This document shows positions 1-64,000 of a stretch of DNA of 64,000 bases, piece by piece. The notes under the pieces are model-generated. The model made no database searches. It was given only the letters and a program-made list of their open reading frames with translations, and was not told where the DNA came from. Location of the stretch: the NCBI GenBank assembly GCA_964547345.1, contig CAZJMX010000007.1:35791-99790 (forward strand), written 5' to 3'. Each line of letters starts with the position of its first letter. Position 1 is the first letter of the stretch. A program made the translations under genes and the position numbers. This DNA comes from an uncultured Smithella sp. Its GTDB lineage: Bacteria; Desulfobacterota; Syntrophia; Syntrophales; Smithellaceae.

Positions 1-99
1 GAAATACCCCGTAGCGATACACCAGGAAAACGTCCGGAAAAACCACAGCCCCAGCTTACGGGAAAGATAAACGCCTATTTTGTATGTAAGTTTTTTCAT
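1..99 (-). CDS. N-terminal 33 codons of an unidentified protein that continues off the left edge
   Basis: Reverse-strand ATG at 99..97, then an open frame MKKLTYKIGVYLSRKLGLWFFRTFSWCIATGYF running to position 1. It is too short for the ORF track. Function is not assignable; an acyltransferase would fit the neighbourhood but that is a guess. Confidence 0.35.
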   Translation of the reverse strand, partial: MKKLTYKIGVYLSRKLGLWFFRTFSWCIATGYF

Positions 100-207
100 T
101 AATTCATATCTTCATTTCTTTGAGCCCCCCGGAGGGGATCTTCATAATGGTTTTTTCTTACCCGTCACTTATTGCCTGTGGCCCATTACCCCTTACGCCT
201 CATGATT

Positions 208-1926
208 TCAAGCCCCGGCATACTTCCCCAAAGCCTTCAGTTTCGCGATTTCCTCTTTTTCCAGTGCATTGAAGGCTACTTTGCCGACCAGGGTTTTGGG
301 CAGATCGCTTCTGAACTCGATGGAACGGGGACAACTCCACTTGATCAGATGTTCACGGCAATAGTCAATCAGCTCTTTTTCAGTGTCGGGGCTTGCGTCC
401 GCAGGATCCTTCAGGACAACAAACGCCTTCACTGTCTGCACCTGCGCTTCATCGGGAACGCCGATCACACAGACTTCCTGCACTTTCGGATGTCGGTAGA
501 GCAGATCTTCCACCTGCGCAGGATAGACATTCATGCCGGATGATTTAATCATGCGCTTTTGCCGCAATTTGAAATAAAAAAATCCGTCTTCATCCATTGT
601 GCCGATGTCGCCTGTGTGCAGCCAGATGCGGCCATCTGCATGTCGTTTTAAAGTATTCTCGGTTTCCTCGGGATGGTCAAGATAACCCAGCATCACGGCA
701 GGACCGGACACACAGATTTCACCCTCTTCGCCCAACGGCGCTTCATCGGTTGTTTCCAGACGGACAATCTTGGCCAGCATATCCGGGAAAGGTACGCCGA
801 TGCTGCCTTCCCGGTAATAGCCCAGAGGCGTGGCCATAATGGCCGTGACGGCTTCCGTGAGTCCGTATCCTTCCAGAAGCTGCACGTTGCCGCCCTGCGT
901 CTTGACCATACTTTCAAATCGCTCTTTGACGGGCCGGGGCAAGGAATCCGCACCGGAAAAGGTGGCCCGCAGGCAGGCCAGATCGGCTTTGCGCATTTTG
1001 GGATTACGGGAAAGCGCGTCATACAGGGTGGGCACGCCAACCACAAAAGAAGGTTTGCGCGAACGAATCAGATCGGCAACTGTCTCCGGCGTAAAGATCG
1101 GCACCAGGATGCTTTTGCCTCCCCCCATGAAGCAGGCATTGATGCAAACACCCAAACCGAAACCATGAAAGATCGGCAAAATCGCCAGAATAGAATCCGC
1201 ACCGGAGAGCTTTCCCCATTCCGATACCTGTTTGCCTTCACTGATAAAATTCATATTGGAGAGCATGATACCTTTGGGTACGCCGGTTGTGCCGCCGCTG
1301 TAAAGAATGACAGCCAGATCGTCGGTGCTCATTTGCGACCGGGGTGCTTTGGCGTATTTGCCTTTCATGAGATCAGCCCACCACCTGACCATTTCGTCAG
1401 GCGGCACTTTCGGAATCAGGCGACCTTTGGTTAAATTAAACCCAATGCGTTTGAAGAGATTCAGGTAATCCGGAATCCGCGCCAGGATGAGCGTTTCTAA
1501 AGGCGTTATGCTTTGAACTTCCTTGAATTTGGCATAGAAAGCGTCGAGGGTCAGGGCAAAGCGGCTTTTAGCCACATTGAGGTAAAATTCAATTTCTTTG
1601 GCCGTGGAGAGGGGATGGATCATGCTGGCGACGGCGCCCAGTTTGTTTACGGCATAAAAGCAGATAATTCCTTGTGGCGATGTGGGCATGGCAATGGTGA
1701 TTCTCTCCCCTTTTTTAAGACCCAGCGATGCCAGAGCATCGGCACACTGACCAATCTCGGATATAAACTTGCGATAGGTCGATGTGTAGCCGAGAAAATC
1801 ATAGGCGATGGAATCGGGATTGTCCCGCGCCGTTTGAGCAAGCGCTTCATACAGGGTGACCCGAGGATAATCGATGGTATGCGGAACATGCTGATAAAAT
1901 TTCAACCAGGGTTTGAGCTCATACAT
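208..1926 (-). CDS. AMP-dependent acyl-CoA synthetase/ligase (FadD-like)
   Basis: 572-aa ORF with adenylate-forming motifs YSGGTTGVPKG, EGYGLTEA, HTGDIG, KRMIKSSGMNVYP and LPKTLVGKV. Confidence 0.9.
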   Translation of the reverse strand: MYELKPWLKFYQHVPHTIDYPRVTLYEALAQTARDNPDSIAYDFLGYTSTYRKFISEIGQCADALASLGLKKGERITIAMPTSPQGIICFYAVNKLGAVASMIHPLSTAKEIEFYLNVAKSRFALTLDAFYAKFKEVQSITPLETLILARIPDYLNLFKRIGFNLTKGRLIPKVPPDEMVRWWADLMKGKYAKAPRSQMSTDDLAVILYSGGTTGVPKGIMLSNMNFISEGKQVSEWGKLSGADSILAILPIFHGFGLGVCINACFMGGGKSILVPIFTPETVADLIRSRKPSFVVGVPTLYDALSRNPKMRKADLACLRATFSGADSLPRPVKERFESMVKTQGGNVQLLEGYGLTEAVTAIMATPLGYYREGSIGVPFPDMLAKIVRLETTDEAPLGEEGEICVSGPAVMLGYLDHPEETENTLKRHADGRIWLHTGDIGTMDEDGFFYFKLRQKRMIKSSGMNVYPAQVEDLLYRHPKVQEVCVIGVPDEAQVQTVKAFVVLKDPADASPDTEKELIDYCREHLIKWSCPRSIEFRSDLPKTLVGKVAFNALEKEEIAKLKALGKYAGA

Positions 1927-1993
1927 CTTCGCACCTCCTTTTATCTTATCTTCCGCCTTGTGCTCCTACGCTTCACTCTTCGCGTTTCACGCT

Positions 1994-4900
1994 TCACGAT
2001 TTTTTTCCCACAAACCACTTTTCTTCCACACCCGGGGTGGGTGAAGTATGAACCCGGACACCAAAACCGGCGGCGGCCATGAAACCGGCGATTTCTTTTT
2101 CCTGACGGAAGCGCTGCGGGATTTTTGTGAATTTCAGATGCGCTGCTTCGATCCAGCGTTTCCAGGGAACTTTTCTGCTCGATGGAACGGTAGCACGGAT
2201 CAATAACGTACCGCCGGATTCCAGCTTCTCATAGATGCGATGCAAAACCAATTGTAATTCTTCATCATTGACATAATGGAGCATGTCCAGCATGGTGACA
2301 TAATCAACGCTGCCATCGACGTGAGGCAGGTCGGGGGCCAGGCCTCCCTGCACATGGCCGCGCTCACCGATCACCCGGTTGGCAATCAATACCCTTTCTT
2401 CATCCGGTTCCAGGCCAAACACTTGTGCCTGCGGATAGATTTCCAGAAGCCAGGTGGCCGGGATGCCATAACCGCAGCCGATATCAATGATCCGGCGGGG
2501 ATTTTTCACATACTGATTCAGCTCGCGAAACATCGGATCAATAAGAATTTTAAGCCGGGCAAAAATACGCGGATAAGCGGGCAAGTGCCTGTAGCGTAAA
2601 ATCGTCCGACGCAGGTGCTCTTTGGAGCCAATCGCCAATGCGCCTGTTGGATATTGAACCTGCGCAAATATTTTTTCCATTAAATACGGCAAAATAAAAT
2701 AGGCCCCGATTAACGCATAGCCGATGCCTAAAAATGAGACTATCCCGATGCTCTTCAAAAGCGCATGGTCGGCAAAAATCAGAACGCCAAAACCGATCAG
2801 GGTGGTGCAAGCCGACAAAAACATCGAAAACTTGATGGTGTGCATGGCCGGACGTTTTTCGTCAAAGTTACGCTGATAATGGCAGATATAGTAAAGCGCA
2901 TAATCATCTCCCATGCCCATAATGATAATCCACAGCATGATGCCGGGAATATCCAGCGGATGGCCGATAAGCTTCATTGTGCCCAGCGTGGCGCAAAGCG
3001 CGAAAACAACCGGCGCCAGCGCCGCAAGCGACAAACGCCAGTCCAGAAAATGTAAAAAGGTGATGCAAACAAGCCCCAGGCTGATGATCAGGGCAATTTC
3101 CAGAAACATGTTTTTCAGAAAATCGCTAAGCCTTTTGTTGAACAAATCCGCATCGAAGAGTTTGACGAACCCCATGGTTGAAACGCTGTTATATAAATCA
3201 TCCGCGCTATAATTTCCCCCGGCGGTAAGCAGGCTCAATTGCGTAAACCCTCCCGGACTTTTGGCAATGCCCAGCATTTCAAAATATTTCGCAGGTATTG
3301 CAAAGACGCCGGGATCTCTTTGATCAACGATTTTCCAGAAGGGTGCAAAAGCACCGGGCGCAAAGCCGTTTGCAAGCGCCGCCGCATCAAGGTCCCGTTT
3401 CAGGGCCGCCACACGATCTTGATTCCAGAAACTGCGCCAGGCATCAAAATTGCGTTGAGCCGATGGTTGAGATGGGAATAAAACGGATGGCAGAAATACC
3501 GGAGCAAGTTTTTCTTTCTGCACATCAGTTGCCAGAAGCGTCATCAATTGTTCATTTTTTTTCTGCAATTCCTCCATACTCGACGCTTCCAGAAGAACGT
3601 AACTTTTTCCGGAAAGATTGCCCCAGGTCTCCTGCAATTTTTTTTCGGCGCTTATGGTTTCCTTGCTCATGGAATTCATCGCCTGCAAATCGACATTGAA
3701 GACCGGCTTGGCAAACATCAGCATGATCAAACCAAAGATAATCGCGGCGACCAGCTTCCATTTTGCCGGGGCGGCGATTTTGATCACCGCATTAAACAGG
3801 AAACGGTTGGGAAGGCGTTTGGAAGGCGGCATCGATGGAAATACTTTGGGAAACACAAAATGGACGAACAACAGGGCAAAAGCAACACCCAGCGCGGAAA
3901 AGACGCCGATTTCGGCCAGGATTTTAAAATCGCTGATCAAAAGCAGCAAAAATGCGCCAACGGTGGTCAGCGTCGCCATGAGCTCCGCCGACCAAACCTC
4001 GCGCGCCACCTGTTTGCCGTAAGTGGTGTAAGGCTGATCCAGAAAAAGCAGATACGCCATTCCCATATCCACTGTAAAGGCCATAATGGCGCCGCCGAAA
4101 CCAACAGACAGTATCGACATGGATTTGAATAAAAAAGAACAGACAAACAAGGCGGCAATGGCTCCCACCGTGGAGGGCAAAAGCGCCAGAAGACCAATCA
4201 GGGGACGGGGAAAAGCGAAGAGAATCAGAAGAATGATGCACACGGTCGTAAACGTTATGGCCAACTGCACATCGCGTTTGGCGATGGTTTCGTTATCCAG
4301 CGCGGCGCGGTAGGCGCCAACGGGCGTCAGGATGTACTGATCCTTTAGATCCTCATGGGCTTTTAGTTCCTGCCGGCAATCCTCGAGAAGTTTTTCAATT
4401 TGGATGGCTCTTGCAGAGTCTGTTCCCGATCCGGCAATGCGGGCAATAATCAGCGCATGACGGCCATCCGCGGAAAGCAGTTGGCCTGAATAAAACTGAG
4501 CTTGCTTGGCCGGAAGCAGCGCGGACATTTGCCCTAGAATGACGCCGGAAAACCCCAACGGGTCTTTGGACATCATCTCGGCCCGGCCGATGCCTTCGAG
4601 TTGTTCCAGGTTCTGCCGGTTTCGCGCCATCGCTTCCCGTATTTTTGCAGGCGTGAGAAGCGGCTTGATTTTTTGTTCCAGATCGGATGCGCTCAAAAGC
4701 GAGGGCAAATTACTGTTCACATGTAAGATCAGCTCCGGAAAAGAATTCGCTTCATCACTGATGCCGACTTTAGTAAACAAACCGCTCTTGTTTAATTTGT
4801 CCGTGAGAATAGACGCCGCTTTGACCAGCGAACCCTGATCACCGGATGCTTGTTCCAGATCAATAAAAATTTTATCCTGGATGGGTAAATGACTGATCAC

Positions 4901-5059
4901 CTGACGGGCGGAATTCAACACCGGATCGCTGTGCGGCAGCGATTCCAGAATATCGGTTTCAATTTTTAAAGAATGGGTCTCCCAGAAAAAAAGCAGACCG
5001 ACCATGACAGCGGTAACAATAACAATCGACCATTTGACGGGGTATTTTCGCGGCGGCAT
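1994..5059 (-). CDS. MMPL/RND-like predicted lipid exporter fused to a C-terminal class I SAM-dependent methyltransferase
   Basis: 1021-aa ORF. The N-terminal ~780 aa has two multi-TM bundles separated by large soluble loops, the ApeM-like 'predicted exporter' architecture. The C-terminal ~230 aa has SAM motif I (IIDIGCGYG), then FGLEPD and DYVTMLDMLHY. Confidence 0.85.
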   Translation of the reverse strand: MPPRKYPVKWSIVIVTAVMVGLLFFWETHSLKIETDILESLPHSDPVLNSARQVISHLPIQDKIFIDLEQASGDQGSLVKAASILTDKLNKSGLFTKVGISDEANSFPELILHVNSNLPSLLSASDLEQKIKPLLTPAKIREAMARNRQNLEQLEGIGRAEMMSKDPLGFSGVILGQMSALLPAKQAQFYSGQLLSADGRHALIIARIAGSGTDSARAIQIEKLLEDCRQELKAHEDLKDQYILTPVGAYRAALDNETIAKRDVQLAITFTTVCIILLILFAFPRPLIGLLALLPSTVGAIAALFVCSFLFKSMSILSVGFGGAIMAFTVDMGMAYLLFLDQPYTTYGKQVAREVWSAELMATLTTVGAFLLLLISDFKILAEIGVFSALGVAFALLFVHFVFPKVFPSMPPSKRLPNRFLFNAVIKIAAPAKWKLVAAIIFGLIMLMFAKPVFNVDLQAMNSMSKETISAEKKLQETWGNLSGKSYVLLEASSMEELQKKNEQLMTLLATDVQKEKLAPVFLPSVLFPSQPSAQRNFDAWRSFWNQDRVAALKRDLDAAALANGFAPGAFAPFWKIVDQRDPGVFAIPAKYFEMLGIAKSPGGFTQLSLLTAGGNYSADDLYNSVSTMGFVKLFDADLFNKRLSDFLKNMFLEIALIISLGLVCITFLHFLDWRLSLAALAPVVFALCATLGTMKLIGHPLDIPGIMLWIIIMGMGDDYALYYICHYQRNFDEKRPAMHTIKFSMFLSACTTLIGFGVLIFADHALLKSIGIVSFLGIGYALIGAYFILPYLMEKIFAQVQYPTGALAIGSKEHLRRTILRYRHLPAYPRIFARLKILIDPMFRELNQYVKNPRRIIDIGCGYGIPATWLLEIYPQAQVFGLEPDEERVLIANRVIGERGHVQGGLAPDLPHVDGSVDYVTMLDMLHYVNDEELQLVLHRIYEKLESGGTLLIRATVPSSRKVPWKRWIEAAHLKFTKIPQRFRQEKEIAGFMAAAGFGVRVHTSPTPGVEEKWFVGKKS

Positions 5060-5422
5060 GCAAACCTTTAAATTAACACCATTATTTTTCCATTTTTGCC
5101 TTGGTTTTTAAACCACATTTCCCGGACACTGGCAAGGGAAAAACCCGGCAAAAAAACTAATTTAATACACTAATAATATCAGCAGATTACATATCAATAG
5201 TTTTTTCAAAAAATGTTAAAGTTTTTTTCCTAAAATGTCGATTTAGAAATCGAACGAGTTTTCTGGGGTGTTTGTAAATAACTCAGGATGGCGGAATCGA
5301 ATAATGAAAAAACTACAGCGGCCTTTAGAAACCATTTTCCGTTTGAGGCCGAAAGAAATTGTAACATGATTCCAGCCGTATCGACGAAAACGGCACAACC
5401 GGAACTCGATATACCCTCCGTG

Positions 5423-5447
5423 GCCCCCTCCCGGGGGGTATTTTTTT
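5423..5447 (+). terminator. Terminator-like GC hairpin plus T-tract in the leader region upstream of the response-regulator operon
   Basis: GCCCCC-TCCCG-GGGGG followed by TATTTTTTT. It lies about 43 nt upstream of the 5490 start. There is no upstream plus-strand gene for it to terminate. Confidence 0.35.
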
Positions 5448-5489
5448 CCATCATCCACATACCATTGTTTTCATATAGGCGAGTATGAC

Positions 5490-7124
5490 GTGACGAAACG
5501 GGAAGAAAAACCTGAAATCAACCTGAAGATGAAGAAAGTTCTGGTGGTCGATGATTTTTTCAACTTTCGTCTGACCCTCAAGAATATGTTGCGTTCATTC
5601 GGCATTATGTATATCGACGACGCGGCCAACGGCGAAGAGGCCGTCAGGAAACTGTCGGTGCGCCGGTTTGACATCATCTTATGTGATTACAATCTCGGCC
5701 CCGGAAAATCCGGTCAGCAGGTTCTCGAGGAAGGCAAATTCCGCGGATATATCGGCTATGCCAGTATCTTTATTATGATCACGGCGGAAAACACGACGGA
5801 AATGATCATGGGCGCAATGGAATATCAGCCGGACGCCTACCTGATGAAGCCTTTCGCCAAGGAAGTCCTGGAAAAACGGATCAAGAGCATCGCCGTCAAA
5901 AAACTCAACATCCGGGACATCGAAAAAGCCATCACCGACAACGACTACGATCATGCCGTCCGCATTTGTGATGAACTGCTTGCGGAAAACCCCGGCAACT
6001 TATCTGAAATCATGAAGCTCAAAGGCGAAACCCTTCTTAAAAAAGGGGACTGCAAGCTGGCCGCGGAATTTTACGACAAAATTCTACAAATGGGCAATGT
6101 GGCTTGGGCACAACTAGGCCGGGGCCGGGTGGATTTTCTTTTGGGCAACTACGAGCGCGCCAAAGATGTTTTCGAACGCGTCATTGCGCAAAATGACAAA
6201 ATCATGCCTGCCTACGATTATCTGGCCAAGACATTATTGAAAATAGGCAACCCGCAAGAAGCCCAGGATGTCCTGGTCAAAGCCGTCGCCATCTCACCCC
6301 GGGCCCTCCTGCGACACAAAGATCTGGGTAATCTGGCCTACAGCAATGAAGACTTCAAGACCGCTGAGACATCTTTCAAAGCCGCGGTAGATCAGGGCAA
6401 AAATTCCTGTTTTAAAAATCCGTCGGACTACACCCATCTGGCCAAAACACTGGTGCATTGCGACGCGCCCCAGGAAGGCCTCAAGGTGCTGGGCCAAGCG
6501 CTTCGCGAATTTCCGGACAACAGCGATACGCGTCTTCATTTAAGCGTTGCCGAAAGCTATGTTTACACTAAAATGAATAAAACCGCCGAGGCCAAGCGGG
6601 CGCTGGCGGATGCGCAGAAGTTCGCGGCGGATCTCCCCTCCGAAATTCCCCATGATCTGGCGCTTGATCTGGCCCAAGCCTATCTCATGACAGGCAACAC
6701 GGCAAAAGGCACGGCCATCATAAAAAACATTGTAGGCAGCTATCACGACGACGAGGAAATTCTGGATCATATCCGCGCCGTCTTCAAGGAAACCGGGATG
6801 TCGGAACAGGGCGACGCGCTGATTGAAAGCACGCGCGATGAAATCCTCCGGCTCAACAACGACGGCGTCAAACTGGCGCGCGACGGCAAGATTGAAGAAG
6901 CCATCCTCTATTTTGATAAAGCGGCCGGACATTTGCCGGAAAACAAGATCATTAACGCCAACGCAGCGCATGTGCTGATGTTGTCCATGAAACAGAAGGG
7001 CGCAAACCCGGAAGGCTTAGCCAAAACCAAAACATATCTTGACAGAGTGCGGAGAATTGATGAAAGTTATGCCGATCTCAGCACTTTATTATCCATGTAT
7101 CGAGAACTGGCCGCCAAGGATTGA
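5490..7124 (+). CDS. Response regulator: receiver domain fused to a long TPR-repeat output region
   Basis: REC signature KVLVVDD ... IILCDYNLGPGKSG ... IMITAE ... LMKPF. The remainder is TPR-like helical repeats. The ORF-track start is GTG at 5490; the alternative is ATG at 5529. Confidence 0.85.
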   Translation: MTKREEKPEINLKMKKVLVVDDFFNFRLTLKNMLRSFGIMYIDDAANGEEAVRKLSVRRFDIILCDYNLGPGKSGQQVLEEGKFRGYIGYASIFIMITAENTTEMIMGAMEYQPDAYLMKPFAKEVLEKRIKSIAVKKLNIRDIEKAITDNDYDHAVRICDELLAENPGNLSEIMKLKGETLLKKGDCKLAAEFYDKILQMGNVAWAQLGRGRVDFLLGNYERAKDVFERVIAQNDKIMPAYDYLAKTLLKIGNPQEAQDVLVKAVAISPRALLRHKDLGNLAYSNEDFKTAETSFKAAVDQGKNSCFKNPSDYTHLAKTLVHCDAPQEGLKVLGQALREFPDNSDTRLHLSVAESYVYTKMNKTAEAKRALADAQKFAADLPSEIPHDLALDLAQAYLMTGNTAKGTAIIKNIVGSYHDDEEILDHIRAVFKETGMSEQGDALIESTRDEILRLNNDGVKLARDGKIEEAILYFDKAAGHLPENKIINANAAHVLMLSMKQKGANPEGLAKTKTYLDRVRRIDESYADLSTLLSMYRELAAKD

Positions 7125-7126
7125 AA

Positions 7127-7819
7127 ATGGAAGACAAAATGAACTTCTCCGACATTCTGGCCTCGACGCTTCACGACACCAAAAATTCCCTGGGGCTCCT
7201 GTTTAACAATCTGGAGGACATTATCGCCAGTTGCCGCGAACAAAACTGCGCGAGGCACGCTGATTTTTACGCACTGCAATATGAAATTCAACGCCTCAAT
7301 CACAGCCTCATCCGGCTGCTTTCGCTTTATAAGGCCGAAAAATCGCAGTTGGCCGCCAATATCGACTATCACGCTATCGACGATTTTCTGGAAGAAGTCG
7401 CCGTGGCGCATCAAAGGCTGCTTGCCTCACGCGGCATCCAGCTTGTAACGGAATGCGACAGCGGACTGATCTGGGCGTTCGACCGAAATCTGATCGGAGG
7501 CGTTCTTGACAACATTATCAACAATGCTTTCCGATACGCGCTCTCCACGGTCAAAATCCGCGCGTTTGCTGAAAACGGCTATCTCGTCGCGCAGATTGAA
7601 GACGACGGCAAGGGCTACCCGCCCGCCATGCTGATCAACGAAAACAAGCAGCCCCGATTCAAACAGGAAATCGATTTCAAAACAGGCAGCACGGGCCTGG
7701 GGCTTTATTTCGCTCTGATGGTCGCCGCGATGCATGTCAATCATGAAAAAGAAGGGTTTATCTCCATCATCAACGGCGGGGATTTGGGCGGAGGCGTCTT
7801 CTCCATTTACTTACCCTGA
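7127..7819 (+). CDS. Soluble histidine kinase (H-box plus HATPase_c, no obvious sensor domain)
   Basis: H-box STLHDTKNSL, N-box NIINNAFRYA, G1 EDDGKGYP, G2 GSTGLGLYFA. The start lies next to or overlaps the upstream stop (TTG 7121 or ATG 7127, against TGA 7122..7124). Confidence 0.8.
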   Translation: MEDKMNFSDILASTLHDTKNSLGLLFNNLEDIIASCREQNCARHADFYALQYEIQRLNHSLIRLLSLYKAEKSQLAANIDYHAIDDFLEEVAVAHQRLLASRGIQLVTECDSGLIWAFDRNLIGGVLDNIINNAFRYALSTVKIRAFAENGYLVAQIEDDGKGYPPAMLINENKQPRFKQEIDFKTGSTGLGLYFALMVAAMHVNHEKEGFISIINGGDLGGGVFSIYLP

Positions 7820-7835
7820 GGCAAGGAACAAACAC

Positions 7836-8648
7836 ATGGCGAGCAAAATTTCCAACATCACCGAACTTTTCCACAGGTTTCACGCATGCGAAATGCAGCT
7901 CAGGCAGGGTAAAATTGCCGCCTGCCTGATTGCGTTTCGCGAAGTCATCGAAAGAATGACAGCCATTCCCAAGACGGAAAAAGAAAAAAAAGAATTGCAT
8001 GCCGGCATTGAATTATTTTTAAAAGGCCTGTCGGCTCATAAAAAATTCCAGGAAATATTCGGCGTCGTAGCCTTCGGCGACACGGATCTGGAAACCAATC
8101 TGGAATTCATCAAAAGCATGATCATCGCCCAGGAAGAAGACATCATCGAACGCATCAAAAGAGAAGAGGAAGCCCTCGAAGCCCAAAGGCTGGAGATCGA
8201 TCAGGAACAACAAAGACAGCTGGAAGAAATGCGCAAAAAAATAGCGCAGGCGATTGAATTACTCGATTCGGGTGATCAGCCTGCGGCCATGGAGATTATC
8301 GGCGAAAGCGATGAAATCCGCGAAGCCGTCGAGCTTCACTATAACGACTCCGGCATGGAAAGCCGCGCCAATCAGGCATTTGACGAGGCCGTGCAACATT
8401 ATACCAAGGCGCTTATCGTATCGCCGGAAGACGAAAATCTGCATTATAATATGGGCCGCGCCCATTACGAGGCAGGTCGTCCGGACAAAGCGGAGAATTG
8501 CCTGGCGGATGCCATGAAGATCAATCCCGACTTTCAGGAAGGGGAAGTTTTTTACCAATATCTGCTCAAGCTCAACCACCCGGCACAAGCCCAGCCTGCG
8601 CATGAAAACAAATCCGGCGGGTTCCTCAAAAAAATATTCGGAAGATAG
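7836..8648 (+). CDS. TPR/coiled-coil protein, third gene of the RR-HK operon
   Basis: ATG at 7836 (MASKISNITELF...), chosen because the longer ORF from 7734 overlaps the kinase. It has an acidic coiled-coil segment (EEDIIERIKREEEALEAQRLEIDQEQQRQLEEMRKK) and C-terminal TPR-like repeats (HYNMGRAHYEAGRPDKAENCLADAMKINPD). Confidence 0.65.
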   Translation: MASKISNITELFHRFHACEMQLRQGKIAACLIAFREVIERMTAIPKTEKEKKELHAGIELFLKGLSAHKKFQEIFGVVAFGDTDLETNLEFIKSMIIAQEEDIIERIKREEEALEAQRLEIDQEQQRQLEEMRKKIAQAIELLDSGDQPAAMEIIGESDEIREAVELHYNDSGMESRANQAFDEAVQHYTKALIVSPEDENLHYNMGRAHYEAGRPDKAENCLADAMKINPDFQEGEVFYQYLLKLNHPAQAQPAHENKSGGFLKKIFGR

Positions 8649-8917
8649 GCTCTGCCTTTTACTTCTTCAACACTTCATCCAGACGGATGCCGACGGCTTA
8701 TTTCCTCCGGAGACTCCAGAGCCAAGCGGAAGCGTAGAAAGATGGCACAGCCAAGTCAAGGGCAATTTCCTAAAGAAAAAGAACTTAATAATCAAGCCCA
8801 TGGACCTTCGCTACCCGGTATTTTTTGAATCACTGAATAGAATTTGTAACGTCACCCCGGAAACGGTCGCGCGCCGACGCAATGCACAAATACGAGATAC
8901 GAACGACGAGATACAAT

Positions 8918-10315
8918 TCACGCCTTATCAGCCAAAAAGATCTGTTCCACACGGCGGAAATCGGTTTTGCCGGTGGCGGTGCGGGCAATAGAGGGAACAA
9001 TTTTAATGCGGCGGGGCATGGCGTAAGGCTCGAGTTTTTCCAGAATCATTTTTTTGAGTTGCGCTTCCGCCAGATCGCAGGCAACCAGCGCGGCAATCAC
9101 ACTTTCACGGCCTTTCTCGGCGGGAAGCGCGATAACCACCACATCGCGAACGGTCGGCAGGGTCTGAATCTTGTTTTGCACATCGAGCAAATCGACGCGC
9201 TTCCCGGCAACTTTGACAATGCCGTCGGCGCGTCCCAGCAGAACAAAGCGGTCATTTTTGTCAAGTTGGACCTCATCGCCTGTCACGCAAAAGCCATCTG
9301 CGTCTTTGTCCATCTCACGCGACACAAAATCCGACCGGACGGCCAGTCTTTTCCCGGAGAGCCGCCAGGCCACGACATCGGCGGGCTTCCAGCTTTCGGT
9401 GTTTTCACTGATGCTGCGCGCGGCGATACCGCCGGTTTCCGTCGATCCGTATATTTCGGTAATCCCCAGGCCGGTTTTTTTCAAGAAATGCGACGCATCG
9501 GAACGGTTTAAGACACCCGATGAGGAAAAGGCGATTTTCAAAGACGGAGCCGAGAGGTTTTCGACTTTCAAAGACCGGTAATGAACCGGGACGCTCACCA
9601 GCACGGTAGCTTTGTGCCGGTTGATGGTGGAGATGATCTCCTGCGGAAACGTAAAAATTTCCGGCATGACACGGGCATGGGCCAGTAAAGGAAGTAAAAC
9701 GGAAAACAACAGACCGTAAATATGATACGGCGGAACCGTGGACACCAGCAGGTCTCTGGACGTAATATCGAATTGATCCCGCAAATAAAAAGCTTCGGCC
9801 AGAAGATTGCGAGGCGTCTTGGACCAGACCCTGGGCTTGCCGGTCGAACCGCCGGTGAACAGGCGCAAAAAAGAGTCATCCGGATTGCGCATGTCGTCGG
9901 GATCGAGATCGTCGGGGTTTCCCGCAAGCGGTGTGATAATTTCCACGCCGGGTAATTCTTCGGGGTGATCCGCAATAGCGGCTTCAAAACTGACGGCCTC
10001 GTTCATCTCCATCAGCGCGTGGGCGGAAAAGGAGTGCGGCAAAACCAGCTTGCAGGCGCCGGAAAGCGAGGCCAGGATGGATGCGGCAATCACGGCTTTG
10101 TTCTCCGTGCACAGGCAAAGGGATTTATCCACACCGCGCCGGGTGAGCGTTTTCTTCAATCCGGCAGCCAGCGCAAAAATCTCGCCGTAGGTATAGCCGG
10201 AATAGGTAAACTCGCGAAGACAGAGGGTCTTAGACGGCGCAAAGATTTTGCGATACGCGCTGATAAAATGGTCTTTTTCTTCTGTCACCATGCCCGGATT
10301 CAAACCACCCCTCAA
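8918..10315 (-). CDS. Adenylate-forming enzyme, acyl-ACP synthetase (AasS/ApeH)-like
   Basis: 465 aa with motifs FTGGSTGKPR, EIYGSTETGGIA, VTGDEV, GRADGIVKVAGKRV and TATGKTD. It is shorter than FadD-type ligases, as ApeH-like starter-activating enzymes are. Confidence 0.8.
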   Translation of the reverse strand: MRGGLNPGMVTEEKDHFISAYRKIFAPSKTLCLREFTYSGYTYGEIFALAAGLKKTLTRRGVDKSLCLCTENKAVIAASILASLSGACKLVLPHSFSAHALMEMNEAVSFEAAIADHPEELPGVEIITPLAGNPDDLDPDDMRNPDDSFLRLFTGGSTGKPRVWSKTPRNLLAEAFYLRDQFDITSRDLLVSTVPPYHIYGLLFSVLLPLLAHARVMPEIFTFPQEIISTINRHKATVLVSVPVHYRSLKVENLSAPSLKIAFSSSGVLNRSDASHFLKKTGLGITEIYGSTETGGIAARSISENTESWKPADVVAWRLSGKRLAVRSDFVSREMDKDADGFCVTGDEVQLDKNDRFVLLGRADGIVKVAGKRVDLLDVQNKIQTLPTVRDVVVIALPAEKGRESVIAALVACDLAEAQLKKMILEKLEPYAMPRRIKIVPSIARTATGKTDFRRVEQIFLADKA

Positions 10316-10491
10316 ATTTGAAACAGCGTTTATCTATCGGAAATGAAGAAAAAAATCAATGCAGGTTTTTATCAAGGGCTCGGCACGCGAAACATCCGCT
10401 TTATCGCAAGCCCCAGGGGGCCGGATGTTTTTTTTGTTGACTTTGCCGCCCTTTTCTCAGTAATTGGAAAAGAAAAAAGGACACCGAACCG

Positions 10492-10911
10492 ATGATCGAT
10501 ATTGAAGCGTTGATCCCACACCGCAAACCGATCAAAGTCATCACGGATATCATCGAACTGGATGAGAATTCCGGCACTGCCGCCGCCGTGGTTAACGAAA
10601 ACTGGCCGCTTTGCGACGGACGGACGGTCAGTTCGCTCGTTTTGATTGAAGCCATCGCTCAGACGTCCGCCGTTGTCGAAGGCCATAAACGGATGCTTGA
10701 AGGGAAAAGCGGCGCAAAAGGCTGGCTGGTCGGCATCAAAACCGCCGACTTCAAGACGGATGCCATTGCCGTTAATACATCGATCACCGTTCATGTCGAG
10801 AGCCTATATTCCTTTGACAACTACGGCGTCATTGAAGGCGTTGTAAAATCGGGCGAGGATATTCTGGTGACGGCGATATTGCAGGCGATGCGCCTCAATG
10901 ATGATGTGTAA
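10492..10911 (+). CDS. Hotdog-fold 3-hydroxyacyl-ACP dehydratase-like protein (ApeI/ApeP-like)
   Basis: 139 aa with LIPHRKPIKV at the N-terminus and LIEAIAQT, both FabZ-like. The position of the FabZ catalytic HF(P) reads NWP by hand alignment. Confidence 0.7.
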   Translation: MIDIEALIPHRKPIKVITDIIELDENSGTAAAVVNENWPLCDGRTVSSLVLIEAIAQTSAVVEGHKRMLEGKSGAKGWLVGIKTADFKTDAIAVNTSITVHVESLYSFDNYGVIEGVVKSGEDILVTAILQAMRLNDDV

Positions 10912-10939
10912 AAAACCATAAAGGAGCAAAATACAATAT

Positions 10940-11674
10940 ATGGATGAAAAAAAGGTAGCCATTGTAACGGGCGCCAGCCGGGGCATCGGCCGGGCGACGG
11001 CGGTAGAGCTTGCAAAATGCGGTTATTATGTCGTGATCAATTACAACGCGAGCGCTGACGCAGCAGGCGAAACACTGGCCCAAGTGCAGGCGGCAGGCGG
11101 CGCGGGTGAAGTGATCAAATTCGATGTAGCCAATGGCGAGGAAGTCAAGGAAGCGCTGGCTAAAATCGTCGAAGCGCACAAAAGAATCGACGTGCTGGTC
11201 AATAACGCCGGCGTGACGGCGGACGGCCTCTTCATGATGATGGGCGAGGATGAATGGAGCCGCGTCATCAACACAACGCTCAATGGTTTTTATTATGTCA
11301 CAAAACCCGTCTTGCGCGAGATGGTCCGGAAGAAACGCGGGTCCATTGTCTCCGTATCCTCCATTTCCGCCATGAATCCTAACCGCGGCCAGGCCAACTA
11401 CGCGGCGGCCAAGGCAGGCTTAAACGCTGCCACAAGCTCTCTGGCCAAAGAAGTGGCGCGTTTCGGCATCCGCGTGAACGTTGTCGCACCGGGACCGGTT
11501 GAAACGGATATGTTAAGCGCCATGCCGATACCTGCCGACCAGATTAAAAATATTATTCCCATGGGGCGTGTCGGCAAGCCCGAAGAAATCGCCCGCGTGA
11601 TCCGCTTTTTATGTTCCGAGGATGCTTCATATATCACAGGACAGGTGATCTCCATCAACGGCGGTATGTTCTAA
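10940..11674 (+). CDS. fabG: 3-oxoacyl-ACP reductase (SDR, FabG/ApeQ-like)
   Basis: VTGASRGIGRA cofactor motif, NNAG, and the catalytic YAAAKAG (YxxxK). Confidence 0.9.
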   Translation: MDEKKVAIVTGASRGIGRATAVELAKCGYYVVINYNASADAAGETLAQVQAAGGAGEVIKFDVANGEEVKEALAKIVEAHKRIDVLVNNAGVTADGLFMMMGEDEWSRVINTTLNGFYYVTKPVLREMVRKKRGSIVSVSSISAMNPNRGQANYAAAKAGLNAATSSLAKEVARFGIRVNVVAPGPVETDMLSAMPIPADQIKNIIPMGRVGKPEEIARVIRFLCSEDASYITGQVISINGGMF

Positions 11675-11694
11675 TGTTCTATCAGGTAACAACA

Positions 11695-12306
11695 ATGAAA
11701 AAAACATGGCTGTTATTGCTGGTATTTTTTGCGGCGACGACTCAGTCTGTATGGGCGAATGATTTTGAACAGCTGCGGAAGGATTCGGTGCGCATCAAAA
11801 CCATTTCCGCTGATTTTGTCCAGAAGAAGTCCATGAAAATTCTGTCCAAACCCCTGATCTCGGACGGGAAGTTTTATTACACCGCGCCGGATTTCATCCG
11901 CTGGGAATATACCAAACCTATCCGAAGCGTTGTCATTTCCGGCAAGGGCGCAACGAAACGCTACATCGCCTCCGGCGGAAAAATGGTCGAAGATAAAACC
12001 GGCGGCGCCCAAGCCATGAAAATCGTGCTCGATGAAGTTGCGGGTTGGATGAGCGGAAAATTTGATACCAACCCTTCCTTCAAGGCCACGCTTCAGGAAG
12101 GAACCGCCACAACCATCACACTGGTTCCGATGGAAAAGAGCATGGTTGCTCTGATTGAAAAAATTGAAATTGTCGTTTCCCGAAAAGACGCGCAGGTTAA
12201 ATCCGTGCGGATTGTGGAGAGCGCCAGCGCCGAGACGCGCATAGACTTTTCGCGTGTCGTCGTTAATGCGGACATTGCCCCGTCCGTATTCCAGGATGTC
12301 CAATGA
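11695..12306 (+). CDS. LolA-like outer-membrane lipoprotein carrier family protein (ApeL-like)
   Basis: Signal peptide MKKTWLLLLVFFAATTQSVWA. LolA-like pattern ADFVQKK...SDGKFYY...IRWEY. Confidence 0.7.
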   Translation: MKKTWLLLLVFFAATTQSVWANDFEQLRKDSVRIKTISADFVQKKSMKILSKPLISDGKFYYTAPDFIRWEYTKPIRSVVISGKGATKRYIASGGKMVEDKTGGAQAMKIVLDEVAGWMSGKFDTNPSFKATLQEGTATTITLVPMEKSMVALIEKIEIVVSRKDAQVKSVRIVESASAETRIDFSRVVVNADIAPSVFQDVQ

Positions 12307-12998
12307 AAGGCGTCTGTGTCCTGATCGCAACACTTGTGCTTGCGGCCTGCCAGAACTTGCCGGTCATCGGCCCGCCGCCCGCGTCAGGCAGCAAGACGGC
12401 CTGCCCGTCAGTATTTGCCGAGACTCCCGTCCGTTTTATTCACGCCATTGAAGCGCGCGCAGCCGGAAAGACCCAGGCCGTCATGATCGGCGTGACGGTT
12501 TTGAATCCCGAAACCCAAACCATCGAAAGCGCGATTGTGAGCCCGGAGGGCCTGTCGCTTTTCGAGGCAACGGCGGTTGCAGGTGATATCAAAGTCAGCC
12601 GCGCGCTGCCACCCTTTGACGCGCCGGATTTTGCAAAAAACATGATGAACGATATTGAGTTGATTTTTCTTGCGCCGCAGGGCACGCTCAAAGAGCAGGG
12701 AATATTGGCCGACGGACGGGTCGTTTGCCGCCGGCATCAGGAACAAGGCGGCTGGGTCGACGTAAGTCAAGACGCAGACGGTCGCATCCGCATTCAGCGC
12801 TATTCGGAAAATGCTAAGCCCGAACGCACCGTGACACTTACGCCACAAGCAGGCAACGCCTACGCAATGATTGTTCTTCAGGCGGCTGGATTGATCGATT
12901 ACACCCTGATCATGACGCTGATCGAATCCGAAGCCGTTGCCGATGAGGCAAAAAACGAACCGCCCATTAACAAACCCTCCCAAGGAAAGGCTCCATGA
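12303..12998 (+). CDS. Lipoprotein of unknown function (DUF3261/ApeN-like by context)
   Basis: Lipobox LVLAAC at residues 12-17. ATGA overlaps with both neighbours. Its position after the LolA-like gene matches APE cluster synteny. Confidence 0.55.
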   Translation: MKGVCVLIATLVLAACQNLPVIGPPPASGSKTACPSVFAETPVRFIHAIEARAAGKTQAVMIGVTVLNPETQTIESAIVSPEGLSLFEATAVAGDIKVSRALPPFDAPDFAKNMMNDIELIFLAPQGTLKEQGILADGRVVCRRHQEQGGWVDVSQDADGRIRIQRYSENAKPERTVTLTPQAGNAYAMIVLQAAGLIDYTLIMTLIESEAVADEAKNEPPINKPSQGKAP

Positions 12999-14500
12999 GA
13001 AATCCCGTTGAAGGTAAAAATATTGTTGTCATTGGTTCAGGAATTGGCGGTCTGTCCGTAGGCATTCTTTTGTCGGCGCTGAAATTCAACGTGACCGTTG
13101 TGGAAAAAAATCCAATGCCGGGGGGATTGATGAATTCCTATCGGAAGAGCGGTATCGATTGCCCCGTGGGCGTTCATTACGTGGGCGCGCTGGCTGATAA
13201 CGAACCCCTGGGCAAAATGTTTTCCGTTTTAGGCATTGGCGTTGATGAATTGTTTTACCGCATGGGACGAGACGGCATAATCGACCGCTATATCTTCGAC
13301 GATTTCACCTTCGATCTGCCAGTGAGCGTCGATGCTTATGAAAAAAATCTAAGAGACGCGTGTCCGGAAGATGCCGGGGCGCTCGATATCATCCTGAAAA
13401 ACCTGCGCGACATTGCCTCCCGGATGATGAACCCGTTGTTTTTACTCAATCAGGGCGATCCGTTTTCGACCATGGATTATTTCCAGCCGATGGGGGAACT
13501 GCTCGACGAACGATCCGCCTCACCTCGCCTTCGCGCGATCCTGGCCATTCCCTGCCAGCTCATCGGCGTGCAACTCGATGAATGTCCGATTATTTTTCAT
13601 CACATGGTGGTGGCCAGTTACTTGTTTTCATCCTGGCGGCTCAAAAAAGGCGGCTCGCATATGACGGATGTTTTTGTCTCTCGCTTCCGTCAGTCGGGCG
13701 GATCACTGATTCTGAATAAAGCCGTCACAAAAATCCGGACCGAAAACGGAAAGGTTTCAGGAGTGGATCTGTCGAGTGGCGAAACATTAGACGCGGATGG
13801 CGTTGTGGCCGCCATTCATCCAAAAATTCTCTTGGAGCTGCTTTCGCCAGGCGATTTACGGCCGGCGCTTCAAGAGCGCATCCGGGCGCTTGACGAGACG
13901 GACGGTATTATTGCCGTTCAGGCCGCAATCGACGCGGCGGCGCACCCTGAACTTGATTATAACATTTATCGTCTTGCCACCAACGATCAAGGATTTATCG
14001 AAGACGGCATTTTTTACCAGATCCGCGAAGGCGATCACAAAAACAGCCATCTGCTCTCCATCATCACGCGGTCGCTTTATGAAGACTGGCGTCCTTGGGA
14101 AAATACGAAAACGGGGAAGCGCGGAGCGGACTACGAAGCAAAAAAACTTGCCCTCGCCCGTGATCTGATGGCCAAAGCCGAAGGCGTTTTCGGCCCGCTC
14201 AAAAATCCGCGCATTCTGGACGTGTTCACACCGCTGACGGTGCGCGATTATGTCAATTGTCCCGAAGGCTCCTGCTACGGCGTGTTGCGTTCATCCCGCC
14301 AGCTGCTCAAAGTGGCGTCGCTTCACAACATACCCATAGGCGGGCTTTGTCTGGCAGGGCAAAACGCGCTCGCACCGGGCGTTATGGGCAGCATCCTCGG
14401 ATCGCTTGCCGCCGTCCGGCAGATCATTGGTCAGAAACGTTTTGCCGAGGAATTCCATCCGCAACTCTCAAGGCTGGACGTCCACGCTGATTTATGTTAG
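12995..14500 (+). CDS. NAD(P)/FAD-dependent oxidoreductase, phytoene-desaturase (CrtI)-like
   Basis: N-terminal dinucleotide fold IVVIGSGIGGLSVG ... VVEKNPMPGG. The 501-aa length is typical of the CrtI/amine-oxidase family. Confidence 0.8.
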   Translation: MRNPVEGKNIVVIGSGIGGLSVGILLSALKFNVTVVEKNPMPGGLMNSYRKSGIDCPVGVHYVGALADNEPLGKMFSVLGIGVDELFYRMGRDGIIDRYIFDDFTFDLPVSVDAYEKNLRDACPEDAGALDIILKNLRDIASRMMNPLFLLNQGDPFSTMDYFQPMGELLDERSASPRLRAILAIPCQLIGVQLDECPIIFHHMVVASYLFSSWRLKKGGSHMTDVFVSRFRQSGGSLILNKAVTKIRTENGKVSGVDLSSGETLDADGVVAAIHPKILLELLSPGDLRPALQERIRALDETDGIIAVQAAIDAAAHPELDYNIYRLATNDQGFIEDGIFYQIREGDHKNSHLLSIITRSLYEDWRPWENTKTGKRGADYEAKKLALARDLMAKAEGVFGPLKNPRILDVFTPLTVRDYVNCPEGSCYGVLRSSRQLLKVASLHNIPIGGLCLAGQNALAPGVMGSILGSLAAVRQIIGQKRFAEEFHPQLSRLDVHADLC

Positions 14501-14672
14501 CTTTCGCGGCACTTGCGTCCGGAGCCGGTCGGTCCTCCAAAGCGGATGCGGAATATTGAAAAAAGCCGGTTTTTTTGTTAGTCCATAATCAACCACCTCG
14601 CAGCAAGTTGCGGAGAATTAACGCTCGTCTTGCAACAGCGGGATTAAAATTTAAAGGAATCAGGCCAAGTCC

Positions 14673-14939
14673 ATGACACGTCAGGATATTGAAAAAGAAG
14701 TCCGCCATATTTTTCTGCGGGAATTTGAAGTGGAGAATCCCGAACTGGATGTCAATCTGCGCGAAGCCTATGGTTTTGACAGCATCGATGCCATTGAACT
14801 GCTCCTGGAAATTGAAAAATTCCTGGGATCGGAACTTCAGCAGGAAGAAAAAAAGCAGGCGATGGACATTCGCACACTCACTCAGATTATCGATTATATT
14901 GAAATGCTGGCCCGCAAGCGTGGACTCATGGCGGGATGA
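14673..14939 (+). CDS. Acyl carrier protein
   Basis: 88 aa with the phosphopantetheine attachment motif GFDSIDAIELL. Confidence 0.85.
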   Translation: MTRQDIEKEVRHIFLREFEVENPELDVNLREAYGFDSIDAIELLLEIEKFLGSELQQEEKKQAMDIRTLTQIIDYIEMLARKRGLMAG

Positions 14940-14948
14940 GGGATTTTT

Positions 14949-16187
14949 ATGGAGCGCAGAGTTGTCATTACGGCCGCCTCGGCCATCTCACCTATCGGGC
15001 ACGGTAAAGATCAAATCGTGGAGAGCCTGCAAAAAGGCGTCTCCGGCGTGAAAACACTGCGCGAGGACGAGTTGATCAGCCGCTTCATCCACTCCCGTGT
15101 TTACGGCGCCGTGAGTTATCCTATTGAATATGAATTCGCCCGCCAGCACCGCAAAACCATGGGGCCGGTGGCGTATTACGCCTGCCAGGTGGCCAAGGAA
15201 GTTTTAGCTCAGGCGGGGCTTCCCGGAGAATTTGTCACCTCCGGCAGATTGGGCATTGCCTTCGGATCGATTCACGGCTCGCCCACCGTCCAGCGCGATA
15301 TTTACAAAATATTTTTTGAAGCCAAGGATAAAGCAACCTATGCCAGCATCGGCGCGGTGGATTACCTGAAATCCATGGTGCACACCACCGCCGTCAATAT
15401 CTCCAAGATGTTCGGCATCACCGGCCGTATTATTTCATCAGGCACCGCCTGCACGACGGCCAGCCAATCCATCGGCTTCGGTTATGAAGCTGTCAAGTTC
15501 GGTATGCAGGACGCCATGATCTGCGGCGGCGCGGATGAGTATGACACCATCACGGTCGCGGTTTTCGATAACCTCCTGGCCTGTTCCACCGCTTTCAACG
15601 ATCAGCCCACGCGCACCCCGCGTCCGTTTGACCGCGCACGCGACGGCCTGGTCGTCGCCGAAGGGGCAGGCGCGGTGATGCTTGAAGAATATGAATTTGC
15701 TAAAAAAAGGGGCGCGCCGATTCTGGCGGAAGTGATCGGCTTTGCCTGTAACTCCAACGGTGGCGATTTGATTCTGCCCAATCTCGACGGCATCACCAAA
15801 ACCCTGAAGCTGGGCCTGGAAAACGCAAAAATCAACGCCTCGGAAGTCGATCTGGTGAGCGCGCACGCCACCGCCACCAAGATGGGCGACATCATTGAAG
15901 CCCAGGCCATGGGCGCGGTCTACGGCCAAAACCCCCATGTCGTGGCGCTGAAAAGCTACATGGGGCATACCATGGCGGCCTGCGGCGGCATTGAAACCGT
16001 GATGACGCTTTACATGATGCAGGAAGGCTTTATTGCCCCGACGCTGAACCTGGAAGAAATCGATGAACGCTGTGCGATGGTCAACCACGCTCAGAAGCTG
16101 ATTGAACAACCGGTCAAAACGGCGGCCATTCAGAATTTCGCCTTCGGCGGCGTCAACACCAGTCTCGTGATACGAAAGTTGACCTGA
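14949..16187 (+). CDS. Beta-ketoacyl-ACP synthase (FabF/ApeR-like, catalytically competent)
   Basis: Cys in SSGTACTTAS, and both His residues in VSAHATATKMGD and YMGHTMAACG. Confidence 0.9.
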   Translation: MERRVVITAASAISPIGHGKDQIVESLQKGVSGVKTLREDELISRFIHSRVYGAVSYPIEYEFARQHRKTMGPVAYYACQVAKEVLAQAGLPGEFVTSGRLGIAFGSIHGSPTVQRDIYKIFFEAKDKATYASIGAVDYLKSMVHTTAVNISKMFGITGRIISSGTACTTASQSIGFGYEAVKFGMQDAMICGGADEYDTITVAVFDNLLACSTAFNDQPTRTPRPFDRARDGLVVAEGAGAVMLEEYEFAKKRGAPILAEVIGFACNSNGGDLILPNLDGITKTLKLGLENAKINASEVDLVSAHATATKMGDIIEAQAMGAVYGQNPHVVALKSYMGHTMAACGGIETVMTLYMMQEGFIAPTLNLEEIDERCAMVNHAQKLIEQPVKTAAIQNFAFGGVNTSLVIRKLT

Positions 16188-16194
16188 TACGAAC

Positions 16195-16998
16195 ATGTTT
16201 ATTGCCACACTCACCCGGCGCATCATCGACTTTGGCCTGACGGTGCTTGTGTGGGTCTATTTCCTTTTCGGCTATCTGGTCTTGCTGCCGATTTTCCTCG
16301 TCCCCTATTATTTCATCTGCCGCGATGTCGCAGCCGCTCTGCAGAAATTAAACCATCTGCATCTGAAAACGTTTTTTCTCCTGACCCGGACGTTGATGCC
16401 GCGCACCACCTATCAGATCGATCCGGCGGTGCGCAATCTTCAATCGTCCGTGATCGTATGCAATCACATCTCATATCTCGATCCGATTCTGCTGATATCG
16501 CTTTTCCCCCGCCAGACGACCATTGTCAAAAATACCTTTTTCAGCGTGCCGATTTTCGGCTGGTTTTTGAAAAAGGCCGGCTATGTGCCTTCATCGCCCG
16601 CGGAAATGTATGGCGCGGCGATGATTAAAAATCTGGAGGACATCAAGGGTCATCTGGCGGCAGGCGGCAATTTGTTTGTGTTTCCGGAAGGCACCCGCAG
16701 CCGCAACGGAAGACTTGCGCCCTTCAATCGCGGCGTATTCAGCATCGCGCGCTACTGCAATACGGATTTGAAACTGGTTTTTATCCGCAATACCGACCAA
16801 CTGTTTCGTCCCGGCACGTTTTCCTTCAACACGCGCGAATCGAACATCATCTCTGTGGAGTTGATCGCCACTCTGAAACCGGATTATCAGGCGAACAACT
16901 TCTCCATCAATACCGTCGCTGATGAGGCCCGGAACCTCTATAAACGACGCATCGCCGGCAATACAGCACAGAGAGATTCCGGAGATCAGAAACGATAA
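16195..16998 (+). CDS. Lysophospholipid (1-acyl-sn-glycerol-3-phosphate, PlsC-type) acyltransferase
   Basis: N-terminal TM segment, HX4D motif NHISYLD, and FPEGTRS. Confidence 0.85.
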   Translation: MFIATLTRRIIDFGLTVLVWVYFLFGYLVLLPIFLVPYYFICRDVAAALQKLNHLHLKTFFLLTRTLMPRTTYQIDPAVRNLQSSVIVCNHISYLDPILLISLFPRQTTIVKNTFFSVPIFGWFLKKAGYVPSSPAEMYGAAMIKNLEDIKGHLAAGGNLFVFPEGTRSRNGRLAPFNRGVFSIARYCNTDLKLVFIRNTDQLFRPGTFSFNTRESNIISVELIATLKPDYQANNFSINTVADEARNLYKRRIAGNTAQRDSGDQKR

Positions 16999-17025
16999 AC
17001 GAATAAAATCTATGGAGGTCGGAAT

Positions 17026-17583
17026 ATGGAATTACAGCAAGCCGTTTTAAAAAGACGAAGTGTTCGCAGGTTTTCGGAGGAGGGCGTGACGGATGAGGAG
17101 TTGCGGCAGATCTTTGAAGCCGTGCGCTGGTCGCCTTCGTGGTCCAATACGCAGGCCTGGGAATTTGTGGTCGTGCGCGACAAGGATTTAATTGCGCAGG
17201 TGGTCGGAACCTATTCAGGAAAAAATCCCGCGACCAAATGTTCGCTCACGGCCTCCGCTCTGATTGTGGTCTGCGCGAAGACCGGCATTTCGGGCTGCTA
17301 TGACGGACAGCAATCGACCAAATATGATTCCTGGTTCATGTTTGATCTGGGCATCGCCACGCAGACCCTTTGCCTGACGGCTCACGAAATGGGACTGGGC
17401 ACGGTTGTCGTGGGGTTGATGGATCATGACGCCTGCAAGAAAGTGATTGCCCTGCCAGACGGCTACGAAGTGGCCGCCGTCATCCCTATCGGACGCCCTG
17501 TAGGAGATCCCAAGGAAGGCCCCGCGCGCAAGACGGTTTCGGATATGGTGCATCTGAATACATTTGAAAAAAAAATGTTTTAG
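17026..17583 (+). CDS. Nitroreductase-family flavoprotein
   Basis: 185 aa; RRSVRRF near the N-terminus and an overall NfnB/FRase-like pattern. Confidence 0.8.
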   Translation: MELQQAVLKRRSVRRFSEEGVTDEELRQIFEAVRWSPSWSNTQAWEFVVVRDKDLIAQVVGTYSGKNPATKCSLTASALIVVCAKTGISGCYDGQQSTKYDSWFMFDLGIATQTLCLTAHEMGLGTVVVGLMDHDACKKVIALPDGYEVAAVIPIGRPVGDPKEGPARKTVSDMVHLNTFEKKMF

Positions 17584-17665
17584 GACAGCCCGCAGGGAAC
17601 GGGTTGACCCCGTTCCCTGCGGAACGAATAACGCCTCACGCAAGAGGAGATACGAGCGACGCTTC

Positions 17666-20600
17666 TCAGTCGCTCAATGCTTCTCTGATCTTTTGTGCCA
17701 GATCATGCAGCCGGTAAGGTTTTTGGAGGAAAACGCGGACGCCTTTTTTCATAATGGCCTGCGCTTTGCCGTCAATGCTGTAACCGCTCGACAGGATCAC
17801 CCGGACAGACGGGTTTACGGCCTTGAGCTGATCAAATGTCTCGCCGCCGCTCATGCCCGGCATGATCATATCGAGGATGACCAGCTGAATATCGGAATGA
17901 CTTTGACGGTAGATTGCCAGTGCCTTCTCGCCGCTTTTAGCGGTGAGGATCGTATAGCCCAGTTCACTAAGCAGCCTGCTTGTCACTTCAGTGATCACTT
18001 CCTCATCATCCACCAGCAGAATGGTTTCCCGGCCGCCCGCAAGTTCCGTTTCCGGCACATCATCGGAGGCAGCTTTTTTCCCAGAGGCCGGCAGATAAAC
18101 ATGGAAGGTCGTCCCCTGCCCCTTTTCACTGTATACCGTGATCATACCGCCGTGACCTTTAATGATGCCGTAGGCGGAGGCCAGGCCCAACCCCGTTCCC
18201 CGCCCCATTTCCTTGGTGGTGAAGAACGGATCAAAAATCCGCTTTTTGGTGTTTTCATCCATGCCCACACCGGTGTCGGTGACTGACACTTTAATGTAAT
18301 GTCCGGCTTTTAAATCGTAGAGATCCGCCGACGCCTTATCAAAAACGACGTTTTCCGTTTCCAGGTACAAAGAACCGCCGCCCGGCATCGCCTGCCAGGC
18401 GTTGACAAATAAATTCAAGAGCACCTGTTCGATCTGCCCCCGGTCGACTTCCGCACTCTGGACGTTGTCCGCATATTTTTCAAAAATGCGGATTTCTTTC
18501 CGGGTCCGGCCGAAGAGATTGATGGATTTGCTGATCAAATCATTAAGATCCGTCGGTTTGACTTCATAGCGGCCCGAGCGGGCGAAGCCCAGCAATTGTC
18601 TGGTCAGGCCTGCGCCGCTTTGCACCAGCATCTGCACTGCCTTGAGTTGCTCGTAATAGGGATGGGTGGTATCCACCTCCAGAAGCATGATCGATGCATA
18701 GCCCTGGATGCCCATCAACAGGTTATTGAAATCGTGGGCGATGCCGCCGGCCAGTGTGCCGATGGCTTCCATCTTCTGGGCTTGATAGAGTTGTTCCGTC
18801 AGCTTTTTATGTTCTTGCTCCATGTTGATACGGTCGGTCACATCCCTGGAAACACCACGGAATCCGACAGGCTTTCCGTCTGCGTCACGAATGAGGGAGA
18901 CGGACATTTCCAGATGGGTAATACTTCCATCTTTTCTGATGATTTCGTAGTCTGTCATGCGCGCGGGTTTTCCGTCCTGGTAGATCTGACTGAATACAGC
19001 CTTCGCTTTGGCGGCCATTTCCGGCGTTGAAAACCTATCGTGCTTCAGACCGATCATTTCCTCGCGGCTGTGTCCCGACCAACTGAACGACTTGTTGATG
19101 AATGTAATATTGCCTTTCAAATCCGTTTCAAAATAATCGTCGTCGATGTTTTCGATGATCGTCCGGTATCTTTCTTCGCTTTGACGAAGAGCCTCCTCGG
19201 CCCTTTTACGATCTGTAACATCAAGAATGAAGGCTATCGTAGCCGGCCTGCCCTTGTAAATGATGCCGACGGCACTGATGTTGTTGACCACCACCGATCC
19301 GTCCGGTTTCAAAACACGCACATCATAATTCGACGGCGCAGGCTCGCCTCGTCTCCTGGCCTCATAATACGACTTGACCCTTTCCTCGTCGTCGGGGTGC
19401 GTATAAATACCCACCGGCAAACCGATAATCCCGCTTTGTTCCCGGCCGATGGTTTTGAGAAGGTTTTGATTGGCGTAAACATATTTGCCGTCCTGGATGA
19501 TGGTAATGCCGTCATTGGTTTTCTCCACAGCGGTCCGGTAGAGTTCTTCACTTTCGCGCAGGGCTTCTTCGGCGCGTTTTCGTTCGCTGATGTCAGTAAT
19601 AAAACTGATCACCGCCGGTTTACCCTGATAAATGACCTCCGTTGCCGTCACCGCCAGCATCACAATGGAACCATCCGACTTGACACCGCGCGACTCAAAA
19701 TATGAGGAACCTATCTTGTTCTTTTTTCTGATCTCGTATAATTTTCTTCCGAGACCGACGTCTTCCGGATGAGTATAAAGATCCATGGGTTGGCCGACAA
19801 TGGTTTCGTCCGGTCTGCCGAGCGTATTCATAAGCCGCTGGTTGGCGTATAGGTAGGTGCCTGTCCGGATGTCGGTAATGGTGATCCCGTCGTTGGTGCT
19901 TTCCAGCGCCGTCCGATACAGAGCCTCGCTTTCCCGCAGAGTCTCTTCCGCTCGCTTTTTCTCGGTGACGTCGCGGATAAAGCTCAGCACGGCCGGATTG
20001 CCCTGATAAATAATATCCACGGAGACCGAGTTGATGTAAATCATGGACCGATCCGGCCGGATAACGCGCAGGTCGTGGCTTCCCGACGTCGGTTCGCCCC
20101 GGAGTCTTTTGCGATAACTCTCCTGAAGCATTTCCTGATCATCACGGTGCACCAGCGCGCCGATCGGCTTGCCGATCGGATTTTCATGGGGGATGCGCAA
20201 GGTATTTAGAAACTTCTGGTTGATATATGCGTATCGTCCGTCCTGCACAATGGACACGCCGTCGCTGGTGGTTTCCAGCGCCGTCCGATACAGCGCCTCA
20301 CTTTCGCGCAGGGTGTTTTCCGTTTTCTTTTTTTCCGTAATATCCGTAAGGAAGGCCAAAACGGCGGGATTCCCCTGATAGATGATGGACACGGCGGAGA
20401 CATTGACATAGCCGATAGACTGGTCCGGCTTGATAATGCGCAGGTCGTAGTTTAAATGGGGCAGCGCCAATCCCTGTCGCCTGGCTTCATAATTATCGCG
20501 TAGAATTTTCCGGTCATCCGGATGGACGAAAATACCGACGGGTTGACCGACAAGGTTCTCCTCCGGCCTGCCAATGGTGTGCATGAGCCTCTTGTTGACA

Positions 20601-22054
20601 TAGACATATTTCTGATCCTGGATAATGCTGATGCCGTCATTCGTGTTTTCGAGCGCCGTCCGGTAAAGGGCCTCGCTTTCACGCAGACGCTCAGCCTGCC
20701 GTCTATGTTCGGTGATATCATGCACCATCGACCGGGTCATGACAAAGTCGCCCTCAGGGCCGATGACCGCCGAGGCGGTGACCAACACGGGAAAGGTCGA
20801 TCCGTCCTTGCGCAGCATGGTGTATTCCACTTCGCGCACGAAGCCTTCCTGCTTCACCCGGTTAAAAGCGTTGTCGAAATCTTCGCGGCTGATCGGCGTC
20901 AAAACCTCAGAATAAGGTTTGCCTTTCAGTTCTTCCAGAGTATAACCCAGCCACGCAAGTTCCGTGTCGTTCATCCGGACAATATTGCCGCTTACGTCCA
21001 GTGAATGATACCCGCAGGGGGCATGATGATAAAGATCATGAACCTCCCGCGCGGATTTCAACAGATCCGCCTCCATGTTGCGCCTTTTTTCCTCTACAGC
21101 CGCCGCGCTGCGAACCCTGGCGACGGAATAAGCAACGGCGGCAAAGGACAATAGGAGGATCAGCAGGATAATCGCGAGCTGATTGCGGAAGCTTTTCATC
21201 GGCGCCAGCACGGTGTCTTCCGGCGTGGCCACAACAACCGACCAGAAGGTATTCCCGATTTTTATCGGCAGATAAACCGCATGCTTTTTTAGAATCTGAG
21301 CCGCTTCGCCTTCCTTTTTATGCTCAAACGTATACGTGGTGGCCCCTGTTTTGCCCTTCATCATGTCGCGGGCCATCTCCAGGATATCGGGAAAATCCTT
21401 GCAGGTATCGAAAACGGATCGCCCGACATGACCGGGAATGGGACAGAAAATTTCAATCCCTTTTTCGCTGATCATCCAGGCATATCCGGACCCTTCGATT
21501 TGAATATCCTGTAGATATTTTTTAGACAGAGCATCAAAGGAAATGAGGAAAGCGACTGTGCCGTCAAAAACCTTGTCCCGATAAACCGGGGCATGCATGG
21601 CAATAGCCTTAAAACCCTGCTTAGCCAGAAAGATTTCACTGATCACCGGTTTGCGCGTGCGCAGAATTTCCCGGACGTGCTCTTGACCGGAAATATCGGC
21701 GCCGATCGTACCGGGAACTTCCGGAGAGGAAAAAAGGATAACACCTTTGGCGTTGACCCGAGTCACAGCTTCAATGTTGTTGGTCGGTATCTCCTGAATA
21801 GACTTCATCAGGGCTTTGCCTTGCGGATTCAGGCGGATGATATGATCATTTTGGGCAATATAATAAAGCGTTTCTCTTTGATGCTCAAAGTAGGTTTCTA
21901 TGGCAGTTGCCGCAAGCCGGGCATAAACCACCTGGCGGTTATTGAGCTCCGCGATGGTTTTTTTCCTGACCTCATTATAAATAGATATGAAAAAAGCGAC
22001 AAAAACGATAACACCCGTAAGCAGGAAAACGAGCTGTTTTTTGTAAGACAGCAT
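17666..22054 (-). CDS. Hybrid sensor histidine kinase: TM - Cache-like periplasmic domain - TM - six PAS modules - HisKA - HATPase_c - REC
   Basis: Start taken at ATG 22054 ([12 protein letters not shown]...), which has GGAAAGGA upstream. H-box [12 protein letters not shown]2 GTGLGLA, and receiver ILLVDDEE ... [11 protein letters not shown] ... LQKP. Confidence 0.9.
18827..20686 (-). repeat. Five tandem ~125-codon PAS-module repeats inside the hybrid kinase gene
   Basis: LRESE(A/E)LYRTA(L/V)E.TNDGI recurs at residues 485, 610, 734 and 860, with a diverged [13 protein letters not shown] at 984 (numbered from the 22138 ORF start). The plus-strand DNA shows corresponding repeated segments such as CCAGCGCCGTCCGATACAG.GCCTC.CTTTC.CGCAG. 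Confidence 0.85.
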
Positions 22055-22151
22055 ACAGGTTCCTTTCCAGTTAACAAACAACAGGATATTCGCGTCTAAT
22101 TGACTGCCACTATAGTCAAGTTTATCCGGACAAGTCAATGAAATATTGGCG

Positions 22152-22181
22152 GGATAAACCCAACCGGACGTCCGGATAAAC
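22152..22181. promoter_or_regulatory. Candidate operator: GGATAAAC direct repeat flanking the palindrome CCGGACGTCCGG in the divergent kinase/KS intergenic region
   Basis: GGATAAAC at 22152..22159 and 22174..22181; a perfect 12-bp palindrome at 22164..22175. It lies between the kinase start (22054) and the KS start (22269). Confidence 0.3.
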
Positions 22182-22268
22182 TTTAATATTTATTTGACTT
22201 TTTTGTGTCTTAATTCTAAGTTCGGCAAATTTTGAAAAACCCTTGAAAGAATAAGTCTGAAAAGATTG

Positions 22269-23519
22269 ATGAAAAATAAGAAACGCATTGTAATCACAGG
22301 ATTAGGAACAAAAAACGCTATCGGCGGCACGGTGTCGCAATTTGCCGAAAACTTGCGCGCAGGCCGATGCGGTATTGAAGCCATTGATCTGTTCGATTCG
22401 ACCGAATTCCGGACACATAAAGGCGGCCAGGTGAAGTACTTTAATCCGCGGGAATCCATTCCACCTGAGTTTTCACTAAAAAGGATGTCCCGGGCCGATC
22501 AACTGGCGTTTGCCGCGGCGCTTGACGCGCTTGCCGACGCCGGCCTGTATCCACTGCCGGAAATTCTGAAGGAAGACATGGGCGTGGCGGTGGGCGGCGG
22601 CTCCGGCGGACTTTTGGAAGCGGAGAGCTTCTATTCGGAGTTAATCAAGAAAGGCTTGCACCACTCCAGGTTTTCCCGTCTATCCACCATTTATTGCGCA
22701 TCGTCGGCCGACCGGATCGCCTCGAATCTGGGACTTTACGGCCCGAAAACAACGTTCATGACGGCCTGCTCGGCCGGGGCCACCGCGCTGGGTTACGCCA
22801 GAGATTTGATTTTAAACGGCCAGGCTAAAATGATGCTCGCCGGCGGCGTGGAACCGATGTGCCGGATTACTTACGCCGCGTTTAACGCGCTGAAATCCGT
22901 CGATGAGGACGTTTGCCGCCCGTTTGCCAAAAACCGCGCCGGACTGTCGCTGGGTGAAGCATCCGCCATCGTGGTGATGGAGACCCTGGAATCGGCCCTG
23001 GCGCGGGGAGCCAAAATATATGGAGAATTTCTGGGATACGGCGTCACCTGTGATTCCTTTCACATGACCGCGCCCGATGAGAAAGCCTCCGGCGCGATGC
23101 GCTCCATGCAGGCGGCGCTCAAAGACAGTGGTCTTACCATTAACGACATTGACTACATCAACGCGCACGGCACCGCCACCCCGGTCAACGACGTGACGGA
23201 AACCAAAGCGATCCGGGACGTTTTCGGAAAGCGGGCCTATTCCATTCCGGTCAGCTCCACCAAATCGATGCACGCACACACATTGGGCGCGGCAGGCGCG
23301 CTCGAAGGAATTGTTTGCCTGCTGGCTCTGACGCATGGATTTGTTCCGCCGACCATTCATTCCGATGAGCGCGATCCGGAGTGCGATCTGGACTATGTCA
23401 CCGACGGCGCCAGAGAGGCTGATCTGCGCGTAACGCTGTCCAATTCCTTCGCGTTCGGCGGCAACAACACCACAGTCATTTTCGGCAAATATGAAGGGCG
23501 AGGCGCGGTTCATGGATAA
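22269..23519 (+). CDS. Beta-ketoacyl-ACP synthase (KS-alpha/ApeO-like, catalytically competent)
   Basis: Cys in MTACSAGATALG; His residues in NAHGTATPVND and KSMHAHTLGAAG. ATG at 22269, one codon after the TTG used by the ORF track. Confidence 0.9.
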   Translation: MKNKKRIVITGLGTKNAIGGTVSQFAENLRAGRCGIEAIDLFDSTEFRTHKGGQVKYFNPRESIPPEFSLKRMSRADQLAFAAALDALADAGLYPLPEILKEDMGVAVGGGSGGLLEAESFYSELIKKGLHHSRFSRLSTIYCASSADRIASNLGLYGPKTTFMTACSAGATALGYARDLILNGQAKMMLAGGVEPMCRITYAAFNALKSVDEDVCRPFAKNRAGLSLGEASAIVVMETLESALARGAKIYGEFLGYGVTCDSFHMTAPDEKASGAMRSMQAALKDSGLTINDIDYINAHGTATPVNDVTETKAIRDVFGKRAYSIPVSSTKSMHAHTLGAAGALEGIVCLLALTHGFVPPTIHSDERDPECDLDYVTDGAREADLRVTLSNSFAFGGNNTTVIFGKYEGRGAVHG

Positions 23520-24753
23520 TGATCAGAATCTACCCGATGATCAACGCATCGTCATCACCGGCCTGGGACTGGTAACGCCCCTGGGTGTCGGAAAGAATGA
23601 ATTTTCCGAAAAACTTTTTGCGGGCGCAAGCGGGATCGATACCGTGCAGGCATTCGACGTAAGCACGCTGACGTCGAATCTGGGCGCCGAGGTGAAAGGA
23701 TTTATGCCGCGTGATTTCATTTCCGTCAAAAATCTGCGGCGCATGGACAAAACATCTCTGATGACGACGGCCTCGGCCAAGCTGGCGCTGGAAGACGCGG
23801 GCATTACCATCGATGAGGAAAACCGCGACCGCATCGGCATCCTGCTGGGCACAGCCTTCGGAGCAACGGACATCACCGCGCAATTTGCCCAGACGTTGCT
23901 CTCCTGCGGCCCCTCTTCGGTCAATCCGATTCTCGTCCCCAACACCGTCATGAACGCGCCGGCGGGACACGCCTCCATCGAACTGGGATTTCGCGGCGTC
24001 AACACCACCGTAACGCATTTTGCCGTCTCGGCGGAAACCGCCGTCGCCTATAGCGTCTCCGAAATCCGGCGTGGCGCGGCGGATGTCATGCTGACCGGCG
24101 GCGTGGATATTTTATCGAAATTCTATTATGAATCCCTGACAAAGTTTCGCGGCCTGTCACCCGGTGACGGAAAACCCGAAGGCGCCAGACCTTTTGACGT
24201 GGAAAGAAACGGCTATGTCGCAGGCGAAGGCTGCGGCCTGCTCTGTCTGGAGAGCCTGGCGTCGGCTCATGCACGCGGCGCCCGGATTTACTGCGAAATT
24301 GCAGGCTTCGGCCTTGGATCGTCGCCCGCCACACCCACCGGCTGGTCTGCGGATCCCCGGGGTATTGTGCGGACGCTCGAACGGGCGCTCGCCCATGCAA
24401 ACAAAACGCCGGCTGACATCTCGGCGGTCATGGCGGCGGCCAACGGCGGCCGGATACTGGATCAGACGGAAGCCGCAGCTTACGGCGAGGTGTTTGCCCC
24501 GTGTGGACAAAAGCCTTGGATCACGTCCATCAAGGGGGCGATTGGCGAGAGTTTTTCCGGCGGCGGCATACGGGCCTGCGCGCTGGCGATGGCAATGGAA
24601 AAAGGATGCCTGCCGCCGACGGCGGGATTGGCCCTGCCGCTTGCGCCGATGAATTTTGTAACGAAAACAAAAAAGGACATGGACATTCAATACGCGGTTC
24701 TGGCCGGAATATCCTTCGGCGGAACTTACGCATACCTCATTTTTCAAAAATGA
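23512..24753 (+). CDS. Ketosynthase-like protein lacking the Cys-His-His triad (chain-length-factor/ApeC-like partner)
   Basis: Thiolase-fold sequence. Hand alignment to the upstream KS puts Ala at the Cys position (THFAVSAETA), Ala at the first His (MAAANGGRILD) and Glu at the second His (KGAIGESFSGGG). It overlaps the upstream stop by 8 nt. An alternative start is 23491. Confidence 0.8.
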   Translation: MDNDQNLPDDQRIVITGLGLVTPLGVGKNEFSEKLFAGASGIDTVQAFDVSTLTSNLGAEVKGFMPRDFISVKNLRRMDKTSLMTTASAKLALEDAGITIDEENRDRIGILLGTAFGATDITAQFAQTLLSCGPSSVNPILVPNTVMNAPAGHASIELGFRGVNTTVTHFAVSAETAVAYSVSEIRRGAADVMLTGGVDILSKFYYESLTKFRGLSPGDGKPEGARPFDVERNGYVAGEGCGLLCLESLASAHARGARIYCEIAGFGLGSSPATPTGWSADPRGIVRTLERALAHANKTPADISAVMAAANGGRILDQTEAAAYGEVFAPCGQKPWITSIKGAIGESFSGGGIRACALAMAMEKGCLPPTAGLALPLAPMNFVTKTKKDMDIQYAVLAGISFGGTYAYLIFQK

Positions 24754-24775
24754 GAATCGGTAGCGAGGTTTTAAT

Positions 24776-26299
24776 TTGAATATCGGAGAATGGATCAGCA
24801 AACGGGCGATTGTCGCGCCTGAAAAACCGTTTCTGACGGATAAAAGCAAAACCTACAACAACCGGCAATTCAACCGGCGGGTGAATCAGACGGCGCACGC
24901 CCTGGGGCGTCTGGGTGTCAACAAAGGCATGCGCGTCGCGCTTCTGATGTCGAATTGCAGCGAATTTCTGGAAATTTTTTTCGCCTGCGCCAAAACCGGC
25001 ATCATTATGGTGCCGCTCAATTTCCGCCTGGCCGTGCCGGAGCTTCTCTATATCCTCCGTGACAGTGAACCGGAAATCCTGATTTATTCGTCTGAGTTTG
25101 CCGCCAAGGTAGGCGAGATCCGGGCAGCGGGTGTTGAGATCCGTAAAATCTATCGCCAGGGGGGGCGGGCGGATGCAACCGATCCATTGCTTGCGGACTA
25201 TGTGGAGGGGTTTGAGATCAGCGAACCGCTGGAAATCCTGGGCGTCGATCTTTGCGATCCCCTGTTCATCATGTACACCTCCGGCACAACCGGCGATCCC
25301 AAGGGCGCCGTCCTGACCCATCAGAATATTTTATTCGGCGCGATTCATTCACTTCTGGGTTACGGCATCGACCGGTCTTACAAATCGCTGGTCATCTCAC
25401 CGCTGTTTCATATGGGCGCGCTGGCAGCCTCGGTGACGCCGATTGTATACGCGGGCGGAAGCCTGATCGTCAGCAGCTTTTACAATGCCGCGGAAACGAT
25501 CAAGACCATCTGTACGGAGAAAATCAATTACATGTTTGCCGTACCGGTGATGTATCAGATGATGACGGACGCGCCGGAATGGAAGGACGCGGATTTGTCG
25601 CATGTGCATTTTTTTATTTCGGGCGGCGCGCCGATCCCCCTTCCGATCATCCGGAAATATCAGGACGAAAAAGGTGTGGGCTTTGTTCAGGGCTACGCGC
25701 TCACGGAAACCGGACGGCTGACGTCGCTGGATCTGGAAGATTCGATCCGCAAAGCCGGTTCCGTCGGCAAGGAAGTCTTTCACGTCAACCTGCGCATTCT
25801 GGATGAACACGGCCTGGACGCGAGCCCCCTGGAGCCCGGAGAAATTCTCGTACAGGGTCCGAACGTCTTTGCCGGCTACTGGAACAAGGAAGAGGCGACC
25901 CAAACCGTCTTCAATAGCGGCTGGTTTCACACAGGCGATATGGGACGGCGCGACGCGGATGGATTTATCTACATCGTCGGGCGAAAGGTGGAAATGATCA
26001 TCTCGTCGGGTGAAAATATTTATCCTGCCGAAGTGGAGCGGGCGATACAGGCGCTTCCCGGCATTCAAGAAGCCGCCGTCGTGGGCATGCCCGACGCCAA
26101 GCGCGGTGAAGTGGTGGCCGCATTTGTCATGGCGCAGAAAAATGCCAAGATCTCGGAGGCCGATGTTATCAACGTCCTTTCCGGAAAAATCGCGCACTAT
26201 AAAATTCCCAAACGAATTATTTTTGTCGATGAGTTTCCGCGCAATGCCGGCGGAAAAGTGTTAAAAAGAATTTTGAAAAAGCGCGCGGAAGAGATGTGA
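24776..26299 (+). CDS. Acyl/aryl-CoA ligase (4-coumarate-CoA ligase-like adenylate-forming enzyme)
   Basis: TTG start. Motifs YTSGTTGDPKG, QGYALTET, GEILVQGPNVFAGYWN, HTGDMG, GRKVEMIISSGENIYP and GGKVLK. Confidence 0.85.
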   Translation: MNIGEWISKRAIVAPEKPFLTDKSKTYNNRQFNRRVNQTAHALGRLGVNKGMRVALLMSNCSEFLEIFFACAKTGIIMVPLNFRLAVPELLYILRDSEPEILIYSSEFAAKVGEIRAAGVEIRKIYRQGGRADATDPLLADYVEGFEISEPLEILGVDLCDPLFIMYTSGTTGDPKGAVLTHQNILFGAIHSLLGYGIDRSYKSLVISPLFHMGALAASVTPIVYAGGSLIVSSFYNAAETIKTICTEKINYMFAVPVMYQMMTDAPEWKDADLSHVHFFISGGAPIPLPIIRKYQDEKGVGFVQGYALTETGRLTSLDLEDSIRKAGSVGKEVFHVNLRILDEHGLDASPLEPGEILVQGPNVFAGYWNKEEATQTVFNSGWFHTGDMGRRDADGFIYIVGRKVEMIISSGENIYPAEVERAIQALPGIQEAAVVGMPDAKRGEVVAAFVMAQKNAKISEADVINVLSGKIAHYKIPKRIIFVDEFPRNAGGKVLKRILKKRAEEM

Positions 26300-27444
26300 G
26301 CATGGAGATGGTTCCTTACAGCGACGAGCACCGCATTTTCCGCCGGTCTTTCCGGAAGTTTCTGGAAAGAGAAATTATCCCGCACGTGGATCAGTGGGAG
26401 GAAGACGGCATGGTCCCGCGCTGGGCCTGGAAGAAACTTGGCGATGAGGGATTTTTGTGCACGTCGGCGCCGCCCGAATACGGCGGACAGGGCGCGGATT
26501 TTCTGTATAGCGCGATCCTGATCGAAGAAATGGCCAAGGCGAACTTTTACGGGCTTTCCGCGCGTCTGCACAGCGACGTGGTCGTGCCCTATATTGTCCA
26601 GCTTGCAACAGAAGAACAAAAGAAAAAATATCTGCCCGGCTGCATCAGCGGCGATATCCTGACGGCGATTGCCATGAGCGAACCCCAGGCCGGAAGCGAT
26701 CTGGCGGGCATTCTGACCACCGCCACGGAGGATGGCGACGCGTTTGTGCTCAATGGACAGAAGACCTTCATCTCCAACGGGATCCATTGCGATCTGGTCA
26801 TTGTGGCGGCAAAGGATTCGCGGGAAATAAATCCCCATACCGCCGTGGATTTATTTTTAGTGGAAGCAGGAACGCCCGGTTTTGAGAAGGGTAAAAAACT
26901 CAACAAAATCGGTTGGCGCTCTCAGGACACGGCTGAGCTCTTTTTTACAGACTGCCGGATTCCGAAAAAAAACCGCCTGGGGCCCAAGGGCACGGGTTTC
27001 AAAAACCTGATGACGAATCTTCAGCAGGAGCGCCTCATCTGTACGATTGGCGCGCAGACGGCGGCGGAATTCATCCTCGACGAAACAATTCGCTATTGCA
27101 AACAGCGGCAAGTGTTTGGTAAGTCACTGGCGGGTTTTCAAAATACGCAGTTTGTGGTGGCCGAAATGGCGTCGGAAGTAAAAATCGGCCGAACGTTTGT
27201 GGATCAATTGATTGTAGAACACTGGCAAAAGCATTCGGTCGCCACGGATGTTTCCATGGCGAAGTTTTGGGTGACGGAAATGGCCTGGCGCGTGGCCGAC
27301 CGTGCGCTGCAGCTTTTCGGCGGCTACGGCTATTGTGAGGAGTATCCGATCGCACGCGCCTGGCGTGACATCCGGATTACACGCATACTGGCCGGGTCCA
27401 ATGAAATCATGAAACAGATCATTGCCAAAGCCGTTCTGAAATAG
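26296..27444 (+). CDS. Acyl-CoA dehydrogenase
   Basis: AMSEPQAGSD motif. The C-terminal RILAGSNEIM lacks the MCAD-type Glu, whereas LQQERL has a Glu at the IVD/LCAD-type catalytic position (hand alignment). The start is GTG 26296 or ATG 26302. Confidence 0.85.
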   Translation: MSMEMVPYSDEHRIFRRSFRKFLEREIIPHVDQWEEDGMVPRWAWKKLGDEGFLCTSAPPEYGGQGADFLYSAILIEEMAKANFYGLSARLHSDVVVPYIVQLATEEQKKKYLPGCISGDILTAIAMSEPQAGSDLAGILTTATEDGDAFVLNGQKTFISNGIHCDLVIVAAKDSREINPHTAVDLFLVEAGTPGFEKGKKLNKIGWRSQDTAELFFTDCRIPKKNRLGPKGTGFKNLMTNLQQERLICTIGAQTAAEFILDETIRYCKQRQVFGKSLAGFQNTQFVVAEMASEVKIGRTFVDQLIVEHWQKHSVATDVSMAKFWVTEMAWRVADRALQLFGGYGYCEEYPIARAWRDIRITRILAGSNEIMKQIIAKAVLK

Positions 27445-27466
27445 AAGAAACGGGGAAAGAGGAATT

Positions 27467-28696
27467 ATGAAATTTTTGCTGATTTATCCCAAATGGGAAA
27501 AACTCGACCGTCAGACGCGATTCACCTTGCCGCCGCACGGGCCGGTGGTGATGGCTGCCGCCCTGCCTTCTGATGTGGAGGTGACGTTCATCGATGAAAA
27601 TGTCGAACCGATTGACTTTGACGCATCTGTTGATTTTGTCGGTGTCTCGATGATGCTGACCGCACAGGTCAGACGGGGCTGGGAGATCGCCGATGTGTTT
27701 CGCGCCCGGGGTGTCAAGGTCATGTGCGGCGGAATTGCCACCATGCTGCACGCCGAGGAAAGCGGAGAACATGCAGACGCGGTATTTCTGGGTGAAGCCG
27801 AAGGCCGGATGGAACAGGTCTTTGCCGATTTCAAATCGGGCCATCTGCAAAAAGTATACAACTACATGCAGAATTTCCCGCCGATTGAAAGCGTAGGACC
27901 GGCACGGCGCAGCATTTTAAAGCGCGAGATGTATAACTATCGCGGCGTGCAGATGGTCGATCTGGTGCATGCCTCCCGCGGCTGCCGCTTCAACTGCTAT
28001 CCGTGCGCTGTGAGATTCCTGGGCGGCCGGAGCTTCCGTCCGCGTCCCTATGACAAGGTGATCGAAGAATTGGCAGGCATTGAAAATAACCGCCTGTTCA
28101 TGGTGGACAATTCGCTTGCGCAGGATAAGGACTGGGAAATGGGATTGTTCAAAGAGATGATTCCGCTCAAAAAGAAATGGTGCTCTCACCCGATTGAAGA
28201 CGATGATCAGGTGCTGGATCTGGCGGCGCAGGCGGGCGCCTGGTTTGTCTATCAGGCTATCTTTGATTCGTCCGACTTCATCCGCGACCGCGTGAAGCGC
28301 TATCACGATCACGGCATCAAGGTGGAAGGCAGTATTCTGCTGGGGCTGGATTATCACACGGAAGATTATATCAAACGGTGGATGGATTTCCTTTTGGAGA
28401 TCGAGCTGGATATGGCGGAATTCACCATTCTGACGCCTTTCCGGCACACGCGCACCTTTGACGATCTGCATAACGCGGGGCGAATTTTTTCCTATGACTG
28501 GAACGACTACACCTGCGGCAAAGTCGTCTTTCAACCGAAGATGATGTCGCCTGCAAAACTCCAGGAAATGTATTCCTACTGCTGGGATCGATTCTACGAG
28601 GAAGAGCCGCAGAACTATAAAATGTTCAAGATGCTTAAAAATGTCATGGAGAAGGAAAAGGCGGACGGTACGTTCAAAGAACGCGTGCGCCGCTGA
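27467..28696 (+). CDS. B12-binding-domain radical SAM enzyme (class B-like)
   Basis: N-terminal Rossmann-like B12-binding-domain pattern (KFLLIYP...VGVSMM...GVKVMCGG), then the radical SAM cluster motif GCRFNCYPC. Confidence 0.8.
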   Translation: MKFLLIYPKWEKLDRQTRFTLPPHGPVVMAAALPSDVEVTFIDENVEPIDFDASVDFVGVSMMLTAQVRRGWEIADVFRARGVKVMCGGIATMLHAEESGEHADAVFLGEAEGRMEQVFADFKSGHLQKVYNYMQNFPPIESVGPARRSILKREMYNYRGVQMVDLVHASRGCRFNCYPCAVRFLGGRSFRPRPYDKVIEELAGIENNRLFMVDNSLAQDKDWEMGLFKEMIPLKKKWCSHPIEDDDQVLDLAAQAGAWFVYQAIFDSSDFIRDRVKRYHDHGIKVEGSILLGLDYHTEDYIKRWMDFLLEIELDMAEFTILTPFRHTRTFDDLHNAGRIFSYDWNDYTCGKVVFQPKMMSPAKLQEMYSYCWDRFYEEEPQNYKMFKMLKNVMEKEKADGTFKERVRR

Positions 28697-28712
28697 AAGG
28701 AGCAATACCACG

Positions 28713-30266
28713 ATGAGGAAAATTGGCAAAAAGGCCGCTTTGGTCATTGACGGCGGTTCTGTCAGTTTTGACGACCTGATTGCCGTCTCCAAAGACGGCA
28801 TGAAAGTGACGATCAGCAAAAAGCCCGCCTTTGTGAAACGCATGGAGGCCACGCGGAAAATACTGATGGCATCCCTGGAAAAAGGCGTTGCGGTTTACGG
28901 CGTGAATACCGGCTACGGCAAATCCTGCGGGAACCGGATCAGCATGAAAGACGCGATGAGAAACGGCGTCAATATTTTTCGCTTTCACGGGTGCGGCACA
29001 GGCGAGCCCATCGGCATTGAAGAGACGCGGGCAGCCATGCTGACCCGCATCATCTGCCTGGCGCGAGGCTATTCCGGCGTTTCCATCGGCCTTTTGCAGC
29101 AGATGGCTGATTTTTTAAACGCGGGCCTCACGCCCGTGGTGCCCGCAGAAGGCTCAGTGGGTGCCTCCGGCGATCTGACGCCCATGTCGTATATCGGCGC
29201 GACGCTCATGGGTGAACGCGACGTCTTTTATGAAGACGACATTGTGCCTGCCGCCGTCGCCCTGAAAAAAGCCGGCCTGAAACCCTACACCTACCTGCCG
29301 AAAGAACCGCTGTCGATGGTGAACGGCACGACGACCATGACCGGCATTGCCGCTCTGACTCTCGAGCGGGCAAAGCGCGTGCTGGATGCCGCGATTGTCG
29401 CCACGGCGCTGTCCGTTCATGCGATGAAAGGCAACGCCCATCATTATCATCCGGTGATTTCCGAGGCCAAGCCCTTCCCCGGCCAGACCTATGTCGCCAA
29501 GAAAATCTCTCACCTGCTATTGTCGAGGGTCTCGGCGCGGCACCTGGAAGACGAAACGCTCGAAACATTGCAGGACCCCTACTCGCTGCGCTGTGCGCCG
29601 CAAGTGCTGGGTGTATTGTACGACGCGCTCGTCTGGATAGAAAAATGGGTCGAGACGGAAGCCAACTCATCCAACGACAATCCGATATTTGATCCCGCCA
29701 CAGGCCAGGTGCTGATGGGCGGCAATTTCTACGGGGGTCATATCGCCTTTGCCATGGACGGCCTCAAGGCCGCGCTTGCGTCGGCTGCCGACATGTGCGA
29801 CAGGCAAATGATGCTCCTGGTCAACCCCAATCTCAACCGGGGGCTGCCGGGCGATCTGGTGCGGTTAAACGGCGCTCAGACCGGCCTGCATCATGGCTTC
29901 AAGGCCATGTCGATTTCGTCGTCGGCGCTCGCCGCCGAGGCGCTCAAAAACACCATGCCCGCGGCGTCGTTTTCCCGTTCGACCGAATCGCACAATCAGG
30001 ACAAAGTCAGCATGGGAACCATCGCCGCCCGGGACGCGGAACGGGTGTGCACGCTCACTGAGCGCGTCATGGCCATTCATCTGCTCGCGGCGGCGCAGGC
30101 CTGCGACATCCGGCAAAATATCCGCGTCCGGCCGCTTCTGGCCAAGATCCTCCAGAATATCCGGACCGTGAGCGATGGGGTGGTCGAAGACCGGCCGCTG
30201 GATGAAGACATTGAAAGAATGTGTGTTGTGATCCGTTACACCGACTTTTTCAGGATGAAACCATGA
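28713..30266 (+). CDS. Aromatic amino-acid ammonia-lyase (HAL/TAL/PAL family, MIO cofactor)
   Basis: MIO-forming triad in GSVGASGDLTPMSY. ATG 28713 is preceded by AAAGGAG. Family-typical YGVNTGYG and NDNP. Confidence 0.85.
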   Translation: MRKIGKKAALVIDGGSVSFDDLIAVSKDGMKVTISKKPAFVKRMEATRKILMASLEKGVAVYGVNTGYGKSCGNRISMKDAMRNGVNIFRFHGCGTGEPIGIEETRAAMLTRIICLARGYSGVSIGLLQQMADFLNAGLTPVVPAEGSVGASGDLTPMSYIGATLMGERDVFYEDDIVPAAVALKKAGLKPYTYLPKEPLSMVNGTTTMTGIAALTLERAKRVLDAAIVATALSVHAMKGNAHHYHPVISEAKPFPGQTYVAKKISHLLLSRVSARHLEDETLETLQDPYSLRCAPQVLGVLYDALVWIEKWVETEANSSNDNPIFDPATGQVLMGGNFYGGHIAFAMDGLKAALASAADMCDRQMMLLVNPNLNRGLPGDLVRLNGAQTGLHHGFKAMSISSSALAAEALKNTMPAASFSRSTESHNQDKVSMGTIAARDAERVCTLTERVMAIHLLAAAQACDIRQNIRVRPLLAKILQNIRTVSDGVVEDRPLDEDIERMCVVIRYTDFFRMKP

Positions 30267-30682
30267 GCTTTGAGAAAAAAAGTTTTGAAGTCAAACTCCG
30301 TGTTCCGTTTTTTGATCTCGATCCGATGCAAATCGTCTGGCACGGCAACTATCTCAATTATTTTGAAGTCGCCCGCGCCGCGTTGTTTGAAAACCAGGGT
30401 GTCGATCTGTATTCCTACTTTGACCGGGAAAAAATTATCTTCCCCATCATCCGGACATCTACCAAACACATTTTTCCGCTCAAACATCGCGACGAGGTCA
30501 TCATCAAGGCTACGCTCGTGGATGCCCATATCAAGCTGGTGGTGGATTTTGAAATCCGCAAGGCCGCCGACAACACGGTCTGCGCGCGCGGGCGCACCGA
30601 ACAGGTGGCGGTGAAGACGCCGGAGATGGAAACGCTCTTCAGTCTGCCCACAGACATTCAGAAACTCCTGGGGGTCGTATAA
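30263..30682 (+). CDS. 4-hydroxybenzoyl-CoA thioesterase-family hotdog thioesterase (YbgC/ApeK-like)
   Basis: 139 aa with the FFDLDPMQIVWHGNYLNYFE motif. ATGA overlap with the lyase stop. Confidence 0.8.
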   Translation: MSFEKKSFEVKLRVPFFDLDPMQIVWHGNYLNYFEVARAALFENQGVDLYSYFDREKIIFPIIRTSTKHIFPLKHRDEVIIKATLVDAHIKLVVDFEIRKAADNTVCARGRTEQVAVKTPEMETLFSLPTDIQKLLGVV

Positions 30683-32391
30683 TGGACGATTTACTCAAAA
30701 AATCTTTTGTGGCCGGTGTGGAACGGGTTGCCGCGTGGGCGGATCTGCTCGACGCCATTAATGTGTTTCCCATCGCCGACGGAGACACGGGGCGGAATCT
30801 CTCCATCAGCCTCTCCCCGCTTCGCAATACTGGTGAGCAGCAGGACAAAATCGTCCGCCAGTTACTGCTTGCCGCACGCGGCAATTCCGGCAATATCGCA
30901 TCGCGCTTCTTTTCAGCGTTTTATCAGGCTTCGTCGCCCGCCGATCTGAAGGCGGCGGTGCAGGAAGGAAACGCCAGAGCCTGGAGCGCCGTTTCCGATC
31001 CGCGTCTGGGAACGATGCTTTCCGTATTCGACGCGCTCGAAGAAATCCTTTGCCGCAACGATTATAGGCCCGGCAAAAACAGCGCCGACGAGATCATTGC
31101 GCACCTGGAGCAGGCCGTGCGCGAGACGCATGATCTGCTGCCGAAGCTCCAAGAGGCAGGCGTTGTGGATGCAGGGGCTTTGGGCATGTACATCTTCTTC
31201 GAGGGCTTCTTCTATACCCTGGCCGGGCATGACAATCATTATCGGCCCGTGACGGATGTATTTCCAGACCGTCTGCGGATATCTGCTGCGTTTAAGGAAG
31301 TGTCGGAAACCGGTTACTGCGTGGATTTTGTAGTAAGAGCCGATGCCGGGTCGCCCGAAGCCCTGACAAAAATCGCCGGCTCCCAGGACAGCGCCATCGT
31401 CATTCAGGACGGCGATCTCTACAAGATTCATCTGCACACGGACGACAAGGACAAAATCAAATCCCAGATGGCAAAGCTAGGCTCGGTGATGAATTGGGAG
31501 GACGATAATCTTTCCGCCCAGATCAACGAATTCATGAAGACGCACACCGATTCGCCTCTGCATATCATGACGGATGCGGCAGGCTCGCTCACCCGCAACG
31601 ACGCCAAAAGATATGGTTTTACGCTGCTCAACAGCTATCTCAATGTCGGTGAAAAGTCGCTTCCTGAAACCTGTTTCCATCCGGAAGAACTCTACAGCGC
31701 CATGAGAGCGGGTGTGAAAGTGTCCACGTCGCAGTCCTCCGTTTTTGAAAGGCATCAGTTTTATGCCGCGGCTTTGGCGCGTTTTGAAAAAGTTTTGTAT
31801 TTGTGCGTCGGTTCTGTTTATACCGGCAATTACCAGATCGTCACCGATTGGAAAAAAGAACATGATCCGGACAATCGTCTTCTGGTCATCGATACCGGTG
31901 CGGCCTCCGGAAGACTGGGAACCATGGTGCTGGCGGTGGTGCGGAATCTGGCACAAACCCGTGACATGGACACAACCTATGCGTTTGCAAAAAAAGCGGT
32001 GGAAACCTGTGAGGAGTATGTGTTTCTGGAAAAGCTCGAATATCTGGCGGCAGGCGGCAGGTTATCCAAAACGAGCGCCTTCTTCGGCGACATGCTGAAA
32101 ATGAAACCGGTGATATCGCCACTGCCGGAAGGCGCCAAAAAAGTCGGCGTCGTGCGCAACCGCAAAGATCAGATCAAAATGGCGCTTGCAAAACTCTCGG
32201 CGGCGCTGGGCCCGGATGAAAACGCCCTCATCATGCTGGAATATTCAGACAATATCGATCAAGTGACGGAATTCGGCAAAGACGTGAAAAAACTCTATCC
32301 GAAGGCTGAGATTATTTTGCAGCCCCTGTCAGTGACGTCCGGCGCGCATTTTGGGCCGGGGACATGGGGCGTGGCTTTTTTGGCCCTATAG
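30682..32391 (+). CDS. Fusion of a FakA-type Dak2 (DhaL-like) domain with a DegV (FakB-like fatty-acid-binding) domain
   Basis: The N-terminus has FPIADGDTGRNLS and ARGNSGNI (Dak2/FakA pattern). The C-terminal half has HIMTDAAGSL, TSQSS, TGNYQ and VIDTGAASG (DegV pattern). TAATG overlap with the thioesterase. Confidence 0.7.
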   Translation: MDDLLKKSFVAGVERVAAWADLLDAINVFPIADGDTGRNLSISLSPLRNTGEQQDKIVRQLLLAARGNSGNIASRFFSAFYQASSPADLKAAVQEGNARAWSAVSDPRLGTMLSVFDALEEILCRNDYRPGKNSADEIIAHLEQAVRETHDLLPKLQEAGVVDAGALGMYIFFEGFFYTLAGHDNHYRPVTDVFPDRLRISAAFKEVSETGYCVDFVVRADAGSPEALTKIAGSQDSAIVIQDGDLYKIHLHTDDKDKIKSQMAKLGSVMNWEDDNLSAQINEFMKTHTDSPLHIMTDAAGSLTRNDAKRYGFTLLNSYLNVGEKSLPETCFHPEELYSAMRAGVKVSTSQSSVFERHQFYAAALARFEKVLYLCVGSVYTGNYQIVTDWKKEHDPDNRLLVIDTGAASGRLGTMVLAVVRNLAQTRDMDTTYAFAKKAVETCEEYVFLEKLEYLAAGGRLSKTSAFFGDMLKMKPVISPLPEGAKKVGVVRNRKDQIKMALAKLSAALGPDENALIMLEYSDNIDQVTEFGKDVKKLYPKAEIILQPLSVTSGAHFGPGTWGVAFLAL

Positions 32392-32405
32392 AGAGTGAAT
32401 GGAAC

Positions 32406-33128
32406 ATGACTATCGAAAACAGCAAAAACCGAATCGCCTTTATTATTCCGGTCTACAACCACGCGGCGACGGTCGCTCAGGTTGTGCGGCAGGCGCAGGC
32501 GCTGGGGTATCCAGTTATTGTCGTGGATGACGGCTCGACCGACGACACGCCACTTAGTCTTGCGGAAATCAAAGGCATTACTTTGCTGCGCCATGAAAAA
32601 AATCAGGGCAAGGGTGCGGCGATTCTGACCGGCTTCATGGCGGCCTGCAATGAAGCTGATTTCGCAATCACGCTGGATGCGGATGGACAGCACTACCCGG
32701 AAGACGCCCTGAAGTTGATCCATGCGATTCCCCAGGGGAAGCGACCGATTATCGTCGGCGCACGAGAAGGGATGACGGCGCAACTGGGCGCTCATATTCC
32801 CTGGACGAGCCGCTTCGGCCGGAAATTTTCCAACTTCTGGGTCTGGATCTCCGGCGGTCCCGCCCTGTCGGATTCGCAAAGCGGCATGCGGCTCTACCCG
32901 CTGCCGGAGGCGCTCAGCCTTCCCACACGGGCGCGTCGTTTTCAGTTCGAAGTCGAAATCCTGGTCAAGGCTAAACGAAAAGGCATTCCCGTCATCGAAA
33001 CGCCGGTGAGGGTTTTTTATCAGGCAGGCGAAGAACGCATCTCTCACTTCCGCCCGTTTGTCGATTTTCTACGCAACACCAAAACCTTCACGCGTTTGAT
33101 TTTCAGCCGCATTTTTTCTCACCACTGA
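32406..33128 (+). CDS. Family 2 glycosyltransferase (ApeJ-like)
   Basis: IIPVYNH, VVDDGSTDDT and LDADGQH (DxD). Confidence 0.85.
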   Translation: MTIENSKNRIAFIIPVYNHAATVAQVVRQAQALGYPVIVVDDGSTDDTPLSLAEIKGITLLRHEKNQGKGAAILTGFMAACNEADFAITLDADGQHYPEDALKLIHAIPQGKRPIIVGAREGMTAQLGAHIPWTSRFGRKFSNFWVWISGGPALSDSQSGMRLYPLPEALSLPTRARRFQFEVEILVKAKRKGIPVIETPVRVFYQAGEERISHFRPFVDFLRNTKTFTRLIFSRIFSHH

Positions 33129-33130
33129 AA

Positions 33131-35824
33131 TCAAATGGCCTGGTCTTTATATTTGCGGAAATAACTGAATAAGTCTTTGAATGTACCTGGCTTGTACTTT
33201 TCAAAATCCTCTTCATCTACGAAAACAAAATCGAAATGAATCTTCTTTTGCGACTGATTGATGTCGGCACACCATTTTTTCAAGCGTTCCATCTTTAGGG
33301 GCACATCAATTTCTTCCAGCCCTTTTGTTTCCACGATAAAAATATTCGATTCACCGGTCTTTACGAAAAAGTCCGGATAATAGTTGGAGACGTTCCCTTT
33401 GGAATCGACATAGTCAAGCGTGAAATGCACGGCCAGATAGTTCTTGGCAAACGATATAACGTCCGGCCATTTTTCCAGCGCAGAAGCAAATTGCAATTCC
33501 AGGTTGCTGTCGCCGATAATTTTATTGAAGAGGCTTTTCTGCGGCACCAGATAGCCTTGTTCTTTGGCCACGAAAGGTCTTGTTTGCCGGAGCTTTATAT
33601 AATCCTTTATTTCCGCACTACCTTTATCCTGCACGGTCAATTCATTAATTTTTGTTTTAAATGTTGCCATGATGGTCTGAGCCGCACCGGGTTCCGACAA
33701 ATTGCGAAGCGTGTTGAGATCATCAATATCAACAGGGTTTTTAAAAAGATGCTCCGTGATAAACTCCCTGACTTTCGGATATAAAACGTCGTAACCACTG
33801 ACCAGACGCAGTTCCTTCATAATCCCCTGCGTGAAATAACCAATCACGCTTCGGTAATCGCCAACGGCGTTTGAATCCAGATAGGTCACATGGTTGGTTT
33901 CACCGCTCGTAATATCTTTGAATATAATTTCTCTTTTTTCTTCTTCCGTGTATTGCTTATAGTCAACCTTGCGGAAAATGAAATTAGCCGGACTAAGCTC
34001 TTCCAGGTTTTTATAATTTCGGTACATTCTTGGTGTCATGACCGGAATTTCCATGTCCAGTTTCTCTATATTTTTCCGGTCATTTTCATGATCCACTTCG
34101 ATAACAATCGGCGTTTTGGCGCCTGTGCCTGCGCCCATTGGCTTTCGTTCCAGTTCAACGCCTTCGCTTTTGATGGATTCGACAAAATCCATGAAGGCAT
34201 CGGTGCCGACCACGCTGACATATTCAGTCGCGTCGGCTCCCATGTACATTCTTCGCAATCCACGACCCAGCGTTTGCTCGGGTAGGATATTACTCTTCGC
34301 CGCATAGGCACGCAGACCGACAATGGTGGTCACGTTGCGCACATCCCAGCCTTCTTTCAGCATCAGCACCGAGATGATGACCTTGTAGGGGCTTTCCCAA
34401 CTGTCGATTGAATTGGCGGCTTTGCGCAGAATCTCCAGTTCCTCTTTGCTCTTTTTGGAATCAGCTTCAGAGATTTCGCCGTTATTGTTCGTGTGAATAG
34501 TCAAAATAGCATCTTTTATTTCAGGATAAGTGGTTTTCAGATATTCTTCCACATCATCGCAATTCTTGGTGTCGTCGGTCATCACGAACAAAACGGCCTT
34601 CTTGCCCATCTTTTCATGTTCCGCATAAGCCTTGCGCCATTCCTCCATGCCCAGTGCCAAGTAGTCGGCATATCTTTCCGTGTATCTGGAACTCTGGCGC
34701 TCTTCGAGTTTGGCGCGGCTGGCCTCATCGGGCAACACGGGACGTTTGACCACATTTTGTGTGATGGCCTCAACCAAGGGGTAGTCGCAGACCGTCTGGA
34801 CAAATATCGCGCCATTATTGTGCTTGGGCGTTGCGGTAAGATCAATCTGCAAAGAAAGAAAATGATCCTTCTGCTTCAGGCGATTATGGATATCTTGAAT
34901 GGATTTAAACCATGCCAGACGGCTGTCATGGATATGATGCGCCTCATCGTTAATGACAATCAACTCATCGATTTCGCGGACGATGACACCCAGATCAACC
35001 TTGGAATCGTTGGTTTTTCCGACAGGCCTTTTGCCCAGAAAATAGTCTTCCAGGTTGTCATCATCAAAGCTGGGTTCAATATCGTTGCCGGCGTAAACGC
35101 GGTGTATGTTGGTGAGAAAGAAATTGCCGGTTTTCCGGACAATGGAAACATCGTCCTGAATATGTAGCGTCAACTGAAAATCATCCTGCCAGTTTTGTCC
35201 CTCGTAACCATTGTCGGGGAGCAGCGGATCATTAAAGAATATTTTCAATCCGTCAAAATCTGCCCGAAGTCGATCCAGCACGATGATGTTCGGCGCAATA
35301 ACCAGAAAATTGGTCGCCAGTTTGGAGTCTGGTTCGTAAAGCTTGTGGAAATAGCACCAGGCGATGATCAGACTCATCACTTTGGTCTTGCCGCTGCCGG
35401 TGGCCATTTTGATCACCAGCCTAAGCCAGTCTTCATCAAAGAAGCCGGCGGAAACAGTGCCGGAGGAATCAAAGCGGATCAGGTCGTATTTATCCTTAAC
35501 TTTGACGACCTCATAAAGATAGACGACGGTTTCCAAAGCTTCGCGCTGGGCGAAATAGTACTTGAAATTAAAAAGCGATCCATCGGATTGGGGCAGAATA
35601 TGTTCCCGCTGAAACCACCAGTGAAGCAGCGCCCTGCTGGTGTCGGTTGCCCCTTCATAATCTGTATCGCGCCACTGGCTTACATCCTGACGGATTTTAT
35701 GCACCAGTGGCGGCAGCAACTTTTCATAGCTGGATTCTCTAAGAGCTTCATCCGCCGGAAACCAGCGGTATTCGGGGGGAAGTACTTCATGCGGCGATTT
35801 GGGAAAGTTCGGATGAATGGCCAT
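33131..35824 (-). CDS. res: Type III restriction enzyme Res subunit (SF2 helicase plus C-terminal PD-(D/E)xK nuclease)
   Basis: Walker A MATGSGKT, DEAH box VINDEAHH, and a C-terminal nuclease-like YYPDF ... VETKG. Confidence 0.85.
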   Translation of the reverse strand: MAIHPNFPKSPHEVLPPEYRWFPADEALRESSYEKLLPPLVHKIRQDVSQWRDTDYEGATDTSRALLHWWFQREHILPQSDGSLFNFKYYFAQREALETVVYLYEVVKVKDKYDLIRFDSSGTVSAGFFDEDWLRLVIKMATGSGKTKVMSLIIAWCYFHKLYEPDSKLATNFLVIAPNIIVLDRLRADFDGLKIFFNDPLLPDNGYEGQNWQDDFQLTLHIQDDVSIVRKTGNFFLTNIHRVYAGNDIEPSFDDDNLEDYFLGKRPVGKTNDSKVDLGVIVREIDELIVINDEAHHIHDSRLAWFKSIQDIHNRLKQKDHFLSLQIDLTATPKHNNGAIFVQTVCDYPLVEAITQNVVKRPVLPDEASRAKLEERQSSRYTERYADYLALGMEEWRKAYAEHEKMGKKAVLFVMTDDTKNCDDVEEYLKTTYPEIKDAILTIHTNNNGEISEADSKKSKEELEILRKAANSIDSWESPYKVIISVLMLKEGWDVRNVTTIVGLRAYAAKSNILPEQTLGRGLRRMYMGADATEYVSVVGTDAFMDFVESIKSEGVELERKPMGAGTGAKTPIVIEVDHENDRKNIEKLDMEIPVMTPRMYRNYKNLEELSPANFIFRKVDYKQYTEEEKREIIFKDITSGETNHVTYLDSNAVGDYRSVIGYFTQGIMKELRLVSGYDVLYPKVREFITEHLFKNPVDIDDLNTLRNLSEPGAAQTIMATFKTKINELTVQDKGSAEIKDYIKLRQTRPFVAKEQGYLVPQKSLFNKIIGDSNLELQFASALEKWPDVISFAKNYLAVHFTLDYVDSKGNVSNYYPDFFVKTGESNIFIVETKGLEEIDVPLKMERLKKWCADINQSQKKIHFDFVFVDEEDFEKYKPGTFKDLFSYFRKYKDQAI

Positions 35825-35908
35825 ATGGTCTAAAATCCTATTTTATAGTCTAATTGAATTTCCGTAATTAATTGAATTACCTAGTCTATTTTATGATCAT
35901 GGTCTAAA
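35825..35908. repeat. Nested direct repeats in the 132-bp gap upstream of res
   Basis: ATGGTCTAAA at 35825 and 35899; TAGTCTA at 35846 and 35882; TAATTGAATT at 35851 and 35869. A ninth-tenths copy, TAATTGAATa, sits at 39086..39095 just upstream of the mod start. Confidence 0.8.
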
Positions 35909-35956
35909 GTAGATATAAAATACAGCTATTAACATCTAATCCAAGGCAAGTAGCCA

Positions 35957-36775
35957 TTACTTCTTTTTCAATTCCAGTTTCTTGATTTGTGAATCTTCCG
36001 TCAACAGTCGCATCTGACCGATGGCAATTTTATTGAGTTTGCTCAGACGCAATTCTTGTGGCAGCCCTTCATTAATAAATAGAGCATTAAGATTTTCCAG
36101 ATTGGACAGGCAAACCAGTTGGGCCGCATTGGCATGGTCCCGGACGTTGCCTTTTTTATCATTATTTTTGTCCCGCCAGTCTTTGGCGGTCATGCCAAAG
36201 AGTGCCATGTTCAATACATCAGCTTCAGATGCATAAATAATACTTATCTGGGTTTTTGTCAGTTCCGATGGAATCAGGTTTTCTTTGATGGCGTCTGTGT
36301 GAATGCGGTAATTGATTTTAGCCAGATTGCGTTTGATGTCCCAACCAAGCTGCTTAAGTTCTTCATCTTTCAGTCGCTGGAATTCTTTGATGAGATATAA
36401 CTTGAACTGCGGCGAGATCCATGAGGCAAACTCAAAGGCAATGTCTTTATGCGCGTATGTTCCGCCATATCGTCCTGCTTTAGCTACGATTCCTCTGGAA
36501 TTTGTCTTCTCCGCCCACTGTTTTACAGAAAGGACAAATCTGTTGAGCCCTGCCTGATTTTTAATTCCCTCGAATTCGGGGGAATTAAAATCGGGGTTGT
36601 ATATTCCCTCCCAAATACCAAGAAACTCAATGGTATTTTTATTTCTGAGCCATTTTTCAATCAGCGCAAGACCATTCTCTGTGCCTTTGACCATATCCGT
36701 CAGAGAAATATAATCTTCTTCATTTTGAGAAATGATGGTTATTTCTTTTCCTTGTACAGCAATTTTTTCAGCCAT
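35957..36775 (-). CDS. KilA-N domain-containing protein
   Basis: 272 aa with ISLTDMVK ... IEKWLRNKNTIEFLGIWE ... GGTYAHKDIAFEFASWISPQFKLYLIKEFQRL, which I recognise as the widespread bacterial KilA-N family. Its ATG shares one base with the mod stop (TAATG). Confidence 0.75.
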   Translation of the reverse strand: MAEKIAVQGKEITIISQNEEDYISLTDMVKGTENGLALIEKWLRNKNTIEFLGIWEGIYNPDFNSPEFEGIKNQAGLNRFVLSVKQWAEKTNSRGIVAKAGRYGGTYAHKDIAFEFASWISPQFKLYLIKEFQRLKDEELKQLGWDIKRNLAKINYRIHTDAIKENLIPSELTKTQISIIYASEADVLNMALFGMTAKDWRDKNNDKKGNVRDHANAAQLVCLSNLENLNALFINEGLPQELRLSKLNKIAIGQMRLLTEDSQIKKLELKKK

Positions 36776-39072
36776 TACTTGCCTCCTGCAGTAACATCAA
36801 CAATCTTCATCGTATCGTTGCCGAAGATGTCCACGACTTTGACGGCGATTTTGTAGCGGCCCGGTTGACATTCATGATAGGGCGTTTGCAATTCCAGCGA
36901 ACGGTCTTTTTTGGTGCGGAAAGACTGCCATTCATTTTCAAAGATGAAATCGCCCGTCCACTTTTCTTCCATCTCGCCGCTGGCTTCATCTTTAACCCGG
37001 ACAATCTCGCGCTTGCTTTCAAAATTAAAATCCACACTCCAGTAGTCAATCCAGTCCGTCCATTTTTTTGTCAACACTTCACGGGTGACGATGCCGTTTT
37101 TATCTTTACTTACCTTGATGATTTTCCCCTGCTCGACAACGATTTTATTTTTGCCGTCCTTGAGCGTTTGCGCCGCATTATCAACACTGTCCTGAGAATA
37201 GAAAACAGAAAAATCGGTTAACTCGACGGCCAGCGCCGGAAGCGTCCCTTTTTTACCGCTGCGGACAAGCGGCTTGACTTCGATGTAGGAAACATCGTGG
37301 AAGACAACTTGATTTTTTTCTATAGCGCGTTTATCGAAGACTTCGCGGGGAATGTATTTGAGCGCCAGGTCAATGCCCTTGGCTTTGGCTTCTTCCTGAA
37401 TGTTGGGGAAAAGGCCCATTTCAAATTCAAAGGCCAGAATATCCACGCGGGAAATGCGTTTTTCGCGGCACTCCAAAATGATTTCTTCCACAAACAGGCG
37501 CGTCACCGGCAGGTTAATCGGTCCAACGGACACCAACCTCCCGGCTTTCTTGCCGTGGAAGCATCTGAAGTTTTCCGCGCCTTCCGCCTTGTAGGCTTTG
37601 AGGATCAAGGCAATGAAGTCTTTTTCTTTTTGTTCAAGTTGCTGCTGGCGTTCTTCTTCGCGCAGATTCATGTTGACGCCGATGTAATGCGCCCGCTCGT
37701 ATTTACCCAGATTGAGGATTTCAAAAGCCCGGAAGTCCTTGCCGTCCGCTTTGAGTTGCCGCTGGACACCGATCAGCCGCTTGCGTGTGGTGTGAATGGC
37801 AAACTTGCCCAGATCGGAGCCAATCCATTTGCGGCCCAGCTTTTCGGCGACGGCCATTGTTGTACCGGAGCCACAGAAGAAGTCAGCCACGATGTCGTTT
37901 TCGTTAGAACTGGCTTTTATAATGCGGTCGAGAAGGGCTTCTGGTTTTTGGGTGGGGTAGTCAATTTTTTCCTTTGCTTGAGAATTGACAGGGAATACAT
38001 CATCCCACAAATTTTGAACAGGTTTACCTTTCCATTCGTCTAAGAATTGTTTTCTCATTAATCTTTTTGATTTATCTTGTGGAAAATATAATCTTCCTTC
38101 TTTGTCCATTTGCTCCATTCGTTCTCTAGAAACAGCCCATCCTTTTTCTGGTGGAGCAAATCCTTTATATTCGTATTTCAGTGTGGGTCTATTTGCCGGG
38201 TTGCTTAAATCGCCGAGCTTGTAAACCCTTCCATCTGTTTCTTTATATGTGTATCGTTCCTTTATGTAATCCTCTGTGTCTACAGTTGTAAATTGCGGAA
38301 TAAAGGTAAATTCATCAGATTTGTTGTAATAGAATAAAAAATCAGTTGTAATTCCAAATTGATTTGTCTTTTGTACTATACCTGATCTTCTTTTCCATAC
38401 AACCATGCTATTAAATCCATTTTCACCAAATATTTCATCCAACACTAGTTTTAAAAAGCTACCTACCCTCACATCACAATGCACATAAATATTTCCATTG
38501 TCCGCCAGCAAATCACGCATCAGCACCAATCGTTCGTAAACCATGGCAATGAAACTATCGGCACCCTTACCCCAGGTGTCGCGATAGGCCAACTCTTCAA
38601 GTACATTTGGCTTTTTGGTAAAGGTCTCACTTGCCCCGCTGGCGGGGTCGCCGATTTCAATGTCCATAGAGAAATCTGCTCCCACATCAAACGGTGGGTC
38701 GATGTATATGAGCTTGATGCCGCCTTGCTTTTCAATTTCATCGCGGATTGGGCCGTTTTTCAAACTCGAAAGGATGAGTTTGTTGTCTCCCCAGATGAGT
38801 TTGTTCGTCCAGCCGGATTTCTGACGGCCCCGGAAATCAAACAGGTCGCCCTGTGCTCCCGTATCCGCCTGCTTCTCCGCGCGTGGCTCGTCAATCTGCT
38901 CAATCACCTGAAAAGGCAGAACGATGTTGGTCACTTCATTGGTCTTCCCGTTCCAGATCAATTCCACTTCCCGCTTGTCGTCGAACAGCAAAAACCGGTA
39001 TTTGTCCGGCAGGGGCTTTTCCGCCTCAATGAGCTTCAATATTTCCCGCTTCTCATTATCCGTCAGTTTCAC
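36775..39072 (-). CDS. mod: Type III-like DNA methyltransferase Mod (beta-class N6-adenine/N4-cytosine MTase) with a long C-terminal extension
   Basis: GTG start preceded by AAAGGTG. Motif IV IYIDPPF precedes motif I FFCGSGTT (beta-class order). About 360 aa follow motif I. Confidence 0.85.
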
Positions 39073-39235
39073 TCTAGCACCTTTTTAATTGAATATTCGC
39101 GACCTACTGCATTATGAAGGTTGTATTAACCTTTTTATATCCAACCTCATTACTGACTGTCCCAACATTTTAATGAAACGATGATGTAAAGTATAGAAAA
39201 CAATGAGAATAAGCAATAAAAAGTTATTTATCGAT

Positions 39236-39265
39236 TTGAAATATTTATTTCCGGCGTGCTATAGT
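39236..39265 (+). promoter_or_regulatory. Candidate sigma-70 promoter in the 529-bp AT-rich spacer
   Basis: TTGAAA (39236..39241), an 18-nt spacer, then TATAGT (39260..39265). Found by eye in AT-rich DNA, so the false-positive risk is high. Confidence 0.25.
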
Positions 39266-39601
39266 CTCGCATGAAATGGCGCGGAGATGGCCGATGAATT
39301 CCTTGGGGATAGAGCTGAAAATGGCGGTTATCCGCCGGTGGCAACGCCAATTGTTTTGTTTCGGCTTGATGAATGATGGGAATTCCTAACACGTTGAATG
39401 CATCTTTTTCAGTATTTTTAGCAGGTTGGATGTGAGAAACATCACAGAAAATGAACAAAGTCGCCGCCTGAGGATTGAAGACAAAGGAGAACCTGTCTCC
39501 TTGACCAATTGCAGCTTGTCTTTACCGCATGCCATGTGGTAAATTGACAGGTAAAGGTAAATATATTTGTTTTTGCCGCCCAAAAGAAAAGGAGGGCAAG
39601 C

Positions 39602-40381
39602 ATGCAATCTGCCGATGTTTCCAGACAGGATTTGTTCAAGGCTTGTGAATCGCTTTTCGGAACTGATATTGATGTATCGGTCGAGTTTCTACAGTATCTG
39701 AAACCGGCCGGACTAAAGGCGGCTTACCGCAAGAAAGCTCTCGAGACGCATCCCGACCGGGCGGTCATCGTATCCGGCCAACCGGATTTTCTGGAGAAGC
39801 GCTTCAAGGAAGTCAGTCTGGCCTATCAGATGCTGCTTGAATTTCTGGCTGCTCCCTGGATGTATTCACTCGACGAAAAGGGCGCGCTCTATGTGAGAAA
39901 ACAACCGCCCCGTCCGGCGCGGCCTGCGAGTCCGGCAGCGCGCCCCGCCGCCCGACCCAAGACAAATAAACCCTTTGCCGAGCCTTTTTACGCGGGACGC
40001 ATGCCCACCCGGCGGCTGCTTTTCGGCCAGTATCTTTACTACGGAGGTCATATTTCACTTTCCACGCTGATCAAGGCCATTGTCTGGCAGAGGTTGCAGC
40101 GGCCTTCCGTGGGCGCCATTGCCGTGAGCTGGAGCTGGCTTGCAGGAACCGACATCCTGGATATTCTTCGCAGCCGGAAGTACGGCGAAAAATTCGGCGA
40201 CTGCGCGTTGCGATTGGGGCGTCTTTCGCGCTATCAGGTATCCCGTCTGCTCGATAAGCAAAAAACAGCACAGCCGTTGATCGGCAAATTTTTCACCGAG
40301 CAAAACATTATTTCATCCGCACAGGTTTTCAAACGCATTGTCGACATGAAGATGCACAATAAGAAATACTGGACGTATTAG
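39602..40381 (+). CDS. J-domain (DnaJ-like) protein with a Pro-rich linker and a C-terminal helical-repeat domain
   Basis: AAAGGAGGG RBS. J-domain with AYRKKALETHPDR (HPD). Linker PPRPARPASPAARPAARP. The C-terminus has three (F/I)Gxx(L/F)xxxGx(I/L)Sxxx(L/V)xxx(I/L)xxQ-like units. Confidence 0.75.
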   Translation: MQSADVSRQDLFKACESLFGTDIDVSVEFLQYLKPAGLKAAYRKKALETHPDRAVIVSGQPDFLEKRFKEVSLAYQMLLEFLAAPWMYSLDEKGALYVRKQPPRPARPASPAARPAARPKTNKPFAEPFYAGRMPTRRLLFGQYLYYGGHISLSTLIKAIVWQRLQRPSVGAIAVSWSWLAGTDILDILRSRKYGEKFGDCALRLGRLSRYQVSRLLDKQKTAQPLIGKFFTEQNIISSAQVFKRIVDMKMHNKKYWTY

Positions 40382-40441
40382 AAAATCTTTTGTAGGCTTC
40401 TTAAAATAAATTAAAGGAAACCACCTCCCGTGATCGCACAA

Positions 40442-41611
40442 ATGACCAAAAGCCACGCCGTCGGCTTGTGCCGGCTCTCTATTTTCTCACTGTTTGTTTT
40501 ATCGCTTATTTTCGCGTTACCCAACGCGCAGGCACAACCCCTTTCGGACAGTTCCAGTCCCGTCACGGCCGCCGCCATGAAGCTGATCGACTTCGCCACA
40601 GATTCCAAAACCACAATCGACGCCAAAGCGATAGCGACGCTTGCGGATTTTGTAATTGAATCCAAATCGGCCAAGGAAGTCGAACTTCCCAAAATCCGCA
40701 AAGCCATCGGCGCGTATTGCGAATTCGACACCAAAATCGATTTCCCCGCTTTTCTGCAATATTCTTACACAAGCCAAATCCCGGCCACCCTGACCAGTCC
40801 GGCTTCTTTGCGGTATTCGTTATGGAGCGGCGCCGGGGGGGAGCCGCACAAATTACCGGATACCTGGAAATTACTTGCGCCGGATGCTCCGCCGCTCGTC
40901 ATTCGCGGAAGGCAGCATGACGGCATCACGCCCGACCTCACCACCGAAATCTATTATGAATATAACCTCGTGCGGACCCTGATATTATTCAACCACAAAG
41001 GACGGCATGTGCTCATTTCCATTTCCAAGCAGGCGGATATCTCCGATGTCGGGAAAAAGGGATTTATTCTGGGAAGCGACGATGACTGGAATTATCATTA
41101 TACAAACGAAATCGGCTCGGCCAAAGCGGGCTTGGGCTGGGTCAAATCCTATATCTACGACTTTTTTTCCGTGTCTGTCTATGTGGAAGCCGGGTCTTCT
41201 CCGCCACAGGTCCGATCCGGTGTTTTTCAGTGGATTCGCGCCGGCTGGTCCGGGATCAATTTTGCAAAGCCTGAACACGTTATCAAGGGGATCAAGCGGC
41301 ATGCCAAGCATTCCAGATCGATTTTGGAATCGCCCAAACTGCCCGCACCCGGACAGATCACCGCAACCTACCGGCGGCTCTCCGCCTTATCCCGGCAGGA
41401 GTTGATCGAAAGATACGCAGCGCTGCAACAAGCCCGGCATGATCAGGCAATCATCACCGGCAAAATTGACAAAAAAGAAACTCTCGGGCAAAACGCCTGG
41501 GCCAGTACACCCAAAGAACAAATCATCGAGGCGTTGATGCTGGAATATTTCAAATCAGCTCTGGGCAAGTCTTCCCTGTTGGGAAAAAAGCTTGCGGCAA
41601 TGATCCACTAA
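40442..41611 (+). CDS. Secreted protein of unknown function
   Basis: Signal peptide ...LSLIFALPNAQA/QP. No motif recognised. An alternative GTG start is at 40430. Confidence 0.6.
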   Translation: MTKSHAVGLCRLSIFSLFVLSLIFALPNAQAQPLSDSSSPVTAAAMKLIDFATDSKTTIDAKAIATLADFVIESKSAKEVELPKIRKAIGAYCEFDTKIDFPAFLQYSYTSQIPATLTSPASLRYSLWSGAGGEPHKLPDTWKLLAPDAPPLVIRGRQHDGITPDLTTEIYYEYNLVRTLILFNHKGRHVLISISKQADISDVGKKGFILGSDDDWNYHYTNEIGSAKAGLGWVKSYIYDFFSVSVYVEAGSSPPQVRSGVFQWIRAGWSGINFAKPEHVIKGIKRHAKHSRSILESPKLPAPGQITATYRRLSALSRQELIERYAALQQARHDQAIITGKIDKKETLGQNAWASTPKEQIIEALMLEYFKSALGKSSLLGKKLAAMIH

Positions 41612-41649
41612 CTTCCGGTAGACGACGTCTTCAGACAAGCAGCATCGCT

Positions 41650-42456
41650 CTATGCCTTCATCCGTTTTTTGACCAGCATCGTTAAAAAATAGAAAAAACC
41701 CGCGATCAAAATGATGGTCGCGCCGGAGGCCACATCCAGATAGTACGAAAGAATCAAGCCCGAGCAGGTGAACAAAGCGGCCCACAAAGGGGAGATGAAC
41801 ATCATTTTGGTAAGTGAGCTGACCCATTGCTTGCTGATTGCCGCCGGAATCGTCAAAAGCGCGATCACTAAAATGATGCCGACGATCCGGATTAAAATCA
41901 CCACCGTGAGCGCAATGAGCGCCAAAAGGCCCAGATACAGCCAGAAGACCGGCAGGCCGGAGGCCAGCGCGTATTCCTCATCAAAGGCAATGGCCTGAAA
42001 CTCCCGGTGCAAAATTAAAACAGACCCGATAATCACAACGTCCAGAAGCAGAAGAATATAAATATCCGTTTTCGAAACGGTCAAAATATTGCCAAATAAA
42101 TAGCTGAAAAGATCAGGCGCGTAGCCGGGCGTAAGCCCGATAAAAATGATCCCCAGCGCCATGCCGAGCGACCAGAAAACACCGATGGTCGTGTCTTCGG
42201 CGGCCTTTGATTTCTGGCTGATCACACCGATCAAAATCGCGGCGGCCAAACTAAACGGCGTGACCGCCCACAAGGGGTTAATGCCCAGCCAATACCCCAG
42301 TCCGATTCCACCGAAGGCGGCATGCGATATGCCACCCGCGATAAAGACAATCCTTTTCACCACCACATACGTGCCGACAATACCGCAGGCCAGACTGGCC
42401 AGAAGCGCGGCAAGCAAGGCGTTTTGCATAAATTCAAATTGCATAAGTTCAATCAT
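41650..42456 (-). CDS. znuB: Metal (zinc-type) ABC transporter permease
   Basis: 268-aa polytopic membrane protein of the ABC-3 family pattern, in an operon with an ATPase, a binding protein and a Fur-family regulator. Confidence 0.8.
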   Translation of the reverse strand: MIELMQFEFMQNALLAALLASLACGIVGTYVVVKRIVFIAGGISHAAFGGIGLGYWLGINPLWAVTPFSLAAAILIGVISQKSKAAEDTTIGVFWSLGMALGIIFIGLTPGYAPDLFSYLFGNILTVSKTDIYILLLLDVVIIGSVLILHREFQAIAFDEEYALASGLPVFWLYLGLLALIALTVVILIRIVGIILVIALLTIPAAISKQWVSSLTKMMFISPLWAALFTCSGLILSYYLDVASGATIILIAGFFYFLTMLVKKRMKA

Positions 42457-43210
42457 GGCGATGCTCCCGGATCACCCGGTGCGGCACGCCGTGGGCAATC
42501 AACTCCACCGGACAGGCGTACATTCTTTCCAGATCTTTCTCGTTGATTTCCTTGGAATCGTGATAAAACATCTCAACGCTTAAACAGGCAATCTTGTCCA
42601 CATAGCTCGCGATCACGCCGATGTCATGGGTCACCAAAACGATGGTGAGATTTTGCTTGATCTGTTGGAGTAATTGATAAATGCCGGTCTGCATTTTGAC
42701 ATCCACGCTCGCCGTCGGCTCGTCCATTAAAAGCATCCGGGGCTTTCCGGCCAGCGCCCTGGCGACAAAGACCCTTTGTCTTTGCCCTTCGGACAACTGG
42801 CCGATCTGCCGATCTTTATAACTCAGCATGTCGACGGACTGAAGCGCTTCGGCTGCGGCTTGGGTATCCGCGCTGTTAAAGGGGCGGCTGAATTTTCCGC
42901 AGCCGAGCCGGCCCATCAAAACCGTATCCCAAACCGTGATCGGAAAGTTTCTGTCATAAGCCGAACGCTGCGGGACATAACCGATCATGGATCGGGCCGA
43001 AACGGGGTCTGTCCCCAGAACCCTCACCTCCCCGGCCGTCGGTTTGAGCAGTCCCAGAATAATTTTGAGCAGGGTCGTTTTCCCGCCTCCGTTGGGACCG
43101 ATCACCGCCAGAAATTCTCCATCCTGAACGGTTAAGTTCACCCGGTGTAAAACATCCGTCCCGTTGTAGGCAAAACTGATATCCTTCATTTCAATGGGAT
43201 ATTGCGTCAT
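42449..43210 (-). CDS. znuC: Metal (zinc-type) ABC transporter ATP-binding protein
   Basis: Walker [10 protein letters not shown], signature LSEGQRQRV, Walker B LLMDEPT. Confidence 0.85.
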
Positions 43211-44085
43211 TTTAATTTTCCAATCACGGCAAAAGCCATTTTTTCCATGTTCTGCAGATAATGGCCCGCCAGCGGATCGATCAAAACCACCTCGCCCTGA
43301 ATCGCCTGGGCGATCGTTTGGGCGCTTTTGATATTGAACTGCGGTTCCGCAAAAATCACGGAAATATTTTCCGCCTTCGCTTTTTTAATCAGCCGGGCGA
43401 TATCTCGGGCCGACGGCTCCTTGCCGCCCACCTCCACTGGAATCTGGGTCAGTTGAAAGTCATCGGCGAAATAACCGAATGCCGCGTGAAAAACCATGAA
43501 TTTTCTATCGCGGGTATTTTTGAGCTTGTCTGCAATTCGATCTCTCAGAGCGCGCAGTTTAAGAATATAAGCGTCGGCGTTTTTCCGGTACTGCGTCTCA
43601 CTTGCCGGATCCACTTGAATCAGGCCGTCGCGGATATTGCCCGCCATCACAGCAGCATTGCTAAGCGAGGTCCAGATATGGGGGTCATTGCCCGGATGAT
43701 GACGATGGACGGTTCCCTTTTCATCATCGTGGTCTTTGACCATGCCGATCAGCTGAATCCCCCGGCTGCTGTCGCACACCGTAAGCTTTCTGTTGACCGC
43801 CAGAATCTTGTCGAGCCACGTCAGCTCAAACTCGATGCCGGAACCCACCTTAACATAAAGCCTTGAGCGGCTGAGCGCTTTGAACTGTCCGGGCTTGGGT
43901 TCATACGTATGCGGGCTGCTGCCGGGCGGAACCATCACGACCACCGAAACCCGGTCTCCCCCGATCTGCTCGACAAATTCCACAAGCGGGGCAATCGTCA
44001 CGGCGACGTTAATCTTATCCTGAGCCTCGACATAACCTGCGAGTGCAAAGAAAACGATGAGCATCATCCAAATTTTTCTGAACAT
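43207..44085 (-). CDS. znuA: Periplasmic metal-binding protein (cluster A-I, ZnuA-like) with a His-rich loop
   Basis: ATG 44085 preceded by AAGGAGAG. Signal peptide MFRKIWMMLIVFFALAGYVEA. His/Asp-rich loop DHDDEKGTVHRHHPGNDPH. Confidence 0.8.
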   Translation of the reverse strand: MFRKIWMMLIVFFALAGYVEAQDKINVAVTIAPLVEFVEQIGGDRVSVVVMVPPGSSPHTYEPKPGQFKALSRSRLYVKVGSGIEFELTWLDKILAVNRKLTVCDSSRGIQLIGMVKDHDDEKGTVHRHHPGNDPHIWTSLSNAAVMAGNIRDGLIQVDPASETQYRKNADAYILKLRALRDRIADKLKNTRDRKFMVFHAAFGYFADDFQLTQIPVEVGGKEPSARDIARLIKKAKAENISVIFAEPQFNIKSAQTIAQAIQGEVVLIDPLAGHYLQNMEKMAFAVIGKLK

Positions 44086-44096
44086 CGAACCTCTCC

Positions 44097-44519
44097 TTAC
44101 TTGTCCGTACAACTGCCGCAAAGGCCGTTCACCTGAAGCAGATGCGACAGAATTTTCCCGCCGTATTTTTTACTGACCTCCCGGTCCAGTTTCTCGGCGG
44201 CGCAAAAATCAAGATCCTGCACTTTGCCGCAGGCAATACAGATAAAATGATGATGGTGATGGTGCTTGTCGCACAAAAAATAATACAGCTGGCGGTTGGG
44301 ATGAATGATCCGGCTGATGATCCCCGCCTCGACCAATTCCTCAAGATTACGATAAACCGTGGGCAACCCCAGCTTTTTAAATCGCTTCTTTAAATGGTCC
44401 CATATCTCGCGCGGCCCCATATAAACAGACACGGCCGACAACAATTCCATTAACGCGATTCGCTTGGGCGTCGCTTTCAAATTGCTGTTTTTCAAAGCAT
44501 CGACATGGCTTTCGAACAT
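44097..44519 (-). CDS. zur: Fur-family metalloregulator (Zur-like)
   Basis: TPKRIALMELL DNA-binding helix pattern. CDKHHHHHHFICIACG metal-site region. Context upstream of znuACB. Confidence 0.8.
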   Translation of the reverse strand: MFESHVDALKNSNLKATPKRIALMELLSAVSVYMGPREIWDHLKKRFKKLGLPTVYRNLEELVEAGIISRIIHPNRQLYYFLCDKHHHHHHFICIACGKVQDLDFCAAEKLDREVSKKYGGKILSHLLQVNGLCGSCTDK

Positions 44520-44539
44520 TTTCCGTCACATTTCCAAAT

Positions 44540-44551
44540 GAAATTGATTTC
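44540..44551. promoter_or_regulatory. Candidate Fur/Zur box upstream of zur
   Basis: Inverted repeat GAAAT-TG-ATTTC within AAATGAAATTGATTTCTG, about 20 nt upstream of the zur start codon. Confidence 0.35.
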
Positions 44552-44734
44552 TGTTTGCTGTCTTATCCACTACAACGGGTTTTTTGTCAAGAACGTCTCT
44601 GGTCCAATTTATACTCCGGCAGGTTCTATCCATCCAATAGAACCGTTGCTGATGCTCAGGAATCAGACAACTTTTTTAGCATAACTTGTATCAAAGTTTC
44701 AGTAATTTTAAATATCAGACGATATAGAGCAAGT

Positions 44735-46135
44735 ATGGAAGATATAACTGTAAAATGGAAAACCAGGGAAAGCGCCGATATTGTCCTGAAAGTTCGGGAA
44801 GCCCAGATTCAACAGCTCTATAAGCAAACCTGGGTCGGCCTGACCGGTATCCTTGTAATAACATTGTCTGTTTGCATCGCCTTGTGGCAAGTCATTCCGC
44901 ATTGGAAACTTTTATTGTGGACGGGTGTCTTGGTTCTGCTCACCATGGCAAGAGGTATCGTTACCGCTATTTTTCACCAAAAAGCACCGAGCGGGTCTGA
45001 AATTCATCGTTGGGCAAGATTGCATGTAATCGGCGTTAGCGCATCAGGTCTGATGTGGGCTTTGCCGTCCTTGTTTTTGTGGCCCGGGCATTCTCCCGTA
45101 CATCAGCAGATCTGGCCCATATGCATTGTGGCCCTGAGCGCTTCTGCGGTGGCAACGTATTGCACGTGGACACCCTCCTACATGTCATTTCTCCTCCTGT
45201 CTGCCGTGCCGCTATCGCTCAGATTACTGTCGGAAGGCGGGGTCGTCTACGTTATTCTGGGTCTGCTGGCGTTGTTTTTCATCGCTGTTTTGTCGCAGAC
45301 AGGTAAGGCGATGCATGAATCGAGTTTGCGAGCGCTTTTAATAGGCATTCGCAATGAAGCACTGAGTTCATTTTTATCTGAGGAGAAAGCAAAGCAGGAA
45401 GAACTCACGCACAAGTTGCAGGTAGCCCATGACCAGCTTCACCAGATCAGCCTGACGGATGAGCTGACAGGCTTGCGGAACCGGCGTTTCCTGAACGCAA
45501 CCATTCAGGAAGATGTGACCCAGGTCATCCGGACCTATGACCACCTCCATCAAGGCCTCGAAAAACGCATCCCGACCAACATTGACATCGTGTTTATCAT
45601 TGTGGATCTGGACCATTTCAAGGTCGTAAACGACACCTACGGCCACGTTGCCGGAGATCAAGTGCTCATGCAAATGAGCCATATTCTGACAGAGGTGTCA
45701 CGCGACACAGATACTGTCATTCGCTGGGGTGGGGAAGAATTCATGGTGGTCGCCCGGAATGTTTGCCGCGATCATTATATATTTCTGCTCGAACGCATCC
45801 GGCAGGCAGTGGAAATCCACTCGTTTGACATCGGCATGGAAAAACCGATTCACCTCACCTGTTCCCTGGGCGCCGCTGTGTTTCCTTTTCTCTTGAAATG
45901 CCCGGAAGCACTGAGTTGGGACGGGGTGGTGGAACTGGCCGATGCCAGTCTGTATGCGGCAAAGCGTTCGGGACGTAATGCCTGGGTCGGCATCATCCCT
46001 ACCGATCTGGCCACAACCGAAGATCTCACGCCCAATCTTGCCAAACATCTGCCGGATCTTATTGAACAGGGTAAACTGAAAATGGAGACCAGCCTGCCTG
46101 ACACTGGCGTCATTTGCTGGGCCGATCTATCATAG
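44735..46135 (+). CDS. Membrane-anchored diguanylate cyclase (GGDEF)
   Basis: ATG 44735. An N-terminal multi-TM region, a coiled linker, then GGDEF with GGEEF and an I-site RDTD five residues upstream. Confidence 0.85.
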   Translation: MEDITVKWKTRESADIVLKVREAQIQQLYKQTWVGLTGILVITLSVCIALWQVIPHWKLLLWTGVLVLLTMARGIVTAIFHQKAPSGSEIHRWARLHVIGVSASGLMWALPSLFLWPGHSPVHQQIWPICIVALSASAVATYCTWTPSYMSFLLLSAVPLSLRLLSEGGVVYVILGLLALFFIAVLSQTGKAMHESSLRALLIGIRNEALSSFLSEEKAKQEELTHKLQVAHDQLHQISLTDELTGLRNRRFLNATIQEDVTQVIRTYDHLHQGLEKRIPTNIDIVFIIVDLDHFKVVNDTYGHVAGDQVLMQMSHILTEVSRDTDTVIRWGGEEFMVVARNVCRDHYIFLLERIRQAVEIHSFDIGMEKPIHLTCSLGAAVFPFLLKCPEALSWDGVVELADASLYAAKRSGRNAWVGIIPTDLATTEDLTPNLAKHLPDLIEQGKLKMETSLPDTGVICWADLS

Positions 46136-46490
46136 CCCAGAGAAGCAACGGAGTGCCTGTCTTTGTAGTTATGCCTGGACGTTTAAAAAACAATGCGGCA
46201 GTCGTGCAACGGCCAGCAAAAACCGGCAAAGGTGCGGAGCAGCAAGGCACCTGCCGGGACGACCTGTTAGACAGTCCTCTCGATGCGGGCTGACGCGCTG
46301 CAATCGACGGGGGAACGGTCCTGTTCTCGAACAAACTTTTCAATAAGATTAAAATCCTGGTCCAAAAATTTGGGAGCATGTTGAGGCCCCCCGGCGGATC
46401 GAATCTGAATTCTTGAAGCGGATGCGGCGGCAAAGATAAAGAAGGTCGCTTATCCGATTGTTTTCCGACTCGACCGGGTCATCCAATCGG

Positions 46491-47153
46491 TCAGAACAAC
46501 AGATACCCCTGCACCAGCAGAGCCTGCCCGACCAGGTAAGCGCCCATCGTGAACAACCGTTCCAAGGGAACCTCTCGCACAAACCTGTTGTAGGCGTTAA
46601 TCGTATCAGAGACCATAAATACAAACGCACCCGCCATCACTGTTACGGCGCCGGCAATGTGCACGCTTCCCAGAGGAAGAACGGTACTTGCCCCCATCAA
46701 AACAATGATGATGATATAAGCGATGATGGCCGGAAGCATCCTGCCCGCGTGGGGGGCGATGAGCCGGTACCCGATAATGCCTGCCGCAACATAGACCGCA
46801 AGCAAGCTCAAGCCCCAAGCAGGCACGTTTCCCGCGCGGGGGAGATAGGCGGCAAAGACGGCGATATAAAGAATATGCCCGAACAGAAAGGCGGCCAGAC
46901 CGGGCTTGAAATATCGACGTGTTTTCTGCGGGTCCGGTATCATGAGAAAGATATCTCCCAGCCAACCGCACACTATTGCGGCAATAAGGACGTAATTCAG
47001 TTGCGCGGCCGATGCCGCATAATACATTGCAAGCGCAGGCATGAGCAAGGGCTTGGTGATATAGCGTCCTATCCGGAACCAGACCGCTTCGCAGGCAAGA
47101 TGGGCGACAGAGACCATGATGAAGAGAATCAGAAATATTCCGGAAATCGTCAT
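46491..47153 (-). CDS. YhhN-family membrane protein (lysoplasmalogenase-like)
   Basis: 220-aa polytopic protein with KPLLMP ... GWLGDIFLM, a pattern I associate with YhhN/TMEM86. Confidence 0.6.
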   Translation of the reverse strand: MTISGIFLILFIMVSVAHLACEAVWFRIGRYITKPLLMPALAMYYAASAAQLNYVLIAAIVCGWLGDIFLMIPDPQKTRRYFKPGLAAFLFGHILYIAVFAAYLPRAGNVPAWGLSLLAVYVAAGIIGYRLIAPHAGRMLPAIIAYIIIIVLMGASTVLPLGSVHIAGAVTVMAGAFVFMVSDTINAYNRFVREVPLERLFTMGAYLVGQALLVQGYLLF

Positions 47154-47376
47154 GCGTTCCTCCCTACGACGAAAAATAATTTATCAGCTTAAGGATGCCC
47201 CCAATACCACCCTTTTCTCAAGCGTTTTTTTAGCGGCAGGCGGCACAGTATCCTTTCTGCCTGAAATAATTGAATTACAAAATACCCAACGGACTGGACT
47301 GCCCTGATACATCCCCAAACATTTTCGTTTGTTTTTTGGCCTATTGATGTAAAATAGCCATGTGGAGGGCTTATCA

Positions 47377-49305
47377 ATGATACGCATTAAAAGATGGCAT
47401 ATCCCCGGCGTGTTTTTCTTTATTTGCACGCTCACCGTTTATCTTCTTTCAATAGCGCAATCAGGCCTTTGCCAGACCCTTCCATCGTCCCGCATCTTCC
47501 TCAGTGCCTGGCACAATGCTGGTTGTCCTCCCATTGCGATTGAATATAGCGGACTGGCGAATGTAAAAAATTTCGGCGCCGCAGGCAACGGAATTGCCAA
47601 CGACCAGCCCGCAGTCTCCGCAGCCATCGCGTCGCTTTCCGGAATGCCCGGAGTCATTTATTTCCCTGCGGGGGCCTACCTCATTCAATCGCCAATCAGC
47701 GTTCCATCCCATGTCATCCTGCGCGGGCAAAGTTCGAAGAATACCATCCTGCGCTTTGATTTTGTGGATCATGCCATACGCATCTACGGCAGCGAAGCGG
47801 GAAGCTGGATACCCTTAACGGCTTCCGCTGCGATGCATAACAACACAATCATTGTAGAAGACGGCAGTGCCTTTTCGGTTGGGGACGATGCGATCATTCG
47901 ACAGAATAACGATCCTGCCTGGAATATCACCGATGCCTGGGCGCAGCATTCCGCAGGGCAGATTGTGAAAATTACCGGCGTTGCCGGAAACACGCTCACG
48001 CTGGAGCGGCCTTTGCGCCACGACTACCCGTTGACCCGAGCGCCTCAGATCAGGCGCATTAACGCCAATAAGCATAGCGGCGTGGAAAATATGAAGCTTG
48101 AGCGCCTCATTGCAGGAGATAATACAACCAGGAATAATCAGTACACCATCCACTTCTCCTACGCTGCGGAGGCCTGGGTCCGCGGGGTTCATAGCTACAA
48201 AGCGTTCGGCAGCCACATCGCCATGGATAACAGCACTAAAATTGATATCACCGGCAGTTATCTGGAAGATGCGCACGAATATAACGACGGCGGTTCCGGC
48301 TATGGCGTAAAGGTACAGGCCAGAAGCGGCGAGTGTTTGATTGAAAACAATATTTTCAGACGACTGCGCCACTCCATTCTCTTGCAGTCGGGCGCAAACG
48401 GCAATGTGTTTGGCTACAACTATTCGCGCGATACCCAAAGCGATTCACACCCGTCCTGGGCGGGAGACATAGCCCTGCATGGAAACTATCCTTATGCCAA
48501 CCTGTTTGAAGGAAATATTGTTGAGCACCTCTGGATAGACGACTCTCACGACGGCATCAATGGTCCCCTAAACACATTCTTCCGCAATCGGGCGGAAAAA
48601 TGCGGCTTCAACATGACGGACGCAGGCGCCAACAGCCAGAACGTGGTCGGAAACGAACTCAACCGGGGAGGATCGGCGGCCCAACTTGCCGCGGGGAATG
48701 GATATCATTTTCTGGGAACCGATCATTTTACGTATGGCAATAATACGCAGGCCGCAGGCCTTCAGCCCCCCGACACCGCCAACTTGCCGGACACGTCCTA
48801 TTATCTGATAGGTGCTCCGTCTGAAATACCGGATTGGTGGAACGTTACTGATACGCTGCCGATTATTGGCCCTGAACATAATCTCTCTCAAACAAAAAAT
48901 AACCCGGCCCGCGCCCGTTATGATCTGGAGTATAACAATAACGTCATCGGCGGAGCGGATGGAGGCGGCGGCGGATGTTTTATTGCCACGGCGGCTTTCG
49001 GATCACCTGTGGCGCGGCAGGTGCAAATCCTGAGAGATTTCCGAGACCGCTACCTGCTTCATTTCAACGCCGGCAAAGCTTTTGTGAAGTTCTATTATGC
49101 GGTCAGTCCACCTATAGCTGAGTTCATAGCCGGAAATGACAGCCTGCGCCTGCTCGCCCGCTGGATGTTAATGCCGGTGATTGGCGCTGCTTATCTGATG
49201 ATGAGTTGGGGCGCCGCGACGACCTTTATATTGATGCTATCCTTACTGCTTGCGCTTGGCGCTCTCGTCTTGATCATGCGCAGGAAAATGATCCTCTCCC
49301 GCTAA
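47377..49305 (+). CDS. Secreted right-handed beta-helix (pectate-lyase-superfamily) protein with a CFIATAA-type C-terminal anchor
   Basis: GGAGGG RBS before ATG 47377, then a signal peptide. NVKNFGAAGNGIANDQPAV, typical of Pectate_lyase_3-type N-termini. C-terminal GGGGGCFIATAAFGSP ... LRDFRDRYL followed by a hydrophobic tail. Confidence 0.75.
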   Translation: MIRIKRWHIPGVFFFICTLTVYLLSIAQSGLCQTLPSSRIFLSAWHNAGCPPIAIEYSGLANVKNFGAAGNGIANDQPAVSAAIASLSGMPGVIYFPAGAYLIQSPISVPSHVILRGQSSKNTILRFDFVDHAIRIYGSEAGSWIPLTASAAMHNNTIIVEDGSAFSVGDDAIIRQNNDPAWNITDAWAQHSAGQIVKITGVAGNTLTLERPLRHDYPLTRAPQIRRINANKHSGVENMKLERLIAGDNTTRNNQYTIHFSYAAEAWVRGVHSYKAFGSHIAMDNSTKIDITGSYLEDAHEYNDGGSGYGVKVQARSGECLIENNIFRRLRHSILLQSGANGNVFGYNYSRDTQSDSHPSWAGDIALHGNYPYANLFEGNIVEHLWIDDSHDGINGPLNTFFRNRAEKCGFNMTDAGANSQNVVGNELNRGGSAAQLAAGNGYHFLGTDHFTYGNNTQAAGLQPPDTANLPDTSYYLIGAPSEIPDWWNVTDTLPIIGPEHNLSQTKNNPARARYDLEYNNNVIGGADGGGGGCFIATAAFGSPVARQVQILRDFRDRYLLHFNAGKAFVKFYYAVSPPIAEFIAGNDSLRLLARWMLMPVIGAAYLMMSWGAATTFILMLSLLLALGALVLIMRRKMILSR

Positions 49306-49351
49306 AGGCGAGGATCAGAAGACGCTATCATTTATGGATAGGATAGATCCA

Positions 49352-50419
49352 TTAATCCTTTAGAAACATCTTGATGACAACTGCGATATCCCGTTCACCG
49401 ATATCTTCGGGTATGGCTTTTTCTTCCACTTCTCCCAGAATTTTTATTTTCGAAAGGATTTCTTTCCAATGTTTGCCTGACACCTCGGCATACAGGATTA
49501 CGCTGCGATCCAGAATCCGTCTGGATTTGATTTTTGTTTCATAGCCTGCCAGTATCTTTTCTACATCGGCAATAGCGGCGCCGAGATCATCCACCCGAAG
49601 CCATACCGAAGCCTGCAGCGGCCCCGCCGTCGATGCCGCCATGGAACGCGGCGCGGCAGGCGCGGCCATTTTATAGGATTCCTTCTTTTTTGCCATGCCC
49701 GATGACAGGCGATTCTCCGCGTTTCTCTCCTGATCCGCAAGCTCGGTTTTGGCGGATTTGGGCTCTTCGGTTCTGGCCTGAACCGCAGGATAGACTTCAT
49801 CTTTCTTTCCGGCCAACCCTTTACCCTTACTGGCATCCGTCTCTATCGCCGCCTGGGGTTTGGCCTCCGGTTCTGTCGATTTCTGAAGACTTCCGCCGGC
49901 GGCCACATCCTTCACCGGTTCTTTTGCCCGTTTAGTTTCTTCCCGCATAGCCGCTTTTTTATTCGGGGTGGCAGGTTGGGCCATATCTTTGGTTGGTGTG
50001 GGCTCCGGCAGCGGCTGTTCTTTTTGGACTTCAACTGCCGGCGGACGGGCTCCCGGCAAAAACTGTTTTACCTGTTCATCACCCGACCGATAAATATAAA
50101 CGGCCAGAACCGCAATCACAATCGTTGCCATAATCTGAATGGGGATCTTGATGCGCAAAGGATAAAACCATTTTTGCGCGAGACTTTTCTTTTCAGCCTC
50201 TTTCCTAACCTGCGCCATTATTTTTTGCTGAAACCAGGGCGGCTCTTCCACATCAGGCAAGTCAGCCACAAGCTTCCCTGCTTTTTGCAGACAAGCCATT
50301 TCTTTCCGGCAAATGATACAGCCCGCCAGATGCTCCTCAACCCGGTGCTTCTCCGCAGCGGATAAAACGCCTTCCAGATAAAGAGGCAGAAGATTTTCAA
50401 TGTCGTGACAATTTTTCAT
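49352..50419 (-). CDS. Anti-sigma factor (zf-HC2, single TM, low-complexity periplasmic linker, C-terminal globular domain)
   Basis: Hx3Cx2C in EEHLAGCIIC. TM segment IQIMATIVIAVLAVYIY. ATGA overlap with the ECF sigma gene. Confidence 0.8.
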   Translation of the reverse strand: MKNCHDIENLLPLYLEGVLSAAEKHRVEEHLAGCIICRKEMACLQKAGKLVADLPDVEEPPWFQQKIMAQVRKEAEKKSLAQKWFYPLRIKIPIQIMATIVIAVLAVYIYRSGDEQVKQFLPGARPPAVEVQKEQPLPEPTPTKDMAQPATPNKKAAMREETKRAKEPVKDVAAGGSLQKSTEPEAKPQAAIETDASKGKGLAGKKDEVYPAVQARTEEPKSAKTELADQERNAENRLSSGMAKKKESYKMAAPAAPRSMAASTAGPLQASVWLRVDDLGAAIADVEKILAGYETKIKSRRILDRSVILYAEVSGKHWKEILSKIKILGEVEEKAIPEDIGERDIAVVIKMFLKD

Positions 50420-51033
50420 AAATCACCGATCACTTTTTTCAGACAATCTTTCATCGCCAGCCTCGCGCGGGACAGCCGCGACTTCACCGTTCCGTCGGGA
50501 ATCTGCAAGACCTCCCGAATCTCTTCATAGGAACATCCCTGAATATCCCGCAGCACTAACACCTCCCGAAAGTCACCCTCCAGCGCGCCAATGCATTTCT
50601 GAACCTGCGCTTCCAGCTCACGACGTTCCAGTTGCCGGGCCGGATCACTATCATTCGATGCCGCAAAACACTGGGCGCAATCGCCCGCTCCTTCCATTGT
50701 CAAAAGCGATGCGCCTTCACGGCGCAACTCGCTTTGACGCGCCTTGAGCCGGTTTTTGGCAAAGTTGATGACAATCCGGTACAGCCATGTGGAAAACTTC
50801 GCTTCGGCCTTGAATTTGCCAATGGAGCGAAAAGCTGCCAGAAACGCTTCCTGCGTGACATCGCAGGCCTCATCATAATCCCCCAGCATCCGGCAGGCGA
50901 TGTTGAGCATCTTTTTGGAATGCCTGGCAACCAGCACGGAAAACGCTTCCGTATCACCCTTGCGGCAGGCCATGACGTATTCCAGATCGTCATCAACTGC
51001 CGGCGGTTTCTTATCCTCTAGGGTCTTAGACAT
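50416..51033 (-). CDS. ECF-type RNA polymerase sigma factor
   Basis: Region 2 (FSVLVARHSKKMLNIACRML ... DVTQEAFLAAF ... STWLYRIVIN) and region 4 (REVLVLRDIQGCSYEEIREVLQIPDGTVKSRLSRAR). The start is uncertain: 51033, 51072 or 51129. Confidence 0.85.
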   Translation of the reverse strand: MSKTLEDKKPPAVDDDLEYVMACRKGDTEAFSVLVARHSKKMLNIACRMLGDYDEACDVTQEAFLAAFRSIGKFKAEAKFSTWLYRIVINFAKNRLKARQSELRREGASLLTMEGAGDCAQCFAASNDSDPARQLERRELEAQVQKCIGALEGDFREVLVLRDIQGCSYEEIREVLQIPDGTVKSRLSRARLAMKDCLKKVIGDL

Positions 51034-51149
51034 CCACAACAACGTTTTTGTTCCCCTCAAACGTCTGTCCATAAAATTTTCATATTGCGACAGATCAGTC
51101 GTTTTTACTGATGACAGGCCCAAACTCAATACCGATCATAGGATTCCCA

Positions 51150-51179
51150 TTGACTTTTAAGACATTATTTCCATATAAT
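51150..51179 (+). promoter_or_regulatory. Near-consensus sigma-70 promoter upstream of the CHAT gene
   Basis: TTGACT (51150..51155), an 18-nt spacer, then TATAAT (51174..51179). This is about 85 nt upstream of ATG 51266. Confidence 0.45.
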
Positions 51180-51265
51180 CAAGCCCCTAAGCGGGAAATC
51201 TTATCAATACTTTACTCTAAAGATATAAGTTGAATTTCTTTTCCATATTCAAAGGAGAATTTCAG

Positions 51266-53506
51266 ATGAAAAAAGACGAAGAGTCTGCCTCAGAAAATAT
51301 GAACCTCCCTGACAAACGCAAGACAGAGCCGTTGGCCGGTTTCGATAAGCTTGCAGGTCATACATTGCCTCCCGGCATTCATACGGAATTTATCACCCTC
51401 CCCGCGATTCTTTCAGTGAGTGAGGCCCTGGCAGCTATTCGGGACCGCCGGACGAAGGCCGTGGTGATTCGTCGTTTCATAGATAACAATCCCATGTATT
51501 ATCTCTTCACCGTTTTGGAGATACAAGAAAAGCTGCGGGGCAAAGATCCGGACGAGATCATTTCTATTGCTTTGGATCTTCACGAAAGCGGCAGCATTGT
51601 GACCATCCCCTTGCAGGCGGCAGTAAAGCAGTTGCGGGACGGAACATCCAGCTTCCAGCCTACCCTCGTTATTGATAACGGCAAGGTGACAGGCTACCTC
51701 GACCCCAAACCATGTATGACAGCCGCAGAAAGTCCCTGCGAGAAACTGACTGAGAAAAGAAGCGACACATTCTTTAAAATCGATCCCTCTGCCGTTGATG
51801 CGGCCATTGATCGCATGGCCCACAAAAAGAAAAGCTCACGGCGGGGAAGTTCTATCGACAGCATCGAAGAGTCCTTCTCGCCTGCTGAAGCTTCGGGAAT
51901 GGAAAAACATGTCGTCCGCCGCAATCAGGTGTATCAGGAAACCATCCCCTCACCACCCCCGGCGGCAGCTCCGATGCCTCCTGCTTCTTCAGACACACCC
52001 TGTCATTTCGCGGCACAGATGCCCGAAGAGGTGGTCGCAGGGGAACCGGAGCAGGTGCAGATCACGCTGTCGCGCGAGGAAATCGACCTGATCATTGGCG
52101 CGTCATCTGCAAAAGGCAGCGCACCCTTGCCCGCTTTGCCTGATCAGAAGATCACCGTCCGTCTCATTCCCAAGCGGAACTTTGATGTCGTCGGCGATTC
52201 CCGCGCTGATGTGATTGTGCCACAGCCTGGCGAACCCGCCGTCACACTGTATTTCGACGTCAGGCCCGGCACGCCGGGCGATGGTGAACTATGGATCGCA
52301 TTTTGCCGGGGCCCCGTATCTCTGGTGACGCTCAAGCTCAAGCCGCAAATTGTGGCCAAACGCTCCGTCGCCGGCGCGGAATCGATTCAAGCCGAAATCC
52401 GTGCCACACCGCCTGCGGGCCTATCGGAGCGGGTAAACATCATGTTAACTTATGTTTTAGAGAACAACGGCAAAAAAAGATATAAGTACTGCCTGATGTG
52501 CGATTCCATCGATGTGGGCGGCGATTTTGAATCGCCCGAATTAAACGGCGACATCATGACGGTCCTGAAACCCTATATGGATTTATTTGATAAGGTGGAA
52601 ACCGGCGCCCAGGACGATTTTGACCAGTTGCAACTTCAGTTGCGGAGCATCGGCGCCAAACTTTTCCAGACGCTTTTTCCGAAAGAACTTCAACGTATTT
52701 TCTGGGAAAACCGGGACAAAATAACACACCTCAAGCTCTACTGCGAAGAACCCTATATTCCCTGGGAAATTCTCCATGTGTGTGAGCCGGGCAAACCCCT
52801 GCCCCCGGAAACAAAATTTCTGGGGCAAATGGGTCTGGTACGATGGCTTCACGGCCACACCGCGCCCACGCAGTTGCGTGTGCGGCCCGGACGCGCCTGG
52901 TACGTGACACCCGCCTATCGGGGCAATGAGCTGGAAAAGGCCAAACAGGAAGGCCAACTCTTGGAAACGCTGTTTGCCGCAAAACCCGTCAGCCCCGCAA
53001 CTCGGCCGGAAGTCACCAAGCTCCTGGGCGCACAAGGTCCTTTTGATCTCTTCCATTTCGCGGGACATGGTCAGGCATCTGAGGCGCAGATCTCGGAGAG
53101 CCGCATTGAACTCGAAGCCTCGGGATCCGACACCAACAAAATGCTCAGAGATTTGACGCCGGATATCGTTTCCGGCTTGTGCCAACTCAAAGCCCAAGAC
53201 GGTACGCGGCCGATTGTCGTTCTCAATTCGTGTCGGGCCGGTAAGATCGGAAGCCATCTGACAGGCCTGGGCGGTTTTGCTCCCGCGTTTCTCGAACGCG
53301 AAGCCGGTGTGTTTGTCGGCGCCCTGTGGATGATCGGTGACGAACCGGCGCTCACCTTTATCCAGGCGTTTTATGAGGCGCTTAGCGATGGTAAAATCAT
53401 GGCGGATGCGGTAAAAGCAGGACGGGAAAAAGCCCGCCTGGCGGGAGATGCAACGTATCTGGCATATGTCGTCTACGCCGATCCGTTCGCGCATCTGGTT
53501 CAATAA
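51266..53506 (+). CDS. CHAT-domain (caspase-like) protease with a possible N-terminal CBS-like pair and a central Pro-rich/beta-rich region
   Basis: AAAGGAG RBS. C-terminal His/Cys dyad context FHFAGHG ... VVLNSCRAG. The N-terminal 40-170 shows two beta-alpha-beta-beta-alpha-like units (tentative CBS). Confidence 0.8.
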   Translation: MKKDEESASENMNLPDKRKTEPLAGFDKLAGHTLPPGIHTEFITLPAILSVSEALAAIRDRRTKAVVIRRFIDNNPMYYLFTVLEIQEKLRGKDPDEIISIALDLHESGSIVTIPLQAAVKQLRDGTSSFQPTLVIDNGKVTGYLDPKPCMTAAESPCEKLTEKRSDTFFKIDPSAVDAAIDRMAHKKKSSRRGSSIDSIEESFSPAEASGMEKHVVRRNQVYQETIPSPPPAAAPMPPASSDTPCHFAAQMPEEVVAGEPEQVQITLSREEIDLIIGASSAKGSAPLPALPDQKITVRLIPKRNFDVVGDSRADVIVPQPGEPAVTLYFDVRPGTPGDGELWIAFCRGPVSLVTLKLKPQIVAKRSVAGAESIQAEIRATPPAGLSERVNIMLTYVLENNGKKRYKYCLMCDSIDVGGDFESPELNGDIMTVLKPYMDLFDKVETGAQDDFDQLQLQLRSIGAKLFQTLFPKELQRIFWENRDKITHLKLYCEEPYIPWEILHVCEPGKPLPPETKFLGQMGLVRWLHGHTAPTQLRVRPGRAWYVTPAYRGNELEKAKQEGQLLETLFAAKPVSPATRPEVTKLLGAQGPFDLFHFAGHGQASEAQISESRIELEASGSDTNKMLRDLTPDIVSGLCQLKAQDGTRPIVVLNSCRAGKIGSHLTGLGGFAPAFLEREAGVFVGALWMIGDEPALTFIQAFYEALSDGKIMADAVKAGREKARLAGDATYLAYVVYADPFAHLVQ

Positions 53507-53549
53507 GCATTCAACCGGCCCTTTTGCCAAATCAAAAAGGAGAAATGCC

Positions 53550-54899
53550 ATGCCCGACAGAAAAATCATTGATATTCACTGCCATCTATTCAACGCACAA
53601 TATGCGATTATGGAACTTGCCGCCGCCACATGGAATCATCTCTGGGGTGATTACCCTCATCAAAAAGGCGAGTTAAAAAGAAGAACGGCCCGGGGCGTCT
53701 TAGATACGCTGGAAGGCGTCAAGGATTTTGCCGCATGGATCGCCAGGCTTCTGGAAGCCATGTTGTCGGATAGCGAAGGCAATTTTGATACAGCCCGGAA
53801 AAAGTTTGCCGAAAGCGCTCTGGGTCAGGCATCAACGCTTGCCTGCGCCCCGCTGATGATGGACATCTACTTTGCCCTCGACAACAACAACGATGAAGAG
53901 GAAGCAAGTTACAAGGATCGGCGTTCAACAAAGGGGATTGAAACGTTTGTCATTCCTGAAGATCAGAAAATAAATTTTGATACGCACTTCAATGACATCA
54001 AAAATATCATCGCCGCCGAGATTCAAAAAACGTTGAAAACAAAAAGGCGGTCATCAGACCAGATGCTCAACGTCATCTTTGACGACGCCAAAAGTCAACT
54101 ACTTGCCACCTCAGGGAAAACCCGCAGAGGGAGCGATTCTTATGAAGGCATCGAACTCTCCCCGGGCTACAAGAAACACATGGAGGATTTAGAAGACCTC
54201 TGCGAAAAATATCCGGAACAAGTTTTTCCGTTCCTGGCCGTGGACCCGCGGAGAATCGGCATTCTGGAGCTCATTGACATGAAAGTCGACAAAGGCCGGG
54301 GCCTTTTCAAGGGCATCAAACTTTATCCGCCGCTGGGTTATCTGCCCACCCATCCAAATCTGGAACCTGTTTTTGAATATTGTTCCCAGTACGATATTCC
54401 GATCACCTTGCACTGTTCACCGGGCGGCCTGCAGAATTTCCGCAGCGATAATTACATGAGAAGCTTTGAGGGCGATGATCATTGGGAGGATTTCGAAGCT
54501 CTGGAAGGCAACAAGAGCCGCTACTACACAGCTCCTGAAAAATGGCTGCCTGTATTAAAAAAATGGCCCAACCTGCGCATCAACTTCGCCCATTTCGGCG
54601 GCGGAGAACAACTCGACACAGGCGATACCGTGTGGATGAACGACATATTAAAAATAATTGAGGCGCACCCAAATGTTTATACCGACGTATCCTACCACGC
54701 CAAACCGGACTTACCGGAAAAAATTGCCGACGTCATCGCTAAGCATGACATCCTGAATTCAAGACTCATGTTCGGTACGGATTTTATCATGATTATGATG
54801 GATAAAGACCTGGGCGGTCTGGACAAATACTTTGATCATTTTACTTCATTCAAGAACAATTTACTGTGCGACAATGCGAAGAGTTTCCTCAAGCTGTAA
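53550..54899 (+). CDS. Amidohydrolase_2-type metal-dependent TIM-barrel hydrolase with a large insertion
   Basis: AAAGGAG RBS. IIDIHCHLF (HxH), GIKLYP, ITLHC, NFAHFGG, NVYTDVSY and LMFGTDF. About 200 charged residues lie between the HxH and the next conserved strand. Confidence 0.75.
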   Translation: MPDRKIIDIHCHLFNAQYAIMELAAATWNHLWGDYPHQKGELKRRTARGVLDTLEGVKDFAAWIARLLEAMLSDSEGNFDTARKKFAESALGQASTLACAPLMMDIYFALDNNNDEEEASYKDRRSTKGIETFVIPEDQKINFDTHFNDIKNIIAAEIQKTLKTKRRSSDQMLNVIFDDAKSQLLATSGKTRRGSDSYEGIELSPGYKKHMEDLEDLCEKYPEQVFPFLAVDPRRIGILELIDMKVDKGRGLFKGIKLYPPLGYLPTHPNLEPVFEYCSQYDIPITLHCSPGGLQNFRSDNYMRSFEGDDHWEDFEALEGNKSRYYTAPEKWLPVLKKWPNLRINFAHFGGGEQLDTGDTVWMNDILKIIEAHPNVYTDVSYHAKPDLPEKIADVIAKHDILNSRLMFGTDFIMIMMDKDLGGLDKYFDHFTSFKNNLLCDNAKSFLKL

Positions 54900-54908
54900 G
54901 AAACATTA

Positions 54909-54997
54909 GATTGCCACGCTACCTTCGGTAGCTCGCAATGACAAAAAGATAAGCTGTTACGATCTTTAAAATACTGGATTCCCGCCTGCGCGAGAAT
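54909..54997. repeat. Two REP-like imperfect hairpins each ending in ...GCAATGAC / ...GAATGAC
   Basis: ATTGCcac-GCTACC-ttc-GGTAGC-tc-GCAAT (54909..54939) and ATTCCCGC-ctgc-GCGAGAAT (54978..54997). Both lie in a convergent intergenic region. Confidence 0.6.
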
Positions 54998-55030
54998 GAC
55001 GGCTGAATAAAAGGCACTCCCCTTAGTACC

Positions 55031-56731
55031 TTATCCCTCACCCTCTCCCAGCGCTTTCCGGTATTCATTGATCAGATGCTTTTTCGGGATGCCAATGTCG
55101 ATGATGTCCCACGGCAGGATTTCGTCCAATTCTTTTTGGCGATAGACGTAGAAATCGGCATTGATGTTTATCTCTTTTAAGGCCCGCATCCAGTTGCCAT
55201 TCAGGCGATGCACCGCCATCAGCACATCCCCCACACGCCTATCGCCCAGTGACAAAAGCGCCTGCACGTAATTCCACTTCGGCACATCGGCAATGACATG
55301 AATCTGGCGATCGAGCTTAAATGCCTGGGTAATCTTTTTGATTTTCTTCCCCACATCATTAACATCCGCAAGCGCACACCATTGCAGCGGCGTGCGGGGC
55401 TTGGGAATAAACTGGTTGATGCTCAGCGTGATGCGCCGGAATTTCTTTTTGCCTTGGGTGTGAGCAAACGCGGTATGCTGTATTTTTTTCGCCAGGTCAA
55501 TGATGGCGTCGATGTCTTCATCACCTTCTGTCGGCAGCCCTACCATGAAATAAAGACGCAGATGGGAAATATCTTTTTCGATTAAAAGACGCGCGGCGCC
55601 AAGGATATCCTCCGAGGTAATCCCCTTTCGCAGCAGATCGCGTAGCCGCTGGCTTCCCGCCTCCGGCGCGAGGGCAACGGTCTCAATGCCGCCCGCCTTG
55701 AGAATATCAACCACGTCTTCCTGAATCTGATCCATGCGTAAAGAGCCGATGCCTGCTTCAGCGCCCTGATCTACGATGTATCGGCAAATGCGGACGAGAT
55801 CGGGATGATCGGAAACCGCCGTGCCGACCAGGCCGATTTTGTTCTTTAACTTCAAACCGCTGTCGATCGCTGTAACGATGTCTTCATAGCTTCGGAAGCG
55901 CGGCGGCGCGTAAACATAGCCTGCCGCGCAAAAACGGCACAGATGCGGACAGCCGCGGTTGACTTCCACCAGATACATATCCGCCATTTCCGTATCCGGA
56001 GAGATGACCACATCGGTTGTGCAAAATGCATTGATGTTTTTTATCGAGGGTATTTTGATGCAACCCGGCAGGTTGTCTTCCTCAGGCACAATAGCTTTTA
56101 TTTTTCCATCAGGGAAATAAGAAACGGCATAGAGGGAAGGGACGTAAAGTCCGGGGACGTTTTTCTGCAGATAAAGCAGAAGCGCCTTTCGGTCAAAATC
56201 GAGCTTGCGGGCCCGGTCAAAAGCGCCGGCAAACACAGGCATGACCTCTTCGGCTTCACCTAAAATAAAGACGTCAAAAAAATCGGCCAACGGCTCGGGG
56301 TTAAGCGACAGCGCGATGCCGCCGCCGACCACCAGCGGATGATTTTCGGCGCGGTCTTTGGCAGCAAGCGGTATGCCGCCGGAGGCAAGCATTTGTAAAA
56401 CGGCGGGGTAGTCATTTTCAAAAGAAAGAGAAAAAGCCAGAATGTCAAAATCGCCGAGGGGTTTGAGATTTTCGAGGCTGACGATTTCCGCCGCGCCGGT
56501 GACGGATTCGGCGCCGTCACCGGTCACGGACAGAAACGCTCTTTCACAAAGAAAGAAGGGGAGCTCGTTAATCATTTTATAAACAGTCTGGAACCCCAGG
56601 TTGGCCATGCCGATCCGGTACGCATTGGGATAGGCCAGGCAAACCGTATGACAGGTCCCCCAGACGTTCTTGATGAAACCCTGCTCGCGAGCCAGCAGGG
56701 TTTCATATATTTTCTTTTGTTTCCAGTTCAT
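55031..56731 (-). CDS. Radical SAM protein with an N-terminal B12-binding-like domain (uncharacterised family)
   Basis: GCPHLCRFCAAG cluster motif. ATG 56731 was preferred to the longer ORF. Confidence 0.8.
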   Translation of the reverse strand: MNWKQKKIYETLLAREQGFIKNVWGTCHTVCLAYPNAYRIGMANLGFQTVYKMINELPFFLCERAFLSVTGDGAESVTGAAEIVSLENLKPLGDFDILAFSLSFENDYPAVLQMLASGGIPLAAKDRAENHPLVVGGGIALSLNPEPLADFFDVFILGEAEEVMPVFAGAFDRARKLDFDRKALLLYLQKNVPGLYVPSLYAVSYFPDGKIKAIVPEEDNLPGCIKIPSIKNINAFCTTDVVISPDTEMADMYLVEVNRGCPHLCRFCAAGYVYAPPRFRSYEDIVTAIDSGLKLKNKIGLVGTAVSDHPDLVRICRYIVDQGAEAGIGSLRMDQIQEDVVDILKAGGIETVALAPEAGSQRLRDLLRKGITSEDILGAARLLIEKDISHLRLYFMVGLPTEGDEDIDAIIDLAKKIQHTAFAHTQGKKKFRRITLSINQFIPKPRTPLQWCALADVNDVGKKIKKITQAFKLDRQIHVIADVPKWNYVQALLSLGDRRVGDVLMAVHRLNGNWMRALKEININADFYVYRQKELDEILPWDIIDIGIPKKHLINEYRKALGEGEG

Positions 56732-56788
56732 GGAAATCAAATGGCCTCCGCCTATCCAAGCCTGGCCGGCAAGCCACAAACCTTTTCT

Positions 56789-57946
56789 TTAGTCCGCCTG
56801 ACGGCGCAAAAACGTGGGGATATCGATATCGACGTTTTCGCTTTCGTCATTGATGCCCATCGTCATCACATTGGCCTGATCACGCGTTTTTTCCTTACGC
56901 ATGAACGTCGGCGTCGCCAGATTTTCTTTCCGGAATCCGCCCAGATGGGCCACATTGGACGACGCCTGTTTCTTTTTCATCACGTCTTCAAAACCGGTGG
57001 CGATGACCGTGATGCGGATTTCATCGCCCATCTTCTCATCAATCACCGTCCCGAAAATAATATTGGCGTCTTCGTGCGCTTCCGCCTGAATCAGCGATGA
57101 CGCCTCATTAACTTCATACAGACTTAAATCCGCGCCGCCGGTGATGTTGAGCAGAATGCCGTGCGCGCCCTGAATGGTGTTGTCTTCCAGAAGCGGCGAG
57201 GAAATCGCCCTTTGTGCCGCCTCTACCGCGCGGTTTTCACCGATGGCCGTGCCGGTGCCCATCAGCGCCATGCCCATGTTGCTCATAATGTTCTTCACAT
57301 CGGCAAAATCCAAATTGATCAGTCCGGGAACCACAATCAGATCCGAGATGCCTTTGACGGCCTGATACAAAATATCGTCCGCTTTTTTGAAAGCATCCAA
57401 TAGCGAAAGACCGCGTCCGCCCAGACTTAACAGCCGCTGGTTGGGAACAACAATCAGGGTATCCACCACGTCGCGAAGCTGGATTACGCCTTCTTCGGCC
57501 TGGACGTTTCTTTTCTTGCCTTCAAACTGAAACGGCTTGGTCACGACGGCCACCGTGAGCGCGCCGCACTCGCGCGCCATCTGTGCAATGACCGGCGCCG
57601 CGCCCGTGCCCGTGCCGCCGCCGAGACCCGCGGTGATGAAAATCATGTCCGCGCCTTCAAGGTGACGGCGAATTTCATCGCGGGATTCCAGCGCCGCCTG
57701 CTTGCCTACGTCCGGAATGGAGCCTGCGCCCAAGCCTTTGGTCACTTCCGCGCCAAGCTGAATCTTGACGCCCGCGGCAGACGCCCCCAGCGCCTGGGCG
57801 TCCGTGTTGGCGATCATGAAATCAACGCCCCGCAGGGTGTAGGAAATCATGGTGTTCACGGCATTGCCGCCGCCGCCCCCTACGCCGATCACTTTAATCT
57901 TTGCCGAATTTTCAAAACATACTTCCGTTAACTCAAACATGCGCAC
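56789..57946 (-). CDS. ftsZ: Cell division GTPase FtsZ
   Basis: Tubulin signature [13 protein letters not shown], and NTDAQAL. Confidence 0.97.
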
Positions 57947-57958
57947 CCCCTTCTTTGT

Positions 57959-59185
57959 TTAGAAAAATTCCAGAAACCACTTTTTAATCGCTTTGAGCCC
58001 ATTGCCGAATACATTGCCCGTCTTGCGATAGACGGAATCTCCCGATGCATTTTTACTGCCGTAAATAATCAAACCCACTCCCACTGCAAACGCAGGCGAA
58101 TTGGCCACGTCTGTCAGGCCGCCGACCCCGGTGGGATAACCACGACGCACCGGCATATCGAAGATCTGTTCCGCCATTTCATTGATGCCCGGCAAAAGCG
58201 ACGCGCCGCCGGTCAATACCAGTCCCGCGGCCAGCAGATCTTCATAACCGGAGCGGACAATTTCCTTGAGCGCCATGTTCAGGATTTCTTCCATGCGCGG
58301 CTCCATGATCCGGCCGAGAATCTGGCGTGACACCGTCCGGTCTTCGCGGCCGCCGACGCTGGGCACTTCGATGGTCTCTTCCTTCGGAATCATCGACGTC
58401 AGCGCACAGCCGTATTTCAGCTTGATTTTTTCCGCTTCGGCAAAAGGCGTCCGCAACCCTGTGGCGATATCCGACGTCAGGAAGTTGCCGCCCACCGACA
58501 GGATGGCCGTATGCTTGATGCTGCCTTCTGCGAAGATCGCAATGCTGGTGGTCGATCCGCCGATGTCGATGAGCGCTATCCCCAGATCTTTTTCGTCGGA
58601 CCCGAGAACAGCTTCGCTTGCCGCCAGTTGCTCGAGAACAACGTCATCAATGTCCAGGCCGACGCGATTAACGGATTTGACAACATTCTGAATGGACGCG
58701 GCCGCGCCCGTGACAATATGGACTTTGGCCTCCAGACGCACCCCCGACATGCCCACCGGATCGCGAATGCCGTCCTGACCATCCACTACGTAATTTTGCG
58801 GCAGTGTATGCAGGATTTCACGATCCGCGGGAATCGCGATGGCCTTAGACGCCTCAATCGCCCGCTGCAGGTCGTCCTCGCCGACTTCGCGGCCTTTGAT
58901 GGCGACAATCCCCAGGGAGTTTTGTCCCTTGATGTGGCCGCCTGCAATGCCGACATACGCGGAATTGATGCGGCATCCGGACATGTGCTCGGCATCCTCC
59001 ACGGCCTTTTTAATCGCTTCGACGGTGCTCTCGATATTCACCACGCCGCCTTTGCGCATCTCCTTGGCCGGCACGATTCCCACGCCGATGATGTCGATGC
59101 CGGTGTCCGTCACTTCGCCGACCACCGCCGCCGTTTTCGTCGTGCCGATATCAATGCCCACCAGAACGTTGCTTTTTCTCCTCAT
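57959..59185 (-). CDS. ftsA: Cell division protein FtsA
   Basis: Actin-like ATPase with VGIDIGTTK and IDIGGSTT. Positioned between ftsQ and ftsZ. Confidence 0.95.
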   Translation of the reverse strand: MRRKSNVLVGIDIGTTKTAAVVGEVTDTGIDIIGVGIVPAKEMRKGGVVNIESTVEAIKKAVEDAEHMSGCRINSAYVGIAGGHIKGQNSLGIVAIKGREVGEDDLQRAIEASKAIAIPADREILHTLPQNYVVDGQDGIRDPVGMSGVRLEAKVHIVTGAAASIQNVVKSVNRVGLDIDDVVLEQLAASEAVLGSDEKDLGIALIDIGGSTTSIAIFAEGSIKHTAILSVGGNFLTSDIATGLRTPFAEAEKIKLKYGCALTSMIPKEETIEVPSVGGREDRTVSRQILGRIMEPRMEEILNMALKEIVRSGYEDLLAAGLVLTGGASLLPGINEMAEQIFDMPVRRGYPTGVGGLTDVANSPAFAVGVGLIIYGSKNASGDSVYRKTGNVFGNGLKAIKKWFLEFF

Positions 59186-59223
59186 AATCCCACCTTTAAA
59201 ATTAATATCCGCCAGACCTTTTT

Positions 59224-60060
59224 TTACAATTTATACTGTGGACCTTTTGTGCGATCTCCCGCCTTTGCCGACGCATCCTTGCGCTGCACCGTCACCTTGG
59301 AGATGTCGGCCAGATCAACAAATAAGTGGCCCTCCTTCAGGCCGCGCTTTTCCAGATCCGCAAGCACGATACTCAATTGCCGCAGCTTGCCGTCAAAATC
59401 ATCACGTCCCAGTTTCAGATGGAGTCCCTTATCCGTCAACATGGATAAACCGAACACATCGGAAACATAAACTTCGGACACCGTTCCCAGAAACGCGTGA
59501 CGGTCTGATGAAGACAGAGCCTCCAGTAATTTCAGCGCGTCGGCCACCAGAGGCGAGAGTATTTTTTTATTGTTGATATTGACGCCGCTGATAATGGCCA
59601 AATCGACATCATCGCCGCCGGACAGTTTTTTAAACACATAACCGCCTGCATCCATCAGATAAAACATGCCGTCCTGCTTGACCAGGGCAATCGGTTTTCG
59701 TTCACGGACATCCAGCACCAGGCGGTCGGGAAACTCCCGTCCGACGTAAACGTTTTTGACCCAGGCATTGGCGGCAATTTTTTCAGCAACGGCATCCGTA
59801 TTAATGGACAGGATATTTGACCGGGGTCGAACATTCGCCATGGCCAGAACATCTTTTTCCGTCAATTCCTTTAATCCGCGCACGGAAATGTCGCGGATTT
59901 CAAAATAGGAAGCGCTCAAGAGCGCGCTCACGGCATAGATAAACAAGACGCTCAAAAACGTCGCGGCAAACAGCAAGGAGACGGCGCCCAGCGATTCCCC
60001 GAAACTTCCGATGACACGCCTTCGCAAACGATTTTTTCTGGCTTCCAGATTTCCCTTCAT
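59224..60060 (-). CDS. ftsQ: Cell division protein FtsQ (POTRA domain)
   Basis: Basic N-terminus, a single TM, then POTRA-like FEIRDISVRGLKELTEKDV. dcw synteny. Confidence 0.85.
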   Translation of the reverse strand: MKGNLEARKNRLRRRVIGSFGESLGAVSLLFAATFLSVLFIYAVSALLSASYFEIRDISVRGLKELTEKDVLAMANVRPRSNILSINTDAVAEKIAANAWVKNVYVGREFPDRLVLDVRERKPIALVKQDGMFYLMDAGGYVFKKLSGGDDVDLAIISGVNINNKKILSPLVADALKLLEALSSSDRHAFLGTVSEVYVSDVFGLSMLTDKGLHLKLGRDDFDGKLRQLSIVLADLEKRGLKEGHLFVDLADISKVTVQRKDASAKAGDRTKGPQYKL

Positions 60061-60995
60061 TTTTCCCGGACCCCAGCCTCTCCGATGATGACAATTTCCG
60101 TTTCCAGATCAATCCCTCTTTCTTTTCTGATCTGCTCTTGAACAAACGCAATCAACGCCTCCATGTCCGACGCCGTGCCCTGCCCCTTGTTCACGATAAA
60201 GTTGGCGTGCATCTTCGATATCTGCACATCGCCGCGCCGCACGCCTTTTAATCCCAATTCCTCAATCAATTTCCCCGCGGGCATTTCCGGCAGGTTTTTA
60301 AAGACCGATCCGGCGTTGGGATATTTCAGCGGATGTTTTTCCTGCCGCAACTTGATGATCTCGGCCATCCGTTCCCGAATCCGCACGGCCTGTCCTTTTT
60401 GCAAAACAAAGCGCACCCCGCAGATGATAACATCCGCGGGTAGATTTGATGTGCGGTACGCAAACGCGATCTCGCCACACCGCAGCAATTTTTTTTCGCC
60501 CTGCCCGTCAATGAGGGTTATGTCCGCAACCACATCTTTCATTTCCGTTCCGTAAGCGCCGGCATTCATCCACACGGCGCCTCCGACGCTTCCGGGGATG
60601 CCTGTGCAAAACTCCAAGCCGGTCAGTTCTTCGGCTGCCGCCAGACTTCCCACTTTACCCAGCAAAACGCCCGCCTGCGCGCTGACATAGTACTTTCCAT
60701 CCTGTTTGGGCGCCAGACTCATCTGGTCCAAACCGCGCATCCACAAAATCACGCCGCGGTATCCGCCGTCTCTGACCAGGATGTTGGTCAGATTTCCAAC
60801 CGGCAGAAACGGAATGCAATTTTCATTCAGACGCTTCACGATTTCCCCGAGTTGATCTTCATTTTCGATCACGACCAGCGCGTCCGCCTTGCCGCCCAGC
60901 TTCAGCGACGCATGACGCGACATCGGCTCGTCATAGAAGATTTTTCCAATGCCCGCGCCCTGAAGCGCATTGGATATGGCCTGAGTATTCGCCAT
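60057..60995 (-). CDS. murB: UDP-N-acetylenolpyruvoylglucosamine reductase
   Basis: FAD-binding PCMH pattern (LKLGGKADALV ... GNLTNILVRD) and the C-terminal GSVFKNP motif. Confidence 0.9.
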   Translation of the reverse strand: MANTQAISNALQGAGIGKIFYDEPMSRHASLKLGGKADALVVIENEDQLGEIVKRLNENCIPFLPVGNLTNILVRDGGYRGVILWMRGLDQMSLAPKQDGKYYVSAQAGVLLGKVGSLAAAEELTGLEFCTGIPGSVGGAVWMNAGAYGTEMKDVVADITLIDGQGEKKLLRCGEIAFAYRTSNLPADVIICGVRFVLQKGQAVRIRERMAEIIKLRQEKHPLKYPNAGSVFKNLPEMPAGKLIEELGLKGVRRGDVQISKMHANFIVNKGQGTASDMEALIAFVQEQIRKERGIDLETEIVIIGEAGVREK

Positions 60996-62407
60996 TACTT
61001 TTTTGCTCCCTTTTTCGCAAGTTCCGCAAGGAACGCCTCGCCGATTTTATACACACTGCCTGCGCCCAGCGTAATCACGGTATCGCCGGGTTTGGCATTG
61101 GCCAGCAGAAAGTCGATGGTGTTTTGCGCCTGCGCAATATATTCAACGTGCGGATGGCCGCCTTCTTTAATGGCCGCCCACAGGGCTGCGGAATTAATGC
61201 CGGGAATCGGCGCCTCGGAAGCCGGATAAATATCGTTTAGCACTAAAACATCCGCATCGCTAAACGACCGGATAAATTCGTCGAAAAGCGCCTTCGTTCT
61301 CGTAAAACGGTGCGGCTGGAAAACAACCAGCAGCCTGCCTCTCCACATCTGCCGGGCTGCGGCAAGCGTTGCCAGAATTTCCGTCGGGTGATGTCCATAA
61401 TCATCCACCACCGTGATCGAACCCTCGCAGCCTTTGAGCTCCAGACGACGCTGTACACCGGTGAAAGCAAGCAGGCCTTTGCGGATGGTAACCATATCGA
61501 GCCCCAGCTCACGACCGACGGCGGCTGCCGCCATGGAATTGTAAACATTGAAAAGCCCCGGCACGGCCAGTTCGACATCGCCTAAATTCTGCCCCTGATA
61601 CGACAATTGATAGATCGTTTTGTTTTCCAGAAACCGGATGTCGCCTGCGGAATAATCCGCCGGATGATCAATGCCGTAAGTGATGACCCGACGTTTGATG
61701 GAACCGGCTATTTCGCGCACGTGTTCATTGTCGTTGCACATCACGATGCAGCCATAAAAGGGAACGATATTGGCGAATTTTAAAAAGGCGTCTTTGATTT
61801 CCACAATCCCCGGATAATAATCCAGATGCTCGCGGTCGATATTCGTAATCACGGCAATCGTGGGCGACAATTTCAAAAATGATCCGTCACTTTCGTCCGC
61901 TTCCGCAACAATGATGTCGCCGTCGCCCAGGCGGGCGTTGGAGCCGATGCTGGCAAGCTTCCCGCCGATGACCATCGTGGGGTCCAGGCCGCCCTGCGCC
62001 AGAATGGTGGAGACCATCGAGGTGGTCGTGGTTTTTCCGTGGCTTCCGGACACCGCCACGGAAAATTTCATTTTCAACAGTTCGGCCAGCATTTCCGCGC
62101 GCGGAATCACCGGAATATTCCGGCGATGCGCTTCCACTACTTCGGGATTGTCTTTTTTAACCGCAGTCGAGGTCACCACCACATCAGCGTTGCCGATATT
62201 TTCCGCCGCATGTCCCTGCGCCACCTCAGCGCCCAGGCGCTGCAAGCGCAACGTCGTATCGGAGACCTGCGCATCCGATCCGCTGATGCCGTAACCTAGA
62301 TTGAGCAGCACTTCGGCGATACCGCTCATCCCGATCCCGCCGATGCCGACAAAGTGAATACGCTTGACTTTACGCTGCATGAATCCAATTTCCCGATCTT
62401 TCCCCAT
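60995..62407 (-). CDS. murC: UDP-N-acetylmuramate--L-alanine ligase
   Basis: IHFVGIGGIGMSG and GSHGKTTTTSM (Mur ligase P-loop). Confidence 0.92.
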   Translation of the reverse strand: MGKDREIGFMQRKVKRIHFVGIGGIGMSGIAEVLLNLGYGISGSDAQVSDTTLRLQRLGAEVAQGHAAENIGNADVVVTSTAVKKDNPEVVEAHRRNIPVIPRAEMLAELLKMKFSVAVSGSHGKTTTTSMVSTILAQGGLDPTMVIGGKLASIGSNARLGDGDIIVAEADESDGSFLKLSPTIAVITNIDREHLDYYPGIVEIKDAFLKFANIVPFYGCIVMCNDNEHVREIAGSIKRRVITYGIDHPADYSAGDIRFLENKTIYQLSYQGQNLGDVELAVPGLFNVYNSMAAAAVGRELGLDMVTIRKGLLAFTGVQRRLELKGCEGSITVVDDYGHHPTEILATLAAARQMWRGRLLVVFQPHRFTRTKALFDEFIRSFSDADVLVLNDIYPASEAPIPGINSAALWAAIKEGGHPHVEYIAQAQNTIDFLLANAKPGDTVITLGAGSVYKIGEAFLAELAKKGAKK

Positions 62408-62431
62408 TTTACCCTTTGCTCCGTTTGTTGC

Positions 62432-63520
62432 TTAATGCTTTTTTTTCGTTGCCAGTTGCATACAGACATCCGCGATTTTTGCCGCGGCATCGATCCTGCC
62501 TAATTTTTTTGATTGGGCTTCCATGTCCCGCAACTTCCCGTCATCCGACAAAAGCGCTTCCATGAGTGCAAATAACTTTTCAGGTGTCAGGTCGCTCTCC
62601 TTCATCATGGCCGCTGCATTCACTTCCACCATGGCCTGTGCATTCAGAGTTTGATGATCATTGGCCGCCCACGGAAAAGGAATTAAAATGGAAGCCCTTC
62701 CCGCCGCCGTGATCTCCGCAAGCGACGTCGCCCCGGCGCGGCAAATCATCAGATCGGACGCCGTTAAGACCTTCGCCATATCCTCGATGAACGGACTGAC
62801 CAAAGCCTTGATGCCATGCTGTTCATAGGCCTTTTGCACCATCTCCAAATCACGCTGGCCTGTCTGATGGATCATCCGGACACGATCCTTTATCTTTTGC
62901 AAAAGCGGCATCATGGCCACAACCGTCTTATTGATGGCGGCGGCGCCCTGCGAACCGCCAAAAATAAAAATCTGACGCCCCTGCTTTTTTGCCCTGCTTT
63001 CGTTCAAACCTGCGGCAAAGGCCGCCCGTACCGGATTGCCGGTGACAAAAACTTTGTCCGCCGCAAAAAGAGTTTTACTTTGTTCATAGGTCAAAAAAAT
63101 CTGATCGACAAATTTTCCTAAAATGCGGTTGGTGTTGCCCGCCAGGGCGTTTTGCTCGGCAATGGCAGTGGGAATGCCCATCAGCCAGGCGGTGATCACC
63201 GCAGGTCCCGACGCATAACCGCCCACACCGATCACCACATCCGGAGAGAAATCCGCAAGGATGCTCCGGGACTGCCACATGCTGTTCGGTATCGCGTACG
63301 CGCCTTTGATCAAAGCCTTCAAACCTCTTCCCTTCAAGCCTTCCACATCAATCAATTTCAGTTCGTAACCGAGTGTTCCCAAAATCCTGTGTTCAATGCC
63401 TTTTTTTGTGCCGATAAAAATCACGCGGTTTTGGGCATCACGCTTCAAAAATTCCTCCGCGATGGCAATGCCCGGAAATAAATGTCCGCCTGTTCCCCCT
63501 CCCGCTATCGCGATCCGCAC
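62432..63520 (-). CDS. murG: UDP-N-acetylglucosamine--N-acetylmuramyl-(pentapeptide) pyrophosphoryl-undecaprenol GlcNAc transferase
   Basis: IAGGGTGGHLFPG N-terminal motif. Synteny. Confidence 0.92.
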   Translation of the reverse strand: MRIAIAGGGTGGHLFPGIAIAEEFLKRDAQNRVIFIGTKKGIEHRILGTLGYELKLIDVEGLKGRGLKALIKGAYAIPNSMWQSRSILADFSPDVVIGVGGYASGPAVITAWLMGIPTAIAEQNALAGNTNRILGKFVDQIFLTYEQSKTLFAADKVFVTGNPVRAAFAAGLNESRAKKQGRQIFIFGGSQGAAAINKTVVAMMPLLQKIKDRVRMIHQTGQRDLEMVQKAYEQHGIKALVSPFIEDMAKVLTASDLMICRAGATSLAEITAAGRASILIPFPWAANDHQTLNAQAMVEVNAAAMMKESDLTPEKLFALMEALLSDDGKLRDMEAQSKKLGRIDAAAKIADVCMQLATKKKH

Positions 63521-63534
63521 TGGATTCTCCCCGC

Positions 63535-64000
63535 TTACGTTCTCTGGGTGGAGATATTCAGCAAAATCCCCACAACCAGCATACTCATGACAAACGATGT
63601 TCCGCCATAACTCAAAAACGGCAACGCCAGCCCCTTCAGGGGGATCAACCCCATCACACCCGCGATATTAATAAACGCCTGCATGGCAATGAGCATGGTC
63701 AGTCCCGCAGCCAGAAGCGTGCCGAACAAATCCGGTGCACGAAACGCAATCATAAAGCCGCGCAGCAGAAAGAAGATAAACAAAATGATGACCAGCGTCA
63801 CGCCGATAAATCCGCTTTCTTCCGCAATGACCGCCAGAATAAAATCCGTGTGAGGCTCCGGCAGATAAAATAATTTCTGCATCCCGTCGCCGATCCCCTG
63901 CCCCGTAACACCGCCCAGTCCGAAAGACAGCAGGGACTGGATCAACTGAAACCCCGTGTTGTCCGGATCCTTCCAGGGGTCCAGAAACGCCGTCAGGCGC
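63535..64000 (-). CDS. ftsW: FtsW/RodA (SEDS) family protein, C-terminal part; the gene continues beyond the right edge
   Basis: QSLLSFGLGGVTGQGIG ... LPEPHTDFILAVIAEE ... LPFLSYGGTS. The reading frame stays open to position 64000. Confidence 0.85.
   Translation of the reverse strand, partial: RLTAFLDPWKDPDNTGFQLIQSLLSFGLGGVTGQGIGDGMQKLFYLPEPHTDFILAVIAEESGFIGVTLVIILFIFFLLRGFMIAFRAPDLFGTLLAAGLTMLIAMQAFINIAGVMGLIPLKGLALPFLSYGGTSFVMSMLVVGILLNISTQRT

Follow-up and report, generated by a model that had tools for sequence, protein, structure and literature searches.

Gene content of the locus

The window, i.e. the whole 64,000-nucleotide stretch of DNA analysed here, comes from a Smithellaceae bacterium (Desulfobacterota). 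In Pfam and NCBIfam profile searches, all of the enzyme classes named in the initial annotation were found between positions 208 and 33128, each at the position originally assigned to it. The genes are as follows (strand and basis of assignment in brackets).

208..1926 (-) FadD-like long-chain acyl-CoA ligase, 572 aa (Pfam AMP-binding and AMP-binding_C)
1994..5059 (-) ApeM-like MMPL/RND (HpnN/HAE3-like) exporter fused to a SAM methyltransferase (Pfam, NCBIfam)
5490..7124 (+) REC-TPR protein, first gene of a three-gene regulatory module (Pfam)
7121..7819 (+) small HATPase_c histidine-kinase-like protein, 232 aa (Pfam, NCBIfam)
7734..8648 (+) TPR protein, 304 aa (Pfam)
8918..10315 (-) ApeH-like adenylating enzyme, 465 aa (ApeH homology)
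10492..10911 (+) FabZ/ApeP-like hot-dog dehydratase (DH), 139 aa, IPHRKP motif (ApeP homology)
10940..11674 (+) ApeQ/FlxB-like ketoreductase (KR) (FlxB model, ApeQ homology)
11695..12306 (+) LolA-like periplasmic lipid carrier, signal peptide (Pfam LolA, NF053544)
12303..12998 (+) lipoprotein at the ApeN position, lipobox LAAC (no Pfam match)
12995..14500 (+) CrtI/CrtD-family enzyme of the FAD amine-oxidase fold (Pfam, NCBIfam)
14673..14939 (+) acyl carrier protein (ACP), DSI serine motif (Pfam PP-binding)
14949..16187 (+) KS1, ApeR-type, FabB-like active ketosynthase (ApeR homology, tree)
16195..16998 (+) ApeD-like PlsC-family acyltransferase, HX4D motif (Pfam, ApeD homology)
17026..17583 (+) nitroreductase-family flavoprotein (Pfam)
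17666..22138 (-) dCache-6xPAS-HisKA-HATPase-REC hybrid kinase, 1490 aa (Pfam, NCBIfam)
22266..23519 (+) KS2, active ketosynthase (active-site residues, tree)
23491..24753 (+) KS3, full-length catalytically dead KS, 420 aa (active-site residues, tree)
24776..26299 (+) acyl/aryl-CoA ligase, 507 aa (Pfam, NCBIfam)
26302..27444 (+) acyl-CoA dehydrogenase (ACAD), AcrC- or butyryl-CoA-dehydrogenase-like (Pfam, NCBIfam)
27467..28696 (+) B12-binding radical SAM enzyme, CX3CX2C intact (Pfam)
28713..30266 (+) MIO-dependent aromatic amino acid ammonia-lyase, ASG triad (Lyase_aromatic, E 4e-156)
30263..30682 (+) ApeK-like 4HBT thioesterase (Pfam, ApeK homology)
30682..32391 (+) single-chain Dak2-FakA_M-DegV fatty-acid-kinase-like protein (Pfam Dak2, FakA-like_M, DegV)
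32406..33128 (+) ApeJ-like family 2 glycosyltransferase (GT2), short form (Pfam, ApeJ homology)

In two plus-strand blocks (10492-17583 and 22266-33128), the genes overlap or are separated by at most 28 bases, with the sole exception of the 172 bases before the ACP gene; such tight spacing indicates operon-like packing rather than chance. The GT2 gene is the right end of the cluster, and beyond it lies an inserted type III restriction-modification island (33131-39072). The left end is open, because only 207 bases of the window precede the FadD-like gene.

We compared the proteins directly, one by one, with those of the aryl polyene (APE) cluster of Escherichia coli CFT073 (locus L088). Homology to Ape proteins was shown for ten window proteins, with clear homologues of ApeH, ApeP, ApeQ, ApeR, ApeD, ApeJ, ApeK and ApeM and an ACP, which bears out the earlier description of an APE-type discrete-enzyme lipid cluster that includes genes for export and anchoring. 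In this comparison ApeA, ApeC, ApeG, ApeI and a second ACP were absent from the cluster, and the Pfam scan of the genes in the 33 kb gave no match to an enoyl-reductase family. As judged from the gene content, 208-33128 is a real, operon-packed cluster of the aryl-polyene kind for envelope-lipid synthesis and export, the product of which would be a specialised lipid delivered to the outer membrane. Literature searches found no characterised product and no characterised near-identical cluster, and an as yet undescribed product is plausible. Among published systems, the "ladderane-like" clusters of Desulfotalea and Kuenenia (2009) come closest.

Ketosynthases, starter supply and tailoring enzymes

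In the alignment, KS1 and KS2 have intact Cys-His-His active sites, and KS3 has Ala, Ala and Glu at these positions (Cys to Ala, His to Ala and His to Glu). In a neighbor-joining (NJ) tree of 41 sequences with 300 bootstraps, KS1 grouped with ApeR in every replicate. It is 38% identical to E. coli ApeR and scores 318 bits against 4EWG and 306 bits against 7F27 (AbApeR), which are ApeR structures (PMC8358021), versus 220 bits against FabB; on these comparisons KS1 is of the ApeR type, as had been annotated. KS2 grouped with ApeO in 235 of the 300 replicates and with housekeeping FabF in 9, and the housekeeping FabFs were monophyletic without KS2 in all 300. KS2 appears, with moderate support (78% in the NJ tree), to form a separate clade that is sister to ApeO and lies apart from housekeeping FabF, in line with its annotation as ApeO-like, and nesting of the ketosynthases within housekeeping FabF or FabB was not seen; in raw pairwise score, FabF (39% identity) comes nearer to KS2 than ApeO does (29%). 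The third ketosynthase had been taken for a dead ApeC-like enzyme. This assignment does not hold, as KS3 is full length, gave no BLAST match to ApeC, and grouped with anammox amxFabFmut (9S5H_C and relatives) in 299 of 300 replicates. The KS2 and KS3 genes overlap by 29 bases, and KS3 is presumably the chain-length-factor partner of KS2. A discrete KS with a full-length inactive chain-length factor, together with KR and DH, is also found in the highly reducing type II PKSs of actinomycetes (e.g. ishigamide Iga11/Iga12, PDB 6KXD), which make polyene acyl chains. However, the score of KS2 with Iga11 (276 bits against 6KXD_A) is no higher than its scores with ordinary FabFs. The products of the actinomycete systems are amides or side chains, not envelope lipids, and we know of no lipid-anchoring or export genes accompanying them.

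The motif FHGCGTG is kept in 41 of 44 orthologues of the MIO lyase. In an alignment to HAL its switch residues are Phe-His, the Tyr/Phe switch position being taken by Phe and not by His, and on the HutH, BagA and FlxA models of NCBIfam its scores do not reach the cutoffs (319 bits versus 700 for FlxA). The lyase is predicted to be PAL-like: Phe instead of His at the switch position makes cinnamate likelier than coumarate as the product, and since the Phe-His pair is without precedent, the substrate is uncertain. The ApeH-like enzyme, which aligns with E. coli ApeH along its whole length at 25% identity (E 3e-33), is likely to load the aryl starter acid. Its most specific model match is TIGR02372 (4-coumarate-CoA ligase, PYP-activating), at 102 bits against a cutoff of 335.

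The DH matches ApeP (E 6e-8), 6QSR_B (E 0.009) and FabZ models (34 bits). Of the annotated ApeI/P-like function, the ApeP-like enzyme is present, but it is the only DH and there is no ApeI/ApeP pair. The KR is 43% identical to ApeQ, equal to its identity with FabG, and reaches 299.6 bits on the FlxB model (cutoff 340); the ACP, the only one in the cluster, matches ApeF (E 2e-7). The CrtI-like enzyme, a putative chain desaturase, saturase or isomerase, is 21.5% identical (E 2e-23) to the phytoene desaturase (PDH)-like gene of anammox Cluster I in L091. The radical SAM enzyme combines a B12-binding domain with an invariant CX3CX2C motif and constitutes its own orthogroup, the full-length representatives listed being 70% and 51% identical and then 40% or less. 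Its assignment to the TIGR04072 type is ruled out by a score of 43 bits versus the cutoff of 360, and no relative of solved structure was found. Presumably it modifies the chain.

Among the genes for release and anchoring, the 4HBT thioesterase is 32% identical to ApeK (E 6e-20), the PlsC acyltransferase 32% to ApeD (E 7e-20) and the GT2 35% to the first 235 residues of ApeJ (E 3e-34). The Dak2-DegV protein consists of an N-terminal Dak2 domain and middle domain of FakA followed by a FakB-type DegV lipid-binding domain; it scores 162 bits on the DegV model TIGR00762, above the cutoff of 99.7, versus 99 bits on the FakA equivalog model (cutoff 975). The exporter is 21% identical to ApeM over 591 residues (E 9e-10). 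Its C-terminus, residues about 845-1005, is a class I SAM methyltransferase domain (E 0.035 against ApeB), so that the methyltransferase annotated as ApeB-like does exist, but as a domain of the exporter and not as a separate gene. This fusion is retained at full length in relatives as low as 42% identity. The lipoprotein gene always lies directly 3' of the LolA gene across the loci compared. The lipoprotein itself is where an ApeN-like protein had been annotated, but its likeness to ApeN is faint: hhalign against E. coli ApeN gives a probability of 16.5% (E 0.0015), no Pfam domain was matched in the protein, and 3 of 11 orthologues weakly touch DUF3261, which together suggest at most a faint relation to ApeN/DUF3261.

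Distribution of the cluster family and accessory genes

Relatives of the radical SAM enzyme occur in at least 529 GTDB species genomes, and the best 80 of these carriers are nearly all labelled as Desulfobacterota lineages. We counted the genes located within 10 kb of the radical SAM gene at 39 family loci. The FakAB-type gene was found at 32 loci, in nearly all of them directly after the thioesterase gene (30/39), followed by GT2 (29/39), the KS2-type gene (28/39), the MIO lyase (23/39), and KR, LolA and the lipoprotein (20 to 21 each) and DH (20/39). The lyase is absent within this distance at 16 of the 39 loci; thus, an aryl starter may not be universal. The synteny of the cluster repeats in dozens of independent genomes, related ones among them, and in a compact version (L010), 17 cluster genes are contiguous and in the same order. 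This is a large, uncharacterised cluster family across sulfate-reducing and syntrophic Desulfobacterota, with the B12-radical SAM enzyme as the signature gene, together with the Dak2-DegV protein, the CrtI-like enzyme, the MIO lyase and the MMPL-methyltransferase fusion.

These counts change the view of the extra enzymes, which had been regarded as a single unusual addition to an APE core. The B12-radical SAM, CrtI-like and Dak2-DegV proteins belong to the conserved core of the family, which was already noticed in 2009 (PMC2649909), whereas the 507-aa ligase (12/39) and the ACAD (5/39) are an accessory pair, and the nitroreductase (1/39) and the PAS kinase (3/39) are local insertions. The nitroreductase, missing from L001 and L010, is probably a lineage-specific accessory and not a core member. 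In L001 and L010, KS2 directly follows PlsC and the cluster is intact without the kinase; the 1490-aa kinase is an insertion splitting the cluster, not a conserved member. We propose that the kinase, the nitroreductase and the restriction-modification island were inserted at a later stage. Two sensory modules had originally been placed in the cluster, but only the REC-TPR/HATPase/TPR trio travels with it in close relatives (it adjoins the cluster also in L001 and L002, with 73-77% identity), and this trio probably regulates the cluster.

A possible explanation of the six-PAS kinase in mid-cluster, and of the TIGR02372 match of the ApeH-like enzyme, would be that the lyase and ligase make a p-coumaroyl chromophore for a photoactive yellow protein (PYP)-like PAS domain of this kinase, the rest being an unrelated neighbouring lipid operon. 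We find this very hard to credit. The co-occurrence data largely refute it, because the kinase is far rarer than the lyase and the ApeH-like gene (13/39) and intact clusters lack it; in addition, the TIGR02372 score is far under the cutoff, no PYP model is among the best 25 NCBIfam matches of the kinase, and the Tyr-selecting position of the lyase is occupied by Phe instead of His.

Smithellaceae are syntrophic degraders of fatty acids and alkanes, and the ACAD is best matched, although below cutoff in both cases, by the models for acryloyl-CoA reductase AcrC and glutaryl-CoA dehydrogenase of Desulfobacterota. Together with the accessory status of the ligase and the ACAD, this is what would be expected if the lyase, the 507-aa ligase, the ACAD and the FadD-like ligase formed a catabolic route of a kind typical for syntrophs (phenylpropanoid or fatty-acid degradation, or reductive Stickland-like) beside an APE-like operon. 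This is improbable, however, since, from KS3 through the inserted ligase and ACAD genes to the radical SAM gene, the spacings are 22, -4 and 22 bases, within a single operon, and the ligase, although missing from L010, accompanies the KS2/KS3 pair in other genomes (L013, L023 and L071). Furthermore, the conservation of the lyase follows that of the thioesterase and FakAB and not that of the ACAD, and no hydratase, thiolase or ETF genes were found nearby by Pfam. The FadD-like ligase scores about 400 bits, below cutoffs, on NCBIfam long-chain-fatty-acid--CoA ligase models; an 84% identical copy follows the MMPL-methyltransferase gene in L008 and L009, and its position next to the exporter gene at all three loci makes it a probable peripheral member.

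Proposed pathway and related systems

We consider it roughly 70% probable that the window holds the Smithellaceae version of a discrete-enzyme (type II) PKS/FAS cluster of the aryl-polyene kind, which makes a specialised lipid of the outer membrane. As no product is known for any family member, we infer all of the chemical steps. The MIO lyase would deaminate Phe (less likely Tyr) to cinnamate, which the ApeH-like enzyme would attach to the cluster's one ACP. The 507-aa CoA ligase may provide a second starter route in this lineage, where the CoA ester may also be saturated or desaturated at its C2-C3 bond by the ACAD. KS1 and a KS2/KS3 heterodimer would extend the chain with malonyl units, and KR and the single DH would produce an enoyl unit in each round. 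Because no enoyl reductase is encoded, the chain would remain conjugated unless the CrtI-like flavoenzyme alters it. The CrtI-like, ACAD or nitroreductase enzymes could in fact reduce the chain, giving a saturated product and not a polyene. The B12-radical SAM enzyme and the methyltransferase domain would act on the chain or ring as tailoring enzymes, with C-methylation and O- or C-methylation as the most plausible reactions. The acid freed by the 4HBT thioesterase would be bound by the Dak2-DegV protein and phosphorylated to an acyl phosphate, an intermediate for which we know of no precedent in APE-type pathways. The PlsC-type enzyme, or the cellular PlsY/PlsX route, would then attach the acyl group to a glycerol-based anchor, GT2 would add a sugar, and LolA, the lipoprotein and the MMPL pump would carry the lipid to the outer membrane.

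The APE systems (ApeA-ApeR of E. coli CFT073, Xenorhabdus doucetiae, Acinetobacter baumannii and Vibrio) share with the window a discrete ACP, KR and DH, an ApeR-type FabB-like KS, a KS with an inactive partner, an ApeH-type loader, a PlsC-type acyltransferase, GT2, a 4HBT thioesterase, a LolA-like carrier, a lipoprotein, an MMPL exporter and a SAM methyltransferase, and neither has an enoyl reductase. However, the inactive KS of the window is full length, FabF-like and amxFabFmut-related, in contrast to the truncated ApeC, exporter and methyltransferase form one protein, and GT2 lacks the C-terminal half of ApeJ. The window adds the MIO lyase, the B12-radical SAM enzyme, the CrtI-like flavoenzyme and the single-chain fatty-acid-kinase-like protein, and in its own lineage the CoA ligase and the ACAD. 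Since ApeA, ApeC, ApeG, ApeI and the second ACP are absent, the biochemistry of the Xenorhabdus and E. coli APE systems need not transfer. The flexirubin systems of Bacteroidota (FlxA TAL, FlxB SDR, LolA2, DarA/DarB) also use a MIO lyase to provide an APE-like type II system with a cinnamate-type starter. The flexirubin-like traits reported earlier were recovered, namely the lyase and aryl-acid-type ligases; the LolA passes the LolA2_flexi model NF053544 (130 bits, cutoff 125), and the KR is nearly FlxB-like. On the other hand, the window lyase is far below the FlxA cutoff, has the Phe-His switch and comes from another phylum, and no FabH-like (DarB-type) KS was found among the scanned genes of the region. 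To our knowledge, the radical SAM, CrtI-like and FakAB extras do not occur in flexirubin clusters.

Rattray et al. reported syntenic clusters in Desulfotalea, Geobacter and Pelobacter, likened to that of Kuenenia, with SAM enzymes, a 'phenylacetyl-CoA ligase', a glycosyltransferase, a phytoene dehydrogenase and a membrane protein (PMC2649909); the description of the Desulfotalea cluster matches the family of the window. Anammox Cluster I (Kuste3603-3608) has a PDH-like enzyme, a B12-radical SAM enzyme, an ACP, a FabZ-like DH and a KS pair (bioRxiv 10.64898/2026.05.19.726425, Granatino et al. 2026; PMC10139942), the same inventory as here, down to an active KS beside a dead full-length FabF homologue and a dedicated ACP. 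To judge from these likenesses, the cluster is related in some of its parts to the genes that are suspected of ladderane lipid synthesis in anammox bacteria. The locus might then encode a specialised membrane fatty-acid pathway of the Kuenenia and Desulfotalea type, in which the KS/dead-KS pair, the phytoene-desaturase-like enzyme and the B12-radical SAM enzyme make a polyunsaturated, methyl-branched or cyclised alkyl chain that enters ordinary phospholipids via the fatty acid kinase and PlsC, an aryl starter being incidental or absent. The placement of KS3, the loci without a nearby MIO lyase and the phospholipid-type enzymes FakAB, PlsC and FadD are consistent with this, as is a Desulforhopalus locus (L003) of the same cluster family, in which the radical SAM enzyme of the window type occurs together with a true member of the TIGR04072 'lipid biosynthesis' type (386 bits, cutoff 360). 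Nevertheless, we regard it as unlikely. The window radical SAM enzyme belongs to another orthogroup than that of Cluster I and is not of the TIGR04072 type, KS2 took an amxFabF2-like position in only 16 of 300 bootstraps, no specific similarity of the ACP and DH to amxACP and amxFabZ in L091 was detectable, and the PDH-like enzymes are distant. Cluster I, as described, is without the lyase, the LolA/MMPL export set, GT2 and FakAB. The conserved-site lyase, the ApeH-like loader and the ApeR-type KS argue for an APE-style exported lipid, as do LolA, the lipoprotein, the MMPL pump and GT2, which point away from a bulk membrane fatty acid; the lack of an encoded enoyl reductase also speaks against the membrane fatty-acid pathway.

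The Dak2 kinase, FakA middle and DegV (FakB) fatty-acid-binding domains of the Firmicutes FakA/FakB system are all present here too, but in one polypeptide, in which the DegV domain replaces the C-terminal FakB-docking domain of FakA, and the gene lies in a biosynthetic cluster of a Gram-negative lineage, directly after the thioesterase gene.

Gene content of the cluster and comparison with aryl-polyene proteins

The gene content, homology and conservation of this cluster are best accounted for by an aryl-polyene (APE)-style pathway for an aryl-primed exported lipid, every chemical step of which we infer. A six-frame ORF listing with Pfam and NCBIfam searches places 25 genes within 208-33128 of the window, and these calls match the gene inventory that the initial annotation had drawn up from the sequence alone.

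Gene map of the cluster (window coordinates)
208-5059, minus strand: FadD-like ligase, then MMPL/RND exporter with C-terminal SAM-methyltransferase domain
5490-8648, plus strand: regulatory trio of REC-TPR protein, small HATPase_c protein and TPR protein
8918-10315, minus strand: 465-aa adenylating enzyme (ApeH-like)
10492-17583, plus strand: hot-dog dehydratase (DH), ketoreductase (KR), LolA, lipoprotein, CrtI-like flavoenzyme, ACP, ketosynthase KS1, PlsC acyltransferase, nitroreductase
17666-22138, minus strand: 1490-aa dCache-6xPAS hybrid kinase
22266-33128, plus strand: ketosynthases KS2 and KS3, 507-aa ligase, acyl-CoA dehydrogenase (ACAD), B12-radical SAM enzyme, MIO lyase, 4HBT thioesterase, Dak2-FakA_M-DegV protein (Dak2-DegV), GT2 glycosyltransferase

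In both plus-strand blocks the genes overlap or are separated by 28 bases or less, with one wider gap, of 172 bases, upstream of the ACP gene; the overlap of the KS2 and KS3 genes is 29 bases. Exact copies of the radical SAM enzyme and Dak2-DegV are confined to short Logan contigs, and the gene calls on these refined four starts (ACAD, 26302; lyase, 28713; thioesterase, 30263; GT2, 32406), and the MIO lyase has 517 aa from the refined start, against 541 aa as a long ORF. Catalytic motifs are present in the ACP (DSI serine), DH (IPHRKP), PlsC (HX4D), GT2 (DxD) and lyase (ASG of MIO). Housekeeping fatty acid synthesis was rejected as a reading, since the genes scanned have no FabD, FabH, FabI or Acc domains and the ketosynthases lie outside the housekeeping clade.

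The window proteins were compared by BLASTP with the APE cluster of E. coli CFT073 and with FabF, FabB and FabG of K-12.

Matches of window proteins to E. coli APE proteins
ApeH: 25% identity, full length (461 aligned residues), E 3e-33
ApeR against KS1: 38% identity, 282 bits (FabB, 221 bits)
ApeQ: 43% identity
ApeD: 32% identity, E 7e-20
ApeK: 32% identity, E 6e-20
ApeJ, N-terminal half: 35% identity, E 3e-34
ApeM: E 9e-10
ApeP: E 6e-8
ApeF: E 2e-7
ApeL: E 0.003 (weak)
ApeB against the methyltransferase domain: E 0.035

Among the window proteins, the CFT073 queries ApeA, ApeC, ApeG, ApeI and ApeN had no BLASTP match. The 465-aa enzyme answers to the definition of the ApeH adenylating loader and is predicted to load an aryl starter. 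The anchoring and export set of APE clusters (ApeD, ApeJ, ApeK, ApeL and ApeM types) is present, the LolA call resting on Pfam LolA and LolA2_flexi, both above their cutoffs. The lipoprotein is similar to ApeN in size and position; an 11-sequence profile gave an hhalign probability of 16.5% (E 0.0015), and three of the 11 orthologues match DUF3261 weakly (best E 0.014), the window lipoprotein itself having no Pfam match. The ApeI/ApeP dehydratase pair and the two ACPs (ApeE, ApeF) of APE clusters were not found among the identified genes, which include one hot-dog DH and one ACP; unlike the window, two related loci, L007 and L003, carry ApeI-like and/or ApeP-like genes. What sets the window apart from APE clusters is its chain-length factor, which is of a different type, a B12-radical SAM enzyme specific to the family, a fatty-acid-kinase-like protein in a single chain and an exporter fused to a methyltransferase. 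The cluster is APE-type with a new combination of genes; it is widespread and uncharacterised, and has been on record since 2009 as 'ladderane-like'.

As for flexirubin clusters, the FlxA equivalog model NF053541 gives the lyase 319 bits against a cutoff of 700, and the FlxB equivalog NF053542 gives the KR 299.6 bits against 340; the flexirubin LolA2 model NF053544 scores above its cutoff for the window LolA (130 against 125 bits). The FabH/ACP_syn_III domain of a DarB-type ketosynthase was found in none of the 26 genes scanned (1-36 kb).

Conservation and synteny of the family

More than 100 relatives share 80-91% identity with the window radical SAM enzyme, the named ones being from Smithellaceae, Smithella or Syntrophaceae. 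Among GTDB species, sampled at one genome each, at least 529 genomes carry a relative. The best 80 of these (70-88% identity) bear the labels Smithellaceae, Syntrophales, Desulfobacterales, Desulfococcaceae or Desulfosarcinaceae, with the exception of three MAGs, two from Spirochaetota and one from Pseudomonadota.

In L001, a locus in a 4.78-Mb genome, the gene order is as in the window without nitroreductase or large kinase, and GT2 and a DnaJ-domain gene are followed downstream by the REC-TPR/HATPase/TPR trio and the MMPL-methyltransferase gene; the contig L002 has both the nitroreductase and a kinase. A compact form of 21 kb (L010) reads ApeH-like (minus strand), DH, KR, LolA, lipoprotein, CrtI-like, ACP, KS1, PlsC, KS2, KS3, radical SAM, lyase, thioesterase, Dak2-DegV, GT2 and MMPL-methyltransferase. 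Relative to this layout, the window has two insertions, one of the nitroreductase and kinase genes behind PlsC and one of the ligase and ACAD genes behind KS3, and its exporter, FadD-like ligase and regulatory trio are shifted to the opposite side. The initial annotation had made synteny in related genomes a touchstone of its proposal; because the string DH-KR-LolA-lipoprotein-radical SAM-(lyase)-thioesterase-Dak2-DegV-GT2-MMPL is kept in Syntrophus-like and Desulfobacterales genomes, the comparison decides the matter in favour of a functional cluster.

The 1490-aa kinase and the nitroreductase (17026-17583) split the cluster in some Smithellaceae only (the kinase in L002 and L019), and the kinase varies in length (1211 aa in L002, 1490 aa in the window), which suggests that the PlsC-KS2 interval is a variable sensory insertion hotspot.

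A tblastn search of 39 loci, each 20 kb or longer, with all window proteins gave these counts at distances of up to 10 kb from the radical SAM gene (a flank limit that lowers the counts of more distant genes): Dak2-DegV in 32 loci, the thioesterase in 30, GT2 in 29, a KS2-type ketosynthase in 28, the MIO lyase in 23, DH, KR, LolA and lipoprotein in 20-21, the exporter in 15, the 507-aa ligase in 12, ACAD in five, the large kinase in three and the nitroreductase in one. These counts contradict the reading in which the lyase and ligase make a PYP chromophore: the lyase recurs in 23 of the 39 loci and the large kinase in three, and we rejected this very improbable role on co-occurrence. It is also improbable, if somewhat less so, that the ligase and ACAD belong in part to catabolism. 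The models that ACAD matches best, acryloyl-CoA reductase and glutaryl-CoA dehydrogenase, score below their cutoffs, and the 507-aa ligase travels together with the KS2/KS3 pair (L013, L023 and L071). The ligase and ACAD are accessory genes.

To the right of the cluster, 33131-39072 (minus strand) encodes a type III restriction enzyme (ResIII and endonuclease domain), a KilA-N protein and an N6/N4 DNA methylase, at a GC content of 0.45-0.47 against 0.52-0.56 in the cluster. It separates GT2 from the DnaJ-domain gene (39602-40381). Since these two genes adjoin directly in L001 and L002, the region is an apparent inserted restriction-modification island that marks the right edge of the cluster. 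Farther out, the window has a GGDEF protein (44555-46135), a CHAT, TCAD7 and DUF7363 protein of ternary-complex-associated architecture, possibly defence-related (51230-53506), a YgiQ-like Radical_SAM_N2 enzyme (55031-56779) and a Mur ligase (60995-62407).

Ketosynthases and the relation to anammox clusters

The best solved relatives of KS1 (14949-16187) are 4EWG (318 bits) and 7F27 (306 bits), against 220 bits for FabB, and both were identified as ApeR proteins by the paper that solved them (PMC8358021). The Cys-His-His residues are intact in KS1 and in KS2 (22266-23519); KS3 (23491-24753) has Ala, Ala and Glu at these positions, with the Lys kept. KS3 is catalytically dead, as judged from these residues, and its role is therefore probably that of ApeC, a chain-length factor.

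Because the position of KS2 was unstable (106/200) in a first tree of 15 sequences, the tree was rebuilt with 41 sequences (neighbour joining, 300 bootstrap replicates). These comprised the window ketosynthases and their orthologues; FabF, FabB, ApeO and ApeR of E. coli; the ApeO-ApeC fusions of L003 and L007; the active and dead FabF homologues of anammox Cluster I (amxFabF2 and amxFabFmut) with three related metagenome pairs; and 14 housekeeping FabFs. KS1 grouped with ApeR in 300/300 replicates, and KS1, ApeR and FabB grouped in 292/300, so that the ApeR-like assignment proposed earlier for KS1 stands. The phylogeny likewise kept KS2 apart from the housekeeping enzymes, which were monophyletic in 300/300 replicates, KS2 grouping with them in only 9/300. 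The naming of KS2 as ApeO-like was upheld in part: the KS2 clade was sister to the ApeO clade with moderate support (235/300). However, in pairwise identity KS2 is closer to EcFabF (39%) than to ApeO (29%), and its score with the PRK09185 model lies below those of the FabF models. The 'ApeC-like' label given to the dead ketosynthase had to be replaced. KS3 is a full-length protein of 420 aa with both thiolase halves, against an ApeC definition of a truncated protein of about 240 aa, and has no BLAST match to E. coli ApeC. In the tree, its clade joined the amxFabFmut clade in 299/300 replicates, to be read with the caution that these are distance trees in which dead paralogues attract each other, a risk reduced, not removed, by the several members in each dead clade.

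Chains B and C of the heterodimer 9S5H are among the best PDB matches of KS2 and KS3. They appear to be the anammox amxFabF2/amxFabFmut pair, as judged from the Kuste3606 substitutions in the chain sequences and from the 91% identity of chain B to the ketosynthase gene of a Cluster I-like contig. [quoted passage not shown]

The window resembles anammox Cluster I in having adjacent active and dead full-length FabF homologues; it differs in the absence of a TIGR04072-type radical SAM enzyme and in KS2, which grouped with amxFabF2 in 16/300 replicates. A recovered anammox contig (L091) has a Cluster I-like layout of ACP-size ORF, FabZ-size ORF, FabF2, FabFmut and PDH-like gene. On this contig the window ACP and DH had no tblastn match at E <=1e-3, and the CrtI-like enzyme is 21.5% identical to the PDH-like gene (E 2e-23, tblastn). 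The link to anammox bacteria, as far as these comparisons of sequence go, is therefore real for the dead ketosynthase and the gene inventory and is not one of cluster-wide orthology. Orthology of KS2/KS3 with amxFabF2/amxFabFmut was rejected: KS3 alone groups with its anammox counterpart, and ACP, DH and PDH-like enzyme show no special affinity. Among the rival readings, a pathway to ladderane-like modified fatty acids that lack an aryl cap is the strongest, though we consider it unlikely; the APE-style pathway for an aryl-primed lipid is preferred.

Rattray et al. (PMC2649909) reported synteny between the unusual fatty acid synthesis clusters of Kuenenia and gene clusters of Desulfotalea, Geobacter and Pelobacter. 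Common to them are genes for SAM enzymes, a 'phenylacetyl-CoA ligase', a membrane protein and a glycosyltransferase, as well as phytoene-dehydrogenase-like genes. This description fits the window family. Surveys of biosynthetic gene clusters have recorded antiSMASH 'ladderane' clusters without an assigned role in Desulfobacterota (PMC9902471), and recent work has called the anammox 'ladderane' cluster unique to anammox bacteria. In the literature searched, we found no compound linked to the window family, and nothing relevant on aryl polyenes with DegV or fatty acid kinase or on Smithella with arylpolyene.

Proposed pathway and its distinctive enzymes

In the APE-style pathway, the lyase would supply a cinnamate-type starter, which the ApeH-like enzyme would load, and KS1 and KS2/KS3 would extend the chain; KR and DH would act in this step, which lacks an enoyl reductase. 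Tailoring of the chain would fall to the methyltransferase domain together with the radical SAM and CrtI-like enzymes. The thioesterase would then release the acid and Dak2-DegV would re-activate it, and the product would be acylated to an anchor, glycosylated and exported via LolA, lipoprotein and MMPL.

The CX3CX2C motif of the radical SAM enzyme is invariant in 15 relatives. Relatives were sought among 1.84 billion 50%-identity representatives; among the matches listed, full-length ones are 70% and 51% identical and the identity then falls to 40% or less, which makes the enzyme part of a well-delimited orthogroup. Its best NCBIfam score was 44 bits, matching no named model, and PDB sequence searches gave no useful relative for it or for the CrtI-like enzyme. 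The 'lipid biosynthesis' B12/radical SAM model TIGR04072 (cutoff 360 bits) gives 43 bits for the window enzyme and 386 bits for a second radical SAM enzyme of L003. The L003 cluster, from the complete genome of the cultured Desulforhopalus sp. 52FAK (AP044854.1 681295-702572), holds both radical SAM types together with a CrtI-like gene, ApeO-ApeC fusion, ACP, ApeP-like DH, KR, LolA, lipoprotein, ApeH-like ligase, Dak2-DegV, GT2, LpxL-like acyltransferase and PEMT-like gene. L007 adds two ACPs, ApeI and ApeP, a lyase and further radical SAM enzymes; at 2080-8938, this distant family member has a PS-DH and phosphopantetheinyl-transferase fusion, a second FabF-like ketosynthase pair with Cys-His-His in both members, and two small radical SAM proteins that lack a B12 domain. 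In Elusimicrobia bacterium GWA2_69_24 (L005/L006), the gene of a window-type radical SAM enzyme (44% identity) has an LpxL-like acyltransferase gene on one side and an ACP-like gene on the other. It adjoins genes for a radical SAM-SPASM/hydrolase fusion, aminotransferases and a GT28-like glycosyltransferase, which makes this lipid or glycolipid context a different one. As these three sets of loci show, the orthogroup is tied to acyl-lipid contexts.

Few biosynthetic clusters of Gram-negative bacteria are as common as those of the APE type, whose product is a conjugated polyene carboxylate with an aryl cap and a lipid anchor; the few APE products known to us all come from Proteobacteria and Bacteroidota. 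The present family, whose product is uncharacterised, occurs in hundreds of those Desulfobacterota species that dominate anaerobic digesters, sediments and groundwater. Tentatively, with a probability of roughly 0.3, the family may specify a Desulfobacterota-wide undescribed class of envelope lipid, phenylpropanoid-primed, built by an ApeR-type ketosynthase and an ApeO-like ketosynthase with an amxFabFmut-like chain-length factor, remodelled by radical SAM and phytoene-desaturase-like enzymes, re-activated as acyl phosphate, anchored and exported. If so, it would be a tractable system for the chemistry of the trio of ketosynthase/chain-length factor, PDH-like enzyme and B12-radical SAM enzyme, because, of the proteins compared, KS3 is the nearest relative of amxFabFmut outside anammox bacteria, and cultured relatives exist (Desulforhopalus sp. 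52FAK). The chemistry of this trio has so far held up work on ladderane biosynthesis; since the family joins the dead ketosynthase to PDH-like and B12-radical SAM enzymes, it could be a culturable model for this chemistry. The study of anammox cluster chemistry through the family would be the main draw for natural-product and lipid specialists; at present its value is that of a well-delimited family with a predicted biochemistry, and as a kind of cluster it is no surprise.

Dak2-DegV is one chain with Pfam matches to Dak2 (1e-18), FakA-like_M (4e-11) and DegV (3e-42). Its DegV domain scores 162 bits with TIGR00762 (cutoff 99.7), and the FakA and FakB1 equivalog models lie far below their cutoffs. 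Compared with FakA and FakB, it resembles a FakA without the FakB-docking domain, fused to FakB, and is predicted to be a kinase. In nearly all of the 32 loci that carry it, the gene directly follows the 4HBT thioesterase, and this fixed position suggests that the freed acid would be captured and phosphorylated by Dak2-DegV. A single-chain fatty-acid-kinase-like protein behind a thioesterase thus suggests a route of acyl-phosphate hand-over, which to our knowledge is not known in polyketide-lipid pathways. The literature searched has no mention of a Dak2-FakA-middle-DegV fusion in any biosynthetic cluster.

The lyase scores about equally against HAL, TAL, PAL and aminomutases in the PDB and NCBIfam, and assignment by these scores was dropped. 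Aligned to Pseudomonas HAL (Ser-His), its selectivity positions read Phe-His, within the motif FHGCGTG (near residues 88-94 of the 517-aa protein), which is kept in 41 of 44 orthologues, one having Tyr-His. The pair is His-Leu in TAL, Phe-Leu in PAL and Ser-His in HAL, and Phe-His fits none of these. Further on, the lyase reads NQD, the pattern of PAL and TAL, against QED of HAL. From the Phe-His switch pair and NQD, a PAL-like enzyme is predicted with low certainty.

This conserved and unprecedented Phe-His pair of an MIO lyase is of specialist interest, as is the exporter-methyltransferase fusion. A transporter-methyltransferase fusion is unusual in a lipid cluster; here, one 1021-aa protein (1994-5059, minus strand) unites the MMPL/RND exporter with a class I SAM methyltransferase, and the fusion is full-length in relatives down to 42% identity (among L010, L056, L064, L074 and L078).

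Follow-up and report, generated by a model that had tools for sequence, protein, structure and literature searches.

The 64,000-nucleotide stretch of DNA from an uncultured Smithella sp. analysed here (CAZJMX010000007.1:35791-99790, hereafter the window) carries a gene for a CHAT protease that is followed by an amidohydrolase gene and lies divergent from genes for an ECF sigma factor and an anti-sigma factor. Which of these genes belong together, and what might a protease and a hydrolase accomplish as a pair?

Gene order and surroundings of the pair

The open reading frame of the protease is listed at 51230..53506 on the + strand. The ATG at 51266, which is backed by a ribosome-binding site, was taken as start and gives a protein of 746 amino acids (P0001, 51266..53506). 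The partner gene (P0002, 53550..54899, + strand, 449 aa) follows in the same orientation after 43 nt, and no + strand terminator was found in this gap. Both genes are preceded by an AGGAG ribosome-binding site. Upstream of the protease gene lies a sigma-70-type promoter, TTGACT-18-TATAAT (51150..51179, + strand), which matches the consensus at 11 of 12 positions and is the top one of 7 promoter-like sites in 6 kb (4.6 ± 2.1 in shuffled sequences). This bears out the near-consensus promoter and strong ribosome-binding site of the original prediction. In two loci of the same genus without a CHAT gene (L013 and L014), a TTGACT box stands at the equivalent position directly ahead of the amidohydrolase gene as a putative promoter. 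Protease and amidohydrolase genes are predicted to form one operon with a single strong promoter. On one side of the operon is a housekeeping sigma operon and on the other the cell-division (dcw) cluster ends, with an rSAM-ftsZ flank that is also found at L005, and the neighbouring ORFs do not constitute a defence island.

The divergent neighbours are the ECF sigma gene (50416..51129, - strand) and a zf-HC2/DUF2275 anti-sigma gene (49352..50419, - strand). Their presence had been described correctly; in addition, the anti-sigma factor had been suggested as a proteolytic target. By analogy to Craspase-Csx30-RpoE, CalpL-CalpT-CalpS and DdvA-DdvS, the CHAT protease would then act on the anti-sigma factor and thereby control the ECF sigma factor. 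Circuits of protease, anti-sigma and ECF sigma factor have published precedents in defence (PMC10028731, PMC11506125), the genes are divergently adjacent in the window, and DdvA, a CHAT-bearing anti-sigma factor, came out first when the CHAT model was searched with Foldseek. However, of 151 genomes of the order, 59 have an orthologue of the anti-sigma factor, and at the 30 best-matching of these loci (∼4 kb fetched for each) the module adjoins only in the window's genus. L013 and L014 have both the sigma pair and the amidohydrolase gene but lack CHAT, while the CHAT-amidohydrolase pairs of L001-L005 have other neighbours and no sigma pair. The module promoter is sigma-70-like, not ECF-like. 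As read from its sequence, the long disordered part of the anti-sigma factor lies beyond the membrane helix and hence outside the cytoplasm, whereas the CHAT protein is cytoplasmic. Since the sigma pair is widespread without the module and adjoins it in one genus, we attribute the adjacency to synteny rather than coupling, and judge the sigma/anti-sigma pair to be a lineage-specific bystander outside the module. One-genus adjacency and compartment mismatch speak against the anti-sigma factor as target or partner, and regulation through it appears highly improbable.

Type III-E Craspase (Cas7-11 with TPR-CHAT Csx29, Csx30 and RpoE) and DdvA/DdvS appear, by Foldseek matches to 7zoq and 8rot, to have the CHAT fold in common with the window protein. 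An ECF sigma gene is nearby in the window too, but it is not co-conserved with CHAT. The window has no cas or CRISPR genes and its CHAT protein no TPR domain, and the Craspase/Csx30/ECF sigma circuit was rejected on these grounds. In contrast to DdvA/DdvS, the CHAT protein of the window is cytoplasmic and separate from the anti-sigma factor.

Domains and folds of the two proteins

At E ≤ 0.01, the Pfam content of the protease consists of TCAD7, DUF7363 and CHAT only. The protein has no signal peptide and no membrane segment, and its gene is present in one copy in the window's genome. The CHAT peptidase domain (clan CD, caspase-like; residues 554-721, 52925..53428, + strand) matches PF12770 with E 5e-16 and 59.4 bits (cut-off 24) over profile positions 101-264 of 289. 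The predicted catalytic residues, His601 in FHFAGHG (53066-53068, + strand) and Cys656 in VVLNSCRAG (53231-53233, + strand), are nearly invariant (FAGHG and LNSC) across 16 homologues, so that the intact CHAT motifs first recognised in this protein are indeed conserved. Sixteen orthologues, full-length or partial, were found at 48-69% identity. Foldseek matched the CHAT domain to the CHAT domain of DdvA (8rot, E 1e-5) and to Craspase TPR-CHAT (7zoq, 3.8e-5), in a region modelled mostly with pLDDT <60. Because the full-length model is poor (pLDDT 51.5), it is silent on inactive versus active states.

The N-terminal TCAD7 domain (approximately residues 39-146, 51380..51703, + strand; Pfam residues 39-123, E 2e-13) was modelled by AlphaFold with a pLDDT of ∼80-85 as b-a-b-b-a ... 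b-a-b-b. DSSP assigned E42-46, H51-58, E65-72, E75-82 and H83-89 to the first unit and E112-115, H116-124, E133-137 and E140-145 to the second. Two tandem b-a-b-b-a units within one domain are the hallmark of a CBS pair (Bateman module), and the model shows this arrangement. Foldseek matches included 3i8n, 3oco, 2p9m, 2yzi, 7cfh and the CBS region of GMP reductase (E 3e-4 to 7e-3, TM on target 0.4-0.5), and a weak profile match of the N-terminus to the IMPDH CBS region was obtained (E 0.12). No Pfam CBS family was assigned to the N-terminus at E ≤ 0.01. The CBS-like pair proposed earlier thus stands as a fold, while the family assignment is TCAD7; by its model, the domain is CBS-like but no member of the Pfam CBS family, and is presumed to be a regulatory or ligand-binding module. 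CBS pairs commonly bind adenosine-containing ligands. The name TCAD7 comes from the MoxR-vWA 'ternary' conflict system, which was rejected as an identity for this locus: none of the eight ORFs that were scanned at 47362-59185, in and around the module, encodes a MoxR AAA+ ATPase, vWA or VMAP/iSTAND component, nor do such genes appear among the called genes of L001-L005.

The central region that had been noted between the N-terminus and CHAT resolves into a disordered linker of ∼100 residues and a beta-sandwich. The hypervariable linker (residues 147-246, 51704..52003, + strand) has a pLDDT of 23-31 and holds R193-G194 (KKKSSRRGSS), the sole Arg-Gly of the protein that is conserved in position; 9 of 16 family members have Arg-Gly at this column, several of the others being devoid of the region. 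DUF7363 (residues 250-358, 52013..52339, + strand; Pfam E 8e-20) forms an Ig/macroglobulin-like beta-sandwich whose model matched MG/Ig-like domains in Foldseek. Ten proteins were scanned out of 61 library matches: all contained TCAD7, seven also CHAT, and six of these seven DUF7363. A long form of the TCAD7-DUF7363-CHAT cassette is fused to a DUF7362-DUF7379 alpha/beta-hydrolase (P0018, P0164, P0191).

The second gene product was assigned to Amidohydro_2 (PF04909, E 3.5e-20, 73.4 bits versus a cut-off of 26.4, with residues 214-448 only aligned), in line with the predicted hydrolase type. Its metal-ligand pattern HxH...H...H...D is well preserved: D8, H10, H12, H288 and D411 are invariant in 73 sequences and H348 is kept in at least 90% of them, where the placement of the ligands (HxH on strand 1, His on strands 5 and 6, Asp on strand 8) was assigned by analogy. 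The model (pLDDT 90.5) folds as a (beta/alpha)8 barrel. Foldseek matched it to 69 PDB entries at E ≤ 1e-3, of which the best 50 are amidohydrolase-type TIM barrels, including LigW, LigJ, IDCase, ACMSD and CAC3332 at the top (E ∼1e-6), and also comprise the related AibH/SfbO/TruffO oxygenases. The protein has the TIM-barrel fold and the metal-ligand pattern in common with LigW, LigJ, IDCase and ACMSD (PF04909), but at 12-18% identity and TM 0.35-0.53, and it differs by additional helices, ∼200 residues in all, that lie between strands 1-2 and 2-3 and by an invariant PLMMD strand motif of its family. No close relative was found in the PDB, where the best sequence match had E 2e-4.

Two Arg-Gly positions stand out in the amidohydrolase. 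R48 (27/43) and R193 (23/43) are the only Arg positions of P0002 with Gly as the next residue in 30% or more of the clade members, and in the model the surrounding residues 41-50 and 191-200 have a mean pLDDT of 55 and 72, respectively. Conservation and predicted flexibility mark R48-G49 and R193-G194 as candidate cleavage loops. The first site is kept in 8/8 aligned CHAT-paired members and the second in 6/8, both also at L011, a remnant locus that combines an intact amidohydrolase gene with a CHAT gene shortened by an internal, in-frame deletion. In a long-term solo subclade (L015-L018), Arg-Gly was found at the first site in 1/4 and at the second in 0/4 sequences; recent solo relatives retain the motifs. 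The correlation with CHAT pairing is drawn from few, related sequences.

Distribution of the pair and exchange of partners

Short-form TCAD7-DUF7363-CHAT genes are directly followed by the amidohydrolase gene in 11 of 11 loci with downstream DNA, with CHAT identities down to 40% (the window, L001/L002, L003/L004, L005, L012, L019, L120, L121, L122, L123 and L124); none among these loci lacks it. The flanks differ, and in several loci the two genes abut or overlap. Conserved pairing beyond close relatives, on which the idea of a two-gene module depended, is therefore supported.

The amidohydrolase family itself extends much further. At least 26 of 80 species-representative loci have a peptidase beside or joined to the amidohydrolase: CHAT in 13, caspase C14 in 2 more, papain C1 in 10 (two genes upstream, within ∼4.5 kb, or fused), clostripain C11 in 1 and trypsin in 1. 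Single-polypeptide fusions take the forms amidohydrolase-C1 (L046, L049), C14-amidohydrolase (L078) and DUF7379-amidohydrolase (L074, L079, L088, L089). In the amidohydrolase tree, peptidase-linked loci are scattered over several clades with good support. At more than half of the loci, including a whole Chlorobiaceae clade, no peptidase was detectable nearby. Such solo genes include relatives of 60-65% identity (L009, L013, L014, L021, L015-L018), and many stand-alone members sit among metabolic genes, as at L009. All of the stand-alone amidohydrolases keep the catalytic residues, and no TCAD7-type CHAT gene was found elsewhere in three solo-amidohydrolase genomes; on this basis, the amidohydrolase probably serves some purpose independently of the protease.

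Of 151 genomes of the order, 4 contain the amidohydrolase and 1 a TCAD7-CHAT orthologue; despite this sporadic occurrence the amidohydrolase family spans at least 7 phyla. No homologue was found in plasmid or phage records. Conflict-type neighbours (TIR, Csx3, NERD, PemK, pYEATS, FRG, TPR-S) are present at some family loci, and the PADLOC caspase, subtilase and nacht models match neighbours at some. The expected enrichment in defence islands is thus seen at part of the family loci, while the window locus lies at the dcw end.

Relation to known systems and proposed function

A full-text literature search combining CHAT, caspase-like or defence with amidohydrolase, or with DUF7363, DUF7379 or TPR-S, yielded no description of the pair. 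PADLOC, in which the amidohydrolase is not represented by a model, gave no system match at the locus. Its matches to the protease were weak and restricted to the CHAT domain (BovA 1.6e-4, SAVED_CHAT 2.7e-3). BovA, which we take to be the CHAT protein of the single-gene anti-phage system Borvo, matches residues 593-724 only (18.8 bits), not the full length, and identity with Borvo was rejected. The CHAT domain is common to both, but Borvo has no TCAD7, DUF7363 or amidohydrolase partner. The BovA model is matched by six CHAT partners of the amidohydrolase family.

While the pair as such appears undescribed, as had been supposed, it does not represent an entirely new type of system, as it fits the class of linked protease-effector modules (PMC7159879; PMC12642450). 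A pairing of caspase and alpha/beta-hydrolase was predicted by Kaur et al. 2020 (PMC7159879), and Evans et al. 2025 (PMC12642450) found LcHydrolase to be a zymogen that is cut twice at R|G by the caspase-like protease LcCaspase. There, as in the window, a caspase-superfamily protease is accompanied by a dedicated adjacent hydrolase. The two sets of domains also intersect, since the TCAD7-DUF7363-CHAT cassette is found fused to the DUF7379 alpha/beta-hydrolase and this same domain is fused to the amidohydrolase family of the window. The flexible-loop Arg-Gly motifs of the amidohydrolase parallel the two demonstrated sites of LcHydrolase, as candidates. Unlike LcHydrolase, the partner in the window is an amidohydrolase-superfamily TIM barrel, its family is not obligately paired, and the module is a prediction from sequence. 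With gasdermin and MBL-nuclease modules it has in common that one effector family is combined with alternative protease classes (there caspase-like/CHAT, trypsin-like and subtilisin-like), as the conserved adjacencies and fusions of the amidohydrolase family show, and, as proposed logic, a latent effector freed by cleavage. Effector fold and chemistry differ, the window module has no fused STAND or other large sensor, and near-constant linkage to a protease is not a property of the amidohydrolase family: 15 of 2,689 MBLs are unlinked, compared to more than half of the amidohydrolases.

We lean, with some reserve, towards the pair being a self-contained, protease-gated effector module of the protease-effector conflict type, in which CHAT cuts and activates the amidohydrolase. 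Both predicted enzymes retain their catalytic residues. The cytoplasmic protease would be kept inactive, and the CBS-pair-like TCAD7 domain, possibly together with the conserved linker Arg-Gly, would provide the regulatory input by small-ligand binding or auto-processing. Once active, CHAT would cleave after Arg in two exposed loops of the amidohydrolase, with R48|G49 and R193|G194 as candidates, and this TIM-barrel metal hydrolase would pass from a latent to an active state. This enzyme might then harm an essential cytoplasmic substrate and cause growth stop or cell death, for example upon phage infection. It is possible, if rather doubtful, that the whole family with its PLMMD motif and helical insertions is an unrecognised protease-licensed death effector, and the window a minimal two-gene immune switch whose CBS-like domain senses an infection-related small molecule before CHAT cuts at both sites. 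If so, the amidohydrolase would be an eleventh effector family beside MBL, alpha/beta-hydrolase, Pepco, EACC1, gasdermin and others (ten protease-associated families are listed in PMC12642450, the amidohydrolase not among them), and bacteria of at least 7 phyla would have combined it with proteases of the CHAT, caspase, papain, clostripain and trypsin types.

Two other readings were weighed. The amidohydrolase might not be a substrate of CHAT but a co-acting enzyme or regulator that makes or destroys the TCAD7 ligand, or an antitoxin-like neutraliser of a toxic protease. This would agree with the asymmetry of the pairing, in which short-form CHAT was never found without the amidohydrolase whereas the latter often occurs without CHAT, with the intact catalytic residues of solo members and, for a ligand-processing enzyme, with the adenosine-containing ligands typical of CBS pairs. 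At L011 the protease decays first, as expected if a toxin is lost before its antidote. However, the family pairs with five or more unrelated peptidase families devoid of TCAD7 and is fused to some of them, which is hard to reconcile with a TCAD7-specific ligand. Moreover, the enzymes closest in structure decarboxylate or hydrate aromatic or uracil carboxylates and do not process nucleotides, and the flexible-loop Arg-Gly is conserved in CHAT-paired members. We consider such a role unlikely.

An ordinary physiological module, for instance stress-induced protein processing combined with a catabolic or detoxifying hydrolase in anaerobes, has a slim chance of being correct. The chromosomal site at the dcw end beside a housekeeping-type ECF sigma gene, the rSAM-ftsZ flank recurring at L005, the missing PADLOC system match, the lack of plasmid or phage copies and the many stand-alone amidohydrolases among metabolic genes are all compatible with it. 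Against it, occurrence is very sporadic within the order, yet the family crosses phyla; peptidase partners were repeatedly swapped and fused; the CHAT cassette is akin to conflict-system architectures; and conflict-type neighbours accompany the family at several loci.

The protease and amidohydrolase genes of the window

The CHAT protease gene (ORF 51230..53506, + strand, start at 51266) encodes a 746-aa protein, P0001. It has an AGGAG ribosome binding site and is preceded by a promoter, TTGACT-18-TATAAT (51150-51179, + strand), which matches the consensus at 11/12 positions. The amidohydrolase gene (53550..54899, + strand), with a second AGGAG, encodes the 449-aa protein P0002 and follows after a gap of 43 nt, in which no + strand terminator was found. 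The pair spans 3.6 kb in total. Divergent from it lie the genes of an ECF sigma factor (50416..51129, - strand) and of a zf-HC2/DUF2275 anti-sigma factor (49352..50419, - strand). On its 3' side the convergent genes of a B12-binding radical SAM protein, ftsZ and ftsA form the end of the dcw cluster. The original prediction had described the ORFs, ribosome binding sites, promoter, gap and divergent sigma pair accurately in all details. The radical SAM gene is TIGR03960-like and lies directly after ftsZ both in the window (55031-56779, - strand) and in L005, a family locus from another genome (4514-6205). Its position in the window and at least this one other genome suggests a stable link to the dcw cluster end.

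P0001 contains the Pfam domains TCAD7 (39-123, E 2e-13), DUF7363 (250-358, E 8e-20) and CHAT (554-721, E 5e-16). His601 (FAGHG) and Cys656 (LNSC) are nearly invariant among 16 homologues (48-69% identity) from Desulfobacterota metagenome-assembled genomes. Neither a signal peptide nor a membrane segment was detected in P0001. The AlphaFold model, built on a shallow alignment, is poor overall (pLDDT 51.5), and domain packing and the state of the active site are not readable from it. Residues 147-246 are disordered in this model. The TCAD7 part is well defined (pLDDT ~80-85), with secondary structure b-a-b-b-a followed by b-a-b-b. Foldseek searches against the PDB matched the CHAT part to the anti-sigma DdvA (8rot, 1e-5) and the Craspase Csx29 (7zoq, 3.8e-5), and the DUF7363 region to Ig/macroglobulin-like sandwiches. 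The same searches returned CBS pairs (3i8n, 3oco, 2p9m, 2yzi, 7cfh and the GMP reductase CBS region; E 3e-4 to 7e-3) with a TM on target of 0.4-0.5. The CBS-like pair proposed for the N-terminus therefore holds for the fold; at the sequence level the region is filed as TCAD7 and not as CBS.

Searched with a profile of the TCAD7 region, 1.8 billion proteins yielded only 61 representatives. Ten of these were scanned; all carried TCAD7, seven also carried CHAT, and six of those seven DUF7363. Two of the ten had an N-terminal DUF7379 alpha/beta-hydrolase, in one case with DUF7362 ahead of it. TCAD7 is thus a constant element of a single CHAT subfamily. The idea of a free-ranging sensor fused to many effectors was rejected, since 7/10 of the scanned proteins carry CHAT as well. 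Literature searches on TCAD7 and its ternary-complex name returned nothing. Two further loci belong here. In Saccharothrix stipae (L136:8001-14062) a long-form protein of 1163 aa has the order DUF7362-DUF7379-DUF7363-CHAT. The 480-aa and 380-aa proteins encoded downstream were considered as amidohydrolase relatives and rejected (hhalign probability <1%); neither has a Pfam match, and the 480-aa protein has a P-loop-like GPRGVGKS motif. On the metagenome contig L121 (3-2101) the CHAT gene lies in two overlapping frames (3-641 and 521-2101), either by a frameshift or by an assembly error.

P0002 matches Pfam Amidohydro_2 over residues 214-448 only. D8, H10, H12, H288 and D411 do not vary among 73 family members, and H348 hardly does; this conservation of the ligands indicates that the metal site of P0002 is intact. 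In the PLMMD strand of the family four of the five residues are invariant and M104 nearly so in the same members. The confident model of P0002 (pLDDT 90.5, pTM 0.92) is a TIM barrel into which ~200 helical residues are inserted, between strands 1-2 and 2-3. Four stretches are of lower confidence (~40-50, 121-136, 162-169 and 190-204). The nearest solved structures are LigW, CAC3332, LigJ, IDCase and ACMSD (E ~1e-6, 12-18% identity), and the best match in a PDB sequence search had an E of 2e-4. P0002 is a remote, uncharacterised branch of the amidohydrolase superfamily. PADLOC gave no match for it.

Pairing of the amidohydrolase family with peptidases

The two-gene module originally predicted was borne out by a conserved pairing. 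The amidohydrolase is the next gene, without exception, in every short-form TCAD7-DUF7363-CHAT locus with DNA downstream, namely the window, L001/L002, L003/L004, L005, L012, L019 and the metagenome loci L120-L124. In L124, where CHAT is just 40% identical, the two frames overlap. The flanks of the paired loci differ, with GntR, a DHDPS-like gene and a HAMP-GAF kinase in L001-L004 and Sel1 and rSAM-ftsZ in L005.

The amidohydrolase family gave 604 matches. Of its 125 loci among GTDB species genomes, 80 were fetched. A CHAT protein is encoded upstream in 13 of the 80 (TCAD7 type 3, Clostridia 4, Bacteroidota 6), which we judged far beyond chance because CHAT genes are rare. The four Clostridia loci have the order C14 caspase, 382-aa CHAT, amidohydrolase. 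In the six Bacteroidota loci the CHAT proteins are giant, and four of these contain DUF7379. The Bacteroidota loci L060, L071, L080, L083 and L085 have the amidohydrolase behind a giant lipase-CHAT protein. A C14 caspase occurs in two further loci, and a papain-like C1 peptidase in ten, either two genes upstream, within ~4.5 kb, or fused. One of the 80 loci also has a clostripain-like C11 peptidase and one a trypsin-like protease. Single-polypeptide fusions join the amidohydrolase to C1 (L046, L049), to C14 (C14-amidohydrolase, L078) and to DUF7379 (DUF7379-amidohydrolase, L074, L079, L088, L089). Genes were called with a simple greedy ORF caller and the peptidase profiles covered CHAT, C14, C1, C11, trypsin and DUF7379 only, so these counts are lower bounds. 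In a quick maximum-likelihood tree with SH-aLRT support only, the peptidase-linked loci fall in several well-supported clades, and the window's amidohydrolase groups with others from Desulfobacterota, in a clade whose sister is the Clostridial C14+CHAT clade. Some family loci have conflict-type neighbours (TIR, Csx3, NERD, PemK, pYEATS, FRG, TPR-S), and at some the PADLOC models caspase, subtilase and nacht match neighbours.

Several of these neighbourhoods are larger. In an uncultured delta-proteobacterium (L010:5575-10312) a cluster of four co-directional genes encodes a C1 peptidase, a C11 peptidase, an amidohydrolase 68% identical to that of the window and a prokaryotic YEATS-domain protein. 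In Youngiibacter multivorans (L006:5068-15359) a C14 caspase (263 aa), a CHAT protein (382 aa) and the amidohydrolase are encoded in one operon, as in L023, L025, L033 and L035. Seven or more further genes in the same direction come after it; most have no Pfam match, and a 523-aa protein and a DUF4332/PASTA protein are among their products. This type of operon may be part of a larger system. Rikenellaceae and Bacteroidales loci (L048, L050, L055, L062, L075) repeatedly show three genes in the order 299-aa C1 peptidase, ~574-aa protein without known family, amidohydrolase.

More than half of the amidohydrolase loci had no peptidase detected nearby. These solo loci include a whole Chlorobiaceae clade and the close P0002 relatives L009, L013, L014, L021 and L015-L018, and the catalytic residues of solo amidohydrolases are intact. 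In the Chlorobiaceae (L026-L044) ~13 amidohydrolase genes without nearby peptidase are often followed by small ~124-aa genes; across the whole 80-locus set, four downstream neighbours matched PemK/MazF. A TCAD7-type CHAT was not found at any other place in three solo genomes. Protease loss is caught in progress in L011 (7400-8000). There, directly upstream of an intact amidohydrolase, a CHAT relative has a clean in-frame deletion of ~residues 275-705, joining the TCAD7 part to the last ~40 residues, with DUF7363 and CHAT missing. The amidohydrolase can persist alone, whereas the protease apparently needs the amidohydrolase. Within the window's order the amidohydrolase was present in 4/151 sampled genomes and a CHAT orthologue in 1/151, so both are sporadic accessory genes.

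A putative protease-effector module

In conflict systems, an alpha/beta-hydrolase was noted as the constant companion of caspase-superfamily peptidases (Kaur et al. 2020, PMC7159879). Such a hydrolase was shown to be a zymogen in which the caspase-like protease makes two cuts, each at R|G, leading to cell death; the ten protease-associated effector families listed in that study include no amidohydrolase (Evans et al. 2025, PMC12642450). Of the logics described, the linked protease-effector module comes closest to what is most likely at work in the window's pair. Three findings connect the pair with this class. The TCAD7-DUF7363-CHAT cassette also occurs fused to a DUF7379 alpha/beta-hydrolase, DUF7379 is also fused to the window's amidohydrolase family, and P0002 has candidate Arg-Gly sites. 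Only two of its Arg positions, R48 (27/43) and R193 (23/43), have Gly as the next residue in 30% or more of the members of the amidohydrolase clade. Both lie in stretches of lower model confidence (mean pLDDT 55 for residues 41-50 and 72 for 191-200). The first site is kept in 8/8 aligned CHAT-paired members, including the divergent L124, and the second in 6/8; the L011 remnant locus keeps both. In the solo subclade L015-L018 Arg-Gly is found in 1/4 at the first site and 0/4 at the second. The separation is partial, with motifs lost in this old solo subclade and kept in recent solos, and comes from few, related sequences. To some extent, the sequence pattern follows pairing. The only conserved Arg-Gly of the CHAT protein, at R193, lies in its disordered linker.

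Based on the cassette and DUF7379 fusions and the Arg-Gly sites, we propose a protease-licensing sequence. Through its CBS-like domain the CHAT protease would become active, and it might cleave its own linker in the process. It would then cut the amidohydrolase after Arg in the two candidate loops, and the cut enzyme would be a licensed cytoplasmic metal hydrolase that harms the cell. Whatever in this mechanism goes beyond a conserved two-gene unit with intact active sites, we infer throughout.

The amidohydrolase may also be a co-enzyme or neutraliser of the protease, which fits both the asymmetric pairing and the order of events in L011, where the protease went first. An ordinary physiological role of the pair may be considered as well. 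Indeed, the window's locus lies outside any defence island, PADLOC returned no system for it, and no homologue was found on plasmid or phage records. However, a conflict role is favoured by the distribution, which is sporadic but spans phyla, by peptidase partners that were exchanged again and again, by the fusions and by the conflict-type neighbours at some loci. The expected association with defence genes is seen at some family loci but not at that of the window. A search with limited coverage of subscription journals found no publication that connects an amidohydrolase with CHAT or caspase-like proteases in defence. Within that search, the claim that no such system is described stands for this enzyme combination, but the pair fits the described class of linked protease-effector modules. 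It is best classed as a protease-effector-type module whose partner enzyme is different and undescribed and whose input domain is compact and CBS-like.

The gating of effectors by proteases was recently put forward as a dominant logic of bacterial immunity, with caspase-gasdermin and caspase-CAD as animal parallels, and the effector families listed to date number only ~ten. If the protease-effector reading is true, the pair would add an enzymatically different effector, a TIM-barrel metal hydrolase, and a compact sensor-protease with an input domain similar to the CBS pairs that bind nucleotides. The effector family would also be one that lives on in the absence of a protease, a case relevant to the question of how effectors of this kind get recruited. 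The small size of 3.6 kb, the clear catalytic residues and the two specific candidate sites make the hypothesis directly testable in E. coli and in vitro.

The sigma/anti-sigma neighbours

The original prediction had also raised the adjacent anti-sigma factor as a possible proteolytic target; comparative data argue against this. Anti-sigma orthologues are present in 59/151 genomes of the order (25/62 genera), and among the best 30 anti-sigma loci the module adjoins them only in the window's genus (genomes G000, G140 and G150, G140 being the 'Smithellaceae bacterium' of L013). In the solo loci L013, L014 and L021 the orthologous sigma and anti-sigma genes are divergent from the amidohydrolase with no CHAT between, and L013 and L014 have a TTGACT box at the equivalent position. 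CHAT-amidohydrolase pairs outside the genus are without the sigma pair. The adjacency is therefore lineage-specific synteny. Moreover, the long disordered region of the anti-sigma factor lies beyond its membrane helix, outside the cytoplasm, and the CHAT protein has neither signal peptide nor membrane segment. With the adjacency confined to one genus, the anti-sigma factor was rejected as a CHAT target. The published circuits Craspase-Csx30-RpoE, CalpL-CalpT-CalpS and DdvA-DdvS (PMC10028731, PMC11506125) are interesting as analogies, but the comparative data do not support one here. The sigma/anti-sigma pair has the look of a conserved stress regulator with a housekeeping role. The listed sigma ORF starts at a TTG (51129), but relatives point to a shorter N-terminus.
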